Part shown: positions 1 to 64,000 of the stretch, one piece after another | Layout: each line of letters opens with the position of its first letter | Numbering within the stretch: position 1 is the stretch's first letter | Source: Candidatus Omnitrophota bacterium | GTDB lineage: Bacteria; Omnitrophota; Gorgyraeia; B26-G9; JBDRCZ01 | Direction of reading: 5' to 3' | DNA: 64,000 bases | Assembly (NCBI GenBank): GCA_043821285.1 | Contig: JBDRCZ010000027.1 | Span: 18,988-82,987, forward strand | Notes under the pieces: generated by a model | What the model saw: only the letters and a program-made list of their open reading frames with translations | Told to the model about the DNA's origin: nothing | Database searches by the model: none | Program-made: the position numbers and the translations under genes

Positions 1-545
1 TATTTAGTCAACGAGCCATTGATTTTGCCATAATCTCTTTATAAATTCATGGTAAGGTAAAATAAGTATGCTGGATTGTGTACGACGGGCATTTTTTTCT
101 AAGGAGACAACAAGAAGATGTTGAACTGCGGGGGTGTTCCTCGCTTAATATATTCATGAATATTTATACCACTACTATAATATATACTATATGCTAGAGT
201 ATTTGCAAAATATCTATTTTTTATACCTTCCCGCTAAGTCGCCAAGCTCGCTAAGGTTTTTGGAAGTAATAAATAAAAGCAAGATGACAGGAACCGGGGA
301 GATATTACAGAAGTAAGTCTTATGTGACATTCAAGATGACCGGAGAATATCTTTTGCTGCCTTAAGGAATCTTTTTGCGCTTTTCGCAGTCGCCGCGGCT
401 CCCTTCTGAGAAAAAATTCTGTGATAATCAGCTTCTTCTCTTAAAATCATACGGATTTTCTTTGAATGAGCCCTTGCTTATGCAGTCGATTTAAACATCG
501 TTAGCTGAACCATAGCTTATTTTAGCTCCTCTGGCGATTTTTTTA

Positions 546-1754
546 TCAGATCAGTTGGCTGAGAAATGTTTGTGCAGGGACAATAATTGGTAAGGTGTGT
601 TTGAAGCAATTCTCGGGAACATATTCCATGTCAAAAACTACTTGAAATGCATGCTGCGCTTTAGTTTTTTCCTGAAAATAAATCAAATTTTTACTTAGCC
701 CGGTATTTGTAGACAATTTTGCTTCAACTAAAAACCACGGTTTTTTATCGCGTGAGACTAAAAAGTCTACCTCCCGCTTTTCCTTGTCGCGGATAAACCA
801 CAAATCATAACGCCCTAGCCCACAATCGGTCCAAAAATGCACCGCCTTTAATAAATGCGCGGCTACTAAATTTTCAAACTGATGTCCCGGATTATCAACA
901 TTAACCCAATCCCATAAATAAATTTTAGGTTCTTTGAGCAAGGAACGGGGAATATTTTTGGACCATGGTTGCAGAGTAAAACAATAAAAAAAGGACTGTA
1001 ATGTTTTAATCCAACGCTGGATTGTCCCTGATGACATATTAATCTTATTCGCCAAGTTGCTGTAGTTAGTTAATTGCCCGGTCTGATGCTTTAATATTTC
1101 TGCTAAAAGTTCAATTTGTCCCAACTCTTGGATGCGGCTTAGATCCCGGACATCTTCCCGGATCAGCTGTTCTTGACGCAGGGCTTTCCAGCGGTTTAGG
1201 AACCTGGGGTCGTTTTTTAAAAACGGTTCAGGAAAGCCGCCATTTTTGAGTAAGTTTTCAAAATCTTGATTTTTATTTTGAAAAGGCGGATTAATTTCTT
1301 TGTCGAATACATCCACCCGTCCCAGTTCTGCCAAGGATAATTGGTGTAGGCGATAAGAGAAATATCTTCCCATTAAACTGTCCCCGCCTTTTTTGTAAAT
1401 ATCTAATCGTGAGCTACCCGTGACAATAATATTTACTTTTCCCTTGTAAGTATCAAAAAAACCTTTGAGGAACGTTTTCCATTTATTATATTTGTGAATT
1501 TCATCAAAGACCAGAATAGGGATAGCGGAAGAAAGTTTGTCTAATCCGGCAAAATGGGCAACAGAACTTACACCTTCGAGAATAATTTTTCTATGGTCTA
1601 AATTATCCCAGTTAAGATAGGCAAACTGATTGGTGAACTCTTTGGCCATTAGACTAACAGTAGTTTTACCGGCCTGCCGTGGTCCTATAAGAAAAATCAT
1701 TTGCTGCTGGCGGGTAAAATGATCTTTGATAACAGATGTGTAAATTCTTTTCAT
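546..1754 (-). CDS. AAA+ ATPase, DUF4143-type (COG1373-like)
   Basis: 402-aa ORF with a Walker A motif, GPRQAGKTT, near the N-terminus. The overall layout, an ATPase core with a C-terminal DUF4143-like region, matches the 'archaeal-type' AAA ATPases common in bacteria. Confidence 0.8.
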   Translation of the reverse strand: MKRIYTSVIKDHFTRQQQMIFLIGPRQAGKTTVSLMAKEFTNQFAYLNWDNLDHRKIILEGVSSVAHFAGLDKLSSAIPILVFDEIHKYNKWKTFLKGFFDTYKGKVNIIVTGSSRLDIYKKGGDSLMGRYFSYRLHQLSLAELGRVDVFDKEINPPFQNKNQDFENLLKNGGFPEPFLKNDPRFLNRWKALRQEQLIREDVRDLSRIQELGQIELLAEILKHQTGQLTNYSNLANKINMSSGTIQRWIKTLQSFFYCFTLQPWSKNIPRSLLKEPKIYLWDWVNVDNPGHQFENLVAAHLLKAVHFWTDCGLGRYDLWFIRDKEKREVDFLVSRDKKPWFLVEAKLSTNTGLSKNLIYFQEKTKAQHAFQVVFDMEYVPENCFKHTLPIIVPAQTFLSQLI

Positions 1755-2324
1755 AGTTTCCTCCGTGCACTATTTTACCTGGCTTTTGAACGTGTTCCAT
1801 CTACGACTATTTTACCATACATATTAAATTAGTCAAGACTATTTCGAGATACTGCTTGTTTTAGTCAGGAAGAAAAAAGAAACAAAAAGTAGGTAATTAC
1901 AATATTCGTGTTCATCCGTGTCATTTGTGGTTTGAATATTTTTTTAACCACCAATTACACCAATCCTCACGAATAAATCTTTTTACGATTAATGTTAGCT
2001 GTGGGTTAACTGTTTTTTTAGCCACGGATAATTTACACGGATGTGGCCCAGATGTATAAAATTTTTATCCGTGTGTAATCAGTGAAAATCAGTGGTTTCA
2101 AGTATTTTAAAACCTATTGCTAAGCCGTGATATCAACATATACAGATAGCCTGATAAATGAGCAGACAATTTATGTAGTGTAAACTACGTAAATTGTAGA
2201 ACTATGTCCGTCTGCGAATTTAATCCGCCAGCTTGTTGGGCGGATATACCCCTAATTGCACGAATTGTCACGAATAAATTTTTTTGTAGTCACAACAAGT
2301 CACATTATGATAAAATAATAAATT

Positions 2325-2792
2325 ATGGGAAAAAAGAAAATGATTGCGGTCATTGGCGCATCGCAGCCCCCGGCAGATTTGCTCAAAGTAGCAGAGGAAG
2401 CAGGTCGTTTGATTGCCGAAAATGGTGCCGTGCTCGTGTGTGGGGGGTTGGGAGGAGTGATGGAGGCTGCGGCACGCGGGGCAAAATCCGGCCAGGGGCT
2501 AACCATTGGAATATTACCCTCCCATGACAAAACCAGCGCAAACCCGTATATCGATATTGTTATCCCCACCGGGCTTTCTGAAGCGCGTAATGTGATTGTT
2601 GCCTCCGCGGCAGATGTGGTGATTAGTATTGGCGGAGGATATGGCACCCTGTCAGAGATTGCCTTTGCTTTACAACATTATATCCCGGTTATTGGCATAA
2701 ATACCTGGGAGGCAAAACAGAAAGATTTAACCGCCAAAATTATCAGGGTTTCTTCAGCAAAAGAAGCGATAACCCGGGCGATGGAGTTATAA
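2325..2792 (+). CDS. TIGR00725/LOG-family Rossmann-fold protein (possible lysine-decarboxylase-like/cytokinin riboside 5'-monophosphate phosphoribohydrolase family)
   Basis: 155 aa. Carries VIGAS, GGLGGVMEAAARGA and a GGYGTLSEI motif, all typical of the LOG/DprA-like nucleotide-binding fold. A possible SD GGGAAAA (2316-2322) lies upstream. Confidence 0.65.
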   Translation: MGKKKMIAVIGASQPPADLLKVAEEAGRLIAENGAVLVCGGLGGVMEAAARGAKSGQGLTIGILPSHDKTSANPYIDIVIPTGLSEARNVIVASAADVVISIGGGYGTLSEIAFALQHYIPVIGINTWEAKQKDLTAKIIRVSSAKEAITRAMEL

Positions 2793-2795
2793 CCA

Positions 2796-2890
2796 CGTAT
2801 TGCGTATTGAGTATCGAGTATTGAGCATAAAAAATAAAAGGCGACAAATAAAAACGCAATACTCAATACGCATCACTCAATACGAGATAA
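2796..2890. repeat. Intergenic repeat element family B (GCGTATTGAGTAT ... AAAAAATAAAA ... ATACTCAATACGC inverted repeat)
   Basis: A 14-bp arm, TGCGTATTGAGTAT, and its reverse complement flank an A-rich loop. Related copies occur at 8384-8452, 9661-9712, 53581-53652 and 55354-55387. Confidence 0.55.
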
Positions 2891-4287
2891 TGTTTGTAGA
2901 AAAGTTAAATATATCTGCATCGCCGGCTGCGGCATTTAGCGGGATAAAAGATCTGCCGTATGCGATGTTATTAGAAAGCCAGAAATTTTCCCGCACCATG
3001 GGCCGGTTTTCTTTTTTGTTTGCTTATCCGGAAGTTGTTTTTATGAATAATCGCAATAAGATAACAATATTGCGTAACGCGAAAAAGGAATTTTTTTTCG
3101 GCGACCCGTTCATGGTCATAAGAGAGCTCTTAAAGGAATTTAAAAATAAAAGGGAGCATGCTTACCTCCCCTTTTCCGGTATGGCCGTGGGATATTTTGG
3201 TTATGAACTGCGCCATTTTATTGAAAAAGTGCCGGCGGCAAAGGCGGATATTTTTACCATCCCGGATTGTGTGCTTGGGTTTTATAACCAGGCGGTTATT
3301 TATGACCACCTAAAAAAAAAGGTCTACTATGCAGCATGTGCGCCGGATAAAAAACCCAGTTTAAAGCATGCGGTTTTAAAACAAATAAGCCGTCAGGAAA
3401 ATTTTAGACAAATAAACGGCAGGGATTATTGTTTACACTTGCACTCAAATTTTACGAAAACAAAATATATCGCGGCAGTAAACAGTGTCAAGAGATATAT
3501 AAAAAACGGTGATATTTACCAGGCAAATCTTGCACAGCGCTTTACCGGAAAATGCCGTCTGCATCCCTATATCCTCTATGAACGTTTGAGAAAAATAAAC
3601 CCGGTCTGCTACGGCGCATATCTGAATTTTGGGGATTTTACGATTGTTAGCGCCTCGCCGGAAAAATTCTTAACCCTCAAGGGACGTCATGTTTCAACAA
3701 GACCGATGAAAGGCACCCGCCCCCGTGGAGATACTGCCCACGAGGATCGTAAGTTAAAAAACGAACTTATCAAGAGCGCAAAAGATAAAGCAGAATTGGT
3801 GATGATTGTTGATCTGGAAAGAAATGACCTGGGCCGGGTATGTGCGTACCGGAGTATCGAAGTAAAGAGACTGCGAATACTCGAGAGTTATGCCACGGTG
3901 TTTCAGACAACCTCAGTAATTGACGGCAGATTGATAAAAGGTAAAGATGCGCTTGATCTTTTGCGGGCATGTTTCCCCGGCGGCTCAATCACCGGTGCGC
4001 CGAAAATAAGGGCAATGGAGATAATCAGCGAAATAGAACAGTTGAAACGCTCCGTTTATACTGGTGCGATTGGGTACATCGGGTTTTCCGGTGATATGGA
4101 TTTATCCATTGCCATAAGAACGTTGGTCTGGAAAAATAATAATGTATGTTTTCATGTCGGCGGGGGGATTGTGGCGGATTCTACCGGGGAACAGGAATAT
4201 CAGGAGACTCTCCATAAGGCGAAAGCATTATTATGCGCGATATCAGCACCAGAACCACGGATGATACAGATTGAAGGAATAAGCTAA
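2890..4287 (+). CDS. pabB: Chorismate-binding enzyme: aminodeoxychorismate synthase component I (or anthranilate synthase component I)
   Basis: Conserved chorismate-utilising motifs are present: LERNDLGRV, GSITGAPKIRAMEII and SVYTGAIGYIGFSGDMDLSIAIRT. The ORF track starts at 2800, but the first 30 codons lie inside repeat element B, so the internal ATG at 2890 is preferred. A class-IV aminotransferase (pabC-like) lies 3 kb downstream. Confidence 0.8.
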   Translation: MFVEKLNISASPAAAFSGIKDLPYAMLLESQKFSRTMGRFSFLFAYPEVVFMNNRNKITILRNAKKEFFFGDPFMVIRELLKEFKNKREHAYLPFSGMAVGYFGYELRHFIEKVPAAKADIFTIPDCVLGFYNQAVIYDHLKKKVYYAACAPDKKPSLKHAVLKQISRQENFRQINGRDYCLHLHSNFTKTKYIAAVNSVKRYIKNGDIYQANLAQRFTGKCRLHPYILYERLRKINPVCYGAYLNFGDFTIVSASPEKFLTLKGRHVSTRPMKGTRPRGDTAHEDRKLKNELIKSAKDKAELVMIVDLERNDLGRVCAYRSIEVKRLRILESYATVFQTTSVIDGRLIKGKDALDLLRACFPGGSITGAPKIRAMEIISEIEQLKRSVYTGAIGYIGFSGDMDLSIAIRTLVWKNNNVCFHVGGGIVADSTGEQEYQETLHKAKALLCAISAPEPRMIQIEGIS

Positions 4288-4664
4288 ATATCCGCCACAA
4301 AGCGTTGGCGTCCTCCACAAAGTTAAAGATCCGCCAATGTTTTGTGGAGGAATTGGCGGACAAGGATTGAATTCCCCGCCATGTTTTTTGGCGGGTCATT
4401 TAAAAAGATAAAGCCACGAATTAACACACTTCGACTGCGCTCAGTGTTAAGAAAAGTCCTGAGTCTATCGAAGGACACTGATTGGACACGGATGAAAAAA
4501 GACGAAGCGTAAATATTAAACTGGAGTATTCCCTGTAGCTTGCTACAGGGTGGCTTCATTAAAAATCCGTGTTTCATCCGTGGCTAAAAAAATAATCTGT
4601 GGTTGCTTATTGGAAGTGTAGGGAATGTTTAGCAAAACCAAAATCAGAATAAGGAGAAATTAAT

Positions 4665-5030
4665 ATGTACGGACGGCAGCGGCGGCGGTATTTACGGGTG
4701 GTGATATCAATAGACGTTGAATTCAAAGAATTGAATGACCCGGCAGGTGTTTTTATCGCGAAAACTATTGATATTAGCGCCGGAGGGATGAGAGTAATTC
4801 TCCCGGAATATAAAGAAATCGGGAGCGTGTTCAGTATGTCCTTTGTATTGGAAAATCAACACACAGTTGCCGATGTTCAGGGAACAATTGTCTGGAATAA
4901 AGAGAACATGGACACAGACAATAAACCGGTATATGAAGCCGGAGTGCTTTACACGGCAATAGATTTAGAAACCAGGCATAATGTTATAAAATTTGTCTAT
5001 GAAGAATTAAGGAGTAAGCACAACCTGTAA
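4665..5030 (+). CDS. PilZ-domain protein (c-di-GMP receptor)
   Basis: 121 aa. Has the RxxxR motif (QRRRYLR) and the D-x-S-x-GG motif (DISAGG), both characteristic of PilZ. A strong SD, AAGGAGAAA, precedes the ATG. Confidence 0.75.
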   Translation: MYGRQRRRYLRVVISIDVEFKELNDPAGVFIAKTIDISAGGMRVILPEYKEIGSVFSMSFVLENQHTVADVQGTIVWNKENMDTDNKPVYEAGVLYTAIDLETRHNVIKFVYEELRSKHNL

Positions 5031-5241
5031 ACTTAAATATTCTTTGTAGCAAGCTATAGGGTAAAAAGTTTTGTTTTTTTACGGAATTGTCGAAGACCCG
5101 CCACAAAGCGTTGGCGGGCAGGTCCGCCGTGGCGGGGGTAAAGAAAAAGCCACTTGTATTCGCCTCGGCGGAAGAACGGAAAATGATTACATTTTCCGTG
5201 TATGAAGATACTCCGCAGCAGGATAGCGGAGGAGATTCATT

Positions 5242-7509
5242 ATGCTGCGAAAAATATTACTTTTAATTTTATTCGTCGGGATCGCGCCGCTGGTGATTGG
5301 CATGTTCGTGTTTTATTTTGAGCAGACCGTGCTGATTAGGGAGACGACCGGACGCGACTTTCAGCAGGCCGCCGAACAGATTGCGCAGAGAATAGATACG
5401 GTTGTTAATGCACAGGTTGCCTTGTTGAAAAAGATTGCCACAAGCCCGCAATTGAGATATTTGCTTAATGAAGAGAAGAAAGAATTGCTTGCCGCCTTTT
5501 TGATTAATGAAGCGAAAAAATACCATTTATTTGAACTCCGTGAACTCAGGATAATCAACGAACACTCCGAGGGGGAAGAAGATAAACAGCTCTGGATGTA
5601 CGTTGTTGGACCGGGCAAGGGGGAGTATTTAAGTGATATCTGGTATGATAAAGATAAGAGACAGTTTTTTATAGATGCCGCGGTTAGGATAACCGATGAA
5701 ATGTCTAATAAACGGGCAGTGTTGAAAACAATACTTCCGGCAAATGCGATTGGGATGATCATCCATGAATGGCAAAGAGGTAGTACGGGATATACGCGAA
5801 TGGTTACAATTAACGGACAGGTGATTGTTTCCCCGCGGCAAGTAAACATGTTACCTTATAAACTAAATGCGGCATTAACCGGACAAATTACGCAGTTTCG
5901 AAACGGCTGGACAGAGGCGAAAGAAGAAGGTGAACGAATTCTGCACGGATTTTCCCCGGTCAAAGCAAGTTACCGCGTAAAAGGCGGGGTGTTTGGTGAG
6001 TATAAGTGGTTTGTTTTGGTCTCGCAAAATAGTAATGAAGCATTAATCAAGATCTATAGATTTATCGTGAAATCAATTCTTCTGGGGATTGCGCTGATTA
6101 CGATAATTGTTCTGGTTGGCGGCTATGTAACCTATAAGTTTATTCAGCCGATAAAACTTCTCGGCCGCGGGGTAAGGATTATCGGGCAGGGTAACCTTAG
6201 TTACCGGTTGAATATTAATACCGGTGACGAGATTGAAGAACTGAGCCGGGAATTTAATCAAATGGCAGTTAAACTGAAAGACATCTATGATCATCTTGAA
6301 GATAAAATTCTTGAAAGGACAAAAAAGATAAAAGAGGCAAACACCCGGCTGCAGAAAAATCAGATAGAATTACAGGCAGCCCAGGGACAACTGCTGGCCG
6401 TTGCCGAAGAATTGGAATATGCCAATGCGCGGATGGAAGAGCAGACAAGGGAATTAGAGCGTCTTAGTCAGGTAAAGTCTGATTTTGTATCGATGGTCTC
6501 GCATGAACTGCGTACCCCGCTGGCGGCGATGAAGGAGGGGGTATCATTGGTTGCGGATGGTTCGGCGGGAAGTCTTACCCCGCTGCAAAAAAAATTGCTG
6601 GGCATCACCGCGTCTAATATTGACCGGCTGGCAAGATTGATTAATGAACTGCTGGACCTCTCGAAAATAGAATCCGGTAAGATCGAGATGAAATTTCAGG
6701 AAACGCAGATTGAAAAGTTGATAAAAAGCAGTATCGAGATAATGCAGCCGCATGCCCGTTCGGAAAATATCGAGCTAAAAGTGCAATTGGAAGATAATTT
6801 GCCGGCAATAGTTGTTGATATCGACAGGATATTACAGGTGTTATCTAATTTGATAAACAATGCCATAAAATTTACTCCGCCGCAGGGGATAATTACCGTC
6901 TGCGTGCAGGATCGAGATACGGAATTTATCGAAGTTGCCGTAGAGGATACCGGGGTAGGAATAAGCCGGGAAGATGTGGCAAAACTTTTTCAGAAATTTC
7001 AGCAGTTAGATAATGCCGGGGCCGTGAGGAAACCCGGCGGCACCGGGCTGGGACTGGCAATATCTAAAAATATAATTATTGCCCACGGCGGGAAAATGGA
7101 CGTTATTAGTGAGCCCAAAAAAGGCAGCCGGTTCTTTTTTACTCTGCCTAAGTATACCGAGGTAATTAATGCGTATAAGTATCTTGACAAGAGAATAGAG
7201 TTTGCCGAAAAGAACGTTACGAGTATTGCTTTAATAATCATGGAATTAGCTAAGCCCGCTGATGCCGCGGCGGTTGTTGAGCAGCTAAAACATATTGCCC
7301 GGCGGCCAAATGATAAAATAGAATATCTGGGCGGTAAAAACATAATGATCGTCTTGGATGTAGATAAAAATGGCGCCCAATTTGTTGCAAACAGAATAAA
7401 AGAAAAAATCAACGCGCACTATAATTTTAAGATTGGTGCCGGAGTCTATCCGGAAGATGCAACCGAAAGAGACGATTTAGTAAGGATTGCAAAACAAAGG
7501 AAAGTATAA
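5242..7509 (+). CDS. Sensor histidine kinase (TM-periplasmic sensor-TM-HAMP-coiled coil-HisKA-HATPase_c plus a ~120-aa C-terminal extension)
   Basis: Two hydrophobic helices flank a ~250-aa extracytoplasmic domain. The H-box is SHELRTPL, and the N/G boxes are NAIKFT and DTGVGI ... GGTGLGLAI. An SD GGAGG lies upstream. Confidence 0.9.
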   Translation: MLRKILLLILFVGIAPLVIGMFVFYFEQTVLIRETTGRDFQQAAEQIAQRIDTVVNAQVALLKKIATSPQLRYLLNEEKKELLAAFLINEAKKYHLFELRELRIINEHSEGEEDKQLWMYVVGPGKGEYLSDIWYDKDKRQFFIDAAVRITDEMSNKRAVLKTILPANAIGMIIHEWQRGSTGYTRMVTINGQVIVSPRQVNMLPYKLNAALTGQITQFRNGWTEAKEEGERILHGFSPVKASYRVKGGVFGEYKWFVLVSQNSNEALIKIYRFIVKSILLGIALITIIVLVGGYVTYKFIQPIKLLGRGVRIIGQGNLSYRLNINTGDEIEELSREFNQMAVKLKDIYDHLEDKILERTKKIKEANTRLQKNQIELQAAQGQLLAVAEELEYANARMEEQTRELERLSQVKSDFVSMVSHELRTPLAAMKEGVSLVADGSAGSLTPLQKKLLGITASNIDRLARLINELLDLSKIESGKIEMKFQETQIEKLIKSSIEIMQPHARSENIELKVQLEDNLPAIVVDIDRILQVLSNLINNAIKFTPPQGIITVCVQDRDTEFIEVAVEDTGVGISREDVAKLFQKFQQLDNAGAVRKPGGTGLGLAISKNIIIAHGGKMDVISEPKKGSRFFFTLPKYTEVINAYKYLDKRIEFAEKNVTSIALIIMELAKPADAAAVVEQLKHIARRPNDKIEYLGGKNIMIVLDVDKNGAQFVANRIKEKINAHYNFKIGAGVYPEDATERDDLVRIAKQRKV

Positions 7510-8381
7510 TGGGCTATATCTTTTTCTTAAATGGCCGGTTTGTTCCGGAAGAACAGGCAAAGGTTTCTGTCCTGGAGAGAGGATTTTTGTATGGTGACGG
7601 CGTTTTTGAAACCATGCGCAGCTATCAGGGAAAAATATTTCGCATTGACGAGCATCTCAGCCGTTTAAAAGATGCCTTAGACAAGTTAATGATTACTCCG
7701 TCCGATGATATTTCCCAATTAAAAAAAAATACCTTTGAGGTTTTGCACCGCAATAAATTATCAGAAGCATATATGCGGATAAATATAACCCGCGGGCTAT
7801 TTATGCAGCCGCAAGAAAAGACAAGCAAACATATTGCAACGATGCTGATCTTGATACGTAAGTTTATCCCTTACCCGGATAAATGCTACCGGCAGGGGAT
7901 CAGGGCAATTATTGCCACCACGCGGCAGAATGAAAACTCCCCGCTGGCAAATATAAAATCATTGAATTATCTCAATAATCTTATGGCAAAAACCGAAGCC
8001 CTAAGACGCGGGGCGCAGGAAGCAATAATGTTAAACAGTAAAGGACTGGTCTGCGAGGGGGCAATCAGTAATATATTTATTGTAAAAGGGAAAGATCTAT
8101 ATACCCCAGCCATAACTACCGGATGCCTAAATGGGATAACCCGTAATACCGTAATCGAAATTGCCCGCCGGAAACAGATTTTGGTTAAAGAAACAGATAT
8201 TAGCATCGAACAGCTCTCCGGCGCAGATGAGATATTTATCACCAACTCGCTGATGGAGGTTATGCCGGTAGTTGAGATAAATAACCGGCGGATAAATAGA
8301 GCAAGAATTGGACGTCTGACGCAGTTTTTGATGAAAGAATATAGGAAGGTTGTGGAACACGAAACGCGACACAGCAAATAA
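7509..8381 (+). CDS. pabC: PLP fold-type IV enzyme: aminodeoxychorismate lyase / branched-chain aminotransferase family
   Basis: 290 aa. Has ERGFLYGDGVFETMR and typical class-IV aminotransferase spacing. Its start overlaps the kinase stop (TAATG). It is assigned as pabC-like because pabB lies nearby. Confidence 0.7.
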   Translation: MGYIFFLNGRFVPEEQAKVSVLERGFLYGDGVFETMRSYQGKIFRIDEHLSRLKDALDKLMITPSDDISQLKKNTFEVLHRNKLSEAYMRINITRGLFMQPQEKTSKHIATMLILIRKFIPYPDKCYRQGIRAIIATTRQNENSPLANIKSLNYLNNLMAKTEALRRGAQEAIMLNSKGLVCEGAISNIFIVKGKDLYTPAITTGCLNGITRNTVIEIARRKQILVKETDISIEQLSGADEIFITNSLMEVMPVVEINNRRINRARIGRLTQFLMKEYRKVVEHETRHSK

Positions 8382-8480
8382 CGCGTGATGCGCATTGCGT
8401 ATTGAGTATAAAAAAAATAAAAAAAACGCAATGCTCACGGCGCAATACGAATCTAACACATTACGACAAAACTTCAAACA

Positions 8481-9656
8481 ATGAATATTAATAGAATTAT
8501 TACAGGATTATTTATTAAAAACATTGACAATACGAATAACCCCAGAGTACGTCAGCAGTGCGGATATCTTGCCAGCGGGGTAAGTATTGTTGTCAATATC
8601 TTGATTTTTATTTTTAAATTCATTTTTGGCACCGCGGCAAACAGTATTTCCTTAATTGCCGATTCTATTCATACGTTGTCTGATGTATTAACTTCAATAA
8701 TTGTATTGTTCAGTTTTAAAATATCTTATCACCCCGCGGACAAAGAACATCCTTTTGGCCACGGCCGTATGGAACATGTTGCCAGTTTAGTGCTGGCCGT
8801 ACTGCTTTTTGCCGTAGGCATTCATTTTTTTAACGATGCGCTGCTGCGCTTTGTGCGGCCGCAGGCAGTGACGGTAAATGCCTGGGTCATTATCGGACTG
8901 GGATTATCTATAATTCTAAAAGAATGGATGACCAGATTTACGTTATACCTCAGTAAAAAAATAGATGCCGCGGTGCTGGAAGCGGATGCCTGGCACCATC
9001 GTTCTGATGCCGTGACCTCGGTACTGGTGTTTATTGCCCTGTTTGGCGCAAAAAATAAACTTTTCAAAATTGATGCAATATTTGGTATATTGATTGCCCT
9101 GTTAATAATCTATATTGCCTGGAGAATCGCGAAAAAGGCGGTAAATCTTTTGCTGGGACAGAGCGTAGATGAAGCGGTAATAGGCGAGATTGAAAAATGC
9201 GCATATGAGGTGCCAGGGGTGGAAGGAGTGCATGATATTAAGGTGCATAATTACGGCACGTTTAATGCAATATCCCTGCACGTAGAGGTAGACAAAGGCA
9301 TTGATATGATACGGGCACAGGATATTGCCGGGTTAGTCGAACGCAGTATTGCCGGCAGATTTTTTTCGTCTCCAGTCGTCCGGATAGACCTGCGCGCAGA
9401 TTGTAAAAAGAAAAACATTTCTGCCGACCGGCATTTAAATATTGGCCGGATCATTTCTAAGCATAAAAACATCATTGGATTTCATGCTATTAATATGTTT
9501 TCTACCGACCGGGGCAGCCTGATTGATTTACATATTATTGTCGATCGGAACATGAGCATAGAAACAGCGCATCAGATAGAACATGCAGTTTCTGACGAAA
9601 TTAAACAGGAATTTATTGGTTATCAGGTTAATATCCACGTTGAACCGGGAACTTAA
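8481..9656 (+). CDS. Cation diffusion facilitator (CDF) family metal efflux transporter
   Basis: Six hydrophobic segments. The signature motifs are ADSIHTLSDV and HHRSDAVTSV. A ~90-aa C-terminal cytoplasmic domain is present. Confidence 0.9.
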   Translation: MNINRIITGLFIKNIDNTNNPRVRQQCGYLASGVSIVVNILIFIFKFIFGTAANSISLIADSIHTLSDVLTSIIVLFSFKISYHPADKEHPFGHGRMEHVASLVLAVLLFAVGIHFFNDALLRFVRPQAVTVNAWVIIGLGLSIILKEWMTRFTLYLSKKIDAAVLEADAWHHRSDAVTSVLVFIALFGAKNKLFKIDAIFGILIALLIIYIAWRIAKKAVNLLLGQSVDEAVIGEIEKCAYEVPGVEGVHDIKVHNYGTFNAISLHVEVDKGIDMIRAQDIAGLVERSIAGRFFSSPVVRIDLRADCKKKNISADRHLNIGRIISKHKNIIGFHAINMFSTDRGSLIDLHIIVDRNMSIETAHQIEHAVSDEIKQEFIGYQVNIHVEPGT

Positions 9657-9717
9657 CTACAGATAATAAATGCGTATTGTGTATTCAGACTGTGTCGTAA
9701 TTAACAATACTCAAACA

Positions 9718-9803
9718 AATTTTAACCACAGAGAACACAAAGTACACAGAGAAAAACTCTGAATAGCTTTATTCCTGCTCTGTGCTCTCTGTGTGCTCTG
9801 TGG
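9718..9803. repeat. Imperfect inverted repeat (CACAGAG-rich arms) downstream of the CDF gene
   Basis: CCACAGAGAACACAAAGTACACAGAG pairs with CTCTGTGCTCTCTGTGTGCTCTGTGG across a ~25-nt spacer. It could form a hairpin or act as a terminator. Confidence 0.4.
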
Positions 9804-10033
9804 TAAATTATTAATTTTTTAGTATAGCAAAAAAACATAACAAATTCCATAAAAAGTACTTATTACCGAAATAAATCAGACAGGATTAACCGGATAAAAA
9901 AAGATAAAAACTAATCGTGTTAATCATGTAAATCCTGTCAAAAGTAGTTATATTTTTTATTTTTCAACCACGAATTACACAAATCCACACGAATAAATTG
10001 AAGTAAAAGCTGAAAGGAATAAACAAAAAATAT

Positions 10034-10066
10034 AGCCACGGATTTTCACGGATTGAACACGGAGAA
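10034..10066 (+). promoter_or_regulatory. Triple direct heptamer repeat, CACGGAT-type, at 10-11-bp spacing (GCCACGGATTTTCACGGATTGAACACGGAG)
   Basis: Three heptamers on the same face of the helix, 35 nt upstream of the acyl-CoA ligase start. A near-identical copy is at 11890-11922. Confidence 0.55.
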
Positions 10067-10100
10067 AAAAGAGGAAGCAAAAAATAAGGGGTGAGGAAGT

Positions 10101-11834
10101 ATGGCAGAGAGACGAAATATAACGACTTTAAAGGAGATGCTCTATACAATCGGCCGCAGATATGCAGGTAAAATTGCCTTACAGGAAAAGAAGTCCACAG
10201 GTTACAATAAGATTTATTACCAGCAAATGTTACGTGCCGCGCGCACCCTTACCACCAGACTGATTGGGCTGGGGTTAAAAAAAACCGAACGCGTTGCCCT
10301 GATTTGTGAGAACAGGCCGGAATGGGCGATAGTTTTTTTTGCGGTGGTATCCAGCGGTGGAGTTGCCGTGCCGCTGGATACGAAGCAGACAGAAGCAGAA
10401 CTGGTAAATCGCATCAGACACTGTGAAGCAAAGATCATTTTTGTCGACGAAGAGCTTTTTTTAGTATTGGATAAACTGCGCAGTAGTCTGCCCTTTGTTG
10501 AAACGGTGATTACCTTAACCGCGAAACGTATGCGGGAGGAAATATTATGTTTGGAAGAGATGCTCCAGAAAACAACCGAGTATCTCGAACGTGACGTTTA
10601 TCCTGATGATGTTGCCTTGATGGTTTATACCTCGGGCACAACGAGTATTATAAAGGCCGCGGAGCTAACACATGCTAATTTGATGTTTGAGATTTGGACA
10701 ATTGATAAAGTGCTGAATTTTGTGGAAAATGACCGCTTCCTGTCGATTTTACCACTGCATCACTCTTTTGAAATAACCGGCGGGCTGCTGGCGCCGCTTT
10801 TGTGCGGGGCAAGTGTTACCTACAATCTGCAGGTTCTGAAATCCCAGGAACTAATCACGACAATGTGTCAAATACGGGCAACGATTATTCTAACCGTCCC
10901 GCTGTTGTTGCGTAAACTTTATGGCCGTATGGTAAAAAATATTAAAAATCTGCCTTGGCCAAAAAAAATGGGTTTTTATTTTTTGTATTGGGTGGCAAAG
11001 GGGTTTAGCCGATTGAACATCTATCCGGGGAGGCGTTTGTTTCGCAGTTTACATAAAACATTTGGCGGAGAACTAAGGGCATTTATCAGCGGAGCCGCGC
11101 CGCTCGATCCGGCAATCATTAAAACGTTTGAAATTTTAGGAGTTACCGTACTGCAGGGCTATGGACTGACAGAAACATCGCCGGTTATTGCGGTGAATAC
11201 GTTTATGAAAAATCGTATTGGCTCGGTGGGGGAGCCGCTGCCAGGGGTTAAAGTAAAAATATTGCCTTTACCCGGGCATGCCGGCGGCGAGATTCTTACC
11301 CGCGGCCCGCACATTATGAAAGGATATTTTAGAAATAAAGAATTAACCAGTGAGGTAATCAGAGACGGCTGGTTTTATACCGGTGACATTGGCCGGCTTG
11401 ACCGGCACGGACATCTTTATATTTTAGGGCGGGTAAAAAATTTGATTGTAACCGGTGTTGGCAAAAAGGTGTATCCGGAAGAAGTAGAAGAAGAAATTTT
11501 AAAAAGTCCCTATATTAAGGAACTCTGCGTGATGGGGAGGGTTCGCAGAGACGAACATAAAAAAGGCAGCGAAGACGTCTATGCGGTTATTGTGCCGGAT
11601 CTTGACTATTTTAAGGAACATAATGCCAACACTGATTGCGGTAATATACGCGAGGTGATTTCCCGGGAGATAAAAAAATACCGCAGCAATTTATCAAAAT
11701 ACAAGTGGATTAAAGATTTTGATATTGTATTAGAGGAACTGCCAAAAACGAATACCCGTAAGATCGTGCGGTCTAAAGTGGCGGAGATGATTGGGAAGCA
11801 AATTAGACCACAGACTGCAGACCATAGACCATAG
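10101..11834 (+). CDS. AMP-dependent synthetase/ligase (long-chain fatty-acid--CoA ligase-like)
   Basis: AMP-binding motif YTSGTTS. Also GYGLTETS and the hinge region YTGDIGRLDRHGHLYILGR. An SD GAGGAAG sits 4 nt upstream of the ATG. Confidence 0.9.
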   Translation: MAERRNITTLKEMLYTIGRRYAGKIALQEKKSTGYNKIYYQQMLRAARTLTTRLIGLGLKKTERVALICENRPEWAIVFFAVVSSGGVAVPLDTKQTEAELVNRIRHCEAKIIFVDEELFLVLDKLRSSLPFVETVITLTAKRMREEILCLEEMLQKTTEYLERDVYPDDVALMVYTSGTTSIIKAAELTHANLMFEIWTIDKVLNFVENDRFLSILPLHHSFEITGGLLAPLLCGASVTYNLQVLKSQELITTMCQIRATIILTVPLLLRKLYGRMVKNIKNLPWPKKMGFYFLYWVAKGFSRLNIYPGRRLFRSLHKTFGGELRAFISGAAPLDPAIIKTFEILGVTVLQGYGLTETSPVIAVNTFMKNRIGSVGEPLPGVKVKILPLPGHAGGEILTRGPHIMKGYFRNKELTSEVIRDGWFYTGDIGRLDRHGHLYILGRVKNLIVTGVGKKVYPEEVEEEILKSPYIKELCVMGRVRRDEHKKGSEDVYAVIVPDLDYFKEHNANTDCGNIREVISREIKKYRSNLSKYKWIKDFDIVLEELPKTNTRKIVRSKVAEMIGKQIRPQTADHRP

Positions 11835-12097
11835 ACCAAAACCACAGACGATGCAAATACTTGACCTGATAAAAAAGATAAAGATAAAGCCACGGATTTG
11901 CACGGATTGAACACGGATAAAGAAAGACTAAGCGCAGGGAAAAATTATCATAGAATTGTTTCTGCTGGAGTCAAGAATATGCTATAATATTATTACGAAT
12001 AAAATAATATTCCTTTTAGTTCGACAGGGGTATCGTTATAGAGAGAATAAAAATCTATGGTATAATATTTGTAATAGATTTAGGAGGCAAAAAACTA

Positions 12098-12324
12098 TGA
12101 CTGTTCAAGCACAACAAGTACTAAAAAAAGCTTTGTTGTTACCACCTATAGAACGGGCAGAACTAATTGAGAGAATTTTTAACAGTTTTGATTATCGCGG
12201 CAAAGACAACTTTGATGCTTTATGGGGCAAGGAAGCAGAAGCAAGAATTGACGCTTTCGAAAAGGGGAAATTAAAAGCTATTTCTGCAAAAAAAGTATTC
12301 CAAAAAATTGAAAAGATTAAATAA
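12098..12324 (+). CDS. Putative addiction-module antitoxin component (TIGR02574-like), orphan
   Basis: The ORF track starts at 11956. The SD AGGAGG sits at 12084-12089, and the ATG at 12098 gives a 75-aa product. Its pattern, LLPPIERAELIERIF ... D ... AEARIDAFEKGK, matches the family. No RelE/ParE-like partner is found downstream. Confidence 0.6.
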
Positions 12325-12501
12325 TGTTTCGGATACAATGCTATGCGAAAAGAGTATGATTTTTCAAAAGTTTAATGGATAAAAAAATTCTGGTGATGCG
12401 AAACATCATACAACCGGCAAAGTAGTCTCTGGTCTTGTGTACCAAGACAGGTGGGTGTAAGGAATTTTTTTATTGCGAAGCAAAAATAAGGGGGTGGGAT
12501 T

Positions 12502-12756
12502 ATGGCAGAGGAAAAATTAGGTGTGGTGGAACATTATTTTGGGCACATCTTTGTGGCAGCGATTAAGTTAGAAAAAGATCTTAAAGTTGGCGATACAATC
12601 CACATCAAAGGACATACCACCGATTTTACCCAGCCTATCGAATCGATACAAATTGAGCACAACATTGTAGACAAGGCTGGTAAAGGAGATGATGTTGGCA
12701 TTAAAGTGAAAGAACATGTACGGGTACATGACCTGGTGTACAAAGTAACGGACTAA
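12502..12756 (+). CDS. Small hypothetical protein with an EF-Tu domain-II-like beta-barrel signature
   Basis: 84 aa. Excellent SD, AAGGGGGTGGG. Segments VGDTIHIKGH ... GDDVGIKV resemble the translation-factor beta-barrel fold. Confidence 0.4.
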   Translation: MAEEKLGVVEHYFGHIFVAAIKLEKDLKVGDTIHIKGHTTDFTQPIESIQIEHNIVDKAGKGDDVGIKVKEHVRVHDLVYKVTD

Positions 12757-12827
12757 GTTACAGTATCTCGTTGCTAGTATCCCGTATCTAGTAAAAAACA
12801 CGAGATACCAGATACGAGATACGAAAA

Positions 12828-13223
12828 ATGAAAGAACACATAACCAAACTACGCGTGCGTTATGCGGAGACGGACCAGATGGGCATTGTTTATTATGCTA
12901 ATTATTTTATCTGGTTCGAAGTGGCGCGGGTGGAATTTTTGCGCCGCGCCGGTATTGCCTATAAACAATTAGAACACGATGGGATGTATTTAATTGTTAC
13001 GAAGGCTGCCTGCCACTATCGCGCGCCGGCGCTTTATGATGATACGATTATTGTAAAAACAACAGTTGCTGATTATAAAAATACAAGTTTTAATTTTGTA
13101 TACAAAGTGCAAAATTCCTCGGGAAAAATTTTAGCCGAAGGAGAAACTGCACATGTTTTTGTAAATAAGCGAAGAAAACCGGTAAAAATACCGGATAATA
13201 TAAAAAATATAATTTTCAGTTAG
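12828..13223 (+). CDS. Acyl-CoA thioesterase, YbgC/FadM (4HBT hot-dog) family
   Basis: RVRYAETDQMGIVYYANYFIWFEVAR is the hallmark N-terminal motif of YbgC-type thioesterases. Confidence 0.85.
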   Translation: MKEHITKLRVRYAETDQMGIVYYANYFIWFEVARVEFLRRAGIAYKQLEHDGMYLIVTKAACHYRAPALYDDTIIVKTTVADYKNTSFNFVYKVQNSSGKILAEGETAHVFVNKRRKPVKIPDNIKNIIFS

Positions 13224-13227
13224 TAAA

Positions 13228-13268
13228 ATAAATATTTTTTGTCTGAAGACAAAAAATATTTTTATTTA
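13228..13268 (+). terminator. Rho-independent terminator (perfect 14-bp stem AAATATTTTTTGTC / GACAAAAAATATTT, loop TGAA, T-run)
   Basis: The palindrome and T-tract are seen directly in the sequence, immediately after the thioesterase stop. Confidence 0.75.
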
Positions 13269-13272
13269 CTCT

Positions 13273-13305
13273 TGACAAAAAAAAATTGCTATGATAATAT
13301 TAATT
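13273..13305 (+). promoter_or_regulatory. Sigma70-like promoter (TTGACA - 17 bp - TGATAATAT)
   Basis: The -35 is TTGACA at 13273-13278, with an extended -10 TGATAATAT 17 bp downstream. It sits upstream of the ATP-grasp/kamA operon. Confidence 0.5.
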
Positions 13306-13489
13306 TAAAGTATAGAAATTTTTTCTTTTGGATACCTTTTCTTTTTTAAAAGAAAAGATAGGTGCTAAATTAATGACGCAGGTAGTAATTTAAAAGGAGG
13401 TTTTTAAAACGGCCAATATTTTCTAACTTATGAGGACTTGAAAATAGTCTTTTTTTGTATGAATTTGCCGTTGATTGAGGAGATAAAAA

Positions 13490-14485
13490 TTGAGCAAAAC
13501 CGTCGGGGTAGCCTACGATTTAAAAAGCGACTATGTTTTAAAAGATAGCGATCCTGGTGATTATAATGCGGAGCTTGATTATGAAGAAACAATCGATGAC
13601 ATTTGCGCTGCATTATCGAGCGGCGGACATTGTCCGGTAAAACTCGGCAGCAGTAGAAAAATAATCAAAAATATATCCTGCCTAAAAAAGATAGATATTG
13701 TGTTTAATATTTGCGAAGGGATTGGCGGCCGCAACCGTGAATCAGAGATGCCGGTTATCCTCGAGATGTTAAACATCCCATATGTTGGGGCAGACGGACT
13801 TACCCTGGGGCTAACCTTAGATAAAACACTTACCAAAAAGATATTACAATGCGAATCCATCCTTACACCGCGCTTTATCGAAGTACGCAATCCAGAGACG
13901 ATTAAGAAAAACGGATTGCGTTACCCGTTAATTGTAAAACCGTGCCATGAAGGCTCAAGTAAAGGGATAAGCGAAAAGTCAATTGTAAATAATTTTAAAG
14001 AATTAAGACAGCAGACGGACTGGCTGATTAAACGCTACCGGCAGCCGGCGCTGGTTGAGGAATTTATCGAAGGGATGGAGTTTACCGTCCCGGTTATTGG
14101 CAATAATCCGCCGCAGGCGCTTCCCGTTGTCCAGATTGAAATAGAAAATAAATTAAACCTTGGCAGATTATTTTATACCAACGCCCATATACATTCTAAT
14201 TGTTTAAAATACCGATGTCCGGCAAAAATTTCACCGCAATTAAAACAAAAACTTCAAACAATTGCCGTACGTACTTATCAGGCGGTTGAGTGCCGGGATT
14301 TTGGCCGGGTAGATTTTCGGGTAGATAATAATGGACGGCCGTATGTCTTGGAAATTAATCCCCTGCCGGCGCTTTCAATATTAGACGTGTTTAATATTGC
14401 GCCGCAGCAAATAGGCATGACCTATAAAGAGATTATTAACCGGATATTAAATGCCGCATTAAAGCGGACAGGTTTATGTGATTAA
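13490..14485 (+). CDS. ATP-grasp enzyme, D-alanine--D-alanine ligase family
   Basis: TTG start codon, with SD GAGGAG 7 nt upstream. The N-terminal pre-ATP-grasp region and C-terminal ATP-grasp motifs (VEEFIEGMEFTV, E ... N) align with Ddl-like ligases. Confidence 0.8.
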   Translation: MSKTVGVAYDLKSDYVLKDSDPGDYNAELDYEETIDDICAALSSGGHCPVKLGSSRKIIKNISCLKKIDIVFNICEGIGGRNRESEMPVILEMLNIPYVGADGLTLGLTLDKTLTKKILQCESILTPRFIEVRNPETIKKNGLRYPLIVKPCHEGSSKGISEKSIVNNFKELRQQTDWLIKRYRQPALVEEFIEGMEFTVPVIGNNPPQALPVVQIEIENKLNLGRLFYTNAHIHSNCLKYRCPAKISPQLKQKLQTIAVRTYQAVECRDFGRVDFRVDNNGRPYVLEINPLPALSILDVFNIAPQQIGMTYKEIINRILNAALKRTGLCD

Positions 14486-14506
14486 AAACATGCTCCGGAC
14501 CGGCAT

Positions 14507-15745
14507 ATGTTTTTAATTAGAAAGGGGGTAGATTTGGCGCAGGATGGCACATGGAAACGTTTAAGCATGTGGGAAGGGATTAGTGAGGAGGAATGGAATG
14601 ACTGGCGCTGGCAATTAAAAAATAGGATTACCACTGCCGAGCAGCTTAAGAAAATAATTACGCTTACCCCGGAAGAAGAAGAGGGGATTAAGCACTCAGG
14701 CGGACGGCTTTCAATGGCAATTACGCCGTATTTTGCGCAATTAATTGACCCGGACAAACCTTATTGCCCTTTGCGGCGCCAAGCAGTTCCGGCTAAAGAG
14801 GAATTTATCATCGGGCCCAATGACCGGGATGATCCTTTAGCCGAGGAACAGGATTCTCCGGTCAAGAACCTTGTGCATCGCTATCCGGATAGGGTGTTGG
14901 TGTTAGCAACGGATCAATGCGCGATGTATTGCCGGCATTGTACGCGGCGCCGGATGGTTGGGGTGGAAGAACAGGAAATAACCCCGCTTGACTTAACTAA
15001 AATCTGTGATTATTTAAAATCAAACCGGAAAATCAGAGACGTTTTACTCTCAGGAGGCGACCCTTTACTTTTGCCCGATGAGCGGCTTGAAGAAGTCCTT
15101 AAATCGATAAAATCCGTTTCCAACATAGACTTTTTACGCATTGGTACAAGAGTACCAGTAACCCTGCCGCAGCGGATTACCGAGGACCTGATTAATATAT
15201 TGAAAAAATATTCGCCGATATGGCTGTCTATTCACTTTAATCATCCGAAAGAAATCACTAAATCCTGCAAGCGTGCCTGTGACCTGCTTTCTGACGCAGG
15301 GATTCCTCTGGGCAGCCAGACGGTGCTCTTACACGGCATAAATGATCGGCTCTATATCATGAAGAAGCTGATGCAGGAACTTTTAAAAATCCGGGTACGG
15401 CCATATTATATTTATCAGTGCGATATGGCCAAAGGTATCGGACATTTTAGAACGTCTGTTGCCTGCGGTTACAGTATAATCGAGAAAATGCGCGGGCATA
15501 CTTCTGGTTATGCGGTCCCGACATATGTGATTGATGCCCCCGGCGGCGGAGGGAAAATTCCGCTGATGCCGGATTATCTGACATATCAGGCAAAGGGGAC
15601 ATTCTACCTGCGTAATTATGAAGGCAAGGTTTATGCCTATACCGAGGAGCCGGATAGAGTAAGTCCGCAGCTCAAAAAAGATATAGAAGAAATAATCCCA
15701 GAAGAAATAAAGGTAGCTACGGCAGATGCGGAGAAAATAAAATAG
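14507..15745 (+). CDS. kamA: Lysine 2,3-aminomutase (KamA-family radical SAM enzyme)
   Basis: CAMYCRHCTRRR contains the CxxxCxxC radical-SAM cluster motif. The N-terminal EEWNDWRWQLKNRIT and the overall length are typical of KamA/AblA. An alternative start is the TTG at 14534, after an SD AAGGGGGT. Confidence 0.85.
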   Translation: MFLIRKGVDLAQDGTWKRLSMWEGISEEEWNDWRWQLKNRITTAEQLKKIITLTPEEEEGIKHSGGRLSMAITPYFAQLIDPDKPYCPLRRQAVPAKEEFIIGPNDRDDPLAEEQDSPVKNLVHRYPDRVLVLATDQCAMYCRHCTRRRMVGVEEQEITPLDLTKICDYLKSNRKIRDVLLSGGDPLLLPDERLEEVLKSIKSVSNIDFLRIGTRVPVTLPQRITEDLINILKKYSPIWLSIHFNHPKEITKSCKRACDLLSDAGIPLGSQTVLLHGINDRLYIMKKLMQELLKIRVRPYYIYQCDMAKGIGHFRTSVACGYSIIEKMRGHTSGYAVPTYVIDAPGGGGKIPLMPDYLTYQAKGTFYLRNYEGKVYAYTEEPDRVSPQLKKDIEEIIPEEIKVATADAEKIK

Positions 15746-15794
15746 AAAATAGAGAGAGATTTATTCTTAGGAACAAAGAAGGCCGGCAAGATTT

Positions 15795-16871
15795 GTGCTG
15801 CTGCCTGCATTTTACGCCATGAATATTGGCATTATTGGGCTTCCTCAGTCGGGGAAGTCCATTTTATTTGAACTGCTTACCGGGGTCACGGGGGCGGGGC
15901 AAAAAACCGAGACCAACATAGGAGTAGTTCATGTCCCTGACGGCCGGCTTAATAAACTCTGTGAGCTTTTCCCCGGCAAAAAAAATATCCCTGCCGAGAT
16001 AAAAATCATAGATATTGGCGGAGTAAAACAAAAGACTAAAGACGTCTTAGATGCTGCGGCCTTAAAGGATACGGATGCATTTTTAGAGGTACTGCGCAAA
16101 TTTGGCGATCCTACCGTGGCTCATCCTCTGGGTAAAATTTCCCCGGCAGCCGACGCTAAGAATTTAGAAATGAGCATGATTATAACCGATTTAGAGCTGG
16201 CCACTTCCTGTGTTGAGCGAATAAACAAGGAAGTTTCAAAAGGCAGAAAAGAACGCGAGAGAGAGCTTGAGGTTTTAATCCTCTGCCGCAGTTTTTTGGA
16301 GAAAGAAAAACCGCTGCGGGAAATCGTGCTGGACACAGATCAGGAGAAACTAATCCGCGGGTATAAATTTTTAAGCATCAAGCCGAAGATGCTGCTGGTC
16401 AATGTTGGTGAGGACGAAATTACCTCACCGCTACCAGCGGAACTGATTAACTATGCCAGGCAGCGGCAGCTGCTAATAACCAAGAGTTGTGTAAAGATAG
16501 AATTTGAAATCAGCAAACTTACCGCAGCCGAGCAGAAGGATTTTTTCGAGGATGCAAAAATCTCAGAGCCGGCAAGAGAAGCAGTGATTAAAAATTGCTT
16601 TAAGACTTTAAAGCAAATAAATTTTTTCACTATTGGGAAAAACGAAATTAAGGCTTGGACCGTACAAGAAGGGATGACTGCTCTAGAGGCGGCGGGAAAG
16701 ATTCATACGGACATCCAGCGCGGCTTTATTAAAGCCGAGGTAATAAATTTTAAAGAATTTATTGAATTTAATTCCCGGCATACGGCCAGAGCCGCAGGCA
16801 ACTTACGCCTTGAAGGACGTAAATATAAAATCATCGACGGGGATATTGTTGAATTTAAGTTTAACATATAA
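15795..16871 (+). CDS. ychF: Ribosome-binding ATPase YchF (Obg-family GTPase with TGS domain)
   Basis: The G1 motif is GIIGLPQSGKS. The C-terminal TGS domain has the pattern FFT ... KAWT ... G ... A ... AGKIHTDIQRGFI. The ORF track starts at GTG 15795; the ATG at 15819 (MNIGIIG) is an alternative start. Confidence 0.9.
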   Translation: MLLPAFYAMNIGIIGLPQSGKSILFELLTGVTGAGQKTETNIGVVHVPDGRLNKLCELFPGKKNIPAEIKIIDIGGVKQKTKDVLDAAALKDTDAFLEVLRKFGDPTVAHPLGKISPAADAKNLEMSMIITDLELATSCVERINKEVSKGRKERERELEVLILCRSFLEKEKPLREIVLDTDQEKLIRGYKFLSIKPKMLLVNVGEDEITSPLPAELINYARQRQLLITKSCVKIEFEISKLTAAEQKDFFEDAKISEPAREAVIKNCFKTLKQINFFTIGKNEIKAWTVQEGMTALEAAGKIHTDIQRGFIKAEVINFKEFIEFNSRHTARAAGNLRLEGRKYKIIDGDIVEFKFNI

Positions 16872-16919
16872 AAAATAATATGAAGACAGCCCGCAGCAGG
16901 ATAGCGGGGGAGATTCATC

Positions 16920-17462
16920 ATGAAAAGACTTATTATATTATTACTAATTATTAATATATGTGGCTGCAGCCGGGTTGATCAGCAAAAAGAAATCGCGGGG
17001 GTTTTGGCGGAGGATCCGGGATTTAGTGCGGTGCTGGAGAGGAAGAAATATCTAGACCGTGAGCTGAAAAAAATCAAAGAAGAATGTGTGCAAAAACATA
17101 AGCTTATAAACACCCAGATCAGCGCGCTGCAGAAAAAAAAGTCCACCTGTGACAGGTATCTATCCATGCGCATAAAACAGCTAAACGCTGAAATTACCCA
17201 TGAGCGTAGTAAAATACGCGTTGAGCTAAAAAACATTGCAAAAAATCTTGCGGAGAAAAGACAAAAATCTAACAGCATAAACAACATAATTTTTAACACC
17301 CAGCAAGTGCTAAAAGGCACAGAAAAAGTTAGTGAAAAAAGGAGATTAGAGAGAGAAATTGTCCATAACCGAAAAATTCTTGAGAAATTGAAGACAGAAA
17401 CAAACGAATTAAAAAACGCCGCGAAACTTTTCAAAACCAAACTGCGGCTGCTTAAGAGATGA
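16920..17462 (+). CDS. Lipoprotein, coiled-coil, unknown function
   Basis: Signal peptide plus lipobox (LIINICG-C). The rest is a Lys/Glu-rich coiled coil. Confidence 0.55.
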   Translation: MKRLIILLLIINICGCSRVDQQKEIAGVLAEDPGFSAVLERKKYLDRELKKIKEECVQKHKLINTQISALQKKKSTCDRYLSMRIKQLNAEITHERSKIRVELKNIAKNLAEKRQKSNSINNIIFNTQQVLKGTEKVSEKRRLEREIVHNRKILEKLKTETNELKNAAKLFKTKLRLLKR

Positions 17463-18250
17463 AGTTAGTGTATTACGGTTCAATAAACCAATCATTAAGA
17501 ATGGACAAAAGTATATCCAGCCGCAAGATGCGGGGTAAATTTTCTTTCCTTCACGAAGGACAGGTGAAATATTTTCTCCACGCGCCACGGACACGACAAA
17601 CATGGACAAGGTAAGAGGGATGGAATAAAATAAAGATATGATCAGACCATATTATTGTTATCATATCTCCAGCCGTGGAGACCGCAGATGCAACAATTGG
17701 GATAACAGTGAAAAATAAGTTTTATATTGATTTATGGAAAAAATTAGCTAAAGGTGCAAATAAAACATTAATCGTAACTGTACATAGATAACTTTCTTCT
17801 TTACCCCCGTTAGAAGAGGATAAATGAAATTCTCTCCCGACAAGGGTTATAGTCTCTAAAGCATTATTTTTTAACCACAGATAGCACGGAAACTTGGATA
17901 AATCTTTTTTGATATCTGTATAATTTGAGTTAGCTGTGGTCTTACTGCTTGTTATTATTAGGATTACAACAGCGTAAATATTTTTCTGCGACGATATATT
18001 TTAAGAAATATTTTAGTAAATTATATTGCAATAATTTAAACGATGAAATGAGCCAAACATCCGCTTTTTTATTTTTTCTGCAACTGGATTTTTGTATAGC
18101 ATTCGCCAGTCAAATTTACCAAGAAGCGAATTTAAAGTTTAATATATAAAAAATTTCTGCTGCTGTATCCCAGTATCACCTTGGCTTAATACCCAATAAT
18201 TTTGCTGCAGAGATAGTCAAGGTAAAGGAATTTTTTTATTCTGTAAACTA

Positions 18251-18279
18251 AAAAGCTGCCTAGAAGGCAGCTTTTTTCA
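18251..18279 (-). terminator. Rho-independent terminator overlapping the stop codon of the minus-strand hydrolase-CheR-TPR gene
   Basis: Hairpin AAAAGCTGCC-TAGAA-GGCAGCTTTT with flanking A/T runs. The stop codon TAG lies in the loop. Confidence 0.7.
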
Positions 18280-21200
18280 TTTTTTGCCAGAGTTCCTCAC
18301 ATTGCCCTAAGGTTATATAAGCCTCGGTGCCATAGATAGAATTTAGCTCTAACGCGCTATTCAGCCACTTGCGCGCTTCTTCAAGTGATATGCGGGCGTT
18401 ATTGTAATCGGCAAGTTCCTTATGTGCCAGGGCCTTTTTGTAGTAACAAAGACTAGTATTTAAATATAACTGGTACCGGTCACTTGTATCTAAACGTATT
18501 TTTTTGTAATCGTCGATCGCCGTGTCAAGATTGTGAACTGCATTTTCTATCTGTCCCAGTTCAATATCTACGATCCCGCGTTCATAGTAGAGACCCGCAA
18601 GTAAATTGTATCCATGAACTGAAGTTTTTAGGGCAAGGGATTTATCTGCATTTTGTTTTGCTAAATCAAAATATTGTTTGGCCTGATGATAGTTATTATC
18701 GGCACAAAGCAATTTGGCATAATTTAGATAGGTCTTTCCCAGCTCATTGTAGATGTAATAAAAATTAGGATTTTGATTAAGCGCCTTTTGTAGATAAACA
18801 ATTGCCTGATTAATGCTCGTTTTAGCTTGAGCTAAATCGCCTTTTTTGCTGTATAAATTCGCCTTATGCGATGATAAAATCCCTAAGAACAGATAGGCCG
18901 GATATTGTCTCGGAAGAAGTTCTCGTGCTGCTTTTGTTATCTCTATTGCCTCGGCATTTGTTTCTATTTTACCTAACCCTTTTTGAAGATGTTTGTTCAG
19001 GGCTTCGATAATTTTATGGTAGTATAGCTTCTCTTTTTTGTTTCGCAATAACTGAACATAGGTCTTGTAATAATCAACTGATAGCGGATTTATATCCAGT
19101 GCAGTTTCCAGATATTTACGGGCTGATTTTTTGTCATCAGCATGCAGGTGGAGCACGGCTAACTGCGCCGAGATTTCAGAAGAAAAAGGATAAAGCTTCT
19201 CGGCCTCATGCAAGGTAGCAATTGCCTTTTCTAAGTTGCCCGAATGTAAACAGGTAAACGCAAGATAGAAATACAGGTCTATGGTCGGATTTTGTTTTAA
19301 TCTTTCCGTATAGAGTTTGATTAACGCCTCAGAATTATCCGTTTCATAAAACTTTTGTGAAAGCAGATGATTTATTCTAAAAAACCGCGCGTAGATGTTG
19401 TGATTATAAAAAGAGCCAATGTCGTATTGCGTATCAGTTAGAATAAGCAGTCCACCGGTATTTAACACCTTAAACACCTTATCGATATTTTTGTCTACTT
19501 CTTCACGGTCAATATACATCAACACATTCTGAACACTGACTAAATCATACGGCGGCGCAAATTGTTTGGGTAAATTATTCGGCAGATCATCAAGAATATT
19601 CTGCACCTTAAAATCAATGTGTTGTTTAAAAAATACCAAATCTTTTATCCGGTACCCGCGGTCGCTTTTAACGAAATATTTTAAAAGCCGTTGTTGTATC
19701 TGTTCAGGCAGACGGAGAAAATAATCTTCCTGAAAGTCCATCTCGCGGGCAATATCAATTACCTGAGGGTTGTAGTCCGTGGCAAGAATATAGAAGTCTC
19801 GAATCCCATGTTCCAGCAGCTCAATCGCAAAAGTTATCGCTTCCTGTCCGGTAGAACAGGCAAACACCTTAATTTTCAGGGGACGGTCTTCTTGTTTTGC
19901 CTGAGAGGTAAGTTGCGGTAAATATTTTATAAATTCTTTCAGGTCAGCCCAGTTACGGTAAAAATAGGTGCTGCTTAGGGTATAGAATTTTACCGTGAGC
20001 GTAAGAAGTAATTTATCATCTATTTTACCCAGCCGCACAATCCCATTGGACAAGAGATAATTATTTAAATTATCGCTCAATTGTTTTTTATCTATGCTGC
20101 TTAGTTCAGTAAAAAAGACACTCTTATAACGCTGCCTTATTCTCTGTTTTAACACGTCGTAGGTATACGGAGACAGGGTATTATTTTCCAGAGCCGCGAG
20201 GTATGTTTTTAGCGCCGTCTCTACCGCCTTGACCGGCCAGACCGCAGAATCGACATGCCCTAATGCATAGAGTAATGTTTTTAATTTCTCCGGTGATTGA
20301 ATCAAAAAATATAAGTCATATAGTTTCCCGTCGTTTATTTTATATCGCAAAAAAGGTTTGTTAAAGAATTTGAGTAAATGTTCATTCAATAGCTCAAAAT
20401 CAGAGACAAATTCTTCATCGCCTAATACCGCCGAGGCGGTATAACTGTCAATCGGACGCGTTAGGTCAAAGAGAAGATTGTAAGGGTTGGTAACTGCAGT
20501 GTCCGGGGATTTTTTAAGCTGTCTTTTTGCCAAATTACTGCCTAAACCGGCAAGGATATTAATGGCATTTTCACAAGCAACGAGTTCTTTGAGCAAGGCG
20601 GGATCAGAACATAATTTTTCCACAAATTCTATTGGGTCATTATCCGTGTAGGCGGTAATTGAGGGGGGGAAAATAGGATTTTTGTTGTGTAAATTATCGT
20701 TAAGCTGTGTAATTATTTCATTCTCAATTTCTGACTTAACGTCGGAAAGGAATAATCTAGTGCCGTGACCCTTTTCATTATAGACCTTTAGCCTTTTTTT
20801 GCCAGGATATGCGGTGAAAAATTTTTTACCAGATGTATAATTAAAATCCGTTTCTTCTAAAAATACTAAAATCGGGATGTCTTTTTTAGATAGCTTTGGC
20901 AAATCACGGCTTAGGTCTACCCCTAAATAGTTCATTGCCGGAGATAAGAGCGCAATCGAACGAATATGCTCGGAGACGGTGGCAAGTTTTATTGCGACCG
21001 AACACCCTAAACTACCGCCAATAAGGCCGATACGCTGGACATCTACATTATCCTGCTGGAGTAAAAAATTTTCTGCTGCCAGGGCATCATTAACCATTTC
21101 ACTGTACACCGCGTACTTAAACTTTTTCCAGTGAATATTTTTTTCTTTGCCATTTTTTTCTCTTTTTATGATGCTTTCCCCATGCCCGCGCAGATCAATA

Positions 21201-21454
21201 CTTAATACGATAAAGCCCTGCTGCTGCAGCTTTTTTGCAAGTTCATCCCAGTCTTGGCGGCTACCCTGCCACATATGCAGACAAACGACCGCGGGGCGGG
21301 AAATATTATCATTGTGGTAATAATATGACCCAACAATAACCACGGCATCTTTTGTGGTAAATGTTACGGTTTTAGTGGGAAAGGTATAGGCCGCGGCAAA
21401 AGAAATATGAAAGAAAGCAAAAGAAAATAGAAAAAATAATTTTAAAAATTTCAT
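18260..21454 (-). CDS. Secreted multidomain protein: alpha/beta-hydrolase - CheR-type SAM methyltransferase - TPR repeats
   Basis: An N-terminal signal peptide. The nucleophile elbow is GGSLG. The middle segment, VFACSTGQEAITFAIELL, matches the CheR MTase motif (GCSTGEEPYS). The C-terminal third contains multiple TPR-like repeats. Confidence 0.75.
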   Translation of the reverse strand: MKFLKLFFLFSFAFFHISFAAAYTFPTKTVTFTTKDAVVIVGSYYYHNDNISRPAVVCLHMWQGSRQDWDELAKKLQQQGFIVLSIDLRGHGESIIKREKNGKEKNIHWKKFKYAVYSEMVNDALAAENFLLQQDNVDVQRIGLIGGSLGCSVAIKLATVSEHIRSIALLSPAMNYLGVDLSRDLPKLSKKDIPILVFLEETDFNYTSGKKFFTAYPGKKRLKVYNEKGHGTRLFLSDVKSEIENEIITQLNDNLHNKNPIFPPSITAYTDNDPIEFVEKLCSDPALLKELVACENAINILAGLGSNLAKRQLKKSPDTAVTNPYNLLFDLTRPIDSYTASAVLGDEEFVSDFELLNEHLLKFFNKPFLRYKINDGKLYDLYFLIQSPEKLKTLLYALGHVDSAVWPVKAVETALKTYLAALENNTLSPYTYDVLKQRIRQRYKSVFFTELSSIDKKQLSDNLNNYLLSNGIVRLGKIDDKLLLTLTVKFYTLSSTYFYRNWADLKEFIKYLPQLTSQAKQEDRPLKIKVFACSTGQEAITFAIELLEHGIRDFYILATDYNPQVIDIAREMDFQEDYFLRLPEQIQQRLLKYFVKSDRGYRIKDLVFFKQHIDFKVQNILDDLPNNLPKQFAPPYDLVSVQNVLMYIDREEVDKNIDKVFKVLNTGGLLILTDTQYDIGSFYNHNIYARFFRINHLLSQKFYETDNSEALIKLYTERLKQNPTIDLYFYLAFTCLHSGNLEKAIATLHEAEKLYPFSSEISAQLAVLHLHADDKKSARKYLETALDINPLSVDYYKTYVQLLRNKKEKLYYHKIIEALNKHLQKGLGKIETNAEAIEITKAARELLPRQYPAYLFLGILSSHKANLYSKKGDLAQAKTSINQAIVYLQKALNQNPNFYYIYNELGKTYLNYAKLLCADNNYHQAKQYFDLAKQNADKSLALKTSVHGYNLLAGLYYERGIVDIELGQIENAVHNLDTAIDDYKKIRLDTSDRYQLYLNTSLCYYKKALAHKELADYNNARISLEEARKWLNSALELNSIYGTEAYITLGQCEELWQKMKKAAF

Positions 21455-21465
21455 GGGGGGGTTTT

Positions 21466-22155
21466 TTACTTTCCTCCCATGACTTCGCTTTTAAATGCAG
21501 TAATCTCTTTTTTTAGTTTTCTTTCAAGACTTATTGCTTTATTAAAATTATCTTGGGCTAATTCATTTTTACCTTGCAAATAATAAATTTTTCCGCGGGT
21601 AAAATAACTAAATGCATATTTTTTATTATACCGTATTGCTAAAGATAAATCTTCCAGCGCTTCATCAAAGTTATTAATTTTGGCATAAATAAGCGCACGT
21701 GTGTTTAGGGCAAAGTAGTTATGGAGATTAAGATCAACCGCGGTATTTGCATGCTCTAATGCGGTATGATAATCGCCTAAGTTATAATATGTCCAGGCGA
21801 TATTATTATAGATTACGTAATCATCAGGAATTATCTCTAATGCCTTTTTTAAATCCGCCAGTGCCGCCTGGTAGCGCTTCTCCATGGTGTATAAGGTCGA
21901 ACGTTTAAGATATGCCTCTTTTAAGATATTACCTTTACGGTTTCTTCCCAGCTCCGCTTCAATTATTTTCGTTTGCTTTTCTATTTTTTGATCGACGTTT
22001 GACGTCTGAGTAAGATAACGGTAATTATCTAAATCCGAAAGCAATTTTTTGGGGGAAACAGAGGTTTCCATCTGGGCGTTAGCGGATACGATAAATAAAA
22101 TAACCGCGGCAGTACATACGGTGATAAATAAATGTTTTTTTCTGGTATTACACAT
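21466..22155 (-). CDS. TPR-repeat protein with N-terminal signal/anchor
   Basis: The ORF track starts at 22218. An AGGAGG SD lies 10 nt upstream of the internal ATG at 22155 (MCNTRKK...). The protein has a hydrophobic N-terminus followed by three or more TPR motifs. Confidence 0.65.
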   Translation of the reverse strand: MCNTRKKHLFITVCTAAVILFIVSANAQMETSVSPKKLLSDLDNYRYLTQTSNVDQKIEKQTKIIEAELGRNRKGNILKEAYLKRSTLYTMEKRYQAALADLKKALEIIPDDYVIYNNIAWTYYNLGDYHTALEHANTAVDLNLHNYFALNTRALIYAKINNFDEALEDLSLAIRYNKKYAFSYFTRGKIYYLQGKNELAQDNFNKAISLERKLKKEITAFKSEVMGGK

Positions 22156-22928
22156 ATTATTTAATCCTCCTTTTTTTATGGTGTAGGAAAGTATACCCTT
22201 GTACTCTTGCGGGCACAAGCGGGCACCATGAAAACACTTTCCTAACCACGGAAAATCGCAATCATGTTATCACCGAAGGCGATTTTCTTGACAAACGGGT
22301 TAAGGTTATAATGAGAACCGGTCTAATCCATAATATTGCTCAATCCCCCTTTCCTTAATCAACGGCCATTCACAGAATTACTCTGAGAACTGTTGATGAC
22401 AGCGATTTAGAGCCGCGTATTACTTTGTGTAATGAAAACGTTACGAATTTTATGCAGCCCTGTAATTAACTATATAGTGTTTCAATAAAACTAACTTATC
22501 ATATCATTTTTTTGCTATATTTTTCAAGCATTTATTTTTGCTTGCGCTAAAATAATCAGTTATCACAGATATTGCTCAGCAAAATCTGGGATGCTGTACG
22601 ATCAAAAAACACGAACCTTGACTAATAAATTTTTTGTGGTAAACTATTTAATTGCAGCTTTCATCATTTTTATGTTTTGTAAATATAAAATAGTCATTGC
22701 AGAAAAACGCCGTAATAACGCGAAAGAATAGGAAGGTGCTGTTCTCTTAGCCGGCCTTTTTTAGGATAATATCCATCAAAGTATTAGTCGTGGAATTGGC
22801 GGATAAAGAATGAACTCTCCCCGCCCCAAGGGGCGGGGAATTTAAGATAAGAGTGAAATTATACGAAAAGCAATAAACTACACAGATAACATTGAACGTG
22901 CGATAATCTGTGTGAACGGAGAATAATT

Positions 22929-24026
22929 ATGTCGCATAAATTAACACCGCTTAGGATCGGAGATTTAGAAATAAAAATACCAATCGTTCAAGGGGCGATG
23001 GGAGTGATGGTATCAAGGGCTTCTTTAGCCAGTGCCGTAGCAAATTGTGGTGGGGCAGGAACGATTGCCAGTGTAGGATTAGGTTATGGGACCGAAGAAA
23101 ATGAAACAAATTTTGTTAAAGCTTCACGTGAGGGGCTGGAAAGAGAAATACGCCGGGCCAAGGAATTAACCAAGGGAATTATTGGAGTAAATATACTGGT
23201 AGCCTTAAGCAATTATGAGGATTTGGTAAGAGCGTCTGTAAAGGCAAAGGCGGATTTTATTATTTCCGGAGCAGGACTGCCGTTAAGGCTGCCGGAATTT
23301 GCCAATAGTTCAGCAATAAAGCTGATACCGATTGTTTCTTCTGCCAGGGCAGTGGATATTATTATCAAGAGCTGGAAAAAACGCTATAACCGCTTGCCGG
23401 ATGCGATTGTTGTGGAAGGACCTTTAGCCGGGGGGCATTTAGGGTTTAAAACGGAAGAGCTGAAAACAGATAATGCACATACACTGGAAAAGTTAGTAAT
23501 AGATGTTTTAAAAATAGCTGCCGGCTATGAAAAAGAGTTTAATATGCACATTCCGGTTATTGCTGCCGGCGGTATTTTTAATGGCGAAGATGTAGTGAGG
23601 TTTCTTAGATTAGGAGCAAAGGGAGTACAAATTGCCACGCGCTTTGTTGCTACACTTGAATGTGACGTAGCTGAAGAGTTTAAGCAATTATACCTAAAAA
23701 CGAAAAACGAAGACGTCTTTATTATCCAAAGCCCGGTGGGCATGCCGGGAAGGGCGATAAAAACAAAGTTTACAGAGAAAATATTGAGCAAAGAAAAAAT
23801 ACCAGTCGTGTGTAGGTACCGTTGCCTTAAGACCTGTGACCCGGCAAGTACTCCTTATTGTATAATGAAAGCGTTAGTTAACGCTGCCTGCGGCAGGATA
23901 GATGAAGCAGTTGTATTTTCCGGACACAATGTTTATCGGGTAGACAAAATCATATCCGTAAAAGAGCTAATCGATAGCATTATAAAGGAAGCAGAAGAAG
24001 AGCTGGAGAAAACATCGAAGGCGTAG
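22929..24026 (+). CDS. NAD(P)H-dependent flavin oxidoreductase, nitronate monooxygenase / FabK family
   Basis: IPIVQGAMGVMVSRASLASAVANCGGAGTIAS and GGHLG motifs, typical of the NMO/enoyl-ACP reductase II TIM-barrel family. Confidence 0.85.
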   Translation: MSHKLTPLRIGDLEIKIPIVQGAMGVMVSRASLASAVANCGGAGTIASVGLGYGTEENETNFVKASREGLEREIRRAKELTKGIIGVNILVALSNYEDLVRASVKAKADFIISGAGLPLRLPEFANSSAIKLIPIVSSARAVDIIIKSWKKRYNRLPDAIVVEGPLAGGHLGFKTEELKTDNAHTLEKLVIDVLKIAAGYEKEFNMHIPVIAAGGIFNGEDVVRFLRLGAKGVQIATRFVATLECDVAEEFKQLYLKTKNEDVFIIQSPVGMPGRAIKTKFTEKILSKEKIPVVCRYRCLKTCDPASTPYCIMKALVNAACGRIDEAVVFSGHNVYRVDKIISVKELIDSIIKEAEEELEKTSKA

Positions 24027-24493
24027 TGTATAATTCCCTGCCTGCAGCCGGGTCAATTTCTGTCGAAAATATCTGCCGCAATAATGCCCAGGTTTCTTTT
24101 CTCTTTAATTGCTCCGGCTGAATTATCGTTGCCAATGCTGTTTCTGCTCGATAAGCAATCATTTTTATTGTATCCATAATATGTTTTTTCTCAGTTGTAA
24201 GACTGCTGTATTTTTCGGATTCTGGTAATTCAGATATCTGGATATGTTTATCCAGTTTTTTTCGTTGTTCTTTTAATGCAGTGATTTCATTTTGATACAA
24301 TTCAATCATTTCTTGTAATTGCAGCAATTAAGAACCGAAAATTCTTCGTGCTTTTGAAGTAGTAAGATAGAGGGAAGAGCGGGAAAAGGCAATAAAGTGC
24401 AAAAAAGACATTTCGCACTTTATTTTTTTTGTGGTATAATAGGATGTTATATAAATAACATCTTAAAAAGAAGGAAAGAAAGGAGGGGTAAAG

Positions 24494-25057
24494 ATGTTTA
24501 ATGAAAGCTATGCGATGTTAGAGCGGAGAAGGAAGACATTATTAAAAAAGATTGGCCGGGTGGGGTATTTCATCATGGGAACGCCAACATATTTAAAAGT
24601 AAGATGCGGGCATAAGGGGTGTAAATGCCAAAAGGTAAAAGGAGCTGGACATGAGAAGCTGCATTTAAGCTGGACGGATAGCGAAGGTAATGGAACCGCG
24701 TATGTACCGGTAGGGTTACGGGAGGAGGTATTAGAGCGGGTGGAGAATTATTGGCTGATCAAAGAGTACATGAAAGAGATGACGAATAAGGATTTAACAT
24801 ACAAAAGAATGGGGGGATACTGTTTGGGGCATTGTTACTCACGGGATGAGGTAGCAATGAAGATATGGGATTGTATTTTAAACATGGCGTATTTAATAAA
24901 CCAGTTGATTGAGCGAGGTTCATTAATCTGTAAGGAAAGTTATGGCAGTATTAGGAATATTGCCAATCGGATGTTTGAACATTTCAGATATGCGGTATTT
25001 AAGCCGCCGGCTGAAAAAAGGAAGATCCAAATCAGATCATGCTGGGATACATCATGA
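24494..25057 (+). CDS. Hypothetical Cys-rich protein (CGHKGCKC cluster)
   Basis: 187-aa ORF. A possible zinc-ribbon is the only recognisable feature. Confidence 0.35.
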   Translation: MFNESYAMLERRRKTLLKKIGRVGYFIMGTPTYLKVRCGHKGCKCQKVKGAGHEKLHLSWTDSEGNGTAYVPVGLREEVLERVENYWLIKEYMKEMTNKDLTYKRMGGYCLGHCYSRDEVAMKIWDCILNMAYLINQLIERGSLICKESYGSIRNIANRMFEHFRYAVFKPPAEKRKIQIRSCWDTS

Positions 25058-25232
25058 AAAAGGGGCACCCACACAGTATCCCCTATTGTGCAAAAGGAAC
25101 GCGTTAATTCCTTTGCAGGCCCCGTTTACCCATTTTACAACCATTCCTGAATTTAATCAAAAGGCTTTTTTCTGACGTGAGTTTTGTGAATTTTGCAGAT
25201 CAGGTTCTTAATTCCTGGAAAATCAAAAAAAA

Positions 25233-25261
25233 CTTGAAAAAATACGATTTATATGATATAC
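25233..25261 (+). promoter_or_regulatory. Candidate sigma70-like promoter of the giant gene (TTGAAA - 17 bp - TATACT)
   Basis: Hexamers are seen directly, ~90 nt upstream of the ATG at 25353. An SD AAGGTGA lies 5 nt before the ATG. Confidence 0.4.
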
Positions 25262-25352
25262 TTTGTAATACTTATAATTACTATTTAAAATATTTTATAA
25301 AGTCGCTTAACATATTAAAACGATTATAAGTTACAAAAAAAGGTGATGAATC

Positions 25353-25460
25353 ATGACAGGCCTAAAACACAAAATATGGTTTAAGGCAATAGCATTCATT
25401 TTAATCCAGGCGTTTTTATGCCTGGATTTGTCATTTGCCGCTGGCGGCGATTTGAAAAAT
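25353..25460 (+). other. Conserved N-terminal leader (signal-peptide-like: K/R n-region, hydrophobic IAFILIQAFLCLDL core, AxA-like SFA|AGG site)
   Basis: Near-identical leaders start the genes at 47675, 51255 and 55592. Confidence 0.8.
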
Positions 25461-28400
25461 GTAAATTCTCTGCTCGCACCGACAATAAAATTAGATGAAT
25501 TAGAAGAAGTATTTAATAAAAAATATGTTGCAGAATCTCCAGAAGAACAGATACTTACCCAGAATTTTAATATCAAATTAAGAAAAACTAAAAAAACTAC
25601 AGAACAAGGCACCGCAGTTTCGATTACAGAAGAGCAAGCGGAGTGTATTAGAGCTGCGAGAACGGGTCTGCTTAATGAGTTTACAAACAAAGTATTTAAA
25701 CGTTATTTGACAGCAGTGCAGATAAATGTTCGCGAATTTTTGCCAAACATGGCTCAGCATATGAGCCGAGCGGAGATTAATATAGATGTAGTTGTCTTGG
25801 GTAATGAGACTGCAGTACGGCTTGCCTTATACCACGGAGCACTGCATGGCATTTTAGCTGAGGAGCGGGGGACAGCAGAAACACCGGAAGAGCGCTTTTT
25901 AGAAGAGGTATTTGTTGTACAAAAAGAATTAGAATATTTAAACAGCCTTTCAGAAAAAGAACAGGATAATTATCTAAAATTTTTGAAAAACTCCTACAGA
26001 ATAAACCACGCGGCATTTTTAAAATTATATAGCCGGTATAAAGAAAAGGTAAAAGAAGCAGAGGATAAGGGAGAGGCTCCAGACTTAAGAGTAATTCTGA
26101 GCATGATTGCCAGTTATGTGAAACAAGTCTCCCGGCGTGATAATGACTTTGGTCAAATAAACTTTGATATGCGCACAAATAAGGCCAAGGATGAGGTTCG
26201 TAAGGTAGTCGAGGGGATAGAGATAGCAAAGGAAACTTCTGCTGGAGCAGAGACATCAGAAGCAGACGTTGAGCCTAACACAGCAGCAATATCAGCAGAG
26301 GAATTAGAAGAAGAGGCAAAAACGTTGATAAAACGTTTTATTGATATTGTGTTAACGGTGACAGGGATTAATTTAATAAAAAGAATATACAATTATTTAC
26401 GTGAAAAGTTGTATTTATGGAACAAATCAAGAAAGCAAAGAAAGATTGAAAGACGGAATGGGGAGCTGGAGAAAATTGATCAGGATGACCCGGATTATCA
26501 AGACACGCTGTTTAAACTCTGGAAATTACAGGGATATGACATTAAATCCCTTAGACCACTATATGCATTAGCCAGACGCGTGGATAAAAGATATGCTGCA
26601 CTGAAGCAAGAACTGGAGACAGGTAATGAGCATATGATTGCCGGGAAGAGTAGAGCATTAAAAGACACAGTAACCCTACGGGTGAATAAACTTGCAGAGA
26701 ATGATACCAGAAATAGAAGCAAATTATTAGAACAGGTACTTAATGAAAATAATTATGCGCTTTTGATTGAGGCATTAGCACTGGTACAGGCTGCATTTAA
26801 CCAGGTTAAAGAGATTAAATTATATGATGTACAGATTATTGCAGCCATTGCCGCAAATAAAGGTGATGGGCAGATTATTAGATTATTACCAGGGGAAGGA
26901 AAGACTTATGTCGGAGCGGCGTATGCCTACCTTAACACTCTTGATGGTGCGAAGGTGCACATGCATACTACTTCTGAGTATTATGCTAAACGTGATGCTG
27001 AAGATGTGCGCGGAGTGTTAGAACTTTTAGGCTTAAGCGCTGCATGTTTAGAAAAAGAGAATGAGGAGAAAAAAGAGGCATATGCGGCCGATGTTCTCTA
27101 CGGGGAGAAATCTGAATTCGGGTTTGATTACTTAAAAGACAATTTGAAATATGAGTCTAAAGAAAAAGTTATGCATGGTCTATACCGGGCAATGGTAGAT
27201 GAGGTGGATTATAATATCCAAGATGATGGACGTACGCCACTGATAATCTCAGCAAGAAGTGTGGAAAATATTTCCGAAGTACTTTATATTGCCGTGAATG
27301 ATGTAGTAGCAGGACTTATCCGGGAACAAGCGGAACAAGAGCTTGAAGAAGATGAAAGATATTATGTGCTGGAGAATTTACCCGGCGATACGACTCCTGA
27401 AAAAGCTGCGAATTATACAACTCATTCTGTTGTGTTTACTGAGACAGGATTAAAAGCATTTGAAAAGCGTCTTTTAGAAAAAGGGTTAGCGGAGTTCTCA
27501 AAAGATGATTTTTTATTTTCTAAGACCCATTATTACATTTTTAGTATGGCGGTGCAGGCGCTGCGGGCGCATAAATTATGGTGTATAGACAAAGATTATT
27601 GTATTAATGAGGATAAAAAAGTTGAGCAAGAAAAAGATAGTCAAGAAGGAGATCAAAGGGCAGATACAAAAGATAAAGAGCCTAAAAAAGGACAGGTTGT
27701 ATTGATTGATGAAAGCTCGGGCCGTCTGATGGAGGGCCGGACATTAAGCCATGGGCTGCATCAGGCAATTGAGGCTAAACACCTAAGAGAAGTAATTACA
27801 GCTGATGAAAGGACTACACTTGAAATTAAAACGATTACCCCGCGTTCAGAAGCACAGGGCTCGATTACGGTAGAGTCATTTTATAAATTATATGAAAAAT
27901 TATCTGGAATGAGCGGGACTGTGGATGAAAATGAGGCCAGGCTCTGGGGACGGCAGGGTAAAGAAGTGGTAAGGGTTCCTTCAAATACCCTGCGCCAGCT
28001 TAAGGAGCATGCGGATAGATTATATCTTACCAACAGAGAAAGATTTGCGGCAATGGCAGAGGCGGCACAAGACAAGCAGACCAGAGGACAGCCAGTTGTG
28101 CTCGGGGTATTAACTCCCGAGGATGCGGATTTATTAAGCGGTATGATAGAGGAGCTTGGCATTGAGCATGAAACATTAGATGCGCGTAATCAAAAAGATG
28201 AAGAGCGGATAATTGCGCATGCCGGAAGAAAAGGCCGGGTTACGATTGTTACGAATATCGCGGGCCGGGCAACAAATATTGTTTTAGGCGGTAAAAAAGA
28301 AATACGTATTCAAGAATTAATATCAGAAGAGAGTCTCTCAGCAGAAACAGCAGAGAAAAGATATAAAGATGAAAAGCAGGAAGTTATTGCATTAGGCGGG

Positions 28401-31400
28401 TTATGCGTTTTTATTGCTGGTAGGCAGCCGAGTTCACGCGGGGATGAACAGTTTGAGACTAGAGCCGCACGGCAAGGCCAACCAGGAGAAAGCGGGCATT
28501 TTCTTTCAGCCGATGACCCGCTATTTGAACAAACCGGCACAAATAAAAAGGTTAGGGAATTAATCGAATATTATCAGAGCGAAGAAGGTAAAGGGGTGGT
28601 TGTCACCCATGTATTTAGAAAAGTTATCCATGAGGCACAAAAGAGATTATCACAGGTGCGGTTGCATGAGAAAAAGCAAACACAAAAATACGAAGAAGTA
28701 TTAGCAAACCAGCGGGAGACCTTTTATCGGTTAAGAGACAGGTTCTTGGAGGAGCCGCAGGAAACATTGCTTGAATTTGTGGAACAGGCGATTGATCTAA
28801 TATTTAGAGATGCGGAAGATATTGAAAAACAATTAGCGCTTGATCCTGAGCTTGCAAAATATAAAACAGGAATTTTAGATGAGGTAAATGAGATAAAAAA
28901 ACAAGGAAAAGATATAAAAGATATAGCAAGAAATGAGGGGATTGTTAGAGAAGATGAATTAAGTAGACTTACAAATTCAGGTGTATTGCGTTTAATGTTA
29001 CAGCGCCAATTTATTAGAGACAAATTTGCTGTTTTTTTAAATATTGGTCTTACAAATGAACAATTAACGTTTTCTAAGGAGCAACTTAAAAATGCAGTAA
29101 CGCAGGCATTAGAACACAGGGCAATATTAGCTAGGCTGATATTGCAGATGTTAGATTTATCTTGGCAGAGACACCTTGGGGATATTGAGGAGTTAAAATG
29201 GGCAATTAACTTTCGGCCGGGTGATGAGCAGAAAAAAGCAGCAGAATTTGGCATAGATGCATTTAAAACCTTTCAGGCAATGCGGGATGAAAATTATTTG
29301 GATGTTTGCGGGGTGGTATACAAAGGCTGGAAGAGATATTTTCGTGCGAAAGCAAAAATGATAGGCCGCCAGAAAGAAGAAGATGGAGAAGTGCCAGAAG
29401 AAGTGCAGGAAAGATTAAAAGACTTAGATGAGCGATTAGGTGGTAAATGGGATTTTCTTAGCAGCCGTAGCGGTCAGGCAGCTGCTACGGGAGGAGTGAC
29501 AGTAGTTGGGTTAAGCGGGATAGTCTATGGTTATGCTGCGCCAATGATACAACAGTCACTACATGATGCTAAAATTGAGCAAATGAATGAGGTATTAGAA
29601 GCGCTTCAGGTATTAGATATAACTAAAGCAACGCAGCTAATTGAAAAATATAATTTAGAAGATACTTTTAATCTTGGCGTAAACGAAGAACAATTGCAAC
29701 AGGAAAAAGACCTTAAGATTATAGAAATAGTATTGTCATCAGATTATACAATAGAAGATGAAGAAGGCGGGCGTTATTTAAGTGTTAGCAAAACAGATGC
29801 AGAAACAGGAGAAGAGGAGCAGACAGAGAAAATTGCGCTTACCTCAGAAGACGATGAAAACCTTGTTACGCGGTTAGAAGAGATAAAAAATAATCCGTCT
29901 GAGATAGATAAAGTAGCACAGGTTATCAAGTTAATAATCGAGAAGGGATTATTAGAATCATTAGGTGGTGACGAGGCTGTGGATGCAAATACAGGTACAG
30001 CCACAGCAAATCAAGATGGACAGGAAAATGGAGCTGCTGGTGAGACCGGCGAATTATTATCTGCAGAGGGCGACGAGGTATCAGATGAGCGTGAAGGAGC
30101 AGGGCAAGCTACTGCCGGAGCCGGGGGTAAAGAAGGAGAGGTTTCTATAGATGAGGAAAAGGCAAAGATAGAAATATCGCTACAGCAGATAATAGATGAA
30201 AATGAAGAAGAGACAGTAAGGACGCTATTATTAAAGGCGTTAATTAAAGATCTTATCAGGTCAGAAAATTATACTTATGCAGTACAAGAGACAGATGAAG
30301 GAGTTTATTTAAACATAATCAAAATAGATACGGAAACAGGAGAAAAGGAGCAGATAGAGAAAATTACGATTACCGAGGAACAGAAAACGATAATCGAGAC
30401 AGTGGGAGTAGCAGAAGAGGAGAGGATAAAGGCAGAAAAAAGGGGGCCGCAAAAACCAAGTTTGTCGGATTTATTTTTATCTAGTGCTACGTATTTAGTT
30501 CTCACAATATTATGGCTATACGCTGCGTATCGGAAATACAAGCATGCTAATACAAAAAGAGAACGTTATATTGCCTGTTTAATGGGATTGTTCGGTGTGA
30601 TTTTTGTCGGGGTTGGATTATTAGGTGCTGGGCCAGCTTTTAATTGGCATGCATCACTGTTTGCGCAGGAGGTAATACATCCGGATTTATTAGAAGAACC
30701 TAAGGAAGAGGTGACAGGAGAAGAAATCGAGCTTGAAGAGGAACTGCCGGAGTTAAATTTTCTTGATGAGGTTGAAGAGCTTAAGGATGTAAGAGACTAT
30801 ATTGCAAAGAGATTTGCGGAATTAGAAGAAGATTTACAAAAAGCCATGGGCAGAATAGATGAGATAATTGAAGATGAGTTATTGGCAAAGGTTAGATATG
30901 TACAAGCAGAGATGGATTTAGAAACTGCCGGCGGTAAAGAGGAAGAGGCGCTGCAGGACCTGCGAGATGCCCAGCAGACATATGATCAACAGGTAAATGA
31001 TTTTGAAGCGGCAACGAACGCTCTGATACAGGTATTAAATACAGAGATTGGGTCAGTTGAAGAGATGGTTGAAAAATTAGATAAAAAGATTGCTAATTTT
31101 ACTGCATTGGATGAAAGGTTAGCAGAGCGGTACGAAAAGACAAAAGAGTTAATTAAAGGTTATCAACAAAAATTAGTAGATATCAGAGAGCAGATTGAGA
31201 CAAATGAGACAACACAGGGAGATTTACAAGAGAAAATAAGGCTTTATGAGCAGCTGAATAACGAGATAATTCCCAAACAATTAGCAGATTTAGATGAGAG
31301 TATTGCATTTGATCAAGCGTGTATTGATGCCCTTACAGCAGCCGAAGATAAAATGGCTGGGCTTACAGCTAACCAAGAGGCCGCACGTCAGAAATATATA

Positions 31401-34400
31401 GATAACCCAATTACCGGACAAAAAGGGTTAATTAGTAGATTTAAGGATAAATTAACAGAGCTTAATGGATGGATAACTGATATTACAACAATAGAACTGC
31501 CAAAATATGATGTTTTTATTACAAATTTTAATGCAGCATTACAGAAGTTTAATAATTGGCTTAAGGATTTTGATGCTGGGGCAGCAAAAGAACAGGCAGC
31601 AAAAACACAACTTGAACAGGCAAAGCTTAGATATGGAAATCCGAGTCCTCCAGCAAATCCTACGGATTCGAATTTAGTAAACCAAGGCTGGATACCCGCG
31701 TTATATTATGACCAATGGTGGGTGGGAGTAAAAAAAGGTGTGGCAGAAGGAGCACAGAGTAGAGCACAAGCTGAGCTGGCTAAGGCAGAGGAAGGAGTTG
31801 TTCAAGCAGAAGAATTACTGCAGAGTTTAAGGGCTGGATTAGACGAAGTGCGGAAATTACCAGACACAATTAAAGTACCAGCAACACCAACAGTAACCCC
31901 AACAATAACTCCGACAGCAACAGTGACAGTAACGCCAAGTCCGACAACAACAGCAACGCCTTTACCAACTGGAACACCGAGTCCTGCGGCAACAGTAACG
32001 CCGGTAACAAGCCCAACAGGCACACCAATAGCAACGCCATCGCCAGCACCGACGTCGGAACCAACCACAGCGCCAGCAACGCCATCGCCAGCATCGACAA
32101 CAGAGCCAGCCCCGGCAGCACAATCACAAGGTGATACAACTACTGAAACAACTACTACTGTGCAATTAAACATTGGGTCCTTAAATATTAGTTTTGCCAG
32201 AATATTTGGGCAGAGAGGAGCAAGTACTGGTTCTGCGGGATTTAGTATTGGACCGTATGGTTCAGGCGGACTTGCTTGTGTAGGGTTAAGTGTTATGGGC
32301 GTGCTAAGGACCGCGGATATACCAGATGACACAACTCCTGATACTGCTGCAACAACCAGTGATACAGACACAACAGATGCAACAGATACGACTACACCAG
32401 ATGGGACCACAGATGTATCACCGGAAGATACAGCACCAGTTATGATGGATATTTTGAATGCAGAAAAGATAGATAAAGTTGCATTCTTTGAGGCAATGGT
32501 GAAGGTTGCTGAGTTTGGGGGCGCGACGTTTATACAAAGAGGGGGAGAAGAAGATATTGTTATTGTAAAAGATGTAGATGGAACTGTGTTATATGAAAAT
32601 AGTTATAAAGAATGGATGGGACATGTTGGTAGTGGTCATGTTTTTGTAGGGGTGTCCGGGGCGAAGGCTTATCGGGAGGCTGTAACAAGAGGCGGCTATT
32701 CTGAGATAACTGAGAATAATGGGGTAAGAAAGATAACATATTCTACGGTTCAAAACGGGTACACGGAATTACTTGGTAGTGGCGCAACAGCAGAATCGCG
32801 TACTTCTCCCACAAAAAGATATATGGAGGTAAATGTACATGGGGCAACGGTGTTAGCACAGATGCTTACTGTGGGCGGGTATATGCAAAAAGATTATAAT
32901 GGCAATCCGGATATTGTAGCCGTGCATTTGTCCCGGGCAGTAGAGATTGATGGAATAACTTCGGACATCTTTTTTGTTACGCCAGTAGCAACAGCTCCTC
33001 CTGGTGACCCGGGAGATCCTTATTCAGCAGTTTATCCGGATATGACCCCGGGAATAGAGGGAACAAATAATGTGCTTAATGCCATGAAAGGGAGTTATTC
33101 ATTTGAGGTACAGGGAGACTGGACGGTTTGGACGAGTGTAGATGTAAATACAGGAGTTGTTACACAATTCCGGACACCAGCAATGCCGCAAACCACAGGG
33201 CATGATTTTCCCCAGACAGGGGGATTAGCAGGTGTAGATGCTTTACTTAATGCGATTGGGGATGAAACAACTAATCGGCATTCTTATTCATTTGAGGTGG
33301 AAGAAAACAGGATTGTTTTAACCGTGGTTAATGTTGATACCGGAGAGATAACCACTTCCTATCTTACGAAGGCTGCGGATGGAACCCCAATAGGTATTGA
33401 TATTGATGATAAAGGCGGAGTTGCGGCCCGGTCGCGGATTAAAAAGGCATTAGAAAATAGTTATGCAATAGAAATTCAAAATGTAAACGGTAAACTCCGG
33501 GCATATTGGACGGTAGTGGATGTAGATACAGGAAAGGTTATTGATGATTTTTATACTGCGGCAAGCAGTACGATTACTCCTGGTTGGGATTTTCCCTTAA
33601 CCGGCGGGAAGGCAGGTATTACAAAAATCATCGCAGCATTGAATGGCAGTTATTGTATCCTTGATTCAAATAATGGCGTGACTAAATGGTTAGTTGTAGA
33701 TGTGACAACCGGGGCAAAGCAGTATTTTTATACAGCAACTACTGGAGATAAGCCGGTTCCGGGGTATGATATCCCGGATATCGGCGGTAAGCAAGGTTTA
33801 GACTTGATTGTTACCCGGGCATTGTCTAAGCAATATGAGATTGTATTACAGACAGATAAAGAAGTAGCACAATGGAAAATTTATAATATTGCTACCGGGG
33901 AAGAAATTATCGGGCAGGGCTTTTTCACTGCGGCTAATCCGAACAGTCCTGCTGCGGCTGGTGGTATGATATATGCAGTAGATGAAGATTCGAAATATAA
34001 CTTTGATAAACAAGGGGGAAGAGAGGACTTAAAAAATGTAATCTTTGCCTTAGAACATAGTTATATATTTAAAGATTTAGGTGATGGCCGAATAGAATGG
34101 ACCGTGGTTTCAGATGAGGCAGACGGCACATACAAGGTAACGAAATTCTTTACCCGGAAGATAGATAATATTATCCCGGAATATAAATTGGATACGGTCG
34201 GGGGATTAAAGGCGATAGAGTTAATACTCCAGGCGTTAAATTCAAGTTATAAAATTGTTAAGACAGAAAATGGGGTTACGGAATGGCTGATGGTGGATGT
34301 GAAAACCGGTGAGGTAAAATGGTTTCATACTGTGGCGGTGGATAAGATTCTGCCGGGATTTGATATCCCAAAAGTTGGAGGTATTGAGGCCGTAAAAATG

Positions 34401-37400
34401 ATAACCAAAGGTTTAAATAGTGCCTATCGGATATTAGGGGAAGTTAATGGGGTGACGAACTGGGTGATTGTTGATCCGGAAGTACCCCCGGATAAGGGAG
34501 GACTAGAATATTTCTATACCGTTGCCTTAACTGAAGCAGAAACAGATGAATATCCCGAGTTTAAGGTGTCAAAGGTCGGGGGCAAAAAATTAGCCCAGCA
34601 GTGGCGAGATTATGCCTTGCCCGGTACCTATAAGATTGGCGAACGTATTGGTCCTGAAGCTCCGCTTACAAATCAAAATGTCGTGCGTTTTGACGGCGGG
34701 ATGGCAACAATAGTAAGGGTTATTGATACGTATACCGGTGCGGTTAAGCATGTATTTTTTTCGCCCTATATGACCCCGGAAGAAGTAGAAGAGCTAAAGC
34801 AAAAAGATCCGACCTTTGTTTTTGATATGACCGGCGGAAAAGAACTGTATGAGCGGCTGTATAATAGCCAGGCAATGGCATTAGGGTTTAGCTTTGGCCT
34901 AACGCGGGACGAAGGCGGGGTAACTGTGAGTCAACAGTTAATTATCTTTGACCCGGATAGCGAGGCAATATCAAATAGTCTTTATGTGCCATTTATGACG
35001 GAAGCAGAATGGAGCCAAAACCCGAGCACGCGGTTAGATATAACCGGCGGGATAAAACTGCTGCAAAGAATAAAATTAGCTATGGAGAATGCGTATAAGA
35101 TTGGTGAACAGATTACCGTAACAAAAGATGGGGTTAATTTAACACTACAGATTGTGCGGGTCTGGGACCCGCATACTGGGGAGGCGGTAAAAGACCCGCT
35201 TACCGGAGAAATGATTGACCATTTTTACATGCCGGTAATCCCGGAAGAATTACTGGATATTATTTTTGAAGGCCGTGAAGAAGAAAGAAAGGAATTTGAA
35301 GAAAGTAAAACATTAGACTTAGCCAGCGGATATAAGCTGATTGAAGAGATTATAATAAAGGAGATGTTAGAGGGGGTTTATCGCTTAGGCGAGCAGTCAA
35401 AAGAAAAGTCGCATTTAATGGACGTGTATTTGATTGACCCAGATAAACTGGACATAGATACAAAATATGTGCCGTTTCTTAGTGAAGCAGAACGTGCTCA
35501 GGTACCAGAGGATGACCTTCTGGCGCAGCTGTTAAGTAAGGTAGATTTAGTCGGCGGCTTAGGATTAAATGAGAAAGACCGGGAATTGCTTAAAGGTACC
35601 TATAGAATCGTGGGGCGCCTTAGTGAAGAGGAAGGGACTCCCGAGAAATGGGGGGGTGTTGTGCATATCTATAATCCGAAAACAGGTGAAGTTACCGAGG
35701 AATACCGGCCGTATCTTACACCAGATGAGGTAGCTTTAAATCCAGATTTTGCCATACCGAATGTTGGCGGAATAGAGTCATTAGAAAATTGGCGCAGTGG
35801 GATTATTGATGGGTATCTTTTACGGCCTACGCCAATTGAAGTAAAGGGAGAGAGAAAAAATAGTTTTCTGGTCAGGATAGATACGATTGATATTGAGACG
35901 GGTGAAAGAGATCAATTTTTTGTTTCTTATATGACACCAGAAGAATTAGAAAAAGAATTAGAATTTAAGCCGCCGTTTAGTGTTAGTTCGAGATTTCTTA
36001 GAGAGGTTAGAAATTCTTTAGACACCGGCGGATTTTATCTTAGGGACCGGGATGAAACCGATGAAGTGGTTGAGTATTTAGTTTTTGACGGGGAAGGTAA
36101 TGCTGCTCGAGAACTGCACGTTTTTGAGATTCCTGAGGAATATCAGCGTATTAAAATACCCAAAGCCACTGCGGGCAGGGGAAATTTTGAACTTTTCAAG
36201 CGCGTATTAAGAGAAGGCGGATTTGGGAAGAGAGTAAGTGAGGAACGCCTGGCCCTTTATAGTGTGGCGAATGGCCATGAGGAATTAATTGGTCATATCC
36301 CGTATATATTTGGGGATAAAGAAATAGCAAAGGGGTTTGAAAAATTAGAAATTGGTGAGACTGTGGCTTTCCCGGGTGTAGACGGGGCGCAGTTTATGTT
36401 GGATATGATTACTGGATACGGCGGGTATATAAAGAGAATTAGTGAAAACGTAGTAGAGATGGGTAATACTAATGGTGAAATAAAATATGCCCCATATACC
36501 GAAGAAGAAGGTGAGCCGGGCATGGAAATTGGCGAATGGGTGCCGATAACCGGTAAAAAGGCCGCTGAACTAATGGACTATTTGGCCACAGATAGTAATG
36601 GCGGCAGGATCACAAGAATTGATGAATATTTTTCAGAGGTTAAGGTATTTTATGAAGACCGGACAGATAGATTTGTAGTTCCGTACGTACCACTTAAGTA
36701 TCGTTCTGAGCATGAATGGGATGAATTAAAGCAGAGGATGCAGGAACAATTTGGCTTAAACGAAGAAGAGATGCAGCAAATCGAAGGGGTAATAAAGGAA
36801 CTTAAGGCAGAAGAACTTAATATTGGGGAGTATGTTTCCATATTTAGTCTGAAAAATGCTGAAACTTGGCGCCAGGTGAATGAAGAAAGCGGTTATTTTG
36901 TCCGGGATGGGGATATTGTCCGGATATATAATTTAAAGAGCGAATTAATCGGCATTGCCCCTTACCAGAATATTGCGGAATTATTGCGGCAGCAGAAACA
37001 AAAAGAAGGGGAAGAGCCGGAAGAACTAAAGGAATTAGCAGATGGAGACTGGGTGCCGATATTTACCGCGGAGCAGGCCGAGGCAATTATTAAATTAACC
37101 AGAGAAGGCGGCCGGGTAAAACGCTTAAGTGCTTATATAGTTGAGCTGCAGGATGAGTATGGGAACCACCTAATGCTCGCACCATTTGAAAACCCCAAAT
37201 TTAGAAAACCAGGAAGACTAGAACAGCCGACACTGCCGGTAGGCAGGAGTATTGGCGTGGGCGGGGCAAAACTTCCGCGCATGTACAGTGAGCCAACAAG
37301 AGATGGTGAAGGCAATTATATATATGAGGTAACAGATTTAATCGGGAATAAATGGACCGAGGTATGGAATAAAAATGCCGAGACAATAATAATAATCCGC

Positions 37401-40400
37401 GAGGGCAAAGTAACTCAAACCTTGGCATTCCTTGGCGATGCTGTAGATATACCCGCGAAAACTTTAACCATTGATGTAGATGGCAGTAAAATCCTAAAAG
37501 AATATGACCATGAGAGATCCCGAGAGAGTGGGATGCGGGTATATAAGGTTACAGAGCTGAATGATGAGGCAATGCCGGAGGATGATATTATTACTTATGA
37601 ATATTTTAATATTACCGGACAACTCGTGAAGACCGAAGGTCTCACCATGGACACAATAAATCATGAATTTTTAAAAGACGGCCAGACGGATGTTGCGAAA
37701 AGCGGAGAAAAGAGGAATAAAAAAGGCGAACTTGAAGAGACATTTGAATTTGCCTGGCGGGTTTATATGGGGGAAGATAGTGAAGGGAATAAGATTTATG
37801 ATAATGTTTATAAGGTTACGGAAGTAAATGATGAGGAGACAACAGAAGATGATGTTATTAAATATGTGCAGTATGACAGCCGGGGTGAGGCGCGTGCTAC
37901 TTATTATCTTGGTACCGAAGTAGTAAATGGAACAACAGTAGATGGTACGGTAGTCATTGACACGGGTGCGTCTACAGACATACTTTCTCCAGAGATACAG
38001 AAGAGATTAAAAGAGAGAATAAGAAAGAGAATAGTAGAAAGATACAAAAATGAGTTTGTTGATAGCTATATAGCAGAGCATGACTTGACCAGAGAAAATT
38101 TTATTAAACTATTAGATGCGAACATTGTTGAAAGGCTGAAGCTGGGGGTGGTTGATAATCCGGGATTTAGAGAAGAGTTTGAACAGGAAATTAATGCATA
38201 CTTAAAATCTGTACAACAACAAATCGAAGACGAAGTTGCGGCAACATATGATAAGACATATAAAGATAAGTCCTTAAAGCCGATTTACTATTTTAAATGG
38301 AATGAGGAAAATAAGGGGGTTGATATTTTAGAGGGATTAGGGACTAAGGGTTTTGTTATTGACTCTGGGGTGCGGGTGTTTAGTATTGAAGATAAACATG
38401 TGCCGTTTGCCTTAATTCAGGAAATAGATAATCTTGGTGATGTGACCCGGGAATTCGGTATTGTTGACGGCAAGGAACAGTTTAAGATAAGATTTGGCGA
38501 GGGATTATTTATTGTTTCACAAGAAATTTTACAGGCATTAGAAGAAACAGAAGAAAGAGGAGCAGCTTATACCGCAAAATTAGAGCAGAGTAGATTTATT
38601 GCCAAACAGCGGGTATCTGAGTCACAGGAAATACAATATGATGCCCTGCCGAATGAATGGAAAGAAAAGGTAGATAAGATTATTGCGGATTTAAAAGAAC
38701 AGGGATTTATTCCCCCTGACCCGCAGAAGCTTACCTGGATGGAAATCCGGACTATTAACCCGGAAAAACCGGATGATGTATTAGTTACTTCTTATCAGGC
38801 ATTTAGCAAAAAAGATACCCCAGTAATTAAGATTGGGGGGCAGTATTTTAAATATGAAGGAGATAAACAGGCGAAATATGAGAGTCTGATTGATATTGAG
38901 GTTGGGTATGAGGATAAACTTTTGAGTTTGCGTTTTGATTTAGATTTAGTTGATGAGAATTTTAACTGGCGGAAAAGATTAGAGGCATTAAGCTATCACA
39001 TTACCCCGCATGAAGAGGTAATCATTGACCTCTATAGTTCGTTATTGTTTAAGGATTTTAGAAATAAGACGGATGGGTTCTGGGAACAAAGAAAACACTT
39101 GATTAAAGACGGGTTCTTTAATTATGACATTGACTGGATGTTAAACAATTTAAAGGATATTGCCCGGCTAAAAGCAGAAAGAACGGAAACATTTAATTAT
39201 GACACTTATAAATACGATATTACGCTGCTGATGGCATTAGAGGTTCCCGCGGCCCCGGTAACCTACATGCATATTACTAATGATAAAGGCGAAGATGTTA
39301 TTATTGGTAAAGCAGAATTAAATGACATAGATTTTACCCGGCGCTTAATTAAATCCACGAACATGATCAGTTTTTACCGCGATGAAGCCGGGAAGAAAAA
39401 AGCCGCAGATATTCCGTATATTTCCATGCGTGATTTTAAGGGCAATGTAGGGGTGCAATTTTACTTAACTGACGAAGGACCGGTGTTAGGGATTTACTCC
39501 TGGGATTTTGATAAACACGGTATTAGTGATAAATCAATGACCGTATTTAAAACTACTGAGGGCTGGCAGCTATTAGAATCAGCATTTTATGAAGGCGTTG
39601 CGAGCATGCCGCTTAAAGGGTTAGATGAAACAGAAAGTATGGAACGGGTATTCTTTTTTAATGGGATTAGATTTGCGGAAAATATTGGGTTTGAGGTTAA
39701 TGAAAATGATTTATATATTGAACCGAGCAAGCTGCAAGAAACACTTGTCGCCGTATTAGCGGACCCGGTAAATATATTAGACAGGCATAAGATTGGGAAA
39801 AACGGTGAAGGTAAATTAGCTTTAAGATTAGACGGTTATAAATTAGATGACTATGGAAAGGCAATGGGTGATCCTAAATATGTTGCCTTTGTGCTCTACA
39901 AAAAAGGAGCGCTGATTAGTGCGACCGAGGCCGGGCCTTTACATTTTGGATTTGGTAATGAAAGTTATGTTTATTTGTACGATCCGGGTAAAGGATTTGA
40001 TTTGCCTGAAGAGCAGGATGTGCTTAAAGGACTTAATGCTGCGAAGTATAGCGAGCTTAGCTGGAATGCGCAAGTTCAGAAATGGTTAGGCTATGATATG
40101 AATAGTTGGGAAGAGAGCAATTGGGTTGCGCATGCATGGAATCCCCGGGTAGAAAGCTTTGAAAAAGCCGGGACGATTAAACCGGAAACCTGGGCACGTT
40201 ATCCAGGAAAAGAAAAGACCGGTATTTTTTACGATGTTATAGACCATCGTGCGGGTAAAGAAGGTCTTTATATGAACGCACACCTTATCTCCAGTGGTGT
40301 GCTGGTTATTGAGGCATATGAAAGAGTGGACTCTGAATTTATGCCGGATGCTTTCAATATACGCCGGGTTCCACAATTAGTTATTTATGACCCCAACTCC

Positions 40401-43400
40401 GCACATATCCAAAAGCCAATAATAAGTATAGAACAAACAAGCGGGAACTCGTTAGCAGAATTTGAGGTTTCAGAACCAATACTGGTAAAAGAAGGAGATG
40501 GATACATTTGGGTTGTGAGGATAACTGTTAATGGATATGAACCATTTGATCTATTTAAAATTGTGCAGAAAACAGAATATAGATATGTTGCCATAAACAC
40601 CGGTACCTCACACGGACCAGTACTGATTAATAATCAACACCTGTCTGCTCCAGCAGATGAGCCAGATACTAGTGCTGCTGTTGTTCCAATGTTTGTTAAT
40701 CCAGTGCCAGATTTGGCAACGTATGAAATTTGGGATTTTGAGGAACACGAAGGCCATGGGATTGATATCCCAGTCGTAGCAGGAACACCAGTATATGCAA
40801 TAGCAGACGGTGAGGTAATATTTTCTGGTGAGGATCCAAATGGTAAGAAGGGCTATGCGGTAATTTATGTAACAGAAATTCCAGATGATAAAGGACAGAT
40901 GGAAAAATATGCCGTAGTAAATGGGCATTTAGATGAACACGGGCGCATTGAAGAAGGACAGCAGATTTTTGCTGGTGATACGATTATCGGCAAATCCAAT
41001 GGAGCAAAATATCAGCCGGGAGTCACGCAAGATAGTACTGGACCACATTTACATTTGGGGATGTGGCGTATTACAGGTTTAGAACATTATTCTAATCAAG
41101 AGATTGTCAAAGCGATTTTACATTATAATAGAAAGAGTTCTATAGATCGACAAATAGTTCCAAAAAGGCGGGTAGATCCAGAAAAAGTTTTAGCAGATGC
41201 CGGGGCAGTTGATATCAAAGAACGGGAAAAAGCAGTAGCATTAGCAGCAGCGCAATCCTCACAAAAGACCCCAACACCAACTCCGCAAAGAATCGCTTAC
41301 GCATATGCCGTTAATGGTTTGCCAGTGACACTGTCAGAGTTTTATCTTCATCAACAGACTGGCGGAGCAGCTGCACAAGAAACCCTGCAACAAGCTGATT
41401 TATCTTCAGAACAGAAAAATGGTACGGATAATAGAGCATTATACTCTCAAAATAGAGCCGAAAATAAAACAGAGAATGCAAATAATGATAAGAGAAATTT
41501 TGTTATGATCATCGCGGCATTTTTAGGTTCAAGGCTTATTATGCAATGCATCTACTGGGGGATCCGGTATTTTGGTCTGCTGCCGAAGCTCAGGAAGACA
41601 GAAGAAGAAAAATTGATATACAATCCCAAAAATCCGATGGCAGAAAGAAGACGGGCAGAAAAATTACTCTGGACCAAGCCGGCCTTTAGCACGTACAGGA
41701 TTAGTCCGGAAAATGCAAATCAGGTCATCCATGAATTAAGAGAGAAACAGGCAGCAGAACAAGCAGGGCAGGCGGAACCCGAAGATACAATAGTGGTAAT
41801 AATTGAAGCTGATGACGAGACTATAATCTATAATCTTACTCCGGCGGAAGCTGATGAACTGGGACGCGCGTTATCGGGAAATGTAGTATCTGAGGAGAAG
41901 GCCGGTATAAATATAAAGATTGAAGTGGAAAACTATACCTATTCTGAAGGCCCGCTTGAGGGGAATTGTAAGGAACAGCTGCGGCACCTTTATTATTTTA
42001 TTATGGAATGGCGAAGATTAGAAAATGAGTGGGCGGAAGATGACGAGCACTTGCTTGGCGGGACAGATGAGTGGCTTAATGGTCTGGATGTGTTTTCTAA
42101 TCTGCTTTCTTTCTATGTAAGAAGAGTGGTATTTGAAGGGGAAAAAGATAGCCGGATTACAGAAGACAGCAACCATATCTTTGACCGGATGAATAAACAT
42201 CTTGGGGAACTCACAGTATTCGTACGGGAATTACTCCAGGAGTATAAAAATGCGGCAACTGATGAGGAAAGAACAGGGATTAGTGGGACAATAGGGGATG
42301 TGTTAGGAGAAAAAGGGATTAAACCAAGAAAAGCGGAGTTTATTATTCCGGAAAAAAATCTCAGAATTATTCAGCAGTTTATCCAGGACACTATAGATGG
42401 CCGGGACACTGACACTGACACTGACACTGACACTGACACTGACACTGACACTGACACTGACACTGACACTGACACTGACACTGACACTGACACTATTGTA
42501 AGAGAGATGCAAAGCATTATCGGTGAACAGTTGCTTGTAATATCAAGGGATGATACGAAGGTTGAGGTTACAAACAATAATTGGGAAAAGATTGTTGTCT
42601 TAATCAGTAATCAACTCGATGGCGTAGAGGCAGCAGATATAACTGATGTTGTCGAAAAATATAAGTTGTTCAAAAAAAGAGAAGGTTACGACCTTTTGCC
42701 TGTTTTTGCCTGGTTTCTTGACCCGATCCGGCTGCTATTCATGTTTGCGTTTTCAGGATTAGGTATTGCAATCTGGACAAATAATGATTTTATTGGCGGA
42801 CCGACAGTATTACAATTTTTGCCAGAGTTATTTTCCGCGATTTTAGCACTTAATATTTGCGGTGTGCCTTTCTGGCTGCTGGGGCTGGCTGGTGCAGTAC
42901 TTAATTATATTGCAAACAAAGTAAGTGAAAAGGCGCGTTATCCGGGAGAAAATCCGGTTATTTCTTTTTTGCCCCGGATAGTGCCAGTAAGTTGGTTGTT
43001 TGGAAAAGATGTTGTTAAGGGAAGGTATACTTTTGAGATAAAGGAAGGACGCGGATGGGATCCTACGTTCTGGAGGGTAGCATCTTATATTTTTAGAATG
43101 GTGTGTTCTTTAGGCATAACACTAGGTATATGGTTTGTGGTTATTCCTAATCTGATTACCCCGGGACATGATATAATTCAATGGCTCATCGCCGGAATAG
43201 TTTCCCTTATCGCATTGTTAGACTTTTTTGGCTTATTTTTTATTTTAGTAAATAATGCCTTATTTGAAGGGATACAGGAGGCAGTTGAATCCAATAATAC
43301 CAGTAGACAAATGCAGCAAGATCAGGGTATAGCTAATAGAATACGCGGATTGTTTATGAGTATCCTTAGGTTAATACCTATGCGTGGGCTTAGATTTCTT

Positions 43401-46400
43401 AACTCACTTAATTACACTGCCTCCCGGCCGCTTTCAATTATCTGGCAGTCGATTAATTATCATTATCTTAGGCCAACTGCTCCGGCAGGCGGCTGGTATG
43501 GGCAGATTGGCGCGATTGTATTTGACACACTGATACATATCATTTTCTATACTGCGGTTATCTTTATTGGACAGCAGGTAGTTCAACTCTGGCTGGTAGA
43601 TAGGTTTTTATTACCGATTGACTTTTTTGGGACCCTGAAATTAGCTTGTGGGACGTGGATGTTGATAACTGGCTTAGCTATATTATTATATGCCTGCCAG
43701 GAGGGGGTTGTTGCGATAATGAGTTTGTTCCGAACCTTACATTTTCGCGCGGTTGGTATTATATATTTTGTTCTAGCGCTGATTTTAGCAAATTCTGGGG
43801 TGTTATTGCAGCCATTAGTAGATGCCGGGATATTGTCAGCAGGATTAACCGCCGGGATATTCCCCGCGGTAGAGCTATTTCTTGCTAATTCTGTATTTGG
43901 TGTGACATTAGGAATGTGGCTGATTATTGGAGTATTGTTAGTTATATTCTTTCCATCAAAGGTTAAGAGTGTTGCTATACGTCTAATACGTCCAATAATA
44001 CGTTTAATACGTTCAATAATAGGTCTAAAGGAGAAAATATATAAGGATATTCATGACAAGACCGCATATCTATTTCAAGCCGGACAGACGATAATGAGCC
44101 GTGTGTTTAGCGTTGGTGTTGAGCGAGCAACCGAAGAGTTAATGAGCGGCTACCGCCGGCTTATAGAGTTAGAGGCCAAAGATATAATCCAGGGCATTGG
44201 CACAAGGGAAGAATTGAGAGCATATCTTAAGCTTCTGCATACCCGGGAACTTGAATATGAAGTTACCCTCTGGCACCCAATACAATTAGTTGTCGGTGAG
44301 AAGAAAGAAAGAGCAGGCGATGACCCGGAAACCCTTATCCCGCCGCCAGAGGTCCAGATTGTTGTACGTTCTCCCGAGGAGAAAGAACAGATTATCAAGG
44401 CCTGGAACGCAAGAAGGATAATTGTTTCCATGCTTGCGGAGGAGAATAACAGTCATGATACTGGTATTAACATGGTTGAGATGGCATTACAATTAAAACA
44501 AGCAGAATTGGACGATAAAATTATAATGTTCCTGCTAAGTAATAAGTATAGTGATCGTTCAACAGAGCCTTCCCGGGTAAATTATGCTCCAAAAACAGAA
44601 TATGGACAAAGAAACAAGTTTGCCCGGTTAATTCAGGGAGTTACCCAGATTCAGGTAGAGGCGCATTATAACTGGACGACCTTTGGCACTAAGGCGCTGG
44701 CGATGACCGGTATTGATACAAAACCTGACGAGGTTATCCGGATTGATTCTACGGTTACGCTGGATAGAAATGCTAATGCATATAATTTCCCGGCGCATAT
44801 CCGCGATGTAAAGAGAATACGCGCTTCCCGGGATTTGGCCGTGATTGTTCCTACCCGTTCTACCACGAATAACCTGGCGAGTGTTGGCCAGAGCTCGGAG
44901 TTAGTAGAAAGAGGACATGGTAAACATTTAGAAGGCGTAATGTTGCTTGGCGGCACAGGTAGTGAAATTGTCCAGACCGGCTGGGCAAACATTGCCTTAA
45001 TTCTTTACGGCTTAATGCTCTATGCCTATGCCAATCCTAATCAGCCGATATATCCGCCCAGCTCACGGATTAAAGGCTGGAATAGTAATAAAGGATGGTG
45101 GGAGGATTTTTGGAGCCGTAATTACGGGCTTATTCCGATATTCCATAATGCCACGGGTATTTCTGAAGACCTGCAATTAGCCATATCAAATATTAGCGCA
45201 TTAATTGCCTTAGGCTATAGTCCAAAGATTGGCATATCTGAAGCAGACTATTATAAATTAAGAGAGGCCTGGGTTTTGTTAGAACAGTTTACTGCTTTTG
45301 GCCGCTGGGCAAATGGGTGTATGTCCACAGACCAGAGCCAGAGAATACAAGAAGCATTATATTTTGGCTCGCCAAGTTTATATACCAAAGCAGGGGCGGC
45401 TTATCGCGGTAGATTTTTCAGCATGGCTATTCTCTTTTTATCATTTATTGTTGCACTGCCTTTTTCCGTAATCCTTGGTTTTTCATCTTGTATGGGGGTT
45501 ATCCTCTCTTTAGTTAGTCTTGGTGCAATGGCAAATCAGGTGCTTACCTTAAATGGGCTGGTAGCTTATTTAGCCAATGCTGATTTTAACCGCTATATGG
45601 GGGTAATTGGTACGATGATTGCCGGGGGAGCAATTTTCTTATGGGGACTTAATCCGGCACTGCTTATTGTAGGCATGCTCATAGGCGGATATAGTATTGG
45701 TTTTAGCCGCTGGATATACACCCGCGGCCGGGACATCATCCTTTTCCCACAGCAGCTGCTCATTCATGCAGTAGCACAAATTTATAGATTTACCCTGCGT
45801 TTTAACATATCTGCAACTGGTGGTTTTGAAGGTGTAGATATACGGGAACAGCTCGTAAAAAGACCATACGATAATTTTGTTAATATAAAATGGATATTCT
45901 GGTTATTTGGGGTAGGGGGGTATCTTTTAAATTTATATGCCCTGCATGTTAGTGCCACATTAATAAATGTTATCTTTTTATTACCGTCGCTATTATTTTT
46001 CTCGGGGTTATTAATTGGATTATTTGTAACCAGTGTACCTGTTGGCAAGAGTATTGGTGCGTGGAGTTTTTTGCCCAAGACATTAGGTTGGCTGAGCGGC
46101 TATGTTATTTTAGGTTGGTTGCTCAAATGGAGCTTATTAGGGGGTGGATGGTCGCTATTGTCCAGCGGGGGAGTATTATTGATAGCAGCTCTTTTATTGT
46201 CTTGGGTGCTCAGAGACGTGCAGTTTAAGGGAATAAAAAATATAGTTAGCCCCATACATAATTACCTATTTAGTAAAATTGAACGGATGATGCAAAAAAA
46301 GACTGTTAGAAAAGAGTACTTTGCGGGTATTTTAACAGCGGCTCAACAAAATACACTTTTTACAAATCTAATAAATGCAGGCTACATAAATGAGCAGGGT

Positions 46401-47381
46401 GACATTCAAAATAAATTTTTTCAAGGTGACGATAGAATAACCACACCCTCTCAATTGCCATTAACTAATATTGATGGTTGTGAAGATGCGGATGCAGATA
46501 TAAGAGTAAAAATATATGATATTTTACAAAATACTCGCAGTTCCCGGGTTATTTCTGAGTTTGCACGTTCATTCGTGCTTTCGCTAATAGTCTTATTGCT
46601 ATTTTACTGGACACCAGTATTAGGAAGTTTAAATATAATCGGAATGGACGGGCTAAATGTCTTGGTATTTACTAATAACGCATTTTTGGCAGTAGGTATG
46701 TTTTTACTGGCTGTTTTTATCTACTATGGAATTGGGTTGATTATTAGAGGTGCCGAATATCATGGAGTACTGGGCACAAGGTTATTAATTGAAAAGATCT
46801 ACGCGGTGTTTGGGAAGAAAAAGAAAGTAGGCTTAAAGAATGAATTAGATTTTCAATACGGCCGGTTTTTAAGCTTAGAGCAGCAGGATATAATTTCACC
46901 TTTTACAAATATCACACAGGCGGCGGATTATACATTAATTCAGGCGCTTTTTACTGAGGTAAAACTTAATATTAATCTAAAAAGCTATGCTTATGCACGA
47001 CAAAGACTTGAGCTGATAAAACAGTATTTGGATAGATATGATGATGATGAGCAGCCTTACGGAGCACCTGCTCCACAACCTGTCGGTCAGTCTTTAGGGT
47101 ATGCAGGGATACATGGTTTTAATGCACCACAGATTGTATTTTGGCTCTTAGAAAGATTAGGAGTAGATCCTAAAAAGCCACTAGGGAGCAAACTCTGTGA
47201 ATTTCTTGCTGAAACACTAAGTTTTTTAAATGGACAAGGGACTCCTGAACCTCCTGAAAATCCTGAGAAAAGAGAGGAAGCTCTGTCCGTGGCTGATCCT
47301 AATCAGGTGCTGAATGGCAGGATACCAGGAATAGAACGATTACACTTAGGGGATGCATATTTAGTGCAGGAGGCGATTTAA
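25353..47381 (+). CDS. Giant 7,342-aa multidomain protein with the shared leader, a SecA-like ATPase motor, coiled coils, a TM hairpin, a Thr/Pro linker, about 14 tandem repeats, an M23 peptidase domain, DT repeats and a polytopic membrane C-terminus
   Basis: A single uninterrupted 22,029-nt reading frame, with SD and promoter upstream. The domain calls are listed as separate features below. Confidence 0.95.
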   Translation: MTGLKHKIWFKAIAFILIQAFLCLDLSFAAGGDLKNVNSLLAPTIKLDELEEVFNKKYVAESPEEQILTQNFNIKLRKTKKTTEQGTAVSITEEQAECIRAARTGLLNEFTNKVFKRYLTAVQINVREFLPNMAQHMSRAEINIDVVVLGNETAVRLALYHGALHGILAEERGTAETPEERFLEEVFVVQKELEYLNSLSEKEQDNYLKFLKNSYRINHAAFLKLYSRYKEKVKEAEDKGEAPDLRVILSMIASYVKQVSRRDNDFGQINFDMRTNKAKDEVRKVVEGIEIAKETSAGAETSEADVEPNTAAISAEELEEEAKTLIKRFIDIVLTVTGINLIKRIYNYLREKLYLWNKSRKQRKIERRNGELEKIDQDDPDYQDTLFKLWKLQGYDIKSLRPLYALARRVDKRYAALKQELETGNEHMIAGKSRALKDTVTLRVNKLAENDTRNRSKLLEQVLNENNYALLIEALALVQAAFNQVKEIKLYDVQIIAAIAANKGDGQIIRLLPGEGKTYVGAAYAYLNTLDGAKVHMHTTSEYYAKRDAEDVRGVLELLGLSAACLEKENEEKKEAYAADVLYGEKSEFGFDYLKDNLKYESKEKVMHGLYRAMVDEVDYNIQDDGRTPLIISARSVENISEVLYIAVNDVVAGLIREQAEQELEEDERYYVLENLPGDTTPEKAANYTTHSVVFTETGLKAFEKRLLEKGLAEFSKDDFLFSKTHYYIFSMAVQALRAHKLWCIDKDYCINEDKKVEQEKDSQEGDQRADTKDKEPKKGQVVLIDESSGRLMEGRTLSHGLHQAIEAKHLREVITADERTTLEIKTITPRSEAQGSITVESFYKLYEKLSGMSGTVDENEARLWGRQGKEVVRVPSNTLRQLKEHADRLYLTNRERFAAMAEAAQDKQTRGQPVVLGVLTPEDADLLSGMIEELGIEHETLDARNQKDEERIIAHAGRKGRVTIVTNIAGRATNIVLGGKKEIRIQELISEESLSAETAEKRYKDEKQEVIALGGLCVFIAGRQPSSRGDEQFETRAARQGQPGESGHFLSADDPLFEQTGTNKKVRELIEYYQSEEGKGVVVTHVFRKVIHEAQKRLSQVRLHEKKQTQKYEEVLANQRETFYRLRDRFLEEPQETLLEFVEQAIDLIFRDAEDIEKQLALDPELAKYKTGILDEVNEIKKQGKDIKDIARNEGIVREDELSRLTNSGVLRLMLQRQFIRDKFAVFLNIGLTNEQLTFSKEQLKNAVTQALEHRAILARLILQMLDLSWQRHLGDIEELKWAINFRPGDEQKKAAEFGIDAFKTFQAMRDENYLDVCGVVYKGWKRYFRAKAKMIGRQKEEDGEVPEEVQERLKDLDERLGGKWDFLSSRSGQAAATGGVTVVGLSGIVYGYAAPMIQQSLHDAKIEQMNEVLEALQVLDITKATQLIEKYNLEDTFNLGVNEEQLQQEKDLKIIEIVLSSDYTIEDEEGGRYLSVSKTDAETGEEEQTEKIALTSEDDENLVTRLEEIKNNPSEIDKVAQVIKLIIEKGLLESLGGDEAVDANTGTATANQDGQENGAAGETGELLSAEGDEVSDEREGAGQATAGAGGKEGEVSIDEEKAKIEISLQQIIDENEEETVRTLLLKALIKDLIRSENYTYAVQETDEGVYLNIIKIDTETGEKEQIEKITITEEQKTIIETVGVAEEERIKAEKRGPQKPSLSDLFLSSATYLVLTILWLYAAYRKYKHANTKRERYIACLMGLFGVIFVGVGLLGAGPAFNWHASLFAQEVIHPDLLEEPKEEVTGEEIELEEELPELNFLDEVEELKDVRDYIAKRFAELEEDLQKAMGRIDEIIEDELLAKVRYVQAEMDLETAGGKEEEALQDLRDAQQTYDQQVNDFEAATNALIQVLNTEIGSVEEMVEKLDKKIANFTALDERLAERYEKTKELIKGYQQKLVDIREQIETNETTQGDLQEKIRLYEQLNNEIIPKQLADLDESIAFDQACIDALTAAEDKMAGLTANQEAARQKYIDNPITGQKGLISRFKDKLTELNGWITDITTIELPKYDVFITNFNAALQKFNNWLKDFDAGAAKEQAAKTQLEQAKLRYGNPSPPANPTDSNLVNQGWIPALYYDQWWVGVKKGVAEGAQSRAQAELAKAEEGVVQAEELLQSLRAGLDEVRKLPDTIKVPATPTVTPTITPTATVTVTPSPTTTATPLPTGTPSPAATVTPVTSPTGTPIATPSPAPTSEPTTAPATPSPASTTEPAPAAQSQGDTTTETTTTVQLNIGSLNISFARIFGQRGASTGSAGFSIGPYGSGGLACVGLSVMGVLRTADIPDDTTPDTAATTSDTDTTDATDTTTPDGTTDVSPEDTAPVMMDILNAEKIDKVAFFEAMVKVAEFGGATFIQRGGEEDIVIVKDVDGTVLYENSYKEWMGHVGSGHVFVGVSGAKAYREAVTRGGYSEITENNGVRKITYSTVQNGYTELLGSGATAESRTSPTKRYMEVNVHGATVLAQMLTVGGYMQKDYNGNPDIVAVHLSRAVEIDGITSDIFFVTPVATAPPGDPGDPYSAVYPDMTPGIEGTNNVLNAMKGSYSFEVQGDWTVWTSVDVNTGVVTQFRTPAMPQTTGHDFPQTGGLAGVDALLNAIGDETTNRHSYSFEVEENRIVLTVVNVDTGEITTSYLTKAADGTPIGIDIDDKGGVAARSRIKKALENSYAIEIQNVNGKLRAYWTVVDVDTGKVIDDFYTAASSTITPGWDFPLTGGKAGITKIIAALNGSYCILDSNNGVTKWLVVDVTTGAKQYFYTATTGDKPVPGYDIPDIGGKQGLDLIVTRALSKQYEIVLQTDKEVAQWKIYNIATGEEIIGQGFFTAANPNSPAAAGGMIYAVDEDSKYNFDKQGGREDLKNVIFALEHSYIFKDLGDGRIEWTVVSDEADGTYKVTKFFTRKIDNIIPEYKLDTVGGLKAIELILQALNSSYKIVKTENGVTEWLMVDVKTGEVKWFHTVAVDKILPGFDIPKVGGIEAVKMITKGLNSAYRILGEVNGVTNWVIVDPEVPPDKGGLEYFYTVALTEAETDEYPEFKVSKVGGKKLAQQWRDYALPGTYKIGERIGPEAPLTNQNVVRFDGGMATIVRVIDTYTGAVKHVFFSPYMTPEEVEELKQKDPTFVFDMTGGKELYERLYNSQAMALGFSFGLTRDEGGVTVSQQLIIFDPDSEAISNSLYVPFMTEAEWSQNPSTRLDITGGIKLLQRIKLAMENAYKIGEQITVTKDGVNLTLQIVRVWDPHTGEAVKDPLTGEMIDHFYMPVIPEELLDIIFEGREEERKEFEESKTLDLASGYKLIEEIIIKEMLEGVYRLGEQSKEKSHLMDVYLIDPDKLDIDTKYVPFLSEAERAQVPEDDLLAQLLSKVDLVGGLGLNEKDRELLKGTYRIVGRLSEEEGTPEKWGGVVHIYNPKTGEVTEEYRPYLTPDEVALNPDFAIPNVGGIESLENWRSGIIDGYLLRPTPIEVKGERKNSFLVRIDTIDIETGERDQFFVSYMTPEELEKELEFKPPFSVSSRFLREVRNSLDTGGFYLRDRDETDEVVEYLVFDGEGNAARELHVFEIPEEYQRIKIPKATAGRGNFELFKRVLREGGFGKRVSEERLALYSVANGHEELIGHIPYIFGDKEIAKGFEKLEIGETVAFPGVDGAQFMLDMITGYGGYIKRISENVVEMGNTNGEIKYAPYTEEEGEPGMEIGEWVPITGKKAAELMDYLATDSNGGRITRIDEYFSEVKVFYEDRTDRFVVPYVPLKYRSEHEWDELKQRMQEQFGLNEEEMQQIEGVIKELKAEELNIGEYVSIFSLKNAETWRQVNEESGYFVRDGDIVRIYNLKSELIGIAPYQNIAELLRQQKQKEGEEPEELKELADGDWVPIFTAEQAEAIIKLTREGGRVKRLSAYIVELQDEYGNHLMLAPFENPKFRKPGRLEQPTLPVGRSIGVGGAKLPRMYSEPTRDGEGNYIYEVTDLIGNKWTEVWNKNAETIIIIREGKVTQTLAFLGDAVDIPAKTLTIDVDGSKILKEYDHERSRESGMRVYKVTELNDEAMPEDDIITYEYFNITGQLVKTEGLTMDTINHEFLKDGQTDVAKSGEKRNKKGELEETFEFAWRVYMGEDSEGNKIYDNVYKVTEVNDEETTEDDVIKYVQYDSRGEARATYYLGTEVVNGTTVDGTVVIDTGASTDILSPEIQKRLKERIRKRIVERYKNEFVDSYIAEHDLTRENFIKLLDANIVERLKLGVVDNPGFREEFEQEINAYLKSVQQQIEDEVAATYDKTYKDKSLKPIYYFKWNEENKGVDILEGLGTKGFVIDSGVRVFSIEDKHVPFALIQEIDNLGDVTREFGIVDGKEQFKIRFGEGLFIVSQEILQALEETEERGAAYTAKLEQSRFIAKQRVSESQEIQYDALPNEWKEKVDKIIADLKEQGFIPPDPQKLTWMEIRTINPEKPDDVLVTSYQAFSKKDTPVIKIGGQYFKYEGDKQAKYESLIDIEVGYEDKLLSLRFDLDLVDENFNWRKRLEALSYHITPHEEVIIDLYSSLLFKDFRNKTDGFWEQRKHLIKDGFFNYDIDWMLNNLKDIARLKAERTETFNYDTYKYDITLLMALEVPAAPVTYMHITNDKGEDVIIGKAELNDIDFTRRLIKSTNMISFYRDEAGKKKAADIPYISMRDFKGNVGVQFYLTDEGPVLGIYSWDFDKHGISDKSMTVFKTTEGWQLLESAFYEGVASMPLKGLDETESMERVFFFNGIRFAENIGFEVNENDLYIEPSKLQETLVAVLADPVNILDRHKIGKNGEGKLALRLDGYKLDDYGKAMGDPKYVAFVLYKKGALISATEAGPLHFGFGNESYVYLYDPGKGFDLPEEQDVLKGLNAAKYSELSWNAQVQKWLGYDMNSWEESNWVAHAWNPRVESFEKAGTIKPETWARYPGKEKTGIFYDVIDHRAGKEGLYMNAHLISSGVLVIEAYERVDSEFMPDAFNIRRVPQLVIYDPNSAHIQKPIISIEQTSGNSLAEFEVSEPILVKEGDGYIWVVRITVNGYEPFDLFKIVQKTEYRYVAINTGTSHGPVLINNQHLSAPADEPDTSAAVVPMFVNPVPDLATYEIWDFEEHEGHGIDIPVVAGTPVYAIADGEVIFSGEDPNGKKGYAVIYVTEIPDDKGQMEKYAVVNGHLDEHGRIEEGQQIFAGDTIIGKSNGAKYQPGVTQDSTGPHLHLGMWRITGLEHYSNQEIVKAILHYNRKSSIDRQIVPKRRVDPEKVLADAGAVDIKEREKAVALAAAQSSQKTPTPTPQRIAYAYAVNGLPVTLSEFYLHQQTGGAAAQETLQQADLSSEQKNGTDNRALYSQNRAENKTENANNDKRNFVMIIAAFLGSRLIMQCIYWGIRYFGLLPKLRKTEEEKLIYNPKNPMAERRRAEKLLWTKPAFSTYRISPENANQVIHELREKQAAEQAGQAEPEDTIVVIIEADDETIIYNLTPAEADELGRALSGNVVSEEKAGINIKIEVENYTYSEGPLEGNCKEQLRHLYYFIMEWRRLENEWAEDDEHLLGGTDEWLNGLDVFSNLLSFYVRRVVFEGEKDSRITEDSNHIFDRMNKHLGELTVFVRELLQEYKNAATDEERTGISGTIGDVLGEKGIKPRKAEFIIPEKNLRIIQQFIQDTIDGRDTDTDTDTDTDTDTDTDTDTDTDTDTDTDTIVREMQSIIGEQLLVISRDDTKVEVTNNNWEKIVVLISNQLDGVEAADITDVVEKYKLFKKREGYDLLPVFAWFLDPIRLLFMFAFSGLGIAIWTNNDFIGGPTVLQFLPELFSAILALNICGVPFWLLGLAGAVLNYIANKVSEKARYPGENPVISFLPRIVPVSWLFGKDVVKGRYTFEIKEGRGWDPTFWRVASYIFRMVCSLGITLGIWFVVIPNLITPGHDIIQWLIAGIVSLIALLDFFGLFFILVNNALFEGIQEAVESNNTSRQMQQDQGIANRIRGLFMSILRLIPMRGLRFLNSLNYTASRPLSIIWQSINYHYLRPTAPAGGWYGQIGAIVFDTLIHIIFYTAVIFIGQQVVQLWLVDRFLLPIDFFGTLKLACGTWMLITGLAILLYACQEGVVAIMSLFRTLHFRAVGIIYFVLALILANSGVLLQPLVDAGILSAGLTAGIFPAVELFLANSVFGVTLGMWLIIGVLLVIFFPSKVKSVAIRLIRPIIRLIRSIIGLKEKIYKDIHDKTAYLFQAGQTIMSRVFSVGVERATEELMSGYRRLIELEAKDIIQGIGTREELRAYLKLLHTRELEYEVTLWHPIQLVVGEKKERAGDDPETLIPPPEVQIVVRSPEEKEQIIKAWNARRIIVSMLAEENNSHDTGINMVEMALQLKQAELDDKIIMFLLSNKYSDRSTEPSRVNYAPKTEYGQRNKFARLIQGVTQIQVEAHYNWTTFGTKALAMTGIDTKPDEVIRIDSTVTLDRNANAYNFPAHIRDVKRIRASRDLAVIVPTRSTTNNLASVGQSSELVERGHGKHLEGVMLLGGTGSEIVQTGWANIALILYGLMLYAYANPNQPIYPPSSRIKGWNSNKGWWEDFWSRNYGLIPIFHNATGISEDLQLAISNISALIALGYSPKIGISEADYYKLREAWVLLEQFTAFGRWANGCMSTDQSQRIQEALYFGSPSLYTKAGAAYRGRFFSMAILFLSFIVALPFSVILGFSSCMGVILSLVSLGAMANQVLTLNGLVAYLANADFNRYMGVIGTMIAGGAIFLWGLNPALLIVGMLIGGYSIGFSRWIYTRGRDIILFPQQLLIHAVAQIYRFTLRFNISATGGFEGVDIREQLVKRPYDNFVNIKWIFWLFGVGGYLLNLYALHVSATLINVIFLLPSLLFFSGLLIGLFVTSVPVGKSIGAWSFLPKTLGWLSGYVILGWLLKWSLLGGGWSLLSSGGVLLIAALLLSWVLRDVQFKGIKNIVSPIHNYLFSKIERMMQKKTVRKEYFAGILTAAQQNTLFTNLINAGYINEQGDIQNKFFQGDDRITTPSQLPLTNIDGCEDADADIRVKIYDILQNTRSSRVISEFARSFVLSLIVLLLFYWTPVLGSLNIIGMDGLNVLVFTNNAFLAVGMFLLAVFIYYGIGLIIRGAEYHGVLGTRLLIEKIYAVFGKKKKVGLKNELDFQYGRFLSLEQQDIISPFTNITQAADYTLIQALFTEVKLNINLKSYAYARQRLELIKQYLDRYDDDEQPYGAPAPQPVGQSLGYAGIHGFNAPQIVFWLLERLGVDPKKPLGSKLCEFLAETLSFLNGQGTPEPPENPEKREEALSVADPNQVLNGRIPGIERLHLGDAYLVQEAI
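26700..28830 (+). other. SecA-like preprotein-translocase ATPase motor (NBD1 - PPXD insert - NBD2 - start of helical scaffold)
   Basis: Colinear matches to SecA in order: LLPGEGKT (Walker A, cf. SecA MRTGEGKT); YAADVLYGEKSEFGFDYLKDN ... MVDEVDYNIQDDGRTPLIIS (cf. [21 protein letters not shown] ... [20 protein letters not shown]); LIDESSGRLMEGRTLSHGLHQAIEAKH; FYKLYEKLSGMSGT; TNIAGRATNIVLGG (cf. TNMAGRGTDIVLGG); GGLCVFIAGRQPSSRGDEQFETRAARQGQPGES. Confidence 0.9.
30460..30650 (+). other. Pair of transmembrane helices (internal TM hairpin) in the giant protein
   Basis: ATYLVLTILWLYAAY and CLMGLFGVIFVGVGLLGAG are strongly hydrophobic ~20-aa stretches flanked by basic residues. Confidence 0.6.
31870..32420 (+). 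repeat. Thr/Pro-rich low-complexity linker (PT repeats) followed by a Thr/Asp-rich stretch
   Basis: PATPTVTPTITPTATVTVTPSPTTTATPLPTGTPSPAATVTPVTSP ... followed by TTPDTAATTSDTDTTDATDTTTPDGTTD. This is a typical extracellular flexible linker. Confidence 0.85.
33080..36040 (+). repeat. About 14 degenerate tandem protein repeats (~65-90 aa each), consensus ... SY-x-I ... W-x-V-V-D-V-x-T-G-E/K ... F-Y/F-T ... P ... D-I/F-P ... G-G ... A-L-N
   Basis: Recurring blocks include WTVVDVDTGKV ... FYTAA ... DFPLTGGKAG ... ALNGSY; WLVVDVTTGAKQYFYTAT ... DIPDIGGKQG ... ALSKQY; WLMVDVKTGEVKWFHTVA ... DIPKVGGIEA ... GLNSAY. They were identified by eye in the translation. Confidence 0.75.
40700..41080 (+). 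other. M23/LytM-family zinc metallopeptidase domain (peptidoglycan endopeptidase-like)
   Basis: The HxxxD motif (HEGHGIDIP) and the HxH motif (GPHLHLGMW) sit ~100 aa apart, with Gly-rich beta-strands between them (AIADGEVIFSG). This is the canonical M23 active-site arrangement. Confidence 0.8.
42405..42494 (+). repeat. Perfect hexanucleotide microsatellite (GACACT)x15, encoding (Asp-Thr)15 in frame
   Basis: Counted directly: 15 uninterrupted GACACT units. The unit length is a multiple of 3, so slippage changes length but not frame. Confidence 0.95.
42670..47381 (+). other. Polytopic integral-membrane C-terminal region (~1,570 aa, more than 20 hydrophobic helices interspersed with soluble loops)
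   Basis: Long runs of hydrophobic 18-25-aa segments, for example LLFMFAFSGLGIAIW, ICGVPFWLLGLAGAVL, LGITLGIWFVVIPNLI and GVLLVIFFPS, with many Trp/Gly. A short IRLIRPIIRLIRSII motif follows one helix. Confidence 0.75.
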
Positions 47382-47520
47382 CAAGCTGCATGCAGCTTAC
47401 ACAGATGATCGCGGATGAGAAGATACAAGATGATCAAAGATATAAAAAGATATCAGATGGTTAAAAAATGACGAAAGCAGAATGACGAAAAAAGAAAGAA
47501 ATTACCACGGAGACGCGGAG

Positions 47521-47575
47521 GACACGGAGAAAAACTGCAATAAATCAGACAGGATTAAGAGGATAAACAAGATAA
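47521..47575. repeat. Upstream element family A (GACACGGAGAAAAACTG-AATAAATCAGACAGGATTAA ...)
   Basis: About 50 bp nearly identical to 53658-53710. The core AAATAAATCAGACAGGATTAA also occurs at 9868-9900 and 55383-55425. Each copy sits 50-230 nt 5' of a gene start. Confidence 0.6.
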
Positions 47576-47674
47576 GCAATTCTAAAATTCGAAGATTAAA
47601 AAATTTGTTTATTTGATGATTTTATTTGGATTTTGTCATTTGACATTTGGAATTTAACTATATGGAGGAATATT

Positions 47675-50600
47675 ATGAACAAGTCAGTACGGACAGTTTG
47701 GTTTAAGGTAATTGTGGTTATTTTAATTAATGCCTTTCTTTGTTTGGACATTGCATGGGCGGCTGGTGGTGATTTAAAGCGGATCTTCCCCCTAATTTTT
47801 CCCATAAAGAGTCTTAATACCCACCTTGCTCCTTCCTTAGCATTGGAAAAATCTACGGAAAGAGATAGTCTTGTTAGGGTATATGGGGGGGGTAAAGGAT
47901 GGTATAATATGGCGGTAAGAACAACAGAGACGGGTGGTCATACAGAGGCGGCTAATCAAGATAAGCCTGCTGCTACAGGAAATATTCTAACTTCATACAT
48001 TATTGCTAAAAATACATTTGTAGTATTTGCTGTAGGAGGTATTGCTATCATTCTCGCGCTTATCTTCAGCGGCTGTGTTTTTTCAGATCTTGCAAACTGG
48101 CTCGATAAAAATATCCAAAAAGGACTGATAGAATTTGTATTCATGGTCAGTTTCTTTTTTGATATATTTGCTATCATTGGGCTGTTAGCAAATTTTCGGC
48201 AGGGATTTGATACGTCTTCGTGGTATTATTCTGAAAGAAAAAGCTTAATAAAGCAAAAAACTGATGTTACGAATAGGTTGAGAGGCTTAATAAAGATTAA
48301 TGAAACGGCAGAACGAAGTATGGACTGGCCTTATGAGACGGAATTTGACCCGATTATAACGAGAGAGTTTCGCACCTTAAAAGATATAAGTGAACGTCTG
48401 CGCGGTTTTATTCCGCATGTATTAGACAGGGTAAAAATCTTGGGCCGGGACATAACAAAAGAGAAAATAGAAGGGAAAATTCTCCAATTACGGATTGATA
48501 CCAATAGCCGGATAAGACCCAAGGATGATGGTACCCATGAGCTAATCTATCCTAATGACCAAAGAATGACCGCTATTGTACGCTCAATTAAGGAACATCT
48601 TAGATATAATCCGCGCGGAATTGTTATTAATGGACATTTGGGCCGGCCGCAAGAACAAATACAACAAGTTATTAGAGAAACTATCCGAGATAACCCGAAT
48701 TGTTCACGAGAAATGATAGCTTTACTAGCAAAACTGATAATTGCTGAACGAAAACGTGATCCGGAAACTCTGGAACAAGTGTTAGATAATTCTGCTTATT
48801 ATCGTAGTATATTGCCAAAAGCAATAAGAGGTGAGCTTAATGGAGCGGGGTATACCGTAATAAAAGAAAAGATGAAAGAAGATATTGAGCAGATTGTTGC
48901 TGGTAGAGAGTTGGATACTATTTATGACCGGATAGAAGAAGAATTGCAAAGAGCATTGGGAAGGGAAATAAAAATCCAGAGGGCGCCGGATAGTATTGGT
49001 AGTGATGTGCAAGCGCAGATTGACGGTTTACAAAATGAGGCAATTCTCGGACTGCCAAATGTCAGGTTTCATGAAGAAGAGGAGATTTTTGCCGTAGGAG
49101 TCATGTTAGAGGAACTATTAACAAGTTTAGACAACGTTGGATATGTGCGTAACGACACAATACTCGAGTTTGAGGATAGAGTAAAACACCTCTATGACCG
49201 GTCACGGCTGTTCTTTGCTTTAGATGAGCTCAGCGCTATTGTAAGGAAATTAATCGGTGATGTTAATGAAGAGGAATTTAGTGGAATTGTTGATGATACA
49301 AGTCGGCTTTTCGAGGCTTTAGTCAACAATCAGTATATCACTGAACAAGGCGGCATTCTAGACAGATTTGGCAGGGTAAGAATATTTTCTGATATGCAAA
49401 TAGAAGGCTATACAGATGAGCAAAAAGAAAAAATTTTTAAGATTTTGCAAAACTGCCTAAAGAGAAATATAATTCAAAAACTTCAACAGGAAGAAACACA
49501 GAAAAGACTTAGAGAGATAAACAACGTCATTAAAGAAAAGGAAGAGGCATTTAGAAAGGAATTTTTTGCCGGGGCCGAGGTTTCCATAATGGATGCTCCC
49601 GGTCCTTTACTACGCAACCATGTCTCAATCGTAGGGCCTCCACAGAAATCAAATACTGAGCATGGGCTGGGTATTTTAGTAGCGGATGAACTGCGTTCTG
49701 TTGGCAATGCCAGAGAAAATCTGCAGGTAATGATTTTTGGCGGCGGAAATGATTTAATTGAAAAATTGATTTTAGTTGAAGGTATCGTGAAGAATACCTT
49801 ACAGCCAGGGGGAATGCTGGTTTTAGGCAGTAGTGCGGAAACTGCTTTTGTGCTAGAAAGAGCGGGTCCTGATAATAGAAGAAAAATTTGTATTAATAAT
49901 ACGGATGAAGAAATTGAGGAAATTATAAAAATAGTTAAAAGAATCGAAAACATTGCTAAGGCTAAGAAGATAACTATTCGTCACCCCATAGTTATAAAAG
50001 CTAGTAAAAGATCATCGGCAGAAATACTTAGTTTACTAAGAACTATTGGAATAGAGGAAGTTGAAGTTGTTAGAAAAGAAGAATTTTCAGAAATTGCCGC
50101 TGATATTGGTGAGGATACAGACAGACTTTTTAATCATTTGATACAATATGGTTATATTACACAAATTAGAAATGAGTATGGTTTAATAACAGATAAATTT
50201 AAAGGCTTAAAAGATCATGCGGGAATGGAGATAGATTTTTTATATGCGGATAAAAAACAAGAAATATATAATATTTTAAATAGGGTAAAACTTAGGGCGT
50301 CTGATGGATGGAGAGTTAGCCAAGGTCAAGGTGATTATGCATTAGATCTAATGGATGATGAAATTAATAGAATTATTATCGATATTCGTAAGGTATTAAA
50401 CGGTAATCCCAAGGGTTTAATCGTTATGCATGGGACAGTGGGGGTAACTGTTCAGCCGTTGCTTACCGGCACAGAGAAATTGCTAATGGGGCTTGCGGAG
50501 ATTTCAGAAGAGGGAACACCGGTAGTTGTCAGCGGAGCCAGTACTACAGAAGTGGCGAGGAGGCTCGGAATAGAATTAGGTCCAAACTCTCGTATTACCC

Positions 50601-51160
50601 CTTCCGGTATTTCAAATTTGCGGGTGTTAGGAGCGAACGATGAGCTTGATGTGCTCGCGTTAAGGTCCGCAGCAAGAAGTGATAAAAAAATAGAAGAGGC
50701 AGAGCAAAGAATAGTAAATGAAAAAAAATGGCAAGCAAGACGTACTATAGGCTTTTTGATGATGTTCTTAGCTTTCTCAGTAGGAGTTTACATATTAGGT
50801 ATTGGTATTATGAATTTTATTGAGACGCATAAGAATTTGACAGTTATTATAGGAATGCTGTTTTTTGCTATACCAATGGGTACTTGGTTTTCCCATAGAA
50901 AATACCATGGCTCCCTCCGGTATGCCTTTGAGCCATATTTAAGTGAGCAAGATAGTTCTCGAACATCGGACCACAGCTCTAATTCTGCTCCTTTTAGAAT
51001 AAATGATGGAACTAAGAGCTCACAGACTCGAAGATTGGGACACATTGATGAGAACGATGGTGCACATGATATGGGGGCAAAAGAGACACCGGTTATATCT
51101 CCACCAGCAATAACTCAAAGAGAATTAGTGGAGTTAAGAGCAATAGAAATGGCGATCTGA
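47675..51160 (+). CDS. Leader-family protein 2 (1,161 aa): shared leader, 2 TM helices near the N-terminus, large soluble region, 2 C-terminal TM helices; function unknown
   Basis: The ORF track starts at 47633. The preferred start is the ATG at 47675, MNKSVRTVWFKVIVVILINAFLCLDIAWAAGG, 5 nt after a GGAGG. Hydrophobic stretches are FVVFAVGGIAIILALIFSG, FMVSFFFDIFAIIGLLANF and, near the C-terminus, FLMMFLAFSVGVYILGIGIM and VIIGMLFFAIPMGTWF. No known catalytic motif was recognised. Confidence 0.85.
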   Translation: MNKSVRTVWFKVIVVILINAFLCLDIAWAAGGDLKRIFPLIFPIKSLNTHLAPSLALEKSTERDSLVRVYGGGKGWYNMAVRTTETGGHTEAANQDKPAATGNILTSYIIAKNTFVVFAVGGIAIILALIFSGCVFSDLANWLDKNIQKGLIEFVFMVSFFFDIFAIIGLLANFRQGFDTSSWYYSERKSLIKQKTDVTNRLRGLIKINETAERSMDWPYETEFDPIITREFRTLKDISERLRGFIPHVLDRVKILGRDITKEKIEGKILQLRIDTNSRIRPKDDGTHELIYPNDQRMTAIVRSIKEHLRYNPRGIVINGHLGRPQEQIQQVIRETIRDNPNCSREMIALLAKLIIAERKRDPETLEQVLDNSAYYRSILPKAIRGELNGAGYTVIKEKMKEDIEQIVAGRELDTIYDRIEEELQRALGREIKIQRAPDSIGSDVQAQIDGLQNEAILGLPNVRFHEEEEIFAVGVMLEELLTSLDNVGYVRNDTILEFEDRVKHLYDRSRLFFALDELSAIVRKLIGDVNEEEFSGIVDDTSRLFEALVNNQYITEQGGILDRFGRVRIFSDMQIEGYTDEQKEKIFKILQNCLKRNIIQKLQQEETQKRLREINNVIKEKEEAFRKEFFAGAEVSIMDAPGPLLRNHVSIVGPPQKSNTEHGLGILVADELRSVGNARENLQVMIFGGGNDLIEKLILVEGIVKNTLQPGGMLVLGSSAETAFVLERAGPDNRRKICINNTDEEIEEIIKIVKRIENIAKAKKITIRHPIVIKASKRSSAEILSLLRTIGIEEVEVVRKEEFSEIAADIGEDTDRLFNHLIQYGYITQIRNEYGLITDKFKGLKDHAGMEIDFLYADKKQEIYNILNRVKLRASDGWRVSQGQGDYALDLMDDEINRIIIDIRKVLNGNPKGLIVMHGTVGVTVQPLLTGTEKLLMGLAEISEEGTPVVVSGASTTEVARRLGIELGPNSRITPSGISNLRVLGANDELDVLALRSAARSDKKIEEAEQRIVNEKKWQARRTIGFLMMFLAFSVGVYILGIGIMNFIETHKNLTVIIGMLFFAIPMGTWFSHRKYHGSLRYAFEPYLSEQDSSRTSDHSSNSAPFRINDGTKSSQTRRLGHIDENDGAHDMGAKETPVISPPAITQRELVELRAIEMAI

Positions 51161-51254
51161 AAAATTTGACAACTGACAATTAGAAAATTCGAGGATTATA
51201 AGATTCAAAAAACATTTGGATTTATTTAGGATTTAAAAATGTATTTGGTGAGAT

Positions 51255-51352
51255 ATGTGTCAATTAAAGCAAAATATCTTATTTAAAATAATAGCGGTAG
51301 TACTGATAAATGCCTTTTTCTGTATGGATATTGCCTGGGGCCGGCCTATAGC
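51255..51352 (+). pseudogene. Decayed third copy of the shared leader (MCQLKQNILFKIIAVVLINAFFCMDIAW-), frameshifted and truncated; the rest of the 255-aa ORF is spurious read-through over the antisense brnTA
   Basis: The leader and 5' UTR (GTATTTGGTGAGATATG) are homologous to the copies at 47675 and 55592. After GCCTGGG the sequence loses ~25 nt relative to the paralogs, and the frame changes. The downstream ORF body overlaps two well-supported minus-strand genes. Confidence 0.6.
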
Positions 51353-51410
51353 ACTGCTTCACACCGATAGTATCGGAATTCCTGTTGGGAACTTAGTGAT
51401 TTATCTGCGA

Positions 51411-51683
51411 TTAGGAATGCCGGAGATGATGCCGTTCTTTAGCCAGGCGTTCACTGATCCAAGAACGGATAAGACTAAGATACCCCAGCCCCTTATCTGC
51501 AGCGATTTGTTTAAGAGATTTAATCTGCGGTGTATCCAAACGCAAGGAAATGAGTTTCTTTTTTGGACGAACAAATTCTGCTTTTGCTGGGGTGAGTTCT
51601 TCCAAAAATTCTGTGATGCTATGACGATCCCAGAATTTGCGTTCTTCCTCAAGAGACTTAAATTTTGGTATTTTTCTTTTCAT
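51411..51683 (-). CDS. brnA: BrnA-family antitoxin (CopG/RHH-type)
   Basis: 90 aa. The pattern KSLEEERKFWDRHSITEF ... ISLRLDTPQIKSLKQIAADKGLGYLSLIRSWISERL is typical of BrnA antitoxins. It lies immediately downstream of brnT. Confidence 0.8.
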   Translation of the reverse strand: MKRKIPKFKSLEEERKFWDRHSITEFLEELTPAKAEFVRPKKKLISLRLDTPQIKSLKQIAADKGLGYLSLIRSWISERLAKERHHLRHS

Positions 51684-51689
51684 AATTCG

Positions 51690-51956
51690 TTATCTCCTTT
51701 TGTAAAACTTTTGTTCAGCTTTCGACATTGCCCGCGCGGTAATTATTTTTGCGCTGTTTGTGCCGCGATACTCAAATATTATCGTCAGATATCTTCCGCT
51801 TTCTGTTTGCCCGAGGGCGAAATAGCGATAGTCTCGACTTTTCAAAATAAATGGTTTGCCTTCAAAACAAACCTCTTCTACTTCCCTGGGGTCAACGCCG
51901 TGTTTAGCGATATGCCAAATAGTATTTTCGTTCCACTCGATATGTGTAATTTTCAC
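51690..51956 (-). CDS. brnT: BrnT-family toxin (DUF497 ribonuclease toxin)
   Basis: 88 aa. MKITHIEWNENTIWHIAKHGV ... EVEEV matches BrnT/DUF497. A 6-nt gap separates it from the downstream antitoxin gene. Confidence 0.8.
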   Translation of the reverse strand: MKITHIEWNENTIWHIAKHGVDPREVEEVCFEGKPFILKSRDYRYFALGQTESGRYLTIIFEYRGTNSAKIITARAMSKAEQKFYKRR

Positions 51957-52338
51957 ACGTACACCTCAGTTAATAGTATATTTCGAAATACAAAAGATGT
52001 CAAGAGTTTTATGCAACGATAGGAAAATAGCAAGGACACAGTTAATTGCTTATTTTTTAACAACAAATCGCACATGTTGTACGGATTTTTAATATTTGTG
52101 TTATCTGAGCTATCTGTGGTTAAAAAGATTCTCCCGTAAAGCCGCAAGGTTTGCTTAAAGTAATACTTTTCAGTTATACTCAGTACTGCTACACCCATCT
52201 ATCCATGTGATCTACCCATATACTCATTCCCCCATCTTTTACAAAATTCAACTTTTATACAATATTTCAATTTTCTCTTGACCATACAAAAATTGTATGG
52301 TACATTAGATGTATGGTTTACGGCAGGAGGGATGCATA

Positions 52339-53469
52339 ATGGTAAAATTTCCCGTAGGCACACCAGTTATGGGAAAAGATTTAATTGGCCGTCGAGATGA
52401 GTTAAGGCAGTTAGAAGACTTGCTTGTTTCTGGACAAAGTGTCATTTTAACTTCTCCCCGGCGCTATGGGAAGACTTCAGTTTGCCTAGAATTGTTAAGC
52501 CGGCTTAAAAACAAAAAATATTTTGTGGTTTATTTAGATATTTTTTTGATTTTAAGTAAACGAAGATTTGCCGAGGAGATTGTAAACAAAACTCTTGAGA
52601 ATAAACAGGTTAGAAATTTTACGTATCAACTAAAAGAACGTTTTACAGAACTATTTCGTAAAATTGAGGTTAAACAGGTGATTAAAGATTTTGAATTCGT
52701 ATTATCGTTTAAAGATGAGAAGATAGATGAATGGGTTTTATTAAAATCTGCGTTGGAATTTCCAGAAGAATTTGCTAAAAAATACAAACGGAGAATGATT
52801 GTTATTATTGATGAATTTGGCGATTTGGCGAAATTAAATGGCGTGGAATTATTTAAATATATGCGGGCGATTTTTCAAAGACAGTCTTCCTGCAGTTATT
52901 TATTCACCGGAAGCCATGAAAGCATTATGAAAAAGCTTTTTTTTGATAAAAGACAGCCTTTCTTTCGTTTTGGCATTATGATGAAGTTAGACGTGTTACC
53001 AAAAAAAGAGACAAGTTTTTATATTAAGGAAAGGTTTAAACAAGCGGGATTAAAAATATCGGAGCGCGAAATTGATTATATTTTGCAGAAAAGTCACGCG
53101 CATCCTTATTATACGCAGCTTTTGTGTCAGAAGATATATTTTAGGATTTTGTCAAAAGGAAAAAATGAGATTAGCCAAGATGATATAGCAGAGGCATATC
53201 GGGAGGCGGTTATCACGGAGAAAGATTTTTTTGAAGAGCTTTGGATGGACTTAATGAGTAAGAAATATTATGCCAGGGTAGTTAAAGAACTTGTGTTGAA
53301 AGAAGGTCCTATTTATACAGTCGCGGATTTTAAAGGAGTAAATTTGGCAAGGATTCTCAAAAATTTAAGGGATAAAGGAATTATCGTAAAGGAAGATAAA
53401 AAATATAGTTTAAAAGACCATTTTTTCCAAGACTACATCAAAATACGTTTGCAGGGTAAGATGTTTTAA
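52339..53469 (+). CDS. AAA+ ATPase, archaeal-ATPase (PF01637-like) family
   Basis: The ORF track starts at 52309. The preferred start is the ATG at 52339, 6 nt after an AGGAGGG SD. Walker A is SPRRYGKTS and Walker B is IVIIDEF. The length and C-terminal region fit ATPase/DUF234-type proteins. Confidence 0.8.
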   Translation: MVKFPVGTPVMGKDLIGRRDELRQLEDLLVSGQSVILTSPRRYGKTSVCLELLSRLKNKKYFVVYLDIFLILSKRRFAEEIVNKTLENKQVRNFTYQLKERFTELFRKIEVKQVIKDFEFVLSFKDEKIDEWVLLKSALEFPEEFAKKYKRRMIVIIDEFGDLAKLNGVELFKYMRAIFQRQSSCSYLFTGSHESIMKKLFFDKRQPFFRFGIMMKLDVLPKKETSFYIKERFKQAGLKISEREIDYILQKSHAHPYYTQLLCQKIYFRILSKGKNEISQDDIAEAYREAVITEKDFFEELWMDLMSKKYYARVVKELVLKEGPIYTVADFKGVNLARILKNLRDKGIIVKEDKKYSLKDHFFQDYIKIRLQGKMF

Positions 53470-53759
53470 CATTTAAACCGTTGCGCTACGGTAAAAAATA
53501 ACATAGTAATGTAAAAATGGCAGCTTGTGTGGTATAATTATACTAGATCAATTACGTATTATAACTATGTATAAATATGGAGTATTGCGAGTGCCCCGTT
53601 GTGCGGAGCGGCTGTTCGGGGTATTGAGCATAAAAAATAAATAAAAAATTTTACTAGGACACGAAGAAAAACTGAAATAAATCAGACAAGATTAACCTAA
53701 TAGACAAGGAGAACTTTCCTTTATATACTTGTTGCTTGCCTATGTTGAGAGGTATAAGG

Positions 53760-54191
53760 ATGTACAGGCGGTATACCGCAGATATGCTGCGGTCTAATCT
53801 TCATGAGATTTTTGTTAAGTTTGCTGCGGTTTTAGTCCATCTTTTTGGTTCACAGGTCACAGGGCGCCTGGGACCAATGAGTGATGTAGATTTAGCCGTG
53901 CTTTGGGATGACAAAGAACAGCAGCCAATGATGAAAAGCCTTGCTTTACAAGAAGCAGTGAGAACTAAGCTTCAAGATGAAAAGTTTGAGATCGGCCCGC
54001 TTAATGAGCAGCCGCTTAGCTTCTGCTATAATGTGATTAAAGATGGGGTCTGCATCTTTGGTAAAGAGTCTGACCGTGTTAGATACGAAACATATATTCT
54101 CAATGAGTATTTAGATTTTTTGTATTTAGCTGAGGAATACAATAAGGCCTTTACAAAGGCTGTTTGTGAGGAAAAAAGAATTGATAAATAG
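53760..54191 (+). CDS. mnt: Minimal nucleotidyltransferase (MNT-type antitoxin of HepT/MNT systems)
   Basis: The ORF track starts at 53736. The preferred start is the ATG at 53760, 9 nt after a GAGAGG SD. GSQVTGRLGPMSDVDLAVL is the GS-x9-DxD NTase motif. The gene overlaps the downstream HEPN gene by 26 nt. Confidence 0.8.
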   Translation: MYRRYTADMLRSNLHEIFVKFAAVLVHLFGSQVTGRLGPMSDVDLAVLWDDKEQQPMMKSLALQEAVRTKLQDEKFEIGPLNEQPLSFCYNVIKDGVCIFGKESDRVRYETYILNEYLDFLYLAEEYNKAFTKAVCEEKRIDK

Positions 54192-54474
54192 AGAAGAGTT
54201 CTACCGGCGATTAGATGAAATAAGAGAGGCAGTTAACTTCTTAAGAAAAATAAAACAGGAGGACTTAGAAATAGAGGAGAAGTTTCTCTTGGCAAGGTAC
54301 GAGCTGCAGATTATCTTAGAGGCAATGTTTACCACCGGTAATCAAATTATTGCCAATAGCATACTTAGGAAGCCCACGGGTTATAAGGACATTTTAACAG
54401 TTCTATATGAAAATAAGATATTAGAGAAAGAATTATACGAGCAACTAATTCCCTTTGTCGGATTACGTGGTTAA
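54166..54474 (+). CDS. hepT: HepT-like HEPN (DUF86) toxin, apparently C-terminally truncated before the R-x4-6-H motif
   Basis: 102 aa. The protein ends ... LIPFVGLRG*, where DUF86 proteins normally continue ... VGFRNxxVHEY. Its gene order with the MNT gene is the typical HepT/MNT pairing. Confidence 0.65.
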   Translation: MRKKELINREEFYRRLDEIREAVNFLRKIKQEDLEIEEKFLLARYELQIILEAMFTTGNQIIANSILRKPTGYKDILTVLYENKILEKELYEQLIPFVGLRG

Positions 54475-55353
54475 ATTTTTGTTTTTTCTCTTTCTCTACA
54501 TTCGCTACATTTGATTATTCTTTTCTATCTTTTGTCCGGTTTGTTAATTTTTTTCTGCTTTTATAGTATTCTTTGCGTTCTTGGCGGCTTTGCGGGATGA
54601 TTTGTTGCAAAAATCTGCAAAATATTTCCAACCCTTTTTATTTGATGCATAGCTCTTTTTATATCAAACACTTACAACCCATCACACAAAACAGAGAAAT
54701 AAAAAAATCACAAAATACCCTTGAAATTTCCCAAAAATATGGTATACTTGTAAAATGCCTTATTTATAATAGATTTTAAATTTATTTACAAATAATTTAA
54801 CATATAAAAATCACAAATAATTGCAGGCGATAATCAAAAATGGGCCAAAAATAATAATATTGAATCCATTCAGATTTAATATCTCCCTGTTTAGGTTAGA
54901 AAACTCCCTTAAATTCCAGATTGTATAAATCTGGAAAGCTCTGTTTAAAAAGCTGATTGTTTATGCAAAGCGGGGTTGTTTTTGGCTAATTCGATAGGCA
55001 ACTCCTTTCAACACGATTAATTTTATCATACGCGGCAATAAAATAAAACGATTTTTTCTTGCAGCCTAAATACTTATACCTTTTTCTCCTGTGAACCATT
55101 ATTATTTTTGGCGCACTTTTCATTATTCCCTACACGCGCATATGATTCCATAGAGAGCAGGAAACAAAAATGCATCCCGCACGTATTTAGGATGATTGAA
55201 CGTTACTCAAGGGATGAAGATGAGATAAAGCCTTTTGTGAAGAACTGAAGGAGTTAATGAAATGTGTCGATCTATTTATTTAAACAGAGAAAGCACGTGA
55301 AAGATTACCTTATTCAGCGGGCGGATCTTATCGCAAAAGTAAAAAACGGGATT

Positions 55354-55425
55354 AGTATTGCGTATTGAGTATAAGAAATTAAAAAAATCAGACACGATTA
55401 ACTGGATATCAGGATAAAAAAACTT
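55354..55425. repeat. Composite upstream element: family B (AGTATTGCGTATTGAGTATAAGAAATTAAAAAAA) fused to family A (AATCAGACACGATTAACTGGATATCAGGATAAAAAAA)
   Basis: The same B-then-A arrangement occurs at 53581-53710, and in split form at 9661-9900. Confidence 0.6.
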
Positions 55426-55591
55426 AGTGTGCGGATAAAATTTTTGAATTTTAGTATGTCATTTTGATTTTTGGACTTCTCCTCCGAAGGCGGATCCGCC
55501 TCTGGCGGAGATTTTTGGATTAAATTTAGAAATTAGGTCAATTAGAGCAATTAGACATTAATTAGAAATTAAAGAGTGTATTTGGTGAAAT

Positions 55592-58500
55592 ATGAGGAAG
55601 CAGAAATATAATATCTTATTTAAACTAATAGCATTGATACTAATCAACGCCTTCTTCTGCATGGATATCTCCTGGGCCGCAGGTGGTAATATAAGAGGTC
55701 TAACTACCCATCTTGCACCACGGTTGAATATAAGTGATTTAAATAGTGTTTTTGAAAAAGTAACACCAGGAGCGATCCAGTTTGATAAAGATATAGCTGT
55801 CTTTAGATATCAGGTTGGAGAAATTTATGAAAATAATAGGTCCGTAGAAGAAATAACCGCACTGATAGAACAACATAAAGAATCTTTTATATCTGCCTTA
55901 TATGTTGAAAAAGAAATAGAGGGTAATAGTTGGCGTAAGAAAGAACTAAGAAGCATGAATTATACGGAACTGTGCACGCTTATTCCATCGGATGATTCGT
56001 ATGCTGAACCTGTTATTTACGCACAACATAAGATTAAAGCTGTTCTTGGTGGAAGGCGTGTTTCCGCACCTATTAGCATGGCGGGTTCATGGATAGAGGA
56101 TCTGAAATGCGTTATGGATATAGAAGAGCGTTATAGAAATGAGACAGTTATGAGAGAGCAAATGACGCCGAGTCAGCAGAAGATTCATGAGCTATGGAAA
56201 TTATACCGTGACCTGGGCGTAGGAATGGTAATGCCGGTGGATGATAACAACACAGTCTACTTATACAATCGGGAGGACGTGGGGTCGCTATTATATAGCA
56301 ATGAAGAACTTAGGTTTGCATTAGATGGTTTGATTTCACCTGCATCTACTGAAGCCTTGTTTAAGTCAGATGTGCTACAATTAGTAGCTTTAGAACCAAT
56401 GATCTGGGGATTTCCTAACCCAATAACAGCATTGTTCCCAGAGATTCTTCAGATTTGTCTTGAGCATATGCGTTCGGCCGCAGATTTAGACCGAATCATT
56501 GAAAACAGACATAAGGAAGATTTGATTTTTCCTCGAATAAAGCTTAACTTTTTGTTATGCGATGTAGGCGGACTTACAGCAGCAGCCAGAGAACTATATA
56601 TTGATCCACATATTGTTGTGACAGTTGAAACGAGACAAAGACAGGCAAGAGCTGCAAGTATAGTTGCTCAGATACCTTCTCAGATTAAGGCTGAACAAAT
56701 TCCAAAAAGCACGCGGCAAGCTTTTGTAGAACATATGCAGAGAATTGTTCAGATAGCAACAGGTGTTACTAATGCGGAGATTGATAATAGATTGCTCATT
56801 TCCCTAATGAACCGCATAGCTATTAATGAAAATTATCCCCTTTTGGGTGTTAACATATTTAGATTTAGAGTTCGTGATAAAAGAGGCGAGAGAGAATATG
56901 CTAAAGATATTTTTCATTTTGAGGTAGATGTTGCTAAACAGAATGTTTTTATTATGGATAGTGAAGGAAATAGACGTCAATTTGCTTTGTCATCTGGCTT
57001 TGATGTACGAACAATAACCACGATCTTGGATCTTGAGATCAAAACTAAACAAGGCAGCAGAAATCTATTTGAATATCTTTTTGAAAGAAAGTGGCTACCA
57101 GAGGATGTGACACGTGAGATGATTATTAGTCAGGATATGACACCAGAGATCCACTTTTATTTTGTTTTAGATGAACGCCACAGGCTTCAATATACAACCG
57201 CAGAAATTGGACGAAAAACTATAGAACTTGTGTTTATGGATGAAGGTATTCGATGGTGGAAAGGGATTGGGAATACTGAAGAACAATCATACGTATCAGA
57301 TTATGGGGGGAAAGACTTCCGAGTTAGTATAGCAAGCGGTCAGATAGTTACCATAGGGCATTTACATCCTCTATTACACGGCAGTGTTCAAAGAAAGCAA
57401 AAAGTTCTTGTGCATGCAGGTGATGCAGCAGCTTATTTGCATCTTGGCAATCAGGTAAGAGAGCGCTGTCCAAATACAAAAATTTCGAATATAATCGTTG
57501 ATACAGTGGAGCATGGAAAAGAATGGATGGTGAGAATTTTTATTCCAAGATTATCGGTCAATTGGAACGAATATAATGCTCTTATTAAGCAGGCCAAGAG
57601 TAGCGATAAGCAATTAAGAAGAGGGAGTGAACAACGCATCAATGAAATAACCCAACACATACAAGAAAATATAGATGATTATTTTGAAGTAGTTGAAATA
57701 CCGATTATACTTGAGGATGAAGGTGATAGAAAAATGCCAAATCCTCCGCCAGTTGTAGCTACTCCTATTTCTCCCAAACCGTCTTCTGTCTCGTTGTCAG
57801 GTCTTACCTATGATGAACATGAGCGTGACATAGACCGTCGGATTGCAAAAGAGATAGAAAAATATTATAGCAAACCATTGCCATGGGCGCCAAAGTCGCT
57901 CAAGAGGGTAATAGCAGTTTTTATACCCCAGTCTTTTACGAAACCATATACATTAGAAGATTCTCAAGCAAAGCTTGTAATGGAATTCTTGGAAAATGTG
58001 GGGTTAGTTTCTCTAAAAGACCTTTTCAAAACAGAGGTTCGCAGTGGTCGAGTATGGCAAATTGATAGCCGGCCGAAAAAAGTATATGCTAATGGCCATG
58101 CTGGGCCTCGGGGAATTTATGTATTTAATCCTGATACTATTTTTGGGGGGCCTAAAGATATAGTTAGATGGGAAGCGGGTGTGTTGATTCATGAGATTAT
58201 TGCCAAAGCGGGCTGTTCACATAATCAAGCATTAGCAATGCAAAAGGTTTTTGACTGGTATTATCGGGATAAAGGAGGATGGATTTCAGGAGATGTTTGG
58301 CAGCACCGCATTAATACTAAAGTTGCTGGATTATTGACAGACTTAAGCGCTTTGAGCGAGTGGCCAGAGCTTCCTCAAGGCAAGGGGGCTGAAATATCTC
58401 GCGACCTTGCTGAGCAATCTGGATTAAAAGCACCACCAGGGACGACTACTTCTCAGGAAAAGATAGTTCTTTTAATAAGACTTATCAATGATGGTCTTGA

Positions 58501-60343
58501 ATACCCCACTGGACGTGCGGTTGAAAAGTGGATAGAATCTATATGCAAAAAAATAGCAGAATTTGATGGGACACTTCCGGACAAAACTAAAAAAAACATA
58601 AAATCTGTATTTCTTAATAAACTTGTAGAAATTATGCTCGAAGATCATGGAGAGATTTATTTCATTATTCAACCAGTTATTGAAGTTTTTGAAAAAACTG
58701 GGATTAGCATAGCAGATAAAGATATAGTTAGAAAAATAACAGAGCTTGCAGAAGCCAGACAGGACAACCCTGCAGTGCTGCCGCAAACTATCTACGCCCC
58801 GACTGATTTTTTGTCAGTGTTTGGGGAACATTTTAATGGTTTAAATTTAGAAAACACAGAACTTCAAACAATAGAGCTTGCGATACGGATATTTTACAGG
58901 TATTCTTATTGGCTTGATGTGATGGTAAAACAAGGCCTGTCATATCAACATGCAGCCAGGGCTTTAATATATTATTTACAAATACAAGAAAGATTAAACA
59001 AGATAAGCATTTCTGTGCAGGGAAACTCCCAAGACGAAAACCCGGATACGCACCCTTCGTTACGATGGAAGCCAGATGCTTTTATACAACTTATACGAGT
59101 GGCTGTTCTTGATCCAGATAATGATATTGAGTTAAAGAGTTTAGCCAAGCAATTATATAGTGATGATCAATTTGATTCGTGGGAAGATATTTATAATCGT
59201 ATACCGGAACCTAACCCAAATGGCCAGGACGAAATTGGTACTTCTTCCGAGGTAAAGAAGAGTGGTGCATTAAAACATATAGGAACCCATCCGGCAAAAG
59301 AAGTGTCGGAAGGTGTTATGGGCATATGGAGAGAAGCTGCTGCTAACAAATTAGTTGAGACGAAGACGATACAAGATAAAAAGATAGAAGCTATATTTAT
59401 CTTTGATGCTGTATATATGCCAGAAGACAGGGCAGGCCATCATTTTTATGATAGAGAGGGCAATCTTGTAATAGTTACTCGTGCAAAAATAGAATCTGAG
59501 ACTCTTGAAGGTATAATCGCTGGAGAAACAGCTTATCATGATTCAGATGAGGCAGGTTGGAGAACGTGGCTTAGCCTATATGGTAGCCTATATGAAAATT
59601 TGACAGAAGAAGAAATTAAACGTCGATCCCACATCCTTGCCTCAGCAAGGCAAGTTTTTGCCTTTAGTGAAAATGGTGAGCTTACTCCATACCATAAACA
59701 ACAGCTTACCAAGATGCCATTAGATAGGCTCATACAATTGATGCTGGAAGACAGAGCAGATCAGCATAACATAATAAGACGATATCTTAATGAAGCAGAT
59801 TTTGCCAAAATTGTGATGTATGAAACTCGATTTAGGCAAATAGTTAAAGAAAAGATAAGATTGTTAATAATGAACGAATTGCCTGGAGATGCCAAAGTTA
59901 TATTAAGCAGCCAAGGCCAGCAAGCAATTTCTTTTACTTTTACAGAACCGGTATTAATTTGTATTGGTGGCACAGTGCTTATATTGCATGAAAAAGATGG
60001 TGTATTAACCTTAGAAGTTTCAAAAGATATATGGGAAAGAAAAGAAATGCTTTTAAGGGAAGCGTATTATGATGTTGGCAATGATGAGTTAAGACCAGAA
60101 GCGATGAATAATTTTAATATCCCAGATTCTAGAGTTTCCGGTATTCATTTTACTATTCAACGTAGAAGGGAGAGTATTACTATTGCCAGACATCCGCTTG
60201 GAGGAGATACGGTGGTTTATTTTACTAAGGCCTTGCCGACTGGATCTGCAGATGCCCGTACAGATGTTGCTGAAATGCCGGATACAGGGTTTTTAGCAGT
60301 TAAACGAATGGAATACATTTTGGAAGTAGAGAGAGCAATCTAA
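55592..60343 (+). CDS. Leader-family protein 4 (1,583 aa): shared leader followed by a large hydrophilic body without further TM segments; function unknown
   Basis: MRKQKYNILFKLIALILINAFFCMDISWAAGGNIRGLTTHLAP. The 5' UTR GTGTATTTGGTGAAATATG is homologous to the paralog UTRs. No recognisable catalytic motifs. Confidence 0.85.
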   Translation: MRKQKYNILFKLIALILINAFFCMDISWAAGGNIRGLTTHLAPRLNISDLNSVFEKVTPGAIQFDKDIAVFRYQVGEIYENNRSVEEITALIEQHKESFISALYVEKEIEGNSWRKKELRSMNYTELCTLIPSDDSYAEPVIYAQHKIKAVLGGRRVSAPISMAGSWIEDLKCVMDIEERYRNETVMREQMTPSQQKIHELWKLYRDLGVGMVMPVDDNNTVYLYNREDVGSLLYSNEELRFALDGLISPASTEALFKSDVLQLVALEPMIWGFPNPITALFPEILQICLEHMRSAADLDRIIENRHKEDLIFPRIKLNFLLCDVGGLTAAARELYIDPHIVVTVETRQRQARAASIVAQIPSQIKAEQIPKSTRQAFVEHMQRIVQIATGVTNAEIDNRLLISLMNRIAINENYPLLGVNIFRFRVRDKRGEREYAKDIFHFEVDVAKQNVFIMDSEGNRRQFALSSGFDVRTITTILDLEIKTKQGSRNLFEYLFERKWLPEDVTREMIISQDMTPEIHFYFVLDERHRLQYTTAEIGRKTIELVFMDEGIRWWKGIGNTEEQSYVSDYGGKDFRVSIASGQIVTIGHLHPLLHGSVQRKQKVLVHAGDAAAYLHLGNQVRERCPNTKISNIIVDTVEHGKEWMVRIFIPRLSVNWNEYNALIKQAKSSDKQLRRGSEQRINEITQHIQENIDDYFEVVEIPIILEDEGDRKMPNPPPVVATPISPKPSSVSLSGLTYDEHERDIDRRIAKEIEKYYSKPLPWAPKSLKRVIAVFIPQSFTKPYTLEDSQAKLVMEFLENVGLVSLKDLFKTEVRSGRVWQIDSRPKKVYANGHAGPRGIYVFNPDTIFGGPKDIVRWEAGVLIHEIIAKAGCSHNQALAMQKVFDWYYRDKGGWISGDVWQHRINTKVAGLLTDLSALSEWPELPQGKGAEISRDLAEQSGLKAPPGTTTSQEKIVLLIRLINDGLEYPTGRAVEKWIESICKKIAEFDGTLPDKTKKNIKSVFLNKLVEIMLEDHGEIYFIIQPVIEVFEKTGISIADKDIVRKITELAEARQDNPAVLPQTIYAPTDFLSVFGEHFNGLNLENTELQTIELAIRIFYRYSYWLDVMVKQGLSYQHAARALIYYLQIQERLNKISISVQGNSQDENPDTHPSLRWKPDAFIQLIRVAVLDPDNDIELKSLAKQLYSDDQFDSWEDIYNRIPEPNPNGQDEIGTSSEVKKSGALKHIGTHPAKEVSEGVMGIWREAAANKLVETKTIQDKKIEAIFIFDAVYMPEDRAGHHFYDREGNLVIVTRAKIESETLEGIIAGETAYHDSDEAGWRTWLSLYGSLYENLTEEEIKRRSHILASARQVFAFSENGELTPYHKQQLTKMPLDRLIQLMLEDRADQHNIIRRYLNEADFAKIVMYETRFRQIVKEKIRLLIMNELPGDAKVILSSQGQQAISFTFTEPVLICIGGTVLILHEKDGVLTLEVSKDIWERKEMLLREAYYDVGNDELRPEAMNNFNIPDSRVSGIHFTIQRRRESITIARHPLGGDTVVYFTKALPTGSADARTDVAEMPDTGFLAVKRMEYILEVERAI

Positions 60344-60344
60344 A

Positions 60345-60372
60345 AAAGTTGCCAATTGGCAACTTTTTAGTT
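60345..60372 (+). terminator. Rho-independent terminator (AAGTTGCC-AATT-GGCAACTT + TTTT)
   Basis: A perfect palindrome immediately after the stop at 60343. Confidence 0.75.
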
Positions 60373-60712
60373 AACAGTGTACCCCCCCCTGCCGGGGACA
60401 AGCAGTTTACCGTTTACAGTGCAAAAAATACAATTATCACACAGGTGCAGCCTACAAGACTGGTTGACCTAACAGGGTGAAAGTCCCTGTGGATGTAATT
60501 GCCTATTTGACATCATAGCCATATCTGACCTTTGTCAAAGGTGACAAAGACCGAGGAAAGCTCAGAACTAAACGGAGACTATAGGTCTTCTAACAAACCT
60601 GAGGGTTGCAGCGAAAGCGAACCTTAGAATTAGCCTCGTTAGATAAAAATGGAAGCGCTAAGTCCGTCTGTGTGGGACGATAGCCAGAGGCTCTGGAGGA
60701 AGGAATAAGTTG

Positions 60713-61268
60713 AGCTGAACCAATAGGGGAGGCGCCTGTAGCTTAAAGCCGTATTGGGGAAAACCCGATGTATCAAGCCGTGTTTTAAGGGTATTACTTG
60801 AAGAGCCTAAAAAAGAGTGGAGGATGCTGGAATTATCAAAAACCGCAAAAGTAAGCCTTGGCCAAACGTCTAATGTCTGTCGTTGGCTTATCGATGAGGA
60901 ATATCTTAAAAAAACATGGCGGTTATTCTTTAACTGAACCTGGTAAGTTATTGGATGAGTGGTGCCAAAATTATACTTATACGCAGAATAAAATGTCCGC
61001 TTACTATTCTTTTGAGCAGAATCCGGAAAGATTAATTAAAAAGATAATACAGATTAGTAAAGAGAAAAATTTAAAGTATGCTTTTACTTTGTTGTCCGGT
61101 GCTTCTTTCGTCGCTCCGTTTGTCAGAGGTATAACCAGTTTGCAGATGTATGTTGCTGACAATGAAGATCTTTCTAACAGGGTTCGTTTACTTGACCTGC
61201 GGCCAGTGGAGTCAGGAAGCAACATTTTTATGCATATTCCTTATGATGAAGGAGAAAAACATGGATAG
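60713..61268 (+). pseudogene. Disrupted gene for a wHTH-containing protein (N-terminal ...RVLRVLLEEPKKEWRMLELSKTAKVSLGQTSNVCRWLIDEEYL in one frame, 136-aa C-terminal domain in another frame); possibly an AbiEi-like antitoxin/regulator
   Basis: Manual translation gives an HTH-like ORF in frame 2 with no ATG at its N-terminal boundary, running into a stop at ~60885. The ORF at 60858-61268 continues in a different frame. Together these suggest a frameshifted pseudogene. Confidence 0.4.
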
Positions 61269-61807
61269 AAGGTTAATCACTGATTTAGAGGTTAAGCTTG
61301 TAGAGGCATCAAAATCTATACTTTTAGAGATAATGAATTTTTAACATTGTTGTCGAAGTAATATCTAAGATGTCCTGATTTGTTCTTAAAAAAAGATTTC
61401 ATTACAGAACCACGGATGACATCCCGAAAGAAAATTATACGGCACATTCCAGTTGTACGGAACATATAGAAATAGCTCAAACATTACTATAACAGCATAG
61501 GTGGCAGTTTCTAACGGGACAAGCAGAAAAAGGATAGACATTAAGCACAGATTGCAGGGAAGAAGATTTAACATGTAAAATTTGTGTAATTTGTGCGAGA
61601 ATCGTATTTATTGACAGTCGTAATGCATGGATATATAATATAAGTTAAATGGGGTGAAGGCTTATGAAAAACTGGAAAGCAACCACAGATTACACAGATT
61701 ACACAGATTATCACGAATGGAAAAAAGTTTATTTGTGACAATTTGTGTGAATGGTGGTTAAAAAGAGAACATAAGCCGCAACTGCTTTTCAAGAGAGAGG
61801 TAAAAAT

Positions 61808-62041
61808 ATGGGAATGTTCAAAAAGAAAGTTAAAATATCTAACAGTAAAAATCCGAAGTTATCGTTTAGTGCTGATTTTTGGGTTGATACCGGTGCTTTG
61901 TATTCCTTTGTTCCTGAAGATTATCTTGAAAAAATAAAGGTAGAACCATTGGTAAAACGTAATCTTATACTTGCAGATGGTCGTCGAGACACCAGATTGC
62001 TTGGGTTTTGCAATTTTGAAATAGAAGGATTAGAAGGGTAA
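61808..62041 (+). CDS. Retropepsin-like (clan AA) aspartic protease domain protein
   Basis: 77 aa. The motif FWVDTGALYSFVP contains the D-T-G-A active-site signature. An SD GAGAGG lies upstream. Confidence 0.65.
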   Translation: MGMFKKKVKISNSKNPKLSFSADFWVDTGALYSFVPEDYLEKIKVEPLVKRNLILADGRRDTRLLGFCNFEIEGLEG

Positions 62042-62170
62042 TCCCTTGCCAGGTAATTTTTGCACCAAAGAAATCATTGTTTTTAATTGGTGCAACGGCA
62101 TTAGAAAATTTTGCCTGCATCCGCCTAGGCGGATGACCTGAAAATGCTTGTATTTTCCGTAAATGAAGCC

Positions 62171-62204
62171 ACCCTGTAGTAAGCTGCAGGGTGGCTTCAT
62201 TTAA
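62171..62204. repeat. Repeat family D: palindromic element CCCTGTAG-n-GCT-n-CAGGGTGGCTTCATT-AAAAA
   Basis: A 14-bp perfect stem, ATGAAGCCACCCTG / CAGGGTGGCTTCAT. A related copy is at 4531-4565 (CCCTGTAGCTTGCTACAGGGTGGCTTCATTAAAAA), with a degenerate copy at 5039-5068. Confidence 0.5.
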
Positions 62205-62228
62205 AAAGCAAAGGAAGTGTTTTGCCGG

Positions 62229-62996
62229 ATGGAAGAATATGAAGTTTGCAAAATCTTTCCCAAGAGAGAAGAAAAAATAGTTGACCTTGTTACCCGGGAA
62301 GTTTCCCTTGCCATTTATGTAAATGGTAAGGAGATCGTTACCCTTCTTGCCAGCCCTATGGATATTGAAGAACTGTCTGTTGGGTTTGTTTTTACTGCAG
62401 GGTTGATAAAGAGTTTTAATGAGATTAACAAACTAACCGTAGACCAAGAGAGCGGGATAGTTTATGTGGAGCTCCGGGATAAACCGCTTAATCCAGAATT
62501 AATTTTTAAAAGGGAGTTTACTTCTAATCGTGGCCGGGAAACATTGTTTTATAATCGTGTTGACGGCATGCATCGCAGCAGCGAAGGGTCAGGGATAACT
62601 ATTAACCGAAACCAGGTGTTTCAGATAATGCAGGATTTTACTAACCGTTCATTGGGTTTTAAGCAAACAGGTGGTGTGCACTCAGCGGCAATAGCTACCC
62701 GGGAAAATATTTTAATCATCAAAGAGGATATCGGCAGACACAATGCCATTGATAAGGTTTTAGGAGAAGCGCTGATGAAAGATATTGATTTAAAGGATAA
62801 AATTATCCTCTCTTCGGGCCGCGTGTCTTCGGAAATATTACTTAAAATACAAAAGACGCCAATTTGTATGATGATATCGCGCGGCGCTCCCACGGATCAG
62901 GCGATTAAACACGCCAGAAATACGAAGATGACGCTAATCGGATTTGCCCGCGGGCAGAGTATGAATGTGTATAACGCAAGAGAAAGAATTTTATAA
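62229..62996 (+). CDS. fdhD: Formate dehydrogenase accessory sulfurtransferase FdhD
   Basis: GGVHSAAIATRENILIIKEDIGRHNAIDKVLG is the FdhD signature. The ORF track starts at GTG 62217, but the ATG at 62229 has an SD AAGGAAG 11 nt upstream. Confidence 0.9.
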   Translation: MEEYEVCKIFPKREEKIVDLVTREVSLAIYVNGKEIVTLLASPMDIEELSVGFVFTAGLIKSFNEINKLTVDQESGIVYVELRDKPLNPELIFKREFTSNRGRETLFYNRVDGMHRSSEGSGITINRNQVFQIMQDFTNRSLGFKQTGGVHSAAIATRENILIIKEDIGRHNAIDKVLGEALMKDIDLKDKIILSSGRVSSEILLKIQKTPICMMISRGAPTDQAIKHARNTKMTLIGFARGQSMNVYNARERIL

Positions 62997-63108
62997 ATGG
63001 ATAAAAAGATTCCGAAGGAATTTTTTTATTAGTATTAACAATAAAAATGTTTTGTGCCGATTGCGATTGCAGGCATTGTTTTTAAACAGAATCGGTGGAG
63101 GGAATGTA

Positions 63109-64000
63109 ATGATTGAGTATGAGCAAGCACTTAAGGCAATATTGCATGATACTAAAAAATTGTCTAAAGAGAAGGTGTTTATTGAAGATTCCGCAGGCCG
63201 GGTATTAGCGGAGGATGTTTATGCAGACTTAGACATGCCGCGTTTTAATAAATCAGCAATGGACGGCTATGTGCTAAAAGAAATAGATGTGCGAAAAGTT
63301 CCGGTAAAACTAAAATGTATTGGAGTTATCGAGGCTGGCCAGAGTTTTGGCAGGATTGTTAGTAGAGGTGAGTGTGTAAAAATAATGACCGGGGCTTGCC
63401 TTCCAAAAAGTACAAATTGCGTAGTTATGAAAGAACATACCCAACAATTGGGTAAGTATGTTGAAATAACCAAATCTGTAAACAAAGGGCAAAACGTATG
63501 TCTGCAGGGAGAGGATATTAAGCAGGGAGAGAAAGTACTGGTTAAAGGTAAAGTAATTTGTACCTCAGACGTGGCGCTTTTGGCAAGTGTGGGCAGGCGT
63601 TATGTAGAAGTTGTAGGAAAACCAAAGGTTGCTATTTTAAATACCGGTGGTGAGATTGTGCCGGTCGGTGAGAAATTAAGCGGGAAAAAAATATATAATA
63701 GTAATGGCCCGCAGCTGTTAGCACTCCTAAAATCAGATAATATTAACCCCTGCTTTTTAGGGATTGCTAAGGATAAACCGCAGGAATTAAAACGAGCGAT
63801 TAAAAAAGGACTAAACGCTGATGTGCTTTTGATTTCCGGCGGGGTATCGGTAGGGGATTATGACCTGGTGCCGGAGATTTTAAAGAGTTTAGGGATAAAA
63901 GAAATATTTCATAATGTTAAATGTAAACCCGGTAAACCGCTTTTTTTTGGCCGGAATAGAAATACCATCGTCTTTGGTATTCCGGGCAATCCAGTAGCGA
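63109..64000 (+). CDS. moeA: Molybdopterin molybdenumtransferase MoeA (5' partial; continues beyond the window)
   Basis: The SD GGTGGAGGG sits 6 nt before the ATG. The N-terminal MoeA motifs are present: SAMDGYVL, KIMTGACLP and the linker-domain signature ... GGVSVGDYDLV. There is no stop before position 64000. Confidence 0.9.
   Translation, partial: MIEYEQALKAILHDTKKLSKEKVFIEDSAGRVLAEDVYADLDMPRFNKSAMDGYVLKEIDVRKVPVKLKCIGVIEAGQSFGRIVSRGECVKIMTGACLPKSTNCVVMKEHTQQLGKYVEITKSVNKGQNVCLQGEDIKQGEKVLVKGKVICTSDVALLASVGRRYVEVVGKPKVAILNTGGEIVPVGEKLSGKKIYNSNGPQLLALLKSDNINPCFLGIAKDKPQELKRAIKKGLNADVLLISGGVSVGDYDLVPEILKSLGIKEIFHNVKCKPGKPLFFGRNRNTIVFGIPGNPVA

What the first reader, a model, noticed from the sequence alone, without database searches (positions are those of the whole stretch)
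25353..47381. 22-kb giant ORF encoding a SecA-motor / M23-peptidase / repeat / polytopic-membrane megaprotein
A single frame runs 22,029 nt without a stop in an AT-rich genome. The expectation for that by chance is essentially zero, so it is a real gene. The encoded 7,342-aa protein combines domains not normally found together. These are a signal-peptide-like leader, a complete SecA-type translocase ATPase, long acidic coiled coils, a Thr/Pro linker typical of cell-surface proteins, a tandem repeat array, a peptidoglycan-cleaving M23 peptidase, an Asp-Thr microsatellite and a >1,500-aa multi-pass membrane domain. An architecture that pairs a translocation motor with a cell-wall hydrolase and its own large membrane module would suit a self-contained export or attack apparatus. 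Examples are contact-dependent lysis of another cell, or assembly of a surface organelle. Giant genes of this type have been reported in small-celled, possibly host-associated lineages, but the function of the SecA-like module inside them is not established.
Basis: partly seen in the sequence, partly recalled or inferred. Interest (0 to 1): 0.92.

Follow-up and report, generated by a model that had tools for sequence, protein, structure and literature searches.

The report
Giant SecA–peptidase–glycan-synthase-like membrane protein gene
A real 22-kb bacterial gene encodes one 7,342-residue membrane protein that joins a SecA-type export motor, a long surface stalk carrying a cell-wall-cutting peptidase, and a membrane module predicted to resemble polysaccharide synthases; it is an unusual variant of the giant proteins already described in Omnitrophota-like bacteria.

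Summary
ORF 25353-47381 (+) is stop-free and has uniform in-frame codon usage.

Three things are new.
- No relative of that module carries SecA, M23 or the leader, so this fusion is unique so far.
- The ~55-residue N-terminal leader recurs on three downstream ORFs and on 14 ORFs in seven metagenome loci. One of those is another SecA-bearing protein of at least 3,409 aa. The others carry PGK, PPDK, PGM, methyltransferase and HEAT domains, the repertoire reported for Omnitrophota giant proteins.

Verdict: a genuine gene and a new variant of a known kind. The topology of the SecA module, its function, and the source organism remain unresolved.

The parts
25234..25262 (+). Promoter-like site TTGAAA-17-TATACT with a TG extension, about 90 nt upstream of the start. 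An AGGTGAT ribosome-binding site lies just before the ATG.
   Evidence: consensus match only
25353..47381 (+). Giant ORF, 7,342 codons plus stop
25353..25520 (+). Conserved N-terminal leader, aa 1-56: K/R-rich start, hydrophobic IAFILIQAFLCLD, SFA|AGG, then an LAP...L..VF motif. It is shared with ORFs starting at 47672, 51255 and 55592 and with 14 ORFs in loci L002-L008.
25521..26579 (+). N-terminal region of unknown fold, aa 57-409. It contains a weak hydrophobic segment (aa 328-343) followed by a very basic stretch.
26580..29342 (+). SecA-paralog module, aa ~410-1330: NBD1, PPXD, NBD2, scaffold/wing and two-helix finger. Walker A GEGKT is at aa 514-518 and Walker B DEVD at aa 616-619. Motif V is AGRATN (from aa 970). 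The two-helix-finger tip is FRPGDEQ (from aa 1287), with Gly in place of E. coli Tyr794.
29484..29552 (+). Weak Gly-rich hydrophobic segment, aa 1378-1400, directly after SecA. It is positionally homologous to a strong transmembrane segment (aa 1153-1182) in the L002 relative and replaces the SecA zinc-finger tail.
29553..30470 (+). Acidic region, aa 1401-1706, with two related ~55-aa units (aa 1444-1499 and 1617-1676)
30471..30626 (+). Transmembrane hairpin, aa 1707-1725 and 1740-1758, with the basic loop RKYKHANTKRERY
30630..31832 (+). Acidic helical, coiled-coil-like region, aa ~1760-2160. Heptad periodicity is 5.4 times background over aa 1790-2095.
   Evidence: crude test
31833..32462 (+). 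Thr/Pro-rich linker (aa ~2161-2262) followed by a Gly/Thr/Asp-rich stretch (to aa 2370)
33045..35978 (+). Main array of 12 HMM-detectable divergent units of 57-78 aa, aa 2565-3542, of the form GG-helix-sY-strands-W.VVDV.TGE-F.T-P.fD.P. No Pfam family matches.
35979..37952 (+). Degenerate repeats and beta-rich duplicated units, aa 3543-4200
38469..40604 (+). Domain next to the membrane on the extracytoplasmic side, aa 4373-5084, shared with two relatives of the C-terminal module (P0023, P0030)
40755..41069 (+). Peptidase_M23 domain, aa ~5135-5239. H-G-I-D, the central His (NGHLDE) and HLH are present. No relative of the C-terminal module has this domain.
41499..41555 (+). Transmembrane segment, aa 5383-5401, followed by a strongly basic flank that is predicted to be cytoplasmic
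41880..42341 (+). Conserved helical cytoplasmic domain of the module family, aa 5510-5663 (EWRR...WLNGLD...EDSNH)
42405..42494 (+). (GACACT)15 microsatellite encoding (Asp-Thr)15, aa 5685-5714
42690..43988 (+). First transmembrane bundle of the module, aa 5780-6212, about 8-10 helices
44058..45422 (+). Predicted GT-A-like cytoplasmic domain, aa 6236-6690. Family-invariant motifs are DRN (aa 6471-6473), R.T (6502-6504), GW (6543-6544), SED (6604-6606), K.RE (6635-6638) and RW (6651-6652).
45423..46757 (+). Second transmembrane bundle (aa 6691-6960) and a C-terminal transmembrane pair (aa 7064-7135)
47672..51160 (+). Downstream leader-bearing ORF (1,162 aa from the ATG at 47672): leader, two transmembrane segments, a partial PGK-like domain, two more transmembrane segments
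51255..52022 (+). Short leader-bearing ORF. The sequence after the leader has no family match and may be a remnant.
55592..60343 (+). Leader-bearing ORF of 1,583 aa with no Pfam or NCBIfam match

Best explanation
This is one genuine gene for a 7,342-residue, inner-membrane-anchored, envelope-spanning multi-enzyme protein. It is of the kind described for Omnitrophota-type giant proteins and looks like a fusion of two parts that occur separately elsewhere.

Part 1 (aa 1-~1400) is a conserved leader plus a SecA paralog. The same pairing occurs in the protein of at least 3,409 aa at L002.

Part 2 (aa ~1700-7342) has the plan of a rare family of 2,000-7,500-aa proteins:
- a very long acidic extracytoplasmic stalk, here with a coiled-coil-like region, a Thr/Pro linker, 12 repeat units in the main array and an inserted M23 endopeptidase;
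- a transmembrane segment;
- a conserved cytoplasmic helical domain;
- a GT-A-like domain held between two transmembrane bundles, as in processive polysaccharide synthases.

Proposed mechanism; every step below is inferred.
1. The SecA module has intact ATP-binding and arginine-finger residues. It sits at the cytoplasmic face, tethered by the hydrophobic segments flanking it rather than by the zinc-finger tail of canonical SecA.
2. It uses ATP to help thread the ~3,600-residue stalk of its own chain across the membrane. It may also act on the neighbouring proteins that carry the same leader.
3. The M23 domain, close to the membrane on the outside, cuts peptidoglycan cross-links. The target could be the cell's own wall, to let the stalk pass, or the wall of another cell.
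4. The C-terminal module polymerises a glycan from a cytoplasmic nucleotide sugar and extrudes it through its own transmembrane channel.

Shown: the ORF, the domain identities for SecA and M23, the family relationships, the shared leader, and the motif conservation. Inferred: the topology, the enzymatic activity of each module, and the coupling between them.
For: - The ORF is real and compositionally uniform.
- SecA: all four Pfam domains match. E is 6e-94 to E. coli SecA structures, with the alignment running from NBD1 to the two-helix finger. Identity is 30% over E. coli residues 63-828. GEGKT, DEVD and the Arg of motif V are kept, as are the counterparts of R566 and R574.
- M23 scores above the Pfam cut-off, and HLH and the central His are kept.
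- C-terminal module: 142 representatives in 1.84e9 proteins. The best are 2,000-7,500-aa proteins with the module at their C-terminal end. Homology is colinear over aa ~5510-7250.
- The invariant motifs sit where the synthase motifs sit. DRN follows a beta-strand (the DxD position). SED opens a helix (TED and the finger helix). RW ends a helix (QxxRW).
- Topology: the loop of the 1707-1758 hairpin and the flank after TM 5383-5401 are strongly basic. This places the stalk and M23 outside and the GT-A-like domain inside. The weak segment at aa 1378-1400 has a strong transmembrane counterpart in L002, which puts SecA on the cytoplasmic side.
- Known kind: the literature describes giant, transmembrane-rich proteins with SecA, peptidase and GT domains. 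The leader-tagged relatives carry HEAT, PGM/PMM, PPDK and methyltransferase domains, as reported for Archaeovorins.
Against: - The GT-A assignment rests on a medium-to-low-confidence model (mean pLDDT 59), and no sequence method supports it. There is no Pfam or NCBIfam hit for the giant or for any of 17 family members at E <= 10. A family profile finds nothing in PDB sequences. hhalign against E. coli BcsA finds nothing.
- The canonical DxD is DRN, and the first UDP-binding Asp position appears to be Asn.
- The leader has every classical feature of a cleavable Sec signal peptide, which would put SecA outside. A cytoplasmic SecA needs two marginal hydrophobic segments (aa 328-343 and 1378-1400, hydropathy 1.4-1.5). 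The first of these has no counterpart in L002.
- Tyr794 at the two-helix-finger tip, which is important for polypeptide pushing in canonical SecA (my own knowledge: Erlandson et al. 2008), is Gly.
- No SecY-like gene or type II secretion genes lie in the window.
- The organism could not be identified.
- The M23 zinc motif is H-x2-D rather than H-x3-D.
Confidence: 0.55

Rival explanations
1. The leader is a true cleavable signal peptide. The SecA module is exported across the inner membrane, along with the PGK, PPDK, PGM, methyltransferase and ATP-grasp domains of the other leader-tagged proteins. These domains then work in an extracytoplasmic compartment or inside or against another cell. The exported PGK and PPDK domains would regenerate the ATP that the external SecA-like motor uses.
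For: - The leader has a K/R-rich n-region, a ~13-residue h-region and a c-region ending (A/S/V)-x-A before GG, in 18 proteins.
- In L002 nothing hydrophobic separates the leader from SecA. The flanks of its post-SecA transmembrane segment are acidic on the SecA side and basic on the far side.
- Counting only the strong transmembrane segments of the giant gives a topology that is fully consistent with the positive-inside rule and has SecA outside.
- The 2026 Omnitrophota preprint reports signal-peptide-plus-transmembrane topologies that put metabolic domains on the outer face.
- ATP-producing enzymes (PGK, PPDK) are among the leader-tagged proteins.
Against: - No ATP, SAM or sugar phosphates are expected outside the cytoplasm.
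- The segment after SecA is homologous to a clear transmembrane segment in L002. Counting it puts the giant's SecA on the same side as the GT-A-like domain and the basic flank at aa 5402-5440.
- In the PGK protein, the basic flank after its third transmembrane segment places PGK inside.
- West-Roberts et al. themselves warn that overlooked transmembrane segments may mislocalise such domains.
Confidence: 0.2
2. The C-terminal module is not a glycosyltransferase. It is some other membrane machine, such as a transporter, channel or scaffold, and the similarity to synthases comes from a weak model.
For: - Mean pLDDT is 59, and Foldseek TM-scores are 0.2-0.3 with E no better than 4e-3.
- There is no sequence or profile support.
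- The N-terminal half of the module matches only generic helical bundles.
Against: - Two different structure-comparison programs independently rank the same enzyme class first, out of 48,000 and 350,000 chains.
- The invariant SED and RW motifs fall at the positions of the synthase TED and QxxRW motifs.
Confidence: 0.25
3. The 22-kb ORF is an assembly or sequencing artefact. Either two or more adjacent genes (a leader-SecA gene and a stalk-synthase gene) were fused by a lost stop or frameshift, or there is a chimeric join.
For: - The two halves occur separately elsewhere. None of the 142 module relatives has SecA or the leader.
- Read coverage could not be examined.
- A 90-bp perfect microsatellite lies inside the ORF.
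Against: - In-frame codon usage is uniform across all tiles, and there are no stops.
- No long DNA repeat lies at the presumed junction, aa 1330-1760.
- The microsatellite unit is 6 nt, so it is frame-neutral. It also sits inside a region that is colinear in the relatives.
- The L002 SecA protein likewise continues for at least 2,200 residues past SecA.
- Giant SecA fusions are documented from long-read assemblies.
Confidence: 0.05

Closest known systems
Omnitrophota giant proteins: the 'Archaeovorin-type' class of West-Roberts et al. 2023 (bioRxiv 10.1101/2023.11.21.568195) and the SecA_DEAD long-protein cluster of bioRxiv 10.64898/2026.06.07.730766
   Same: - A gene of at least 20 kb.
- A signal-peptide-like start and many transmembrane segments.
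- SecA_DEAD and SecA_PP_bind domains inside a giant chain.
- Peptidase and glycosyltransferase-type content.
- Large parts with no recognisable family.
- Relatives tagged with the same leader carry HEAT, PGM/PMM, PPDK and methyltransferase domains, and L002 has a PilZ neighbour, all as reported for these proteins.
   Different: - The SecA module here is N-terminal and includes the scaffold/wing domain (SecA_SW, E 5e-18). The published ones are said to lack it and to lie after C-terminal transmembrane anchors.
- No type II or type IV secretion genes flank this gene.
- The C-terminal synthase-like module and the M23 domain are not mentioned in either paper ('M23' occurs 0 times).
- At 7,342 aa it sits at the small end of the class.
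- Omnitrophota origin could not be tested.
Canonical SecA and accessory SecA2 translocase ATPases
   Same: It has NBD1, PPXD, NBD2, HSD/HWD and IRA1. Walker A and B and the motif V and VI arginines are conserved. Identity to E. coli SecA is 30%. As in SecA2 systems of Firmicutes, whose substrates carry the KxYKxGKxW signal (my own knowledge), a SecA paralog is found together with proteins that share a distinctive N-terminal signal.
   Different: - It is embedded in a 7,342-aa chain and scores below every NCBIfam SecA and SecA2 cut-off.
- Tyr794 is Gly.
- The zinc-finger tail is replaced by a hydrophobic segment, and 409 residues precede the module.
- No SecY2 or Asp genes lie nearby.
- The SecA paralog itself carries the leader.
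Membrane-integrated processive GT2 polysaccharide synthases (hyaluronan synthase, chitin synthase, BcsA/CesA, CslF6, cyclic beta-1,2-glucan synthase Cgs)
   Different: - There is no detectable sequence or profile similarity.
- DxD is DRN.
- There are many more transmembrane helices, and an extra conserved cytoplasmic helical domain.
- The family is absent from Pfam and NCBIfam.
M23 (LytM/lysostaphin-type) peptidoglycan endopeptidases
   Same: It passes the Pfam Peptidase_M23 cut-off, has HLH and the central His, and is predicted to lie outside the cytoplasm.
   Different: The first zinc motif is one residue shorter (H-G-I-D). Similarity to solved M23 structures is only weak (E 2.5e-3). The domain is inserted into a giant stalk.

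Membership tests
SecA translocase ATPase | NBD1 with Walker A (GxGKT) and Walker B (DEVD) | tested here: met
   GEGKT at aa 514-518 and DEVD at aa 616-619. SecA_DEAD E 2e-59.
SecA translocase ATPase | Preprotein cross-linking domain inserted in NBD1 | tested here: met
   SecA_PP_bind E 1.9e-15, in two stretches around an acidic insertion.
SecA translocase ATPase | NBD2 with motif V and VI arginines (E. coli R509, R566, R574) | tested here: met
   P-loop_SecA E 7e-45. The arginines are kept in AGRATN and SRGDEQFETRAARQG. D512 is Asn and R572 is Glu.
SecA translocase ATPase | Helical scaffold/wing domains and the two-helix finger with an aromatic tip (Tyr794) | tested here: inconclusive
   SecA_SW E 5e-18, and the alignment runs through the finger. 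The tip residue is Gly here and Lys/Arg in L002.
SecA translocase ATPase | C-terminal zinc-finger tail (SecB and lipid binding) and curated equivalog score | tested here: not met
   There is no CPCG...CH motif; a hydrophobic segment takes its place. The score is 462 bits against a cut-off of 814 for PRK12904, and all SecA2 models are also below their cut-offs.
Omnitrophota giant (Archaeovorin-type) proteins | ORF of at least 20 kb (at least 7,000 aa) with many transmembrane segments and a signal-peptide-like start | tested here: met
   The size definition is quoted.
Omnitrophota giant (Archaeovorin-type) proteins | Divergent SecA_DEAD and SecA_PP_bind without scaffold/wing, located after C-terminal transmembrane anchors | tested here: not met
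   SecA is N-terminal and SecA_SW is present. The L002 relative does lack a SecA_SW hit.
Omnitrophota giant (Archaeovorin-type) proteins | Encoded in an Omnitrophota genome | not testable with these tools
   The window has no rRNA or tRNA genes. Genome and metagenome scans and exact-protein look-ups found no close relative. Only the domain repertoire of leader-tagged relatives is consistent.
Omnitrophota giant (Archaeovorin-type) proteins | Flanked by type II/IV secretion or pilus genes and small PilZ genes | tested here: not met
   No such genes are among the 20 window ORFs scanned. A PilZ gene does lie near the L002 relative.
Peptidase M23 | Pfam model above the gathering score | tested here: met
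   42.6 bits against 28.7.
Peptidase M23 | Zinc ligands HxxxD and HxH, plus the catalytic His | tested here: inconclusive
   HLH and NGH are present. The first motif is H-G-I-D, one residue short, and aligns to zoocin A with a gap.
Processive membrane GT2-type polysaccharide synthases | GT-A fold between transmembrane helices that form a channel | tested here: met
Processive membrane GT2-type polysaccharide synthases | Signature motifs D, DxD, (T/G)ED and Q(Q/R)xRW | tested here: inconclusive
   SED and RW are invariant and correctly placed. DxD is DRN and the first D is Asn. I could not obtain a residue-level structural superposition.
Processive membrane GT2-type polysaccharide synthases | Sequence or profile membership (Pfam Glyco_tranf_2_3, Chitin_synth, Cellulose_synt; CAZy GT2) | tested here: not met
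   No Pfam GT hit for 17 members at E <= 10. A PDB profile search and hhalign against BcsA were both negative.
GT48 (FKS1/callose synthase); considered from memory | Closest structural match is FKS1 | tested here: not met
Accessory Sec (SecA2/SecY2) systems | A dedicated SecY2 channel and Asp proteins next to SecA2, with substrates that share a special signal peptide | tested here: not met
   A shared leader exists, but no SecY-like or Asp gene lies in the window.

The most novel reading that the evidence does not exclude
The conserved ~55-residue leader is the address tag of a previously undescribed, lineage-specific sorting pathway, and the SecA paralog inside the giant protein is its dedicated motor. 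A whole set of leader-tagged, cytoplasmic-type enzymes would be delivered to, or anchored at, one envelope site. That set includes PGK, PPDK, PGM/PMM, methyltransferases, ATP-grasp and HEAT proteins, and the SecA giant itself. In the boldest version they are exported, and PGK and PPDK regenerate ATP there for the external motor. The fused M23 peptidase and the glycan-synthase-like module would build or breach the wall at the same spot.
Probability: 0.15. Interest if true: 0.9.

Novelty: new variant of a known kind. Interest (0 to 1): 0.62.

Why it matters
Giant SecA-bearing membrane proteins are among the least understood gene products in bacteria. At 7.3 kaa, this one is small enough to study experimentally.

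It gives three testable handles.
- Its SecA module is nearly canonical, with intact ATPase residues, but has an altered two-helix finger and a transmembrane tether.
- It belongs to a rare, unannotated family of synthase-like membrane modules that sit at the end of multi-thousand-residue proteins.
- A strongly conserved N-terminal leader ties the giant protein to neighbouring genes that encode cytoplasmic-type enzymes.

Working out where these domains sit relative to the membrane would settle an open paradox that is also noted in the Omnitrophota literature. Are ATP- and SAM-dependent domains of giant proteins really placed outside the cytoplasm?

Tried and rejected
- **The search for homologous proteins.** The whole protein was too long and aa 1-5000 timed out. 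Two sub-queries returned nothing because the 8,000-candidate word filter saturated. A family profile recovered only four fragments, one labelled 'Candidatus Binatia'.
- **PepSY-like idea for the repeats (from memory).** No Pfam support at E <= 10. The only hit was a chance-level match to the alpha-lytic protease prodomain, E 0.055.
- **Sequence tests of the synthase reading.** All were negative: phmmer and a family profile against PDB sequences, Pfam on 17 family members, and hhalign against E. coli BcsA.
- **Sliding-window alignment of repeat triplets for structure prediction.** MAFFT produced a staircase, so I abandoned it. The repeat fold stays unknown.
- **Organism identification.** All of the following failed:
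  - the window has no rRNA or tRNA genes;
  - exact-protein look-ups for three housekeeping genes found nothing;
  - genome and metagenome scans with the module core found nothing;
  - the YchF scan found only a 34%-identical Ignavibacteriales hit.
- **afdb50 fold library.** Not available.
- **Chimeric assembly.** I considered this and judged it unlikely, but could not exclude it without reads.
Full report
**1. The observation.** The window holds one ORF at 25353-47381 on the + strand: 7,342 codons with an ATG start. Its translation has a single stop, the terminal one. From the window's base composition a random codon is a stop with probability 0.071, so 7,342 stop-free codons have log10 P of about -236. 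The other five frames across the same stretch carry 214-750 stops.

In-frame codon usage of each 2-kb tile correlates with the pooled usage of 14 other genes of the window at r = 0.71-0.92. The Thr/Pro-linker tile gives 0.52, and out-of-frame values are 0.06-0.41. The whole length therefore looks like coding sequence of the same genome. The ATG is the first start after two in-frame stops. It is preceded by AGGTGAT and by a promoter-like site, TTGAAA-17-TATACT. No long exact repeat lies inside the ORF except (GACACT)15, which is frame-neutral. I could not examine read coverage.

Pfam finds the following in the first 2,500 residues:
- SecA_DEAD, aa 443-864, E 2e-59;
- SecA_PP_bind, E 2e-15;
- P-loop_SecA, aa 884-1077, E 7e-45;
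- SecA_SW, aa 1086-1323, E 5e-18.

It also finds Peptidase_M23 at aa ~5135-5239, at 42.6 bits against a cut-off of 28.7. Nothing else in the protein matches Pfam or NCBIfam.

Against solved structures the SecA module matches E. coli SecA at E 6e-94, from NBD1 to the two-helix finger. A three-way alignment with E. coli SecA fetched from MG1655 shows 30% identity over E. coli residues 63-828. Walker A (GEGKT), Walker B (DEVD) and the motif V arginine are intact, as are the counterparts of R566 and R574. Three features of working SecA are changed:
- Tyr794 at the finger tip is Gly.
- The C-terminal zinc finger is replaced by a Gly-rich hydrophobic segment (aa 1378-1400).
- The module scores 462 bits against the 814-bit equivalog cut-off.

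It is thus a structurally complete but diverged SecA paralog.

The M23 domain keeps HLH and the central His, but its first zinc motif is one residue short. The remaining features are all present:
- a heptad-periodic acidic region, aa ~1790-2095;
- the Thr/Pro linker;
- thirteen HMM-detectable units of 52-78 aa, 12 of them in the main array at aa 2565-3542, with no family match;
- the (Asp-Thr)15 run;
- about 18-20 hydrophobic segments between aa 5780 and 7135.

**3. What the membrane domain is.** I ran an exhaustive HMMER search of 1.84 billion representative proteins with aa 5790-6989. It found only 142 relatives. The best are 25-37% identical and nearly all are 2,000-7,500-residue proteins that carry the match at their C-terminal end.

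BLAST of the giant against all 142 shows colinear homology over aa ~5510-7250. This region comprises a cytoplasmic helical domain, a transmembrane bundle, a ~450-residue soluble domain and a second bundle. Two relatives also share aa 4373-5084. One complete relative of 4,201 aa has no Pfam domain at all, so this is an unannotated family.

An alignment of 17 cores has invariant DRN, R.T, GW, SED, K.RE and RW.GG motifs, and the giant keeps all of them.

- barley CslF6, yeast Chs1, soybean CesA1, Chlorella-virus HAS and bacterial BcsA;
- the cyclic beta-1,2-glucan synthase, at rank 10;
- one non-processive GT2 mannosyltransferase, at rank 2.

Foldseek against 350,542 chains independently ranked chitin, hyaluronan and cellulose synthases and Cgs in its first 23 places. 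The E-values were weak (best 4e-3), with probabilities of 0.8-0.99 for the leading hits.

In the model, DRN follows a strand (the DxD position), SED opens a helix (TED at the finger helix) and RW closes a helix (QxxRW on an interface helix). This is my reading of the secondary-structure string, not a superposition.

Against this reading, no sequence method sees a glycosyltransferase. My first guess, GT48/FKS1, was not borne out. I therefore call the module "processive-synthase-like" with moderate confidence. The N-terminal half of the module gave only generic helical hits.

**4. The fusion is unique so far.** None of the 142 relatives contains a SecA domain, an M23 domain or the leader. In one of the two relatives that share the juxtamembrane domain (P0023), no M23 domain lies between that domain and the transmembrane segment. 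The M23 domain therefore looks like an insertion in this protein.

**5. A shared leader links the giant to its neighbours.** The first ~55 residues recur at the start of three downstream + strand ORFs:
- 47672-51160, with transmembrane segments and a PGK-like domain;
- 51255-52022, a possible remnant;
- 55592-60343, 1,583 aa with no family match.

Similarity at DNA level is confined to the coding leader. No Pfam or NCBIfam model matches it.

A metagenome scan with a leader alignment returned seven loci. A motif scan then found 18 leader-bearing ORFs in the eight sequences, usually in tandem clusters. The consensus is K..(I/L)FK.IA.(I/V)LIQAFL.LD.AWAGG...(T/H)L(S/A)P......L...F.

One of them, at L002, is at least 3,409 aa long and runs off the fetched DNA. 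It has SecA_DEAD, SecA_PP_bind and P-loop_SecA directly after the leader. The others carry PPDK, PEP-utilizer, PGM/PMM plus methyltransferase plus TPR, HEAT, methyltransferase and ATP-grasp domains. L002 is preceded by a PilZ gene and a PAS-HD-GYP gene.

HEAT, PGM/PMM, PPDK, methyltransferases, SecA and PilZ neighbours are exactly what West-Roberts et al. and the 2026 preprint report for Omnitrophota giant proteins. This is the only evidence I have on taxonomy, and it is indirect. All direct attempts failed.

The two SecA modules are each closer to E. coli SecA than to each other: 30% and 35% identity against 24%. A single origin is therefore not established.

**6. Topology and mechanism.** Hydropathy and the positive-inside rule give firm anchors:
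- The loop of the hairpin at aa 1707-1758 (RKYKHANTKRERY) is cytoplasmic.
- The flank after TM 5383-5401 is also cytoplasmic.
- The 3,600-residue stalk with the Thr/Pro linker, repeats and M23 is therefore outside.
- The conserved helical domain and the GT-A-like domain are inside, as their presumed chemistry requires.

The weak segment at aa 1378-1400 aligns with a strong transmembrane segment in L002; both follow an ERLG motif. Counting it puts SecA inside as well. The leader is then the problem, because it has every feature of a cleavable signal peptide. A cytoplasmic SecA needs either the marginal segment at aa 328-343 or an unusual leader topology. L002 has no such segment, and its charge distribution favours SecA outside. 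The same paradox is discussed for Omnitrophota long proteins.

My preferred model, at confidence 0.55, has three parts:
- a membrane-tethered cytoplasmic SecA paralog that helps export its own stalk and possibly the leader-tagged neighbours;
- an external M23 domain that cuts peptidoglycan;
- a C-terminal module that makes and extrudes a glycan.

The main rival, at 0.2, is that the leader-tagged domains, SecA included, really are exported.

**7. Comparison and verdict.** The closest known things are the Omnitrophota giant proteins, which share size, transmembrane content, embedded SecA, and peptidase and GT content. This protein differs in four ways:
- an N-terminal, scaffold/wing-containing SecA;
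- no secretion-system neighbours;
- the M23 domain;
- the fusion to a rare synthase-like module.

It fails the curated thresholds for SecA or SecA2 membership and the sequence tests for GT2 membership, although it plausibly works like both. I rate it a new variant of a known kind, with interest 0.62. It is real, and it is unusual even within its class. It also offers a tractable entry to an open question, but the general phenomenon is already published and the mechanism remains inferred.

Noticed in passing
window 47672-51160, 51255-52022, 55592-60343 (+); loci L002-L008: Three ORFs downstream of the giant gene start with the same ~55-aa leader as the giant protein. The same leader heads 14 ORFs in seven metagenome loci, which carry SecA, PPDK, PGM/PMM, methyltransferase, ATP-grasp and HEAT domains. 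No Pfam or NCBIfam model covers it.
   Followed up: yes
window 47672-51160 (+): A 1,162-aa protein has a partial phosphoglycerate-kinase domain (Pfam PGK, profile positions 73-303 of 379) between two pairs of transmembrane segments. This is an odd membrane-anchored glycolytic-enzyme fusion.
   Followed up: partly
window 51255-52022 (+): The leader is followed by Cys/Phe-rich sequence with no family match. The 120 nt around its start are 74% identical to the start of ORF 55592 (repeat D4). It is probably a decayed paralog.
   Followed up: partly
window 60471-60616 (+): A group II intron D1-D4-4 match (RF02003, 49.1 bits, just at the gathering score) lies right after ORF 55592-60343. No intron-encoded ORF of at least 150 aa lies nearby.
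   Followed up: no
window 9865-9907, 47534-47576, 53671-53713, 55377-55419: A ~43-nt intergenic element (A.TGAAATAAATCAGACAGGATTAAC..GGATAA) is repeated four times. Three copies lie upstream of genes, including two of the leader-bearing ORFs. It may be a shared regulatory or terminator element.
   Followed up: no
window 5201-5244 and 16879-16922; 10026-10070 and 11880-11924: Two pairs of 44-45-nt sequences are 89% identical. The first pair ends in ...GGAGATTCAT.ATG at the starts of the histidine-kinase gene and ORF 16920, suggesting a shared 5' leader with a stem.
   Followed up: no
window 43977-44028: A 21-nt tandem repeat (2.5 copies) inside the giant ORF encodes the amphipathic basic stretch IRLIRPIIRLIRSII. 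This stretch lies at the membrane-to-GT-domain boundary.
   Followed up: no
window 18260-21454 (-): A 1,064-aa protein combines an alpha/beta hydrolase (DLH), a CheR-type methyltransferase and TPR repeats. It lies next to a 250-aa TPR protein.
   Followed up: no
L002 229-585 and 644-2515: A small PilZ protein and a PAS-HD-GYP protein lie upstream of the leader-PGM and leader-SecA genes. PilZ neighbours are reported for Omnitrophota giant genes.
   Followed up: partly
window 52309-53469 and 53736-54191; 546-1754 (-): Several possible mobile or defence-type genes flank the cluster: an ATPase_2/AAA protein, a Polbeta-type nucleotidyltransferase (MNT-like) and an AAA_14/DUF4143 ATPase.
   Followed up: no

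Follow-up and report, generated by a model that had tools for sequence, protein, structure and literature searches.

The four related N-termini encoded in a 64 kb stretch of Candidatus Omnitrophota DNA (the window) probably represent a lineage-specific, Sec-type module for targeting and sorting, about 60 residues long, that belongs to the giant-protein system of these bacteria. Three leader genes of the window are intact, and a fourth is reduced to a 5' stump, with a toxin-antitoxin islet in place of its body (Table 1). Judged by its residues, the first part of the module would act as a Sec/SRP-type signal sequence with a cytoplasmic N-terminus, directing to the cytoplasmic membrane the N-terminus of proteins that are very large and mostly multi-pass. 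Signal peptidase I probably cuts after A-W-A, and a second conserved region, the LAP box, would then lie at the outer face of this membrane, open to a common partner for sorting or assembly.

Leader genes of the window

The plus-strand starts at 25353, 47675, 51255, and 55592 encode homologous N-termini. Over 29 codons, their pairwise identity is 48 to 69% at the amino acid level and 57 to 74% at the nucleotide level, too low for the "near-identical" leaders of the initial annotation. Across all six frames of the window, there are exactly four matches to the core [IVL][QN]AF[FL]C[ML]D[IL], and an HMM of the leader family matched the four ORFs with E values of 1e-15 to 1e-24, the next best match having an E value of 0.9. 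Pairwise blastp aligns the four leader proteins over the first 45 to 55 residues only (E values of 1e-9 to 1e-11) and gave no meaningful matches between their bodies, in agreement with the claim that the mature parts are unrelated. The downstream THLAP(S/R)L box is likewise conserved, as SLLAP in the giant protein and as THLAP in g2 and g4.

The SecA-like region of the giant protein comprises a DEAD-like domain, a PPXD, a P-loop domain, and a wing/scaffold domain in Pfam, with intact Walker A (GEGKT, aa 514) and Walker B (DEVD, aa 616) motifs. It is about 32% identical to canonical SecA and scores 477 bits against the NCBIfam SecA model, not reaching the cut-off of 814. A Kyte-Doolittle scan indicated a TM hairpin at aa 1707 to 1758 and many TM-like segments at aa 5383 to 7131, about 15 to 20 helices by eye. 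The loop of the TM hairpin is strongly basic and the M23 peptidase lies beyond it, and both fit a location outside. The 27-nt stretch of the leader hairpin folds better, family-wide, than synonymous recodings.

In g2, the leader, which has a 10-residue insertion ahead of the THLAP box, is followed by two TM segments (aa 115 to 172), the PGK-like domain, and another two TM segments (aa 1025 to 1073). The body of g4 shows no Pfam domain and a single weak C-terminal TM segment.

The description of four genes with a common N-terminal leader holds for the homology at all four starts, but the third is a stump. Within the ORF at 51255-52022 (255 aa), homology covers only about 29 codons, and an 8-nt gap has taken away the AAGG and the LAP box; this stump, g3, is all that is left of a leader gene that has lost its body. 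A 255-aa gene at this position was rejected, the ORF beyond the 29 codons being spurious and antisense to the inserted brnT/brnA toxin-antitoxin pair.

Table 1. Features of the window (slash, predicted cleavage point)
Feature	Position	Strand	Basis
Giant leader gene, 7342 aa	25353..47381	+	ORF list, N-terminus, leader HMM E 1e-21
Giant leader module, aa 1-56: MTGLKHKIWFK-AIAFILIQAFLCL-DLSFA/AGGDLK...SLLAPTIKLDELEEVF	25353..25520	+	N-terminus, leader HMM
11-bp inverted repeat in leader codons for IQAFLCLD, predicted hairpin -15.6 kcal/mol	25403..25428	+	
SecA-like ATPase of giant, near full-length, aa 443-1322	26679..29318	+	Pfam, NCBIfam, motifs
Peptidase_M23 domain of giant, about aa 5135-5239	40755..41069	+	Pfam E 9e-11
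g2, 1161 aa, identical to NCBI MFH1776477.1	47675..51160	+	ORF, Pfam, TM scan
g2 leader module, aa 1-70	47675..47884	+	N-terminus, leader HMM
Phosphoglycerate-kinase-like domain of g2, aa 581-824	49415..50146	+	Pfam PGK E 4.5e-22
Leader stump g3, 29 homologous codons	51255..51341	+	
brnA	51411-51683	-	Pfam CopG_antitoxin 4e-16
brnT	51690-51956	-	Pfam BrnT_toxin 1.5e-12
ATPase_2/AAA protein, inserted islet	52309-53469	+	Pfam
MNT-type nucleotidyltransferase, inserted islet	53736-54191	+	Pfam
HepT, inserted islet	54166-54474	+	Pfam
Terminator-like hairpin upstream of g4	55495-55509		
Shine-Dalgarno and start codon of g4, GTATTTGGTGAAATATG	55578..55594	+	Common only to stump (51241-51257)
g4, 1583 aa, identical to NCBI MFH1776483.1, locus tag ABH952_02840	55592..60343	+	ORF
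g4 leader module, aa 1-58: MRKQKYNILFK-LIALILINAFFCM-DISWA/AGGNIR...THLAPRLNISDLNSVF	55592..55765	+	N-terminus, leader HMM

Distribution and anatomy of the module

A profile built from the window's four leaders only retrieved 109 protein clusters (50% identity clusters of metagenome proteins) among 1.84 billion, and 107 of these matched at the extreme N-terminus, beginning at residue 1 to 30 of proteins with 67 to 6383 aa; most leader proteins have 0.3 to 7 kaa. The likeness of the leaders thus far exceeds chance, as first proposed. All 24 top matches that were looked up, g2 and g4 included, belong to the same Candidatus Omnitrophota MAG as the window, which together with the giant and the stump gives at least 26 leader genes in this genome, found in small clusters on several contigs.

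The bodies of 96 proteins form 48 BLAST components, 38 of them singletons, and the module is carried by at least 48 unrelated body families, including one SecY-SecA fusion. Same-strand tandem arrays of two to six leader genes were found at loci L002 to L004, L006 to L010, and L012, while L014 and L015 have several leader genes each; PilZ and HD-GYP genes are interleaved in the arrays. The number of body families and the arrays sustain the idea of a fixed N-terminal targeting module on unrelated bodies. The strong clustering speaks against a common, unclustered signal peptide, as does the finding that other exported proteins encoded on the contigs with leader genes have ordinary Sec or lipoprotein signals that lack the leader motif.

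Domains found in leader proteins include kinase, methyltransferase, PPDK, NUDIX, and GGDEF domains, with PGK, NDK, guanylate kinase, and SAM methyltransferase domains in some bodies, and the members also comprise SecA-like giants, SecY-like proteins, and site-2-protease-like proteins. The leader is fused to SecY and SecA_DEAD in P0050/P0116 and to SecA_DEAD in P0024 and P0064/P0112. Further TM segments are present in 64 of the 84 members with at least 300 aa, often with TM2 at residues 85 to 150, which, together with the SecA-like giants and the SecY-SecA fusion, makes the label "cargo" doubtful.

The signal-peptide-like module starts with a basic n-region (mean 3.1 K/R, almost no D/E; K+R 3.07 versus 1.10 after the helix), followed by a hydrophobic helix of 13 to 15 residues, F-K-x-I-A-x-x-L-I-(Q/N)-A-F-L-x-(L/M), which is conserved on one face; conservation along the helix has a periodicity of 90 to 100 degrees (p = 0.002). 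The c-region D-I-(A/S)-W-A, in which positions -3 and -1 have small residues, leads into (A/G)-G-G-(D/E/N)-L, a variable spacer of about 6 to 20 residues, and the second box, (S/T)-x-L-(A/S)-P-x-h-x-(I/L)-(D/N/S)-x3-h-x3-F. Across the 107 leaders, F23 is present in 104, L46 in 105, D27 in 99, and P48 in 93; position -1 is A in 94 and A/S/C in 106, position -3 is A/S/C in 95, and K/R occurs within +1 to +5 in 9 only. The Asp, initially placed inside the hydrophobic core, is at position -5 counted from the A-x-A site, where the h-region meets the c-region. Against the proposed reading, the comparison of orthologues gave no stronger constraint on the first 70 codons than on the bodies (dN/dS of 0.22 to 0.51 versus 0.09 to 0.28). 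The module has no match in Pfam, NCBIfam, or the PDB.

With Sec/signal peptidase I peptides, the leader shares the basic n-region, the h-region of about 13 residues, the polar c-region, small -3/-1 residues (A/S-W-A), and the near absence of K/R from the first five mature residues. Ordinary signal peptides, however, lack sequence conservation; the leader has near-invariant F, Q/N, D, and W along one side of its helix and, in the predicted mature part, a further conserved box.

Bodies with domains that use cytoplasmic cofactors, such as the SecA-like ATPase with its intact Walker motifs, PGK, PPDK, NDK, guanylate kinase, and SAM methyltransferases, speak against export. Export also fits badly for some members, such as P0015 and P0017, in which essentially no further TM segment parts the body from the leader (one weak C-terminal segment at the lower threshold in P0015, none in P0017). 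At the first TM segment after the leader, K/R are more numerous before than after the segment in 27 proteins and the reverse holds in 10, which suggests that the stretch between leader and next TM segment may be cytoplasmic. The basic hairpin loop of the giant and the M23 peptidase beyond it are signals contrary to this charge bias.

Alternative readings of the module

It is possible, if hardly the likelier case, that the module stays in place as TM1, an uncleaved anchor or assembly helix gathering the leader proteins into one membrane supercomplex. Its conserved face (F12, I15/A16, L19/I20, F23, L26/D27, W30) would then pack on a common partner or on family members, and the enzyme-rich bodies of many members would be cytoplasmic. 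Such a helix would agree with the one-sided conservation including polar Q/N and D, with the frequent further TM segments and the charge bias at the next one, with the cytoplasm-type ATP/SAM/PEP enzymes in the bodies, and with the SecY-SecA fusion, where a K/R-rich segment ahead of the SecY-like TM1 fits the cytoplasmic N-terminus of SecY. The A-x-A rule, kept in 95 to 99% of leaders, and the almost K/R-free +1 to +5 positions are instead the grammar of a cleaved signal peptide, and the 13 hydrophobic residues between K13 and D27 are short for a stable anchor. With the helix oriented N-in, the bodies would moreover still be outside wherever no other TM segment follows (g4 has just its weak C-terminal one; P0017, P0026, and P0046 have none).

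The initial annotation proposed that the leader may be a dedicated tag, possibly read by the SecA-like motor; in the extended form considered here it would be read, together with the LAP box, by the SecA-like motor and SecY-like channel of an accessory translocon encoded by the family itself. Accessory Sec systems have a dedicated SecA/SecY pair, and their substrates depend on both a special signal peptide and the residues that open the mature part, as in Streptococcus GspB with its signal peptide and AST domain. The leader resembles this arrangement in its special signal peptide and in the conserved box that follows in the predicted mature region. In the giant, the leader is directly followed by a SecA-like domain of nearly full length in which both Walker motifs are intact, and the SecY and SecA_DEAD fusions described above would supply motor and channel. 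On the two contigs with enough context, those of the window and L014, the leader-bearing SecA-like giant belongs to a same-strand array of leader genes. We nevertheless consider this reading doubtful: no SecA-like sequence was found within 10 kb of the arrays at eleven related loci, the L015 array surrounds a 6278-aa giant without a SecA Pfam match, the putative motor and channel proteins are themselves tagged, and scores against the SecA2 equivalog models are far below their cut-offs. The N-in grammar would also put the giant's SecA-like domain on the far side of the membrane, away from the ATP of the cytoplasm. As in ESPR (autotransporters/TpsA), YSIRK-G/S, and KxYKxGKxW + AST proteins, a conserved N-terminal export signal is found on very large proteins, surface proteins in those systems, but no sequence relationship to the leader was found, and Pfam and NCBIfam gave no match. 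The family also differs from accessory Sec in having SecA- and SecY-like domains inside tag-bearing proteins and enzyme-rich multi-pass bodies rather than adhesins.

Host-targeting signals of the PEXEL/RxLR type combine a signal peptide, a short spacer, a short linear motif, and unrelated clustered bodies. The leader has the same architecture, with the LAP box 12 to 20 residues past the predicted cleavage site, and might by analogy mark a large and varied set of effectors sent from an epibiotic predator into its prey, which we regard as improbable. Export-type leaders on cytoplasm-type enzymes would suit this purpose; ATP- and SAM-dependent bodies would find their cofactors in the prey cell. 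Omnitrophota are very small bacteria that live as epibiotic predators or parasites (PMC10066038), and predator RNA has been observed inside dead prey cells (PMC13153191). Most members are multi-pass membrane proteins, the SecY-like and site-2-protease-like ones among them, and unlikely soluble effectors, and no delivery machine is linked to the arrays at the loci examined. Plasmodium PEXEL and oomycete RxLR, which likewise serve host-dependent organisms, are eukaryotic and have different motifs.

Finally, the conserved 5' UTR and leader together could form a DNA-level cassette through which recombination or gene conversion exchanges the bodies downstream of a constant expression module, as in the Mycoplasma vlp and Borrelia lipoprotein families. 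The stump and g4 agree in 85% of the final 20 nt of the UTR and in 74% of the leader nucleotides and share repeats of 23 and 18 nt; homology ends sharply at about residue 60 between same-genome paralogues with unrelated bodies, and leaders are slightly more alike within than between loci (0.405 versus 0.348, p about 2e-4). The homologous 5' UTR claimed for all four genes is nevertheless confined to this pair: the others are at background identity (25 to 50%), with only a Shine-Dalgarno-like GGTGA or GGAGG in common, exact shared words of 10 to 15 nt at most, and no DNA-level repeats among the leader genes. Some 7 to 11 of 14 to 20 identical leader residues, about half, have different, synonymous codons; intergenic regions are unequal in length and sequence, and the window has no invertible elements or recombinase genes beside the leaders. 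The saturated synonymous divergence already makes a DNA cassette very unlikely, and conservation of the leader is at the protein level, by purifying selection on key positions, and due neither to recent gene conversion nor to an expression cassette.

Known sorting systems and Omnitrophota giant proteins

Like PEP-CTERM/exosortase, GlyGly-CTERM/rhombosortase, and LPXTG/sortase signals, the module combines a motif, a TM helix, and a basic cluster at an extreme terminus, with many unrelated paralogues per genome and a lineage-restricted occurrence; those signals are C-terminal with a known partner enzyme, whereas the leader is N-terminal and no partner was found. Polymorphic toxin systems also have a conserved N-terminal trafficking part, variable downstream parts, and a tandem layout, but the leader family showed no toxin domains or immunity genes, its conserved part has only about 60 residues, and its variable parts are whole multi-domain bodies.

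Giant proteins of Omnitrophota with divergent SecA domains and PilZ genes downstream have been described (West-Roberts et al. 2023, 10.1101/2023.11.21.568195), and DeepTMHMM calls a signal peptide for about 48% of long Omnitrophota proteins (10.64898/2026.06.07.730766). The published giants agree with the leader family in phylum, many TM helices, divergent SecA_DEAD and PPXD, adjoining PilZ genes, and a repertoire of PPDK_N, NUDIX, methyltransferase, GGDEF, and HEAT domains. They exceed 30 kaa, unlike the mostly smaller leader proteins, and are reported to miss the SecA wing/scaffold domain that the window's giant keeps. These papers, as searched, give signal-peptide calls; they mention neither a shared leader family nor a LAP box. 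The module marks a paralogous set of Omnitrophota "giant-gene" loci in same-strand arrays, often with PilZ genes, and as a targeting and sorting module it would give the giant membrane proteins of Omnitrophota an address label that has so far not been described.

A shared leader on unrelated proteins

The initial annotation described four consecutive genes as a cargo-cassette family with a near-identical leader and a homologous 5' UTR. The quoted N-terminal peptides are present at all four starts (25353, 47675, 51255, and 55592), and the shared leader is real and far beyond chance, though it was overstated in detail. Pairwise blastp among the window members aligns only residues 1 to 55 (E 1e-9 to 1e-11), with no match between their bodies, the protein parts behind the leader. 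In the six-frame translation of the window, the core [IVL][QN]AF[FL]C[ML]D[IL] is found only at the four leader starts, and the family HMM recovers the four leader ORFs only (E 1e-15 to 1e-24), the next best match having an E value of 0.9. This specificity, together with the matches of the profile search below, rejects a chance likeness of signal peptides. The leaders are not near-identical, being 48 to 69% identical in protein and 57 to 74% in DNA, with different codons at 7 to 11 of the 14 to 20 identical residues in each pair, and are best read as homologous but old. The proposed conserved untranslated leader GTATTTGGTGA(G/A)ATATG holds for the stump/g4 pair only; the remaining pairs do not rise above background identity and have just a Shine-Dalgarno-like GGTGA or GGAGG in common. 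In blastn between the window copies, g3 and g4 alone give matches, one of 23 nt and one of 18 nt. What survives is a shared targeting tag of a large leader family on unrelated bodies, whereas the expression-cassette part and the count of four genes do not.

The third of the four genes is a stump, in which homology is limited to codons 1 to 29 (51255-51341) and an 8-nt gap removes AAGG. Beyond the leader, its 255-aa ORF runs antisense to a brnA/brnT toxin-antitoxin pair; it is an artefact of the leader stump and antisense brnTA, and we reject the view of g3 as a decayed 255-aa gene. Since an ATPase_2 gene and an MNT/HepT pair also lie behind the stump, a toxin-antitoxin/defence islet now stands in place of the former leader-gene body. 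The polymorphic-toxin hallmark of a C-terminal toxin domain with an immunity gene is absent, the bodies having no toxin Pfam domains, and the toxin-antitoxin genes adjoining the stump are free-standing brnTA and MNT/HepT modules. A terminator-like hairpin (TCCGCCTCTGGCGGA, then a T-run) is present at 55495-55509, 83 nt before the start codon of g4, and points to transcription of g4 apart from the upstream islet; promoter-like matches in the window are not above the shuffled expectation.

No Pfam domain is found in g4, and an exact look-up of g4 and g2 in the contig index gave no match. The remaining window genes are ordinary housekeeping genes (anthranilate synthase, histidine kinase, YchF, FdhD, and others). 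A gene for an AAA_14/DUF4143 ATPase lies near leader arrays both in the window (546-1754, minus strand) and on the unrelated contig L014 (37937-39115), which may be a coincidence.

Features of the window (plain positions) and of related loci (L numbers)
Feature	Position	Strand	Evidence or remark
ORF run	25353-60343	+	ORF list
Giant, 7342 aa	25353-47381	+	ORF list
SecA-like region of the giant, near full-length	aa 443-1322 (26679-29318)	+	Pfam
M23 peptidase of the giant	about aa 5135-5239	+	Pfam
g2, 1161 aa	ATG at 47675	+	GGAGG upstream; product identical to NCBI MFH1776477.1
PGK-like domain of g2			Pfam
g3/stump, 255-aa ORF	51255	+	ORF list
brnA	51411-51683	-	Pfam, 4e-16
brnT	51690-51956	-	Pfam, 1.5e-12
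ATPase_2/AAA gene, then MNT/HepT pair	after brnTA, within 51255-54474		Pfam
g4, 1583 aa	55592	+	identical to MFH1776483.1 (ABH952_02840)
PilZ genes interleaved with leader genes	L003 6041-6415; L004 4183-4599, 7491-7850; L005 3207-3719; L014 277-636, 36013-36375; L015 3657-4019, 33693-34055
Conserved 550-567-aa protein	L002 342-2045; L008 7971-9623; L010 2-277		directly upstream of leader genes
P0116, 1619 aa	L016 717-5576		leader, SecY, and SecA_DEAD/PPXD; SecY at aa 382-704 in the partial copy P0050

Family members and their neighbourhoods

The HMMER search with a profile of the four window leaders against 1.84 billion representative proteins (E<=1e-3) gives 109 matches, 107 of them at the extreme N-terminus of proteins 67 to 6383 aa long. 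Over these 107 members, the consensus begins with M-x(3-10, K/R-rich)-F-(K/R)-x-I-(A/S)-x-x-L-I-(Q/N)-A-F-L-x-(L/M)-D-(I/F/L)-(A/S)-W-A, directly followed by the predicted cut. It continues with (A/G)-G-G-(D/E/N)-L, a spacer of variable length, and the second conserved box, the LAP box, (S/T)-x-L-(A/S)-P-x-(L/V/I)-x-(I/L)-(D/N/S)-x3-h-x3-F. The most conserved columns are L46 (105/107), F23 (104/107), D27 (99/107), and P48 (93/107), and the likeness ends sharply at about residue 60-65, also between paralogues of one genome. The module has no match in Pfam or NCBIfam and none to a PDB chain, where the profile search gave spurious matches only. Word-indexed protein searches with leader alignments, for which the index is coarse given a 60-residue hydrophobic query, returned either nothing or three short fragments.

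Of the best matches, 24 were looked up, and each of them comes from the window's own MAG (Candidatus Omnitrophota bacterium, ABH952_ tags); some lie in small clusters (for example MFH1776242-244 with 247; 816, 818, and 819; 348 and 349; 822 and 823) and others are singletons. With the giant and the stump, at least 26 members are found in a genome of roughly 2,500 genes. Pattern scans of genome and metagenome collections, with a 10-sequence alignment, give 13 loci, the two named ones being Omnitrophota MAGs. The HMM detects tandem same-strand leader arrays in almost all 13, with six leader genes in L010, five in L003, five in L007 (one divergent), four each in L004 and L006, three in L002, and two each in L008, L009, and L012. 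Ordinary signal peptides and lipoprotein signals without the motif are found on other ORFs of the same contigs, so the module is not the lineage's default signal peptide, the outcome that would have refuted the initial annotation. Three protein fragments (P0113-P0115) in the 90% cluster of the family protein P0050 carry the NCBI label of a Candidatus Pacebacteria/Paceibacterota MAG, reflecting either mis-binning or a family that reaches outside Omnitrophota.

With the first 90 residues cut away, BLAST sorts 96 bodies into 48 components, of which 38 are singletons. Pfam domains in 40 members include methyltransferases, PPDK_N/PEP-utilizers, guanylate kinase, NDK, PGI, TreT, NUDIX, GGDEF, HD/ACT, GDPD, HEAT, M50, SecA_DEAD, and SecY. 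The same domain repertoire is described for Omnitrophota giant proteins in two studies (10.1101/2023.11.21.568195, 10.64898/2026.06.07.730766).

In L014, the gene order is leader, PilZ, leader, PilZ, PAS-HD-GYP, leader, leader (PGM and methyltransferase), giant, and, further along, PilZ and leader, the giant being a 6387-aa leader protein with SecA domains. On L015, PilZ genes accompany two giants and another three leader genes, of which two have divergent helices with a preserved LSP box. The PilZ genes, a PAS-HD-GYP phosphodiesterase gene (L004 7906-9780), and the GGDEF-bearing member P0074 point to c-di-GMP control of the leader arrays; the PilZ proteins of related loci have no matching window ORF by BLAST. 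An IS element (rve integrase and HTH_Tnp_1) lies between leader genes at L015 7898-8952, beside small repeated 61-87-aa ORFs ending in ...GELVITD(R/K)M(K/R)VFYNHKKRG.

The 550-567-aa protein encoded upstream of leader genes is helical and K/E-rich, with its own ordinary signal/anchor, and is 60 to 66% identical across three independent loci. It matches nothing in Pfam or PDB, lacks a homologue in the window, and is not put forward here as a partner of the leader.

Probable targeting function of the leader

The n-region before the helix is strongly basic (mean K+R 3.07, D+E 0.07 over 107 members; K+R after the helix 1.10), and the h-region spans 13 residues from K13 to D27, with a Kyte-Doolittle value of 2.15-2.45 in a 19-residue window. 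The A-x-A rule is followed, A/S/C occupying -3 in 95/107 members and -1 in 106/107, and K/R within +1 to +5 is found in only 9/107. Judged by these features, the module has every sequence element of a Sec signal peptide with a predicted SPase I site, although the cytoplasm-type bodies and the charge bias at the next TM segment call for caution on actual cleavage and Sec dependence. Three other signal classes are rejected: only 31/107 members have the Cys of column 25, and what comes before it is A-F-L and no lipobox L-(A/S)-(G/A)-C (SPase II), the n-regions are Lys-rich without the RR of the (S/T)-R-R-x-F-L-K motif (Tat), and the prepilin peptidase site G↓F-T-L-x-E of type IV pilin/class III signals is absent from all leaders, in contrast to a true pilin-like N-terminus (GFSLIELL) on the neighbouring ORF L013 34-525. 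Five leaders gave no match to ESPR, YSIRK, or KxYKxGKxW models at E<=10 in Pfam or E<=1 in NCBIfam, the libraries' holdings of these models being unconfirmed.

Searched by term, the giant-protein studies (10.1101/2023.11.21.568195, 10.64898/2026.06.07.730766) and Seymour et al. (2023; PMC10066038) mention signal-peptide predictions and no shared leader. As an N-terminal module that is Omnitrophota-wide and has not been described before, the leader defines the giant-protein system and belongs among the family-specific signal or sorting peptides.

The generic reading, a Sec-type targeting module with the LAP box as a sorting handle, is probably the correct one. The helix would direct the N-terminus to the Sec/SRP pathway with the N-terminus in, a cut would probably follow A-W-A, and the LAP box, which lies in the predicted mature N-terminus, would be left on the outer face of the membrane, serving a common partner as a handle. 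The helix conservation is periodic at 90-100 degrees (p = 0.002), with a conserved face that includes polar Q/N and D, which suggests that a specific protein reads the helix itself as well. Some array members (L015 4166-7750 and 29790-33650; L013 13093-18042) have a divergent, ordinary-looking helix and keep the (M/T)LSPxLxI...F box; of the two halves of the module, the LAP box may thus be the more essential, and the HMM count may understate the family.

The topology signals conflict. A cytoplasmic location of the segment behind the leader is indicated by bodies that need ATP, PEP, or SAM, some members being (almost) without other TM segments, by the giant's SecA-like ATPase, which comes directly after the leader and keeps GEGKT and DEVD intact, and by the first downstream TM segment, which has more K/R before than after it in 27 proteins versus 10. 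The opposite topology is indicated for the giant by its strongly basic TM-hairpin loop (AYRKYKHANTKRERY), followed by an acidic stretch, and by the peptidoglycan-type M23 domain in the segment after the hairpin. The 2026 preprint (10.64898/2026.06.07.730766) reports the same paradox with DeepTMHMM. This conflict keeps three rivals of the Sec-type module alive, the first being an uncleaved assembly anchor, which we regard as a tentative and rather doubtful alternative.

Somewhat less likely still is a tag for a family-encoded SecA/SecY translocon. SecA-like giants lie within the arrays in the window and L014. Eleven other loci have no SecA-like giant in the 10 kb around them, and the tag sits on the motor proteins themselves. 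These observations speak neither for nor against the SecA-like motor as the possible reader that the initial annotation suggested. The fusion of leader, SecY, and SecA_DEAD in P0050/P0116, a channel-motor fusion, appears unusual in its own right. An accessory Sec system (SecA2/SecY2) would have dedicated SecY2 and Asp proteins beside its substrates; a SecY-like domain is seen in this fusion and not in the window. Over about 88% of its length, the giant's SecA-like part is about 32% identical to canonical SecA; a homologue search with this region retrieved canonical SecA proteins alone, at about 32% identity, and no giants. The region scores far below the SecA2 equivalog cut-offs (TIGR03714, 334 bits against a cut-off of 930, with other SecA2 models also far below), and its best match is housekeeping SecA, at 477 against a cut-off of 814. 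It holds a P-loop domain and a wing/scaffold domain (PF07516, E 8e-18), whereas West-Roberts et al. (10.1101/2023.11.21.568195) describe giant-protein SecA domains without the latter.

The Archaeovorin-type giant-gene system likewise has a divergent SecA_DEAD with PPXD in a multi-TM protein, as in the window giant, which has many TM-like segments (about 15-20 helices by eye). Its proteins exceed about 30,000 aa, whereas the window giant has only 7342 aa; its small PilZ genes lie directly downstream, and PilZ genes are found in the related loci L003, L004, L005, L014, and L015, with no match to their products among the window ORFs by BLAST. Giants as concatenated leader-bearing units are rejected, no significant internal leader copies having been found in them.

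A prey-targeting signal is the least probable rival. The helix and LAP box would then be a prokaryotic counterpart of PEXEL/RxLR, read by a family SecA/SecY-type translocon and routing about 1% of the genes into or onto prey, a proposal that we consider highly speculative. Enzymes that depend on ATP, PEP, or SAM would be routed in this way, together with membrane proteins; if true, this would account for cytoplasm-type enzymes behind an export-type leader.

Evolution and meaning of the leader family

Leader likeness is slightly higher within than between loci (0.405 versus 0.348, permutation p about 2e-4), and the nearest neighbour lies in the same locus for 16/35 leaders, a pattern consistent with tandem duplication after which bodies were replaced or shuffled. 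Gene-conversion tracts, which the initial annotation had proposed to look for, are not supported: synonymous sites are saturated between window copies and DNA repeats are absent outside g3/g4, so gene conversion is not keeping the leaders alike. Gene conversion and a 5' UTR cassette are both rejected on the codon differences and the blastn repeat scan. Comparison of dN/dS between the first 70 codons and the rest in three orthologous pairs (0.51 versus 0.28, 0.32 versus 0.25, 0.22 versus 0.09) does not show stronger constraint on the leader; taken whole, it is under no more constraint than the bodies, and stronger constraint is confined to its key positions.

The codons for (L/I)IQAFLxLD form a predicted hairpin, ATCCAG being the reverse complement of CTGGAT. 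It is found in the giant (25403-25428, predicted -15.6 kcal/mol), in the leader part of the gene L003 15167-19357, and in other leader genes, and a near-identical 27-mer of the stretch occurs in an unrelated gene of another metagenome. Over 32 leaders, the stretch folds better than its synonymous recodings (-4.1 versus -2.3 kcal/mol), and 0/200 recoded sets reach the observed mean, a statistic that ignores shared ancestry.

Omnitrophota giant proteins are among the largest known, and the two recent studies (10.1101/2023.11.21.568195, 10.64898/2026.06.07.730766) contradict themselves on whether the enzyme-rich parts lie inside or outside the cell. One recognisable module is common to the giants and to dozens of smaller relatives per genome, providing a simple bioinformatic marker of the whole system beyond an arbitrary length cut-off. 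As a short portable peptide, the leader makes topology, location, sorting, and partner directly testable, and it makes the diversification of the system visible, since 48 or more unrelated bodies bear a single conserved address label. Should this label turn out to be dedicated to export or prey targeting, the effector repertoire of a whole phylum of ultra-small predators would be defined by it.

What the first reader, a model, noticed from the sequence alone, without database searches (positions are those of the whole stretch)
26700..28830. Complete SecA-like ATPase motor embedded downstream of a secretion-type leader
The colinear motif series reproduces NBD1, the preprotein-binding insert, NBD2 with its arginine finger region, and the start of the helical scaffold of SecA. 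The series runs GEGKT, YAADVLYGEKSEFGFDYLKDN, DEVDYNIQDDGRTPLIIS, LIDESSGRLMEGRTLSHGLHQAIEAKH, FYKLYEKLSGMSGT, TNIAGRATNIVLGG and GGLCVFIAGRQPSSRGDEQFETRAARQGQ. Walker A and the DEVD box are intact, so the domain is probably catalytically competent. The puzzle is topology. The protein begins with what looks like a cleavable Sec signal (AxA-like SFA|AGG). A conventional reading of that signal would put an ATPase outside the cell, where there is no ATP. Three readings remain. The leader may be an uncleaved anchor or targeting helix. The hydrophobic segment around FIDIVLTVTGINLI (~aa 330), before the SecA domain, may re-invert the chain. Or this may be a divergent, membrane-tethered SecA paralog dedicated to a private cargo set, namely the leader family.
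Basis: partly seen in the sequence, partly recalled or inferred. Interest (0 to 1): 0.85.

Follow-up and report, generated by a model that had tools for sequence, protein, structure and literature searches.

The report
SecA motor built into giant protein
The flagged stretch is a real, complete but very divergent copy of the bacterial protein-export motor SecA, built into a 7,342-residue membrane protein of an Omnitrophota bacterium. This kind of fusion has already been reported for that phylum, but here it sits behind an undescribed, conserved leader that is shared with other ATP- and SAM-type enzymes, so which side of the membrane it works on is still open.

Summary
Window 26679-29318 (aa 443-1322 of one ORF, 25353-47381, 7,342 aa) encodes all four SecA Pfam domains. 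An AlphaFold model matches only SecA structures, and every ATPase residue invariant in 50 other SecAs is kept.

The module is not a housekeeping SecA. It scores 477 bits against an equivalog cut-off of 814, is 31% identical to ordinary SecAs, sits on a long branch, and lacks the finger-tip tyrosine and the Zn tail.

The organism is an Omnitrophota MAG. SecA-like domains in Omnitrophota giant proteins are already described (West-Roberts 2023), although those were said to lack the wing/scaffold that is present here.

New here:
- The leader is a real family: 4 genes in the window and 14 more in metagenome loci.
- Its cargo is cytoplasm-type enzymes: a second SecA giant, PPDK_N, PEP-utilizer, PGM/PMM, ATP-grasp, methyltransferases and a PGK-like domain.

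Best reading (about 0.5): a membrane-tethered, cytoplasm-facing motor that exports the protein's own 3,600-aa ectodomain, which carries ~15 repeats and an M23 peptidase. Export of the motor, for example into a host cell, is not excluded.

The parts
25353..47381 (+). Single ORF of 7,342 aa (giant multi-pass membrane protein) that contains everything below
   Evidence: ORF list. A Shine-Dalgarno-like AAGGTGA lies 7 nt upstream, with an AT-rich promoter-like region. Neighbouring proteins are named 'Candidatus Omnitrophota bacterium' in NCBI.
25353..25442 (+). Conserved leader (aa 1-30): basic n-region, 13-residue hydrophobic core LIQAFL, D, then SFA|AGG. It is a member of an 18-sequence family.
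   Evidence: KD 2.15. Positions -3/-1 are small in all 18 members. No Pfam or NCBIfam model matches it.
25443..26321 (+). N-domain aa 31-323, with no detectable homologue apart from the short LAPxLxI motif that follows the leader
26322..26378 (+). Weak hydrophobic helix aa 324-342 (TLIKRFIDIVLTVTGINLI), followed by a K/R-rich stretch.
   Evidence: KD 1.43, Hessa sum about +7.5, K+R 1 before and 4 after. Helical in the AF2 model. No counterpart in L005.
26679..29318 (+). Complete SecA module, aa 443-1322. NBD1 is aa 443-864 with PPXD inserted at about aa 627-825; NBD2 is aa 884-1077; scaffold, wing and two-helix finger are aa 1086-1322.
   Evidence: Pfam, NCBIfam, PDB phmmer, E. coli alignment, AF2 plus Foldseek.
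26883..26906 (+). Walker A, LLPGEGKT (K517 = E. coli K108)
27198..27209 (+). DEVD box (D616/E617 = E. coli D209/E210)
28437..28481 (+). Motif VI, RGDEQFETRAARQGQ. R1029, R1037 and R1040 are kept (E. coli R566, R574, R577). Unusual changes are R572->E and D580->Q.
   Evidence: D580->Q is shared with the L005 SecA; the 50 other SecAs have D in 47 and E in 3.
29193..29264 (+). Two-helix finger, LKWAINFRPGDEQKKAAEFGIDAF. The tip tyrosine (E. coli Y794) is Gly here.
   Evidence: Ungapped alignments. Other SecAs have Y in 37, F in 5 and H in 2.
29493..29549 (+). Gly-rich weak hydrophobic segment aa 1381-1399 (GVTVVGLSGIVYGYAAPMI) just after SecA. It is a candidate membrane crossing that would separate a cytoplasmic SecA from the outside.
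   Evidence: KD 1.46, Hessa sum +4.9. L005 has a stronger TM in the same relative position (aa 1158-1176, KD 1.86). The AF2 model is uninformative here (pLDDT about 26).
30471..30626 (+). Strong TM hairpin aa 1707-1725 and 1740-1758, joined by the basic loop RKYKHANTKRERY
   Evidence: KD 1.75 and 2.45; loop K+R = 6.
30627..41498 (+). Presumed ectodomain aa 1759-5382. It has an acidic coiled-coil-like stretch, Pro/Thr linkers (nt 31875-32123 and 32325-32438), ~15 tandem ~70-aa repeats (nt 33039-35948) and an M23 peptidase (nt 40755-41069).
   Evidence: Composition, repeat HMM, linkers, Peptidase_M23 9.4e-11 and MepM-like.
41499..41555 (+). TM aa 5383-5401 that closes the ectodomain
41904..47033 (+). 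C-terminal ~1,700-aa polytopic module (aa 5518-7227). It is shared with 4.3-4.6-kaa proteins of Verrucomicrobiota, Planctomycetia and an ENA contig, none of which carries SecA. Function unknown.
   Evidence: Negative Pfam and PDB searches. Failed AF2 model.
47675..51160 (+). Leader-family gene 2: a 1,161-aa membrane protein with a degenerate PGK-like domain (NCBI MFH1776477.1)
51255..52022 (+). Leader-family gene 3: the leader followed by Phe/Cys-rich sequence; possibly a remnant
55592..60343 (+). Leader-family gene 4: 1,583 aa, no Pfam domain (NCBI MFH1776483.1)

Best explanation
Window 26679-29318 encodes a complete, catalytically intact but highly divergent SecA translocation ATPase. It is fused into the N-terminal part of a 7,342-aa multi-pass membrane protein of an Omnitrophota bacterium.

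The most likely working model is as follows. The motor sits on the cytoplasmic face, where ATP is available. It is held at the membrane by the polypeptide itself, through the N-terminal hydrophobic leader and the Gly-rich segment at aa 1381-1399. This tether replaces the lipid-binding N-terminal helix and the SecB/Zn tail of free SecA. Because the motor is made and folded first, it is in place when the ribosome produces the TM hairpin (aa 1707-1758) and the 3,600-aa ectodomain of repeats and M23 peptidoglycan peptidase. It then drives that ectodomain through SecYEG in cis, acting as a self-export motor.

What is shown: SecA identity, domain completeness, conserved ATPase residues, the membrane segments, and the extracellular-type content of the ectodomain.

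What is inferred: the cytoplasmic location, that aa 1381-1399 spans the membrane, that the leader does not carry the chain across, and the cis-export function.
For: SecA identity:
- All four SecA Pfam domains are present.
- NCBIfam SecA gives 1.1e-142.
- Only SecA and SecA2 structures match the model.

Selection on ATPase function:
- Every residue invariant in 50 other SecAs at the ATPase site is kept.
- The same residues are kept in a second leader-SecA protein (L005) that is only 26% identical.
- This argues for selection on ATP binding and hydrolysis, and hence for a compartment that contains ATP.

Architecture:
- A hydrophobic segment follows the SecA module in both proteins: giant aa 1381-1399 and L005 aa 1158-1176.
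- The ectodomain has Pro/Thr linkers, ~15 tandem repeats and an M23 peptidase. It is bounded by TMs whose basic flanks face away from it.

Evidence that what follows the leader is cytoplasmic:
- In five other family members, the first TM after the leader has a K/R-richer N-flank than C-flank. The margin is clear in four (5/2, 3/0, 3/0, 5/0) and slight in one (4/3).
- The C-terminal hairpin of the PGK-like protein points the same way.
- Leader cargo is dominated by ATP-, PEP- or SAM-dependent enzyme domains.

Literature:
- West-Roberts et al. 2023 (10.1101/2023.11.21.568195) proposed self-export for SecA-like domains of Omnitrophota giants.
- They also report normal SecA genes in the same complete genomes.
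Against: - The leader has the full anatomy of a cleavable Sec signal: a basic n-region, a 13-residue hydrophobic core, and small -3/-1 residues in 18 of 18 members. By default this would move what follows across the membrane.
- Counting strong TMs only, SecA and the M23 ectodomain fall on the same side.
- The segment aa 1381-1399 is only marginally hydrophobic, and the AF2 model says nothing about it.
- The two-helix-finger tip tyrosine is Gly here and Lys in L005. A review (PMC3101351) says this tyrosine is replaceable only by bulky hydrophobic residues.
- D512->N, G510->A and R572->E fall at positions that are nearly invariant elsewhere.
- No dedicated topology or signal-peptide predictor could be run, and no orthologue exists to test conservation of the weak helices.
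Confidence: 0.5

Rival explanations
1. Private-cargo accessory SecA. The tethered motor works mainly in trans. It recognises the unusually conserved leader (K..IFKIIAvvLIQAFLxLDvAWaGG ... TLAPxLxI) carried by neighbouring genes and exports or inserts that client set, much as SecA2 systems serve special substrates. This does not exclude the cis model.
For: - Four same-strand genes in 35 kb share the leader (pairwise E from 1e-5 to 1e-12, homology confined to the first 24-56 aa).
- Fourteen more leader-bearing ORFs lie in 7 metagenome loci, clustered 2-4 per locus.
- One of them (L005) again pairs the leader with a SecA module.
- Conservation in the hydrophobic core and c-region (I and F invariant; Q/N, D/E and W nearly so) goes far beyond what signal peptidase needs, which suggests a specific receptor.
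Against: - The SecA protein itself carries the leader.
- The cargo consists of cofactor-dependent enzymes that would be useless outside the cell.
- Several leader loci show no SecA within the 20 kb fetched.
- There is no SecY2-like or other partner among the ORFs of 150 aa or more that were scanned in the window.
- All SecA2 HMM scores are far below their cut-offs.
Confidence: 0.2
2. The leader is what it looks like: a cleavable export signal. The SecA module and the other leader-tagged ATP- and SAM-type enzymes are exported. They then work in an ATP-containing space outside the cell, most plausibly the cytoplasm or membrane of a host or prey cell to which this host-dependent nanobacterium attaches.
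For: - The leader has canonical n-h-c anatomy, with a hydrophobic core short enough for a signal peptide and -3/-1 small in 18 of 18 members.
- L005, L006 (PPDK_N), L008 (PEP-utilizers_C), L005-4962 (PGM/PMM plus methyltransferase) and L011-9123 (ATP-grasp plus methyltransferase) have no TM between the leader and the enzyme domain.
- With strong TMs only, the giant's topology satisfies the positive-inside rule with SecA outside.
- Omnitrophota are described as predatory or episymbiotic, with giant proteins implicated in attacking prey.
Against: - There is no precedent for an extracytoplasmic SecA.
- Positive-inside flanks of the next TM in five family members put the post-leader segment inside.
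- Sec export of large, fast-folding enzymes is difficult.
- The PGK-like domain has lost hallmark nucleotide-site residues, so not all cargo need be active enzymes.
Confidence: 0.15
3. The re-inversion topology. The leader exports aa 31-323. The helix at aa 324-342 then brings the chain back in, so SecA is cytoplasmic, and aa 1381-1399 takes the chain out again.
For: - A K/R-rich stretch directly follows aa 342 (4-5 K/R in 15 residues) and an acidic stretch precedes aa 324.
- The region is helical in the AF2 model.
- This gives the best simple positive-inside tally for the giant, 18 against 10. That figure is my own count from the flanks listed.
Against: - The apolar run is only 14 residues and contains Asp and Asn. 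KD is 1.43 and the Hessa sum about +7.5.
- L005 has no hydrophobic segment at all between leader and SecA (maximum KD 0.55).
- Most other cargo also has none.
- The solution would therefore be specific to this one protein.
Confidence: 0.1
4. A SecA-derived ATPase that no longer translocates polypeptides through SecY. It might act as an ATP-driven clamp, assembly factor or regulator within the giant protein.
For: - The finger-tip tyrosine is lost in both leader-SecA proteins, Gly in one and Lys in the other.
- Both sit on very long branches and are only 26-34% identical to any SecA.
- D580->Q is shared.
- The equivalog cut-off is missed by a wide margin.
Against: - The PPXD, scaffold and wing, which are specific to polypeptide handling, are retained over about 880 aa.
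- The module sits directly upstream of a very large exported segment.
Confidence: 0.05

Closest known systems
SecA-like domains embedded in giant multi-TM proteins of Omnitrophota (West-Roberts et al. 2023, bioRxiv 10.1101/2023.11.21.568195; also the 20-protein PF07517 architecture cluster of Nielsen & Lui 2026, 10.64898/2026.06.07.730766)
   Same: - Same phylum.
- SecA_DEAD and PP_bind lie inside a very long membrane protein.
- The SecA is long-branch and divergent.
- The localisation is equally puzzling.
- Self-export has been proposed for these domains.
   Different: - Those domains are reported to lack the wing/scaffold. In the archaeovorin and dockerin types they lie near the C-terminus, after the TM anchors.
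- Here the wing, scaffold and NBD2 are all present.
- The module is N-terminal, directly behind a conserved leader.
- The protein is 7.3 kaa rather than tens of kaa.
Housekeeping SecA (E. coli P10408; NCBIfam NF009538 / TIGR00963)
   Same: - Colinear NBD1-PPXD-NBD2-HSD/HWD.
- All ATPase motifs are kept.
   Different: - 31% identity.
- 477 bits against a cut-off of 814.
- Fused rather than free.
- No N-terminal amphipathic helix as such and no C-terminal Zn/SecB tail.
- Y794->G, D512->N, R572->E and D580->Q.
- Three insertions of roughly 13-26 aa in and around the PPXD.
Accessory SecA2 systems of Gram-positive bacteria and mycobacteria (TIGR03714, TIGR04221, TIGR04397, NF012136)
   Same: - A second, divergent SecA alongside a presumed housekeeping one.
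- A dedicated client set marked by an unusual leader is conceivable.
- From my own knowledge rather than a test here, SecA2 clients include peptidoglycan hydrolases and cytoplasm-type enzymes.
   Different: - All SecA2 models score far below their cut-offs.
- The module is not free-standing.
- No SecY2 or Asp partners were seen in the window.
- The phylum is different.
Cleavable Sec (signal peptidase I) signal peptides, and specialised leaders such as YSIRK or KxYKxGKxW
   Same: - n-h-c anatomy.
- Small -3/-1 residues in all 18 members.
   Different: - Conservation lies in the hydrophobic core and c-region, not the n-region.
- Cargo is cofactor-dependent enzymes.
- The flanks of downstream TMs argue that the chain stays inside.
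- No curated model matches.

Membership tests
SecA protein-translocase ATPase (Pfam PF07517, PF01043, PF21090, PF07516) | NBD1 with Walker A lysine and a DExD box | tested here: met
   SecA_DEAD 2.7e-59. K517 and D616-E617-V-D619 align to E. coli K108 and D209-D212.
SecA protein-translocase ATPase (Pfam PF07517, PF01043, PF21090, PF07516) | Preprotein cross-linking domain inserted in NBD1 | tested here: met
   SecA_PP_bind 5.1e-15, above its cut-off. It is colinear with E. coli aa 220-375, with insertions. AF2 confidence is low there.
SecA protein-translocase ATPase (Pfam PF07517, PF01043, PF21090, PF07516) | NBD2 with the motif V and VI arginines (E. coli R509, R566, R574, R577) | tested here: met
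   P-loop_SecA 1.5e-44. R972, R1029, R1037 and R1040 are kept. D512->N and R572->E are atypical.
SecA protein-translocase ATPase (Pfam PF07517, PF01043, PF21090, PF07516) | Helical scaffold, wing and two-helix finger | tested here: met
   SecA_SW 9.2e-18. Foldseek aligns about 910 columns to full-length SecA, TM(target) 0.73. The finger alignment is ungapped.
SecA protein-translocase ATPase (Pfam PF07517, PF01043, PF21090, PF07516) | Bulky hydrophobic residue at the finger tip (E. coli Y794) | tested here: not met
   Gly1290 here. Other SecAs have Y in 37, F in 5 and H in 2. The requirement is as stated in PMC3101351.
SecA protein-translocase ATPase (Pfam PF07517, PF01043, PF21090, PF07516) | ATP-driven translocation of polypeptides through SecYEG | not testable with these tools
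   Needs biochemistry.
Housekeeping SecA equivalog (NCBIfam NF009538 / TIGR00963) | Score above the curated equivalog cut-off; a free-standing protein of about 800-1,000 aa | tested here: not met
   476.9 bits against 814, and 459 against 800. The module is embedded in 7,342 aa.
Housekeeping SecA equivalog (NCBIfam NF009538 / TIGR00963) | It is the genome's only SecA, or alternatively a canonical secA exists elsewhere | not testable with these tools
   Only this window is available, and it holds no second SecA. West-Roberts et al. report normal SecA alongside giant SecA in complete Omnitrophota genomes.
Accessory SecA2 (TIGR03714, TIGR04221, TIGR04397, NF012136) | Score above the family cut-off | tested here: not met
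   334 against 930, 262 against 725, 373 against 1085, and 283 against 1100.
Accessory SecA2 (TIGR03714, TIGR04221, TIGR04397, NF012136) | Linked SecY2 or accessory secretion genes | tested here: not met
   None among the 20 window ORFs of 150 aa or more that were scanned with Pfam. Smaller ORFs were not scanned.
Omnitrophota giant-protein SecA-like domains (West-Roberts 2023) | Divergent SecA_DEAD plus PP_bind inside a very long multi-TM protein of Omnitrophota | tested here: met
Omnitrophota giant-protein SecA-like domains (West-Roberts 2023) | Absence of the scaffold/wing domain, as those authors describe | tested here: not met
   SecA_SW is present at 9.2e-18. L005 also keeps a recognisable finger and scaffold remnant.
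Omnitrophota giant-protein SecA-like domains (West-Roberts 2023) | Falls in their distinct phylogenetic clade | not testable with these tools
   Their sequences are not held. In 1.84 billion representatives, the best 150 hits are all proteins of 728-1,647 aa at 31-39% identity.
Cleavable Sec signal peptide (for the leader) | Basic n-region, hydrophobic core, small residues at -3/-1 | tested here: met
   18 of 18 members.
Cleavable Sec signal peptide (for the leader) | What follows is extracytoplasmic | tested here: inconclusive
   Cargo is ATP-, PEP- or SAM-type enzymes. The flanks of the next TM favour 'inside' in five members. The giant's strong-TM parity favours 'outside'. Only hydropathy and charge counts were available.
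Peptidase M23 (for the ectodomain) | Pfam score above cut-off and an HxH motif | tested here: met
   42.2 bits against 28.7. PHLHLG is present. The first metal motif reads HGID, one residue shorter than the usual HxxxD, and was not examined further.

The most novel reading that the evidence does not exclude
The conserved leader is a dedicated sorting signal of a so far undescribed pathway. It sends a set of ATP-, PEP- and SAM-dependent enzymes out of the Omnitrophota cell and into an attached host or prey cell, where those cofactors exist. The set includes SecA motors, PPDK-like, PGM/PMM-like and ATP-grasp enzymes, and methyltransferases. The exported SecA giant would then act from the host side, for example by engaging the host's own translocon or membrane.
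Probability: 0.12. Interest if true: 0.92.

Novelty: new variant of a known kind. Interest (0 to 1): 0.62.

Why it matters
Moving multi-thousand-residue ectodomains across a membrane is an open problem for giant bacterial proteins. A motor hard-wired into the cargo would be a simple answer, and this 7.3-kaa example is the most tractable case so far. It has a complete SecA with scaffold and wing, placed N-terminally, and it is small enough to clone in pieces.

The window also exposes an undescribed and strongly conserved N-terminal leader. It looks like a Sec signal yet is attached to enzymes that need cytoplasmic cofactors. Either a textbook rule for reading signal peptides fails for this family, or a host-dependent nanobacterium exports ATP-using machinery. 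Both options can be tested directly with topology reporters.

Tried and rejected
- **Generic DEAD-box helicase.** Rejected. PPXD, NBD2 and scaffold/wing are all detected. Non-SecA helicases appear only from rank 37, at E of about 5e-5.
- **Close relatives of the SecA module.** None found. The word-indexed search and the full HMMER scan of 1.84 billion representatives returned only SecA-sized proteins at 30-39% identity.
- **Homologues of the non-SecA parts.** Only the C-terminal module has relatives: P0121, a Verrucomicrobiota protein and a Planctomycetia protein. None of them has SecA.
- **C-terminal module as a processive glycosyltransferase.** This idea came from memory of FKS, cellulose-synthase and chitin-synthase motifs (ISED...FTAFxRW). 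It has no support. PDB profile searches were negative, Pfam on all four members was negative, and the AF2 model was unusable (pLDDT 34), so no fold search was run.
- **Leader profile against the 5.8-billion protein index.** No hits. This is uninformative, because the window's own leader proteins are in that collection and were also missed.
- **Leader against NCBIfam, and leader strings in the literature.** Nothing found.
- **Double-glycine (C39 peptidase) leader.** The register fits the AAGG variants, but it fails for the AWCG and AWSG variants, and no C39 or ABC exporter is in the window. Not pursued.
- **Lipoprotein, Tat or prepilin leaders.** The motifs are absent.
- **Exact-match look-ups of neighbouring proteins for contig context.** These failed.
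- **NJ tree.** It does not place the two leader-SecA modules as sisters. It is too crude to decide between one fusion and two.
- **AF2 model for the weak helices.** Uninformative for aa 1381-1399.

Full report
**1. What is at the coordinates**

The flagged interval lies inside a single uninterrupted ORF, 25353..47381 on the + strand, encoding 7,342 aa. The start codon is the first after an in-frame stop. It has AAGGTGA 7 nt upstream and an AT-rich, promoter-like region in front.

- Pfam finds SecA_DEAD (aa 443-864, 2.7e-59), SecA_PP_bind (5.1e-15), P-loop_SecA (aa 884-1077, 1.5e-44) and SecA_SW (aa 1086-1322, 9.2e-18).
- NCBIfam SecA models reach 1.1e-142.
- E. coli SecA structures match at 5.8e-94.
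- An AlphaFold2 model of aa 300-1450 (pLDDT 62, best in NBD2) retrieves SecA or SecA2 for its first 36 Foldseek hits. The best is 4.4e-37, with about 910 aligned columns and TM 0.73 on the target. Other helicases appear only from E of about 5e-5.

**2. State of the motor**

I aligned the module to E. coli K-12 SecA and to 50 diverse SecAs.

Residues kept (E. coli numbering first):
- K108 maps to K517.
- D209/E210/D212 map to D616/E617/D619.
- R509 maps to R972.
- R566, R574 and R577 map to R1029, R1037 and R1040.
- Q570 and Q578 are also kept.

All of these are invariant in the 50 comparators.

Departures at normally fixed positions:
- G510->A.
- D512->N. The comparators have D in 49 and N in 1.
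- R572->E.
- D580->Q. The comparators have D in 47 and E in 3.
- Y794->G at the tip of the two-helix finger. The comparators have Y in 37, F in 5 and H in 2. The alignment is ungapped.

There is no C-terminal Zn/SecB tail. The PPXD region carries insertions.

The module scores far below the housekeeping-SecA and SecA2 equivalog cut-offs.

On 811 well-aligned columns it is 31% identical on average to ordinary SecAs, which average 45% among themselves. It has one of the two longest terminal branches in an NJ tree.

Neither the word-indexed search nor the exhaustive HMMER scan of 1.84 billion representatives found any closer relative. The best 150 hits are all proteins of 728-1,647 aa at 31-39% identity.

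**3. The host protein**

The rest of the protein was mapped with hydropathy and charge counts and domain searches.

- Leader: aa 1-30.
- An orphan N-domain: aa 31-323.
- A weak hydrophobic helix: aa 324-342.
- The SecA module: aa 443-1322.
- A Gly-rich weak hydrophobic segment: aa 1381-1399.
- An acidic loop: aa 1400-1706.
- A strong TM hairpin: aa 1707-1725 and 1740-1758, joined by the very basic loop RKYKHANTKRERY.
- A 3,600-aa segment: aa 1759-5382. It has coiled-coil-like sequence, Pro/Thr linkers, ~15 tandem ~70-aa repeats (aa 2563-3532; HMM) and an M23 peptidase (aa 5135-5239).
- A TM: aa 5383-5401.
- A linker containing (DT)15, encoded by a perfect (GACACT)15 repeat.
- A ~1,700-aa polytopic C-terminal module.

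That C-terminal module is the only non-SecA part with homologues. These are a 4,589-aa ENA protein (P0121), a 4,326-aa Verrucomicrobiota protein and a 4,623-aa Planctomycetia protein, at 26-31% identity. None of them has SecA or any Pfam domain. Within that family, therefore, the SecA fusion is peculiar to this Omnitrophota protein. The function of the C-terminal module stayed unknown.

**4. Organism and prior knowledge**

Exact matches of neighbouring proteins are NCBI entries MFH1776461-MFH1776483, named 'MAG... [Candidatus Omnitrophota bacterium]', on an 86-kb contig.

West-Roberts et al. 2023 already report several relevant points:
- Most giant Omnitrophota proteins carry divergent SecA_DEAD and PP_bind domains on very long branches.
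- Normal SecA genes coexist with them in complete genomes.
- The domains may export the giant protein itself.
- Those domains lack the wing/scaffold and, in the types they detail, lie near the C-terminus.

Nielsen & Lui 2026 list a 20-protein PF07517 architecture cluster and stress that topology calls for such proteins are unvalidated.

The kind of object is therefore known. This one differs in having a complete SecA, placed N-terminally behind a leader, in a comparatively small protein.

**5. The leader family is real and broader than the window**

Four same-strand genes in the window share the first 24-56 residues and nothing else. They start at 25353, 47675, 51255 and 55592. Pairwise identity is 40-69% with E from 1e-5 to 1e-12.

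A pattern scan of metagenome contigs with this alignment returned 7 loci. These hold 14 further leader-bearing ORFs, clustered 2-4 per locus.

The 18 sequences align without gaps over K..[IL]FK[IL]IA[LV][IV]LIQAFLxLD[VI]AW[AC]G. I and F are invariant. L, A, Q/N, D/E and W are present in at least 16 of 18. Small residues occupy -3/-1 in all. A second motif, TL[AS]Px[LI]x[IL], follows 10-25 residues later.

No Pfam or NCBIfam model matches the leader, and no paper in the library contains its core strings. The taxonomy of the metagenome contigs was not determined.

**6. What the leader is attached to**

Domains found behind the leader:
- A second SecA giant, L005. It is at least 3,413 aa and runs off its contig, with SecA_DEAD 6.9e-64, PP_bind and P-loop_SecA.
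- PPDK_N plus the PEP-utilizer mobile domain (3.6e-77).
- PEP-utilizers_C.
- PGM/PMM domains I-IV plus a SAM methyltransferase plus TPR.
- ATP-grasp plus a methyltransferase.
- HEAT repeats, in two proteins.
- In the window, a PGK-like domain (4.8e-22).

The PGK-like domain has lost hallmark residues, such as GGAKV->GGGND and GGGD->SGAS, when aligned to yeast PGK. It may not be an active kinase.

The L005 SecA keeps all ATPase residues. It shares D580->Q, and it also lacks the finger-tip tyrosine, which is Lys there. It is nevertheless only 26% identical to the window's module, while each is 31-34% identical to ordinary SecAs, and NJ does not pair them. One old fusion with fast divergence or two separate fusions are both possible. 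The shared D580Q and the loss of Y794 lean towards common ancestry.

**7. Topology: what can and cannot be said**

The leader has the exact anatomy of a cleavable Sec signal. With strong TMs only, the giant's charge distribution is consistent with aa 31-1706, including SecA, lying outside.

Four observations argue against this.

- (a) Two modules as diverged as these still keep every ATPase residue. This implies selection for ATP use.
- (b) Most cargo needs ATP, PEP or SAM.
- (c) In five other members, the first TM after the leader has a K/R-richer N-flank than C-flank: 5/2, 3/0, 3/0, 5/0 and 4/3. The basic flanks of the PGK-like protein's C-terminal hairpin also put its long middle segment, and hence its post-leader segment, inside.
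- (d) Both leader-SecA proteins have a hydrophobic segment shortly after the SecA module. If that segment spans the membrane, it puts SecA and the ectodomain on opposite sides.

It has no counterpart in L005, where the maximum KD between leader and SecA is 0.55.

My automated parity count gave mixed results, because it depends on which weak segments are counted. No dedicated predictor was available. The sidedness of SecA is therefore inferred, not shown.

**8. Most likely mechanism and its rivals**

Best reading, at about 0.5: a cytoplasm-facing SecA motor tethered by its own polypeptide, made before its cargo, that drives the downstream 3.6-kaa ectodomain through SecYEG in cis. The ectodomain's repeats and M23 peptidase suggest attachment to peptidoglycan and cleavage of it. 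That fits the cell-wall-attack role proposed for Omnitrophota giants.

Rivals:
- A trans-acting 'private' SecA for the leader family (0.2; compatible with the cis model).
- Genuine export of the motor and the other enzymes to an ATP-containing space such as a host cell (0.15).
- The re-inversion topology (0.1).
- A SecA-derived ATPase that no longer translocates (0.05).

The lost finger-tip tyrosine and the Sec-signal anatomy of the leader are the main facts that the best reading does not explain.

**9. Verdict**

SecA domains in Omnitrophota giant proteins are known only at preprint level. This one is a new variant: it is complete with scaffold and wing, N-terminal, fused to a C-terminal module otherwise found in other large proteins of related phyla, and paired with an undescribed leader family.

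Interest is moderate to high. The reason is less the SecA itself than the leader paradox, which now extends to a whole family of enzyme cargo and can be tested with simple reporters.

Noticed in passing
window 25353-25442, 47675-47770, 51255-51340, 55592-55680; loci L005-L011: There is a conserved N-terminal leader family with 18 members. The core is LIQAFLxLD[VI]AW[AC]G, followed by a downstream TL[AS]PxLxI motif. Members cluster 2-4 per locus and carry ATP-, PEP- or SAM-type enzyme domains. No Pfam or NCBIfam model and no literature match was found.
   Followed up: yes
window 47675-51160 (+): This 1,161-aa protein is named 'phosphoglycerate kinase' by NCBI (MFH1776477.1). It consists of the leader, 2 TMs, a PGK-like domain and 2 more TMs. 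The PGK nucleotide-site motifs are degenerate (GGAKV->GGGND, GGGD->SGAS), so the name is probably wrong. Its aa 530-603 also resemble giant aa 6985-7070 (35% over 86 aa, E 5e-5).
   Followed up: partly
window 51255-52022 (+): This ORF has a good leader followed by Phe/Cys-rich sequence of implausible composition and no domains. It may be a decayed or frameshifted member of the leader family.
   Followed up: no
window 42405-42494: A perfect (GACACT)15 hexanucleotide repeat encodes (DT)15 in the linker before the C-terminal membrane module. With 100% repeat identity, it could vary in length between cells while staying in frame.
   Followed up: no
window 41904-47033; L001 887-14656; L003 476-13456; L004 89-13960: The ~1,700-aa C-terminal polytopic module is conserved (26-31% identity to the giant) at the C-termini of 4.3-4.6-kaa proteins of a Verrucomicrobiota MAG, a Planctomycetia MAG and an ENA contig. 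It has invariant motifs DTGIN, NKY, LDRNA, TTN, GISED and FTAFxRW and no Pfam or PDB match. The ENA homologue sits beside VgrG-like (Phage_GPD, base_V, Gp5_trimer_C) and PG_binding genes.
   Followed up: partly
window 33039-35948: There are about 15 tandem copies of a ~70-aa repeat (..GG..A...I..AL..SY.I....NGV..W.VVDV.TG....FYT..) with no Pfam match. Two weak partial copies (i-E 0.004 and 0.05) lie in the loop aa 1400-1706.
   Followed up: partly
window 18260-21454 (-): This 1,064-aa protein has an ordinary-looking signal peptide (MKFLKLFFLFSFAFFHISFAAA), then dienelactone hydrolase, a CheR-type SAM methyltransferase and TPR domains. It is another case in this genome of a signal-like N-terminus in front of a cofactor-dependent domain.
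   Followed up: no
window 52309-54191 (+): An ATPase_2/AAA gene and a Polbeta-type nucleotidyltransferase gene sit between leader-family genes 3 and 4. They look unrelated to the cluster and may be an inserted defence or toxin-antitoxin-like pair.
   Followed up: no
L005 9953-20192 (contig Ga0180009_10000523): This is a second leader-SecA giant, at least 3,413 aa and running off the contig end. It shares D580->Q with the window's module and also lacks the finger-tip tyrosine, which is Lys here. It is only 26% identical to the window's module. Just upstream (4962-9698) is a leader-bearing PGM/PMM plus methyltransferase protein.
   Followed up: partly
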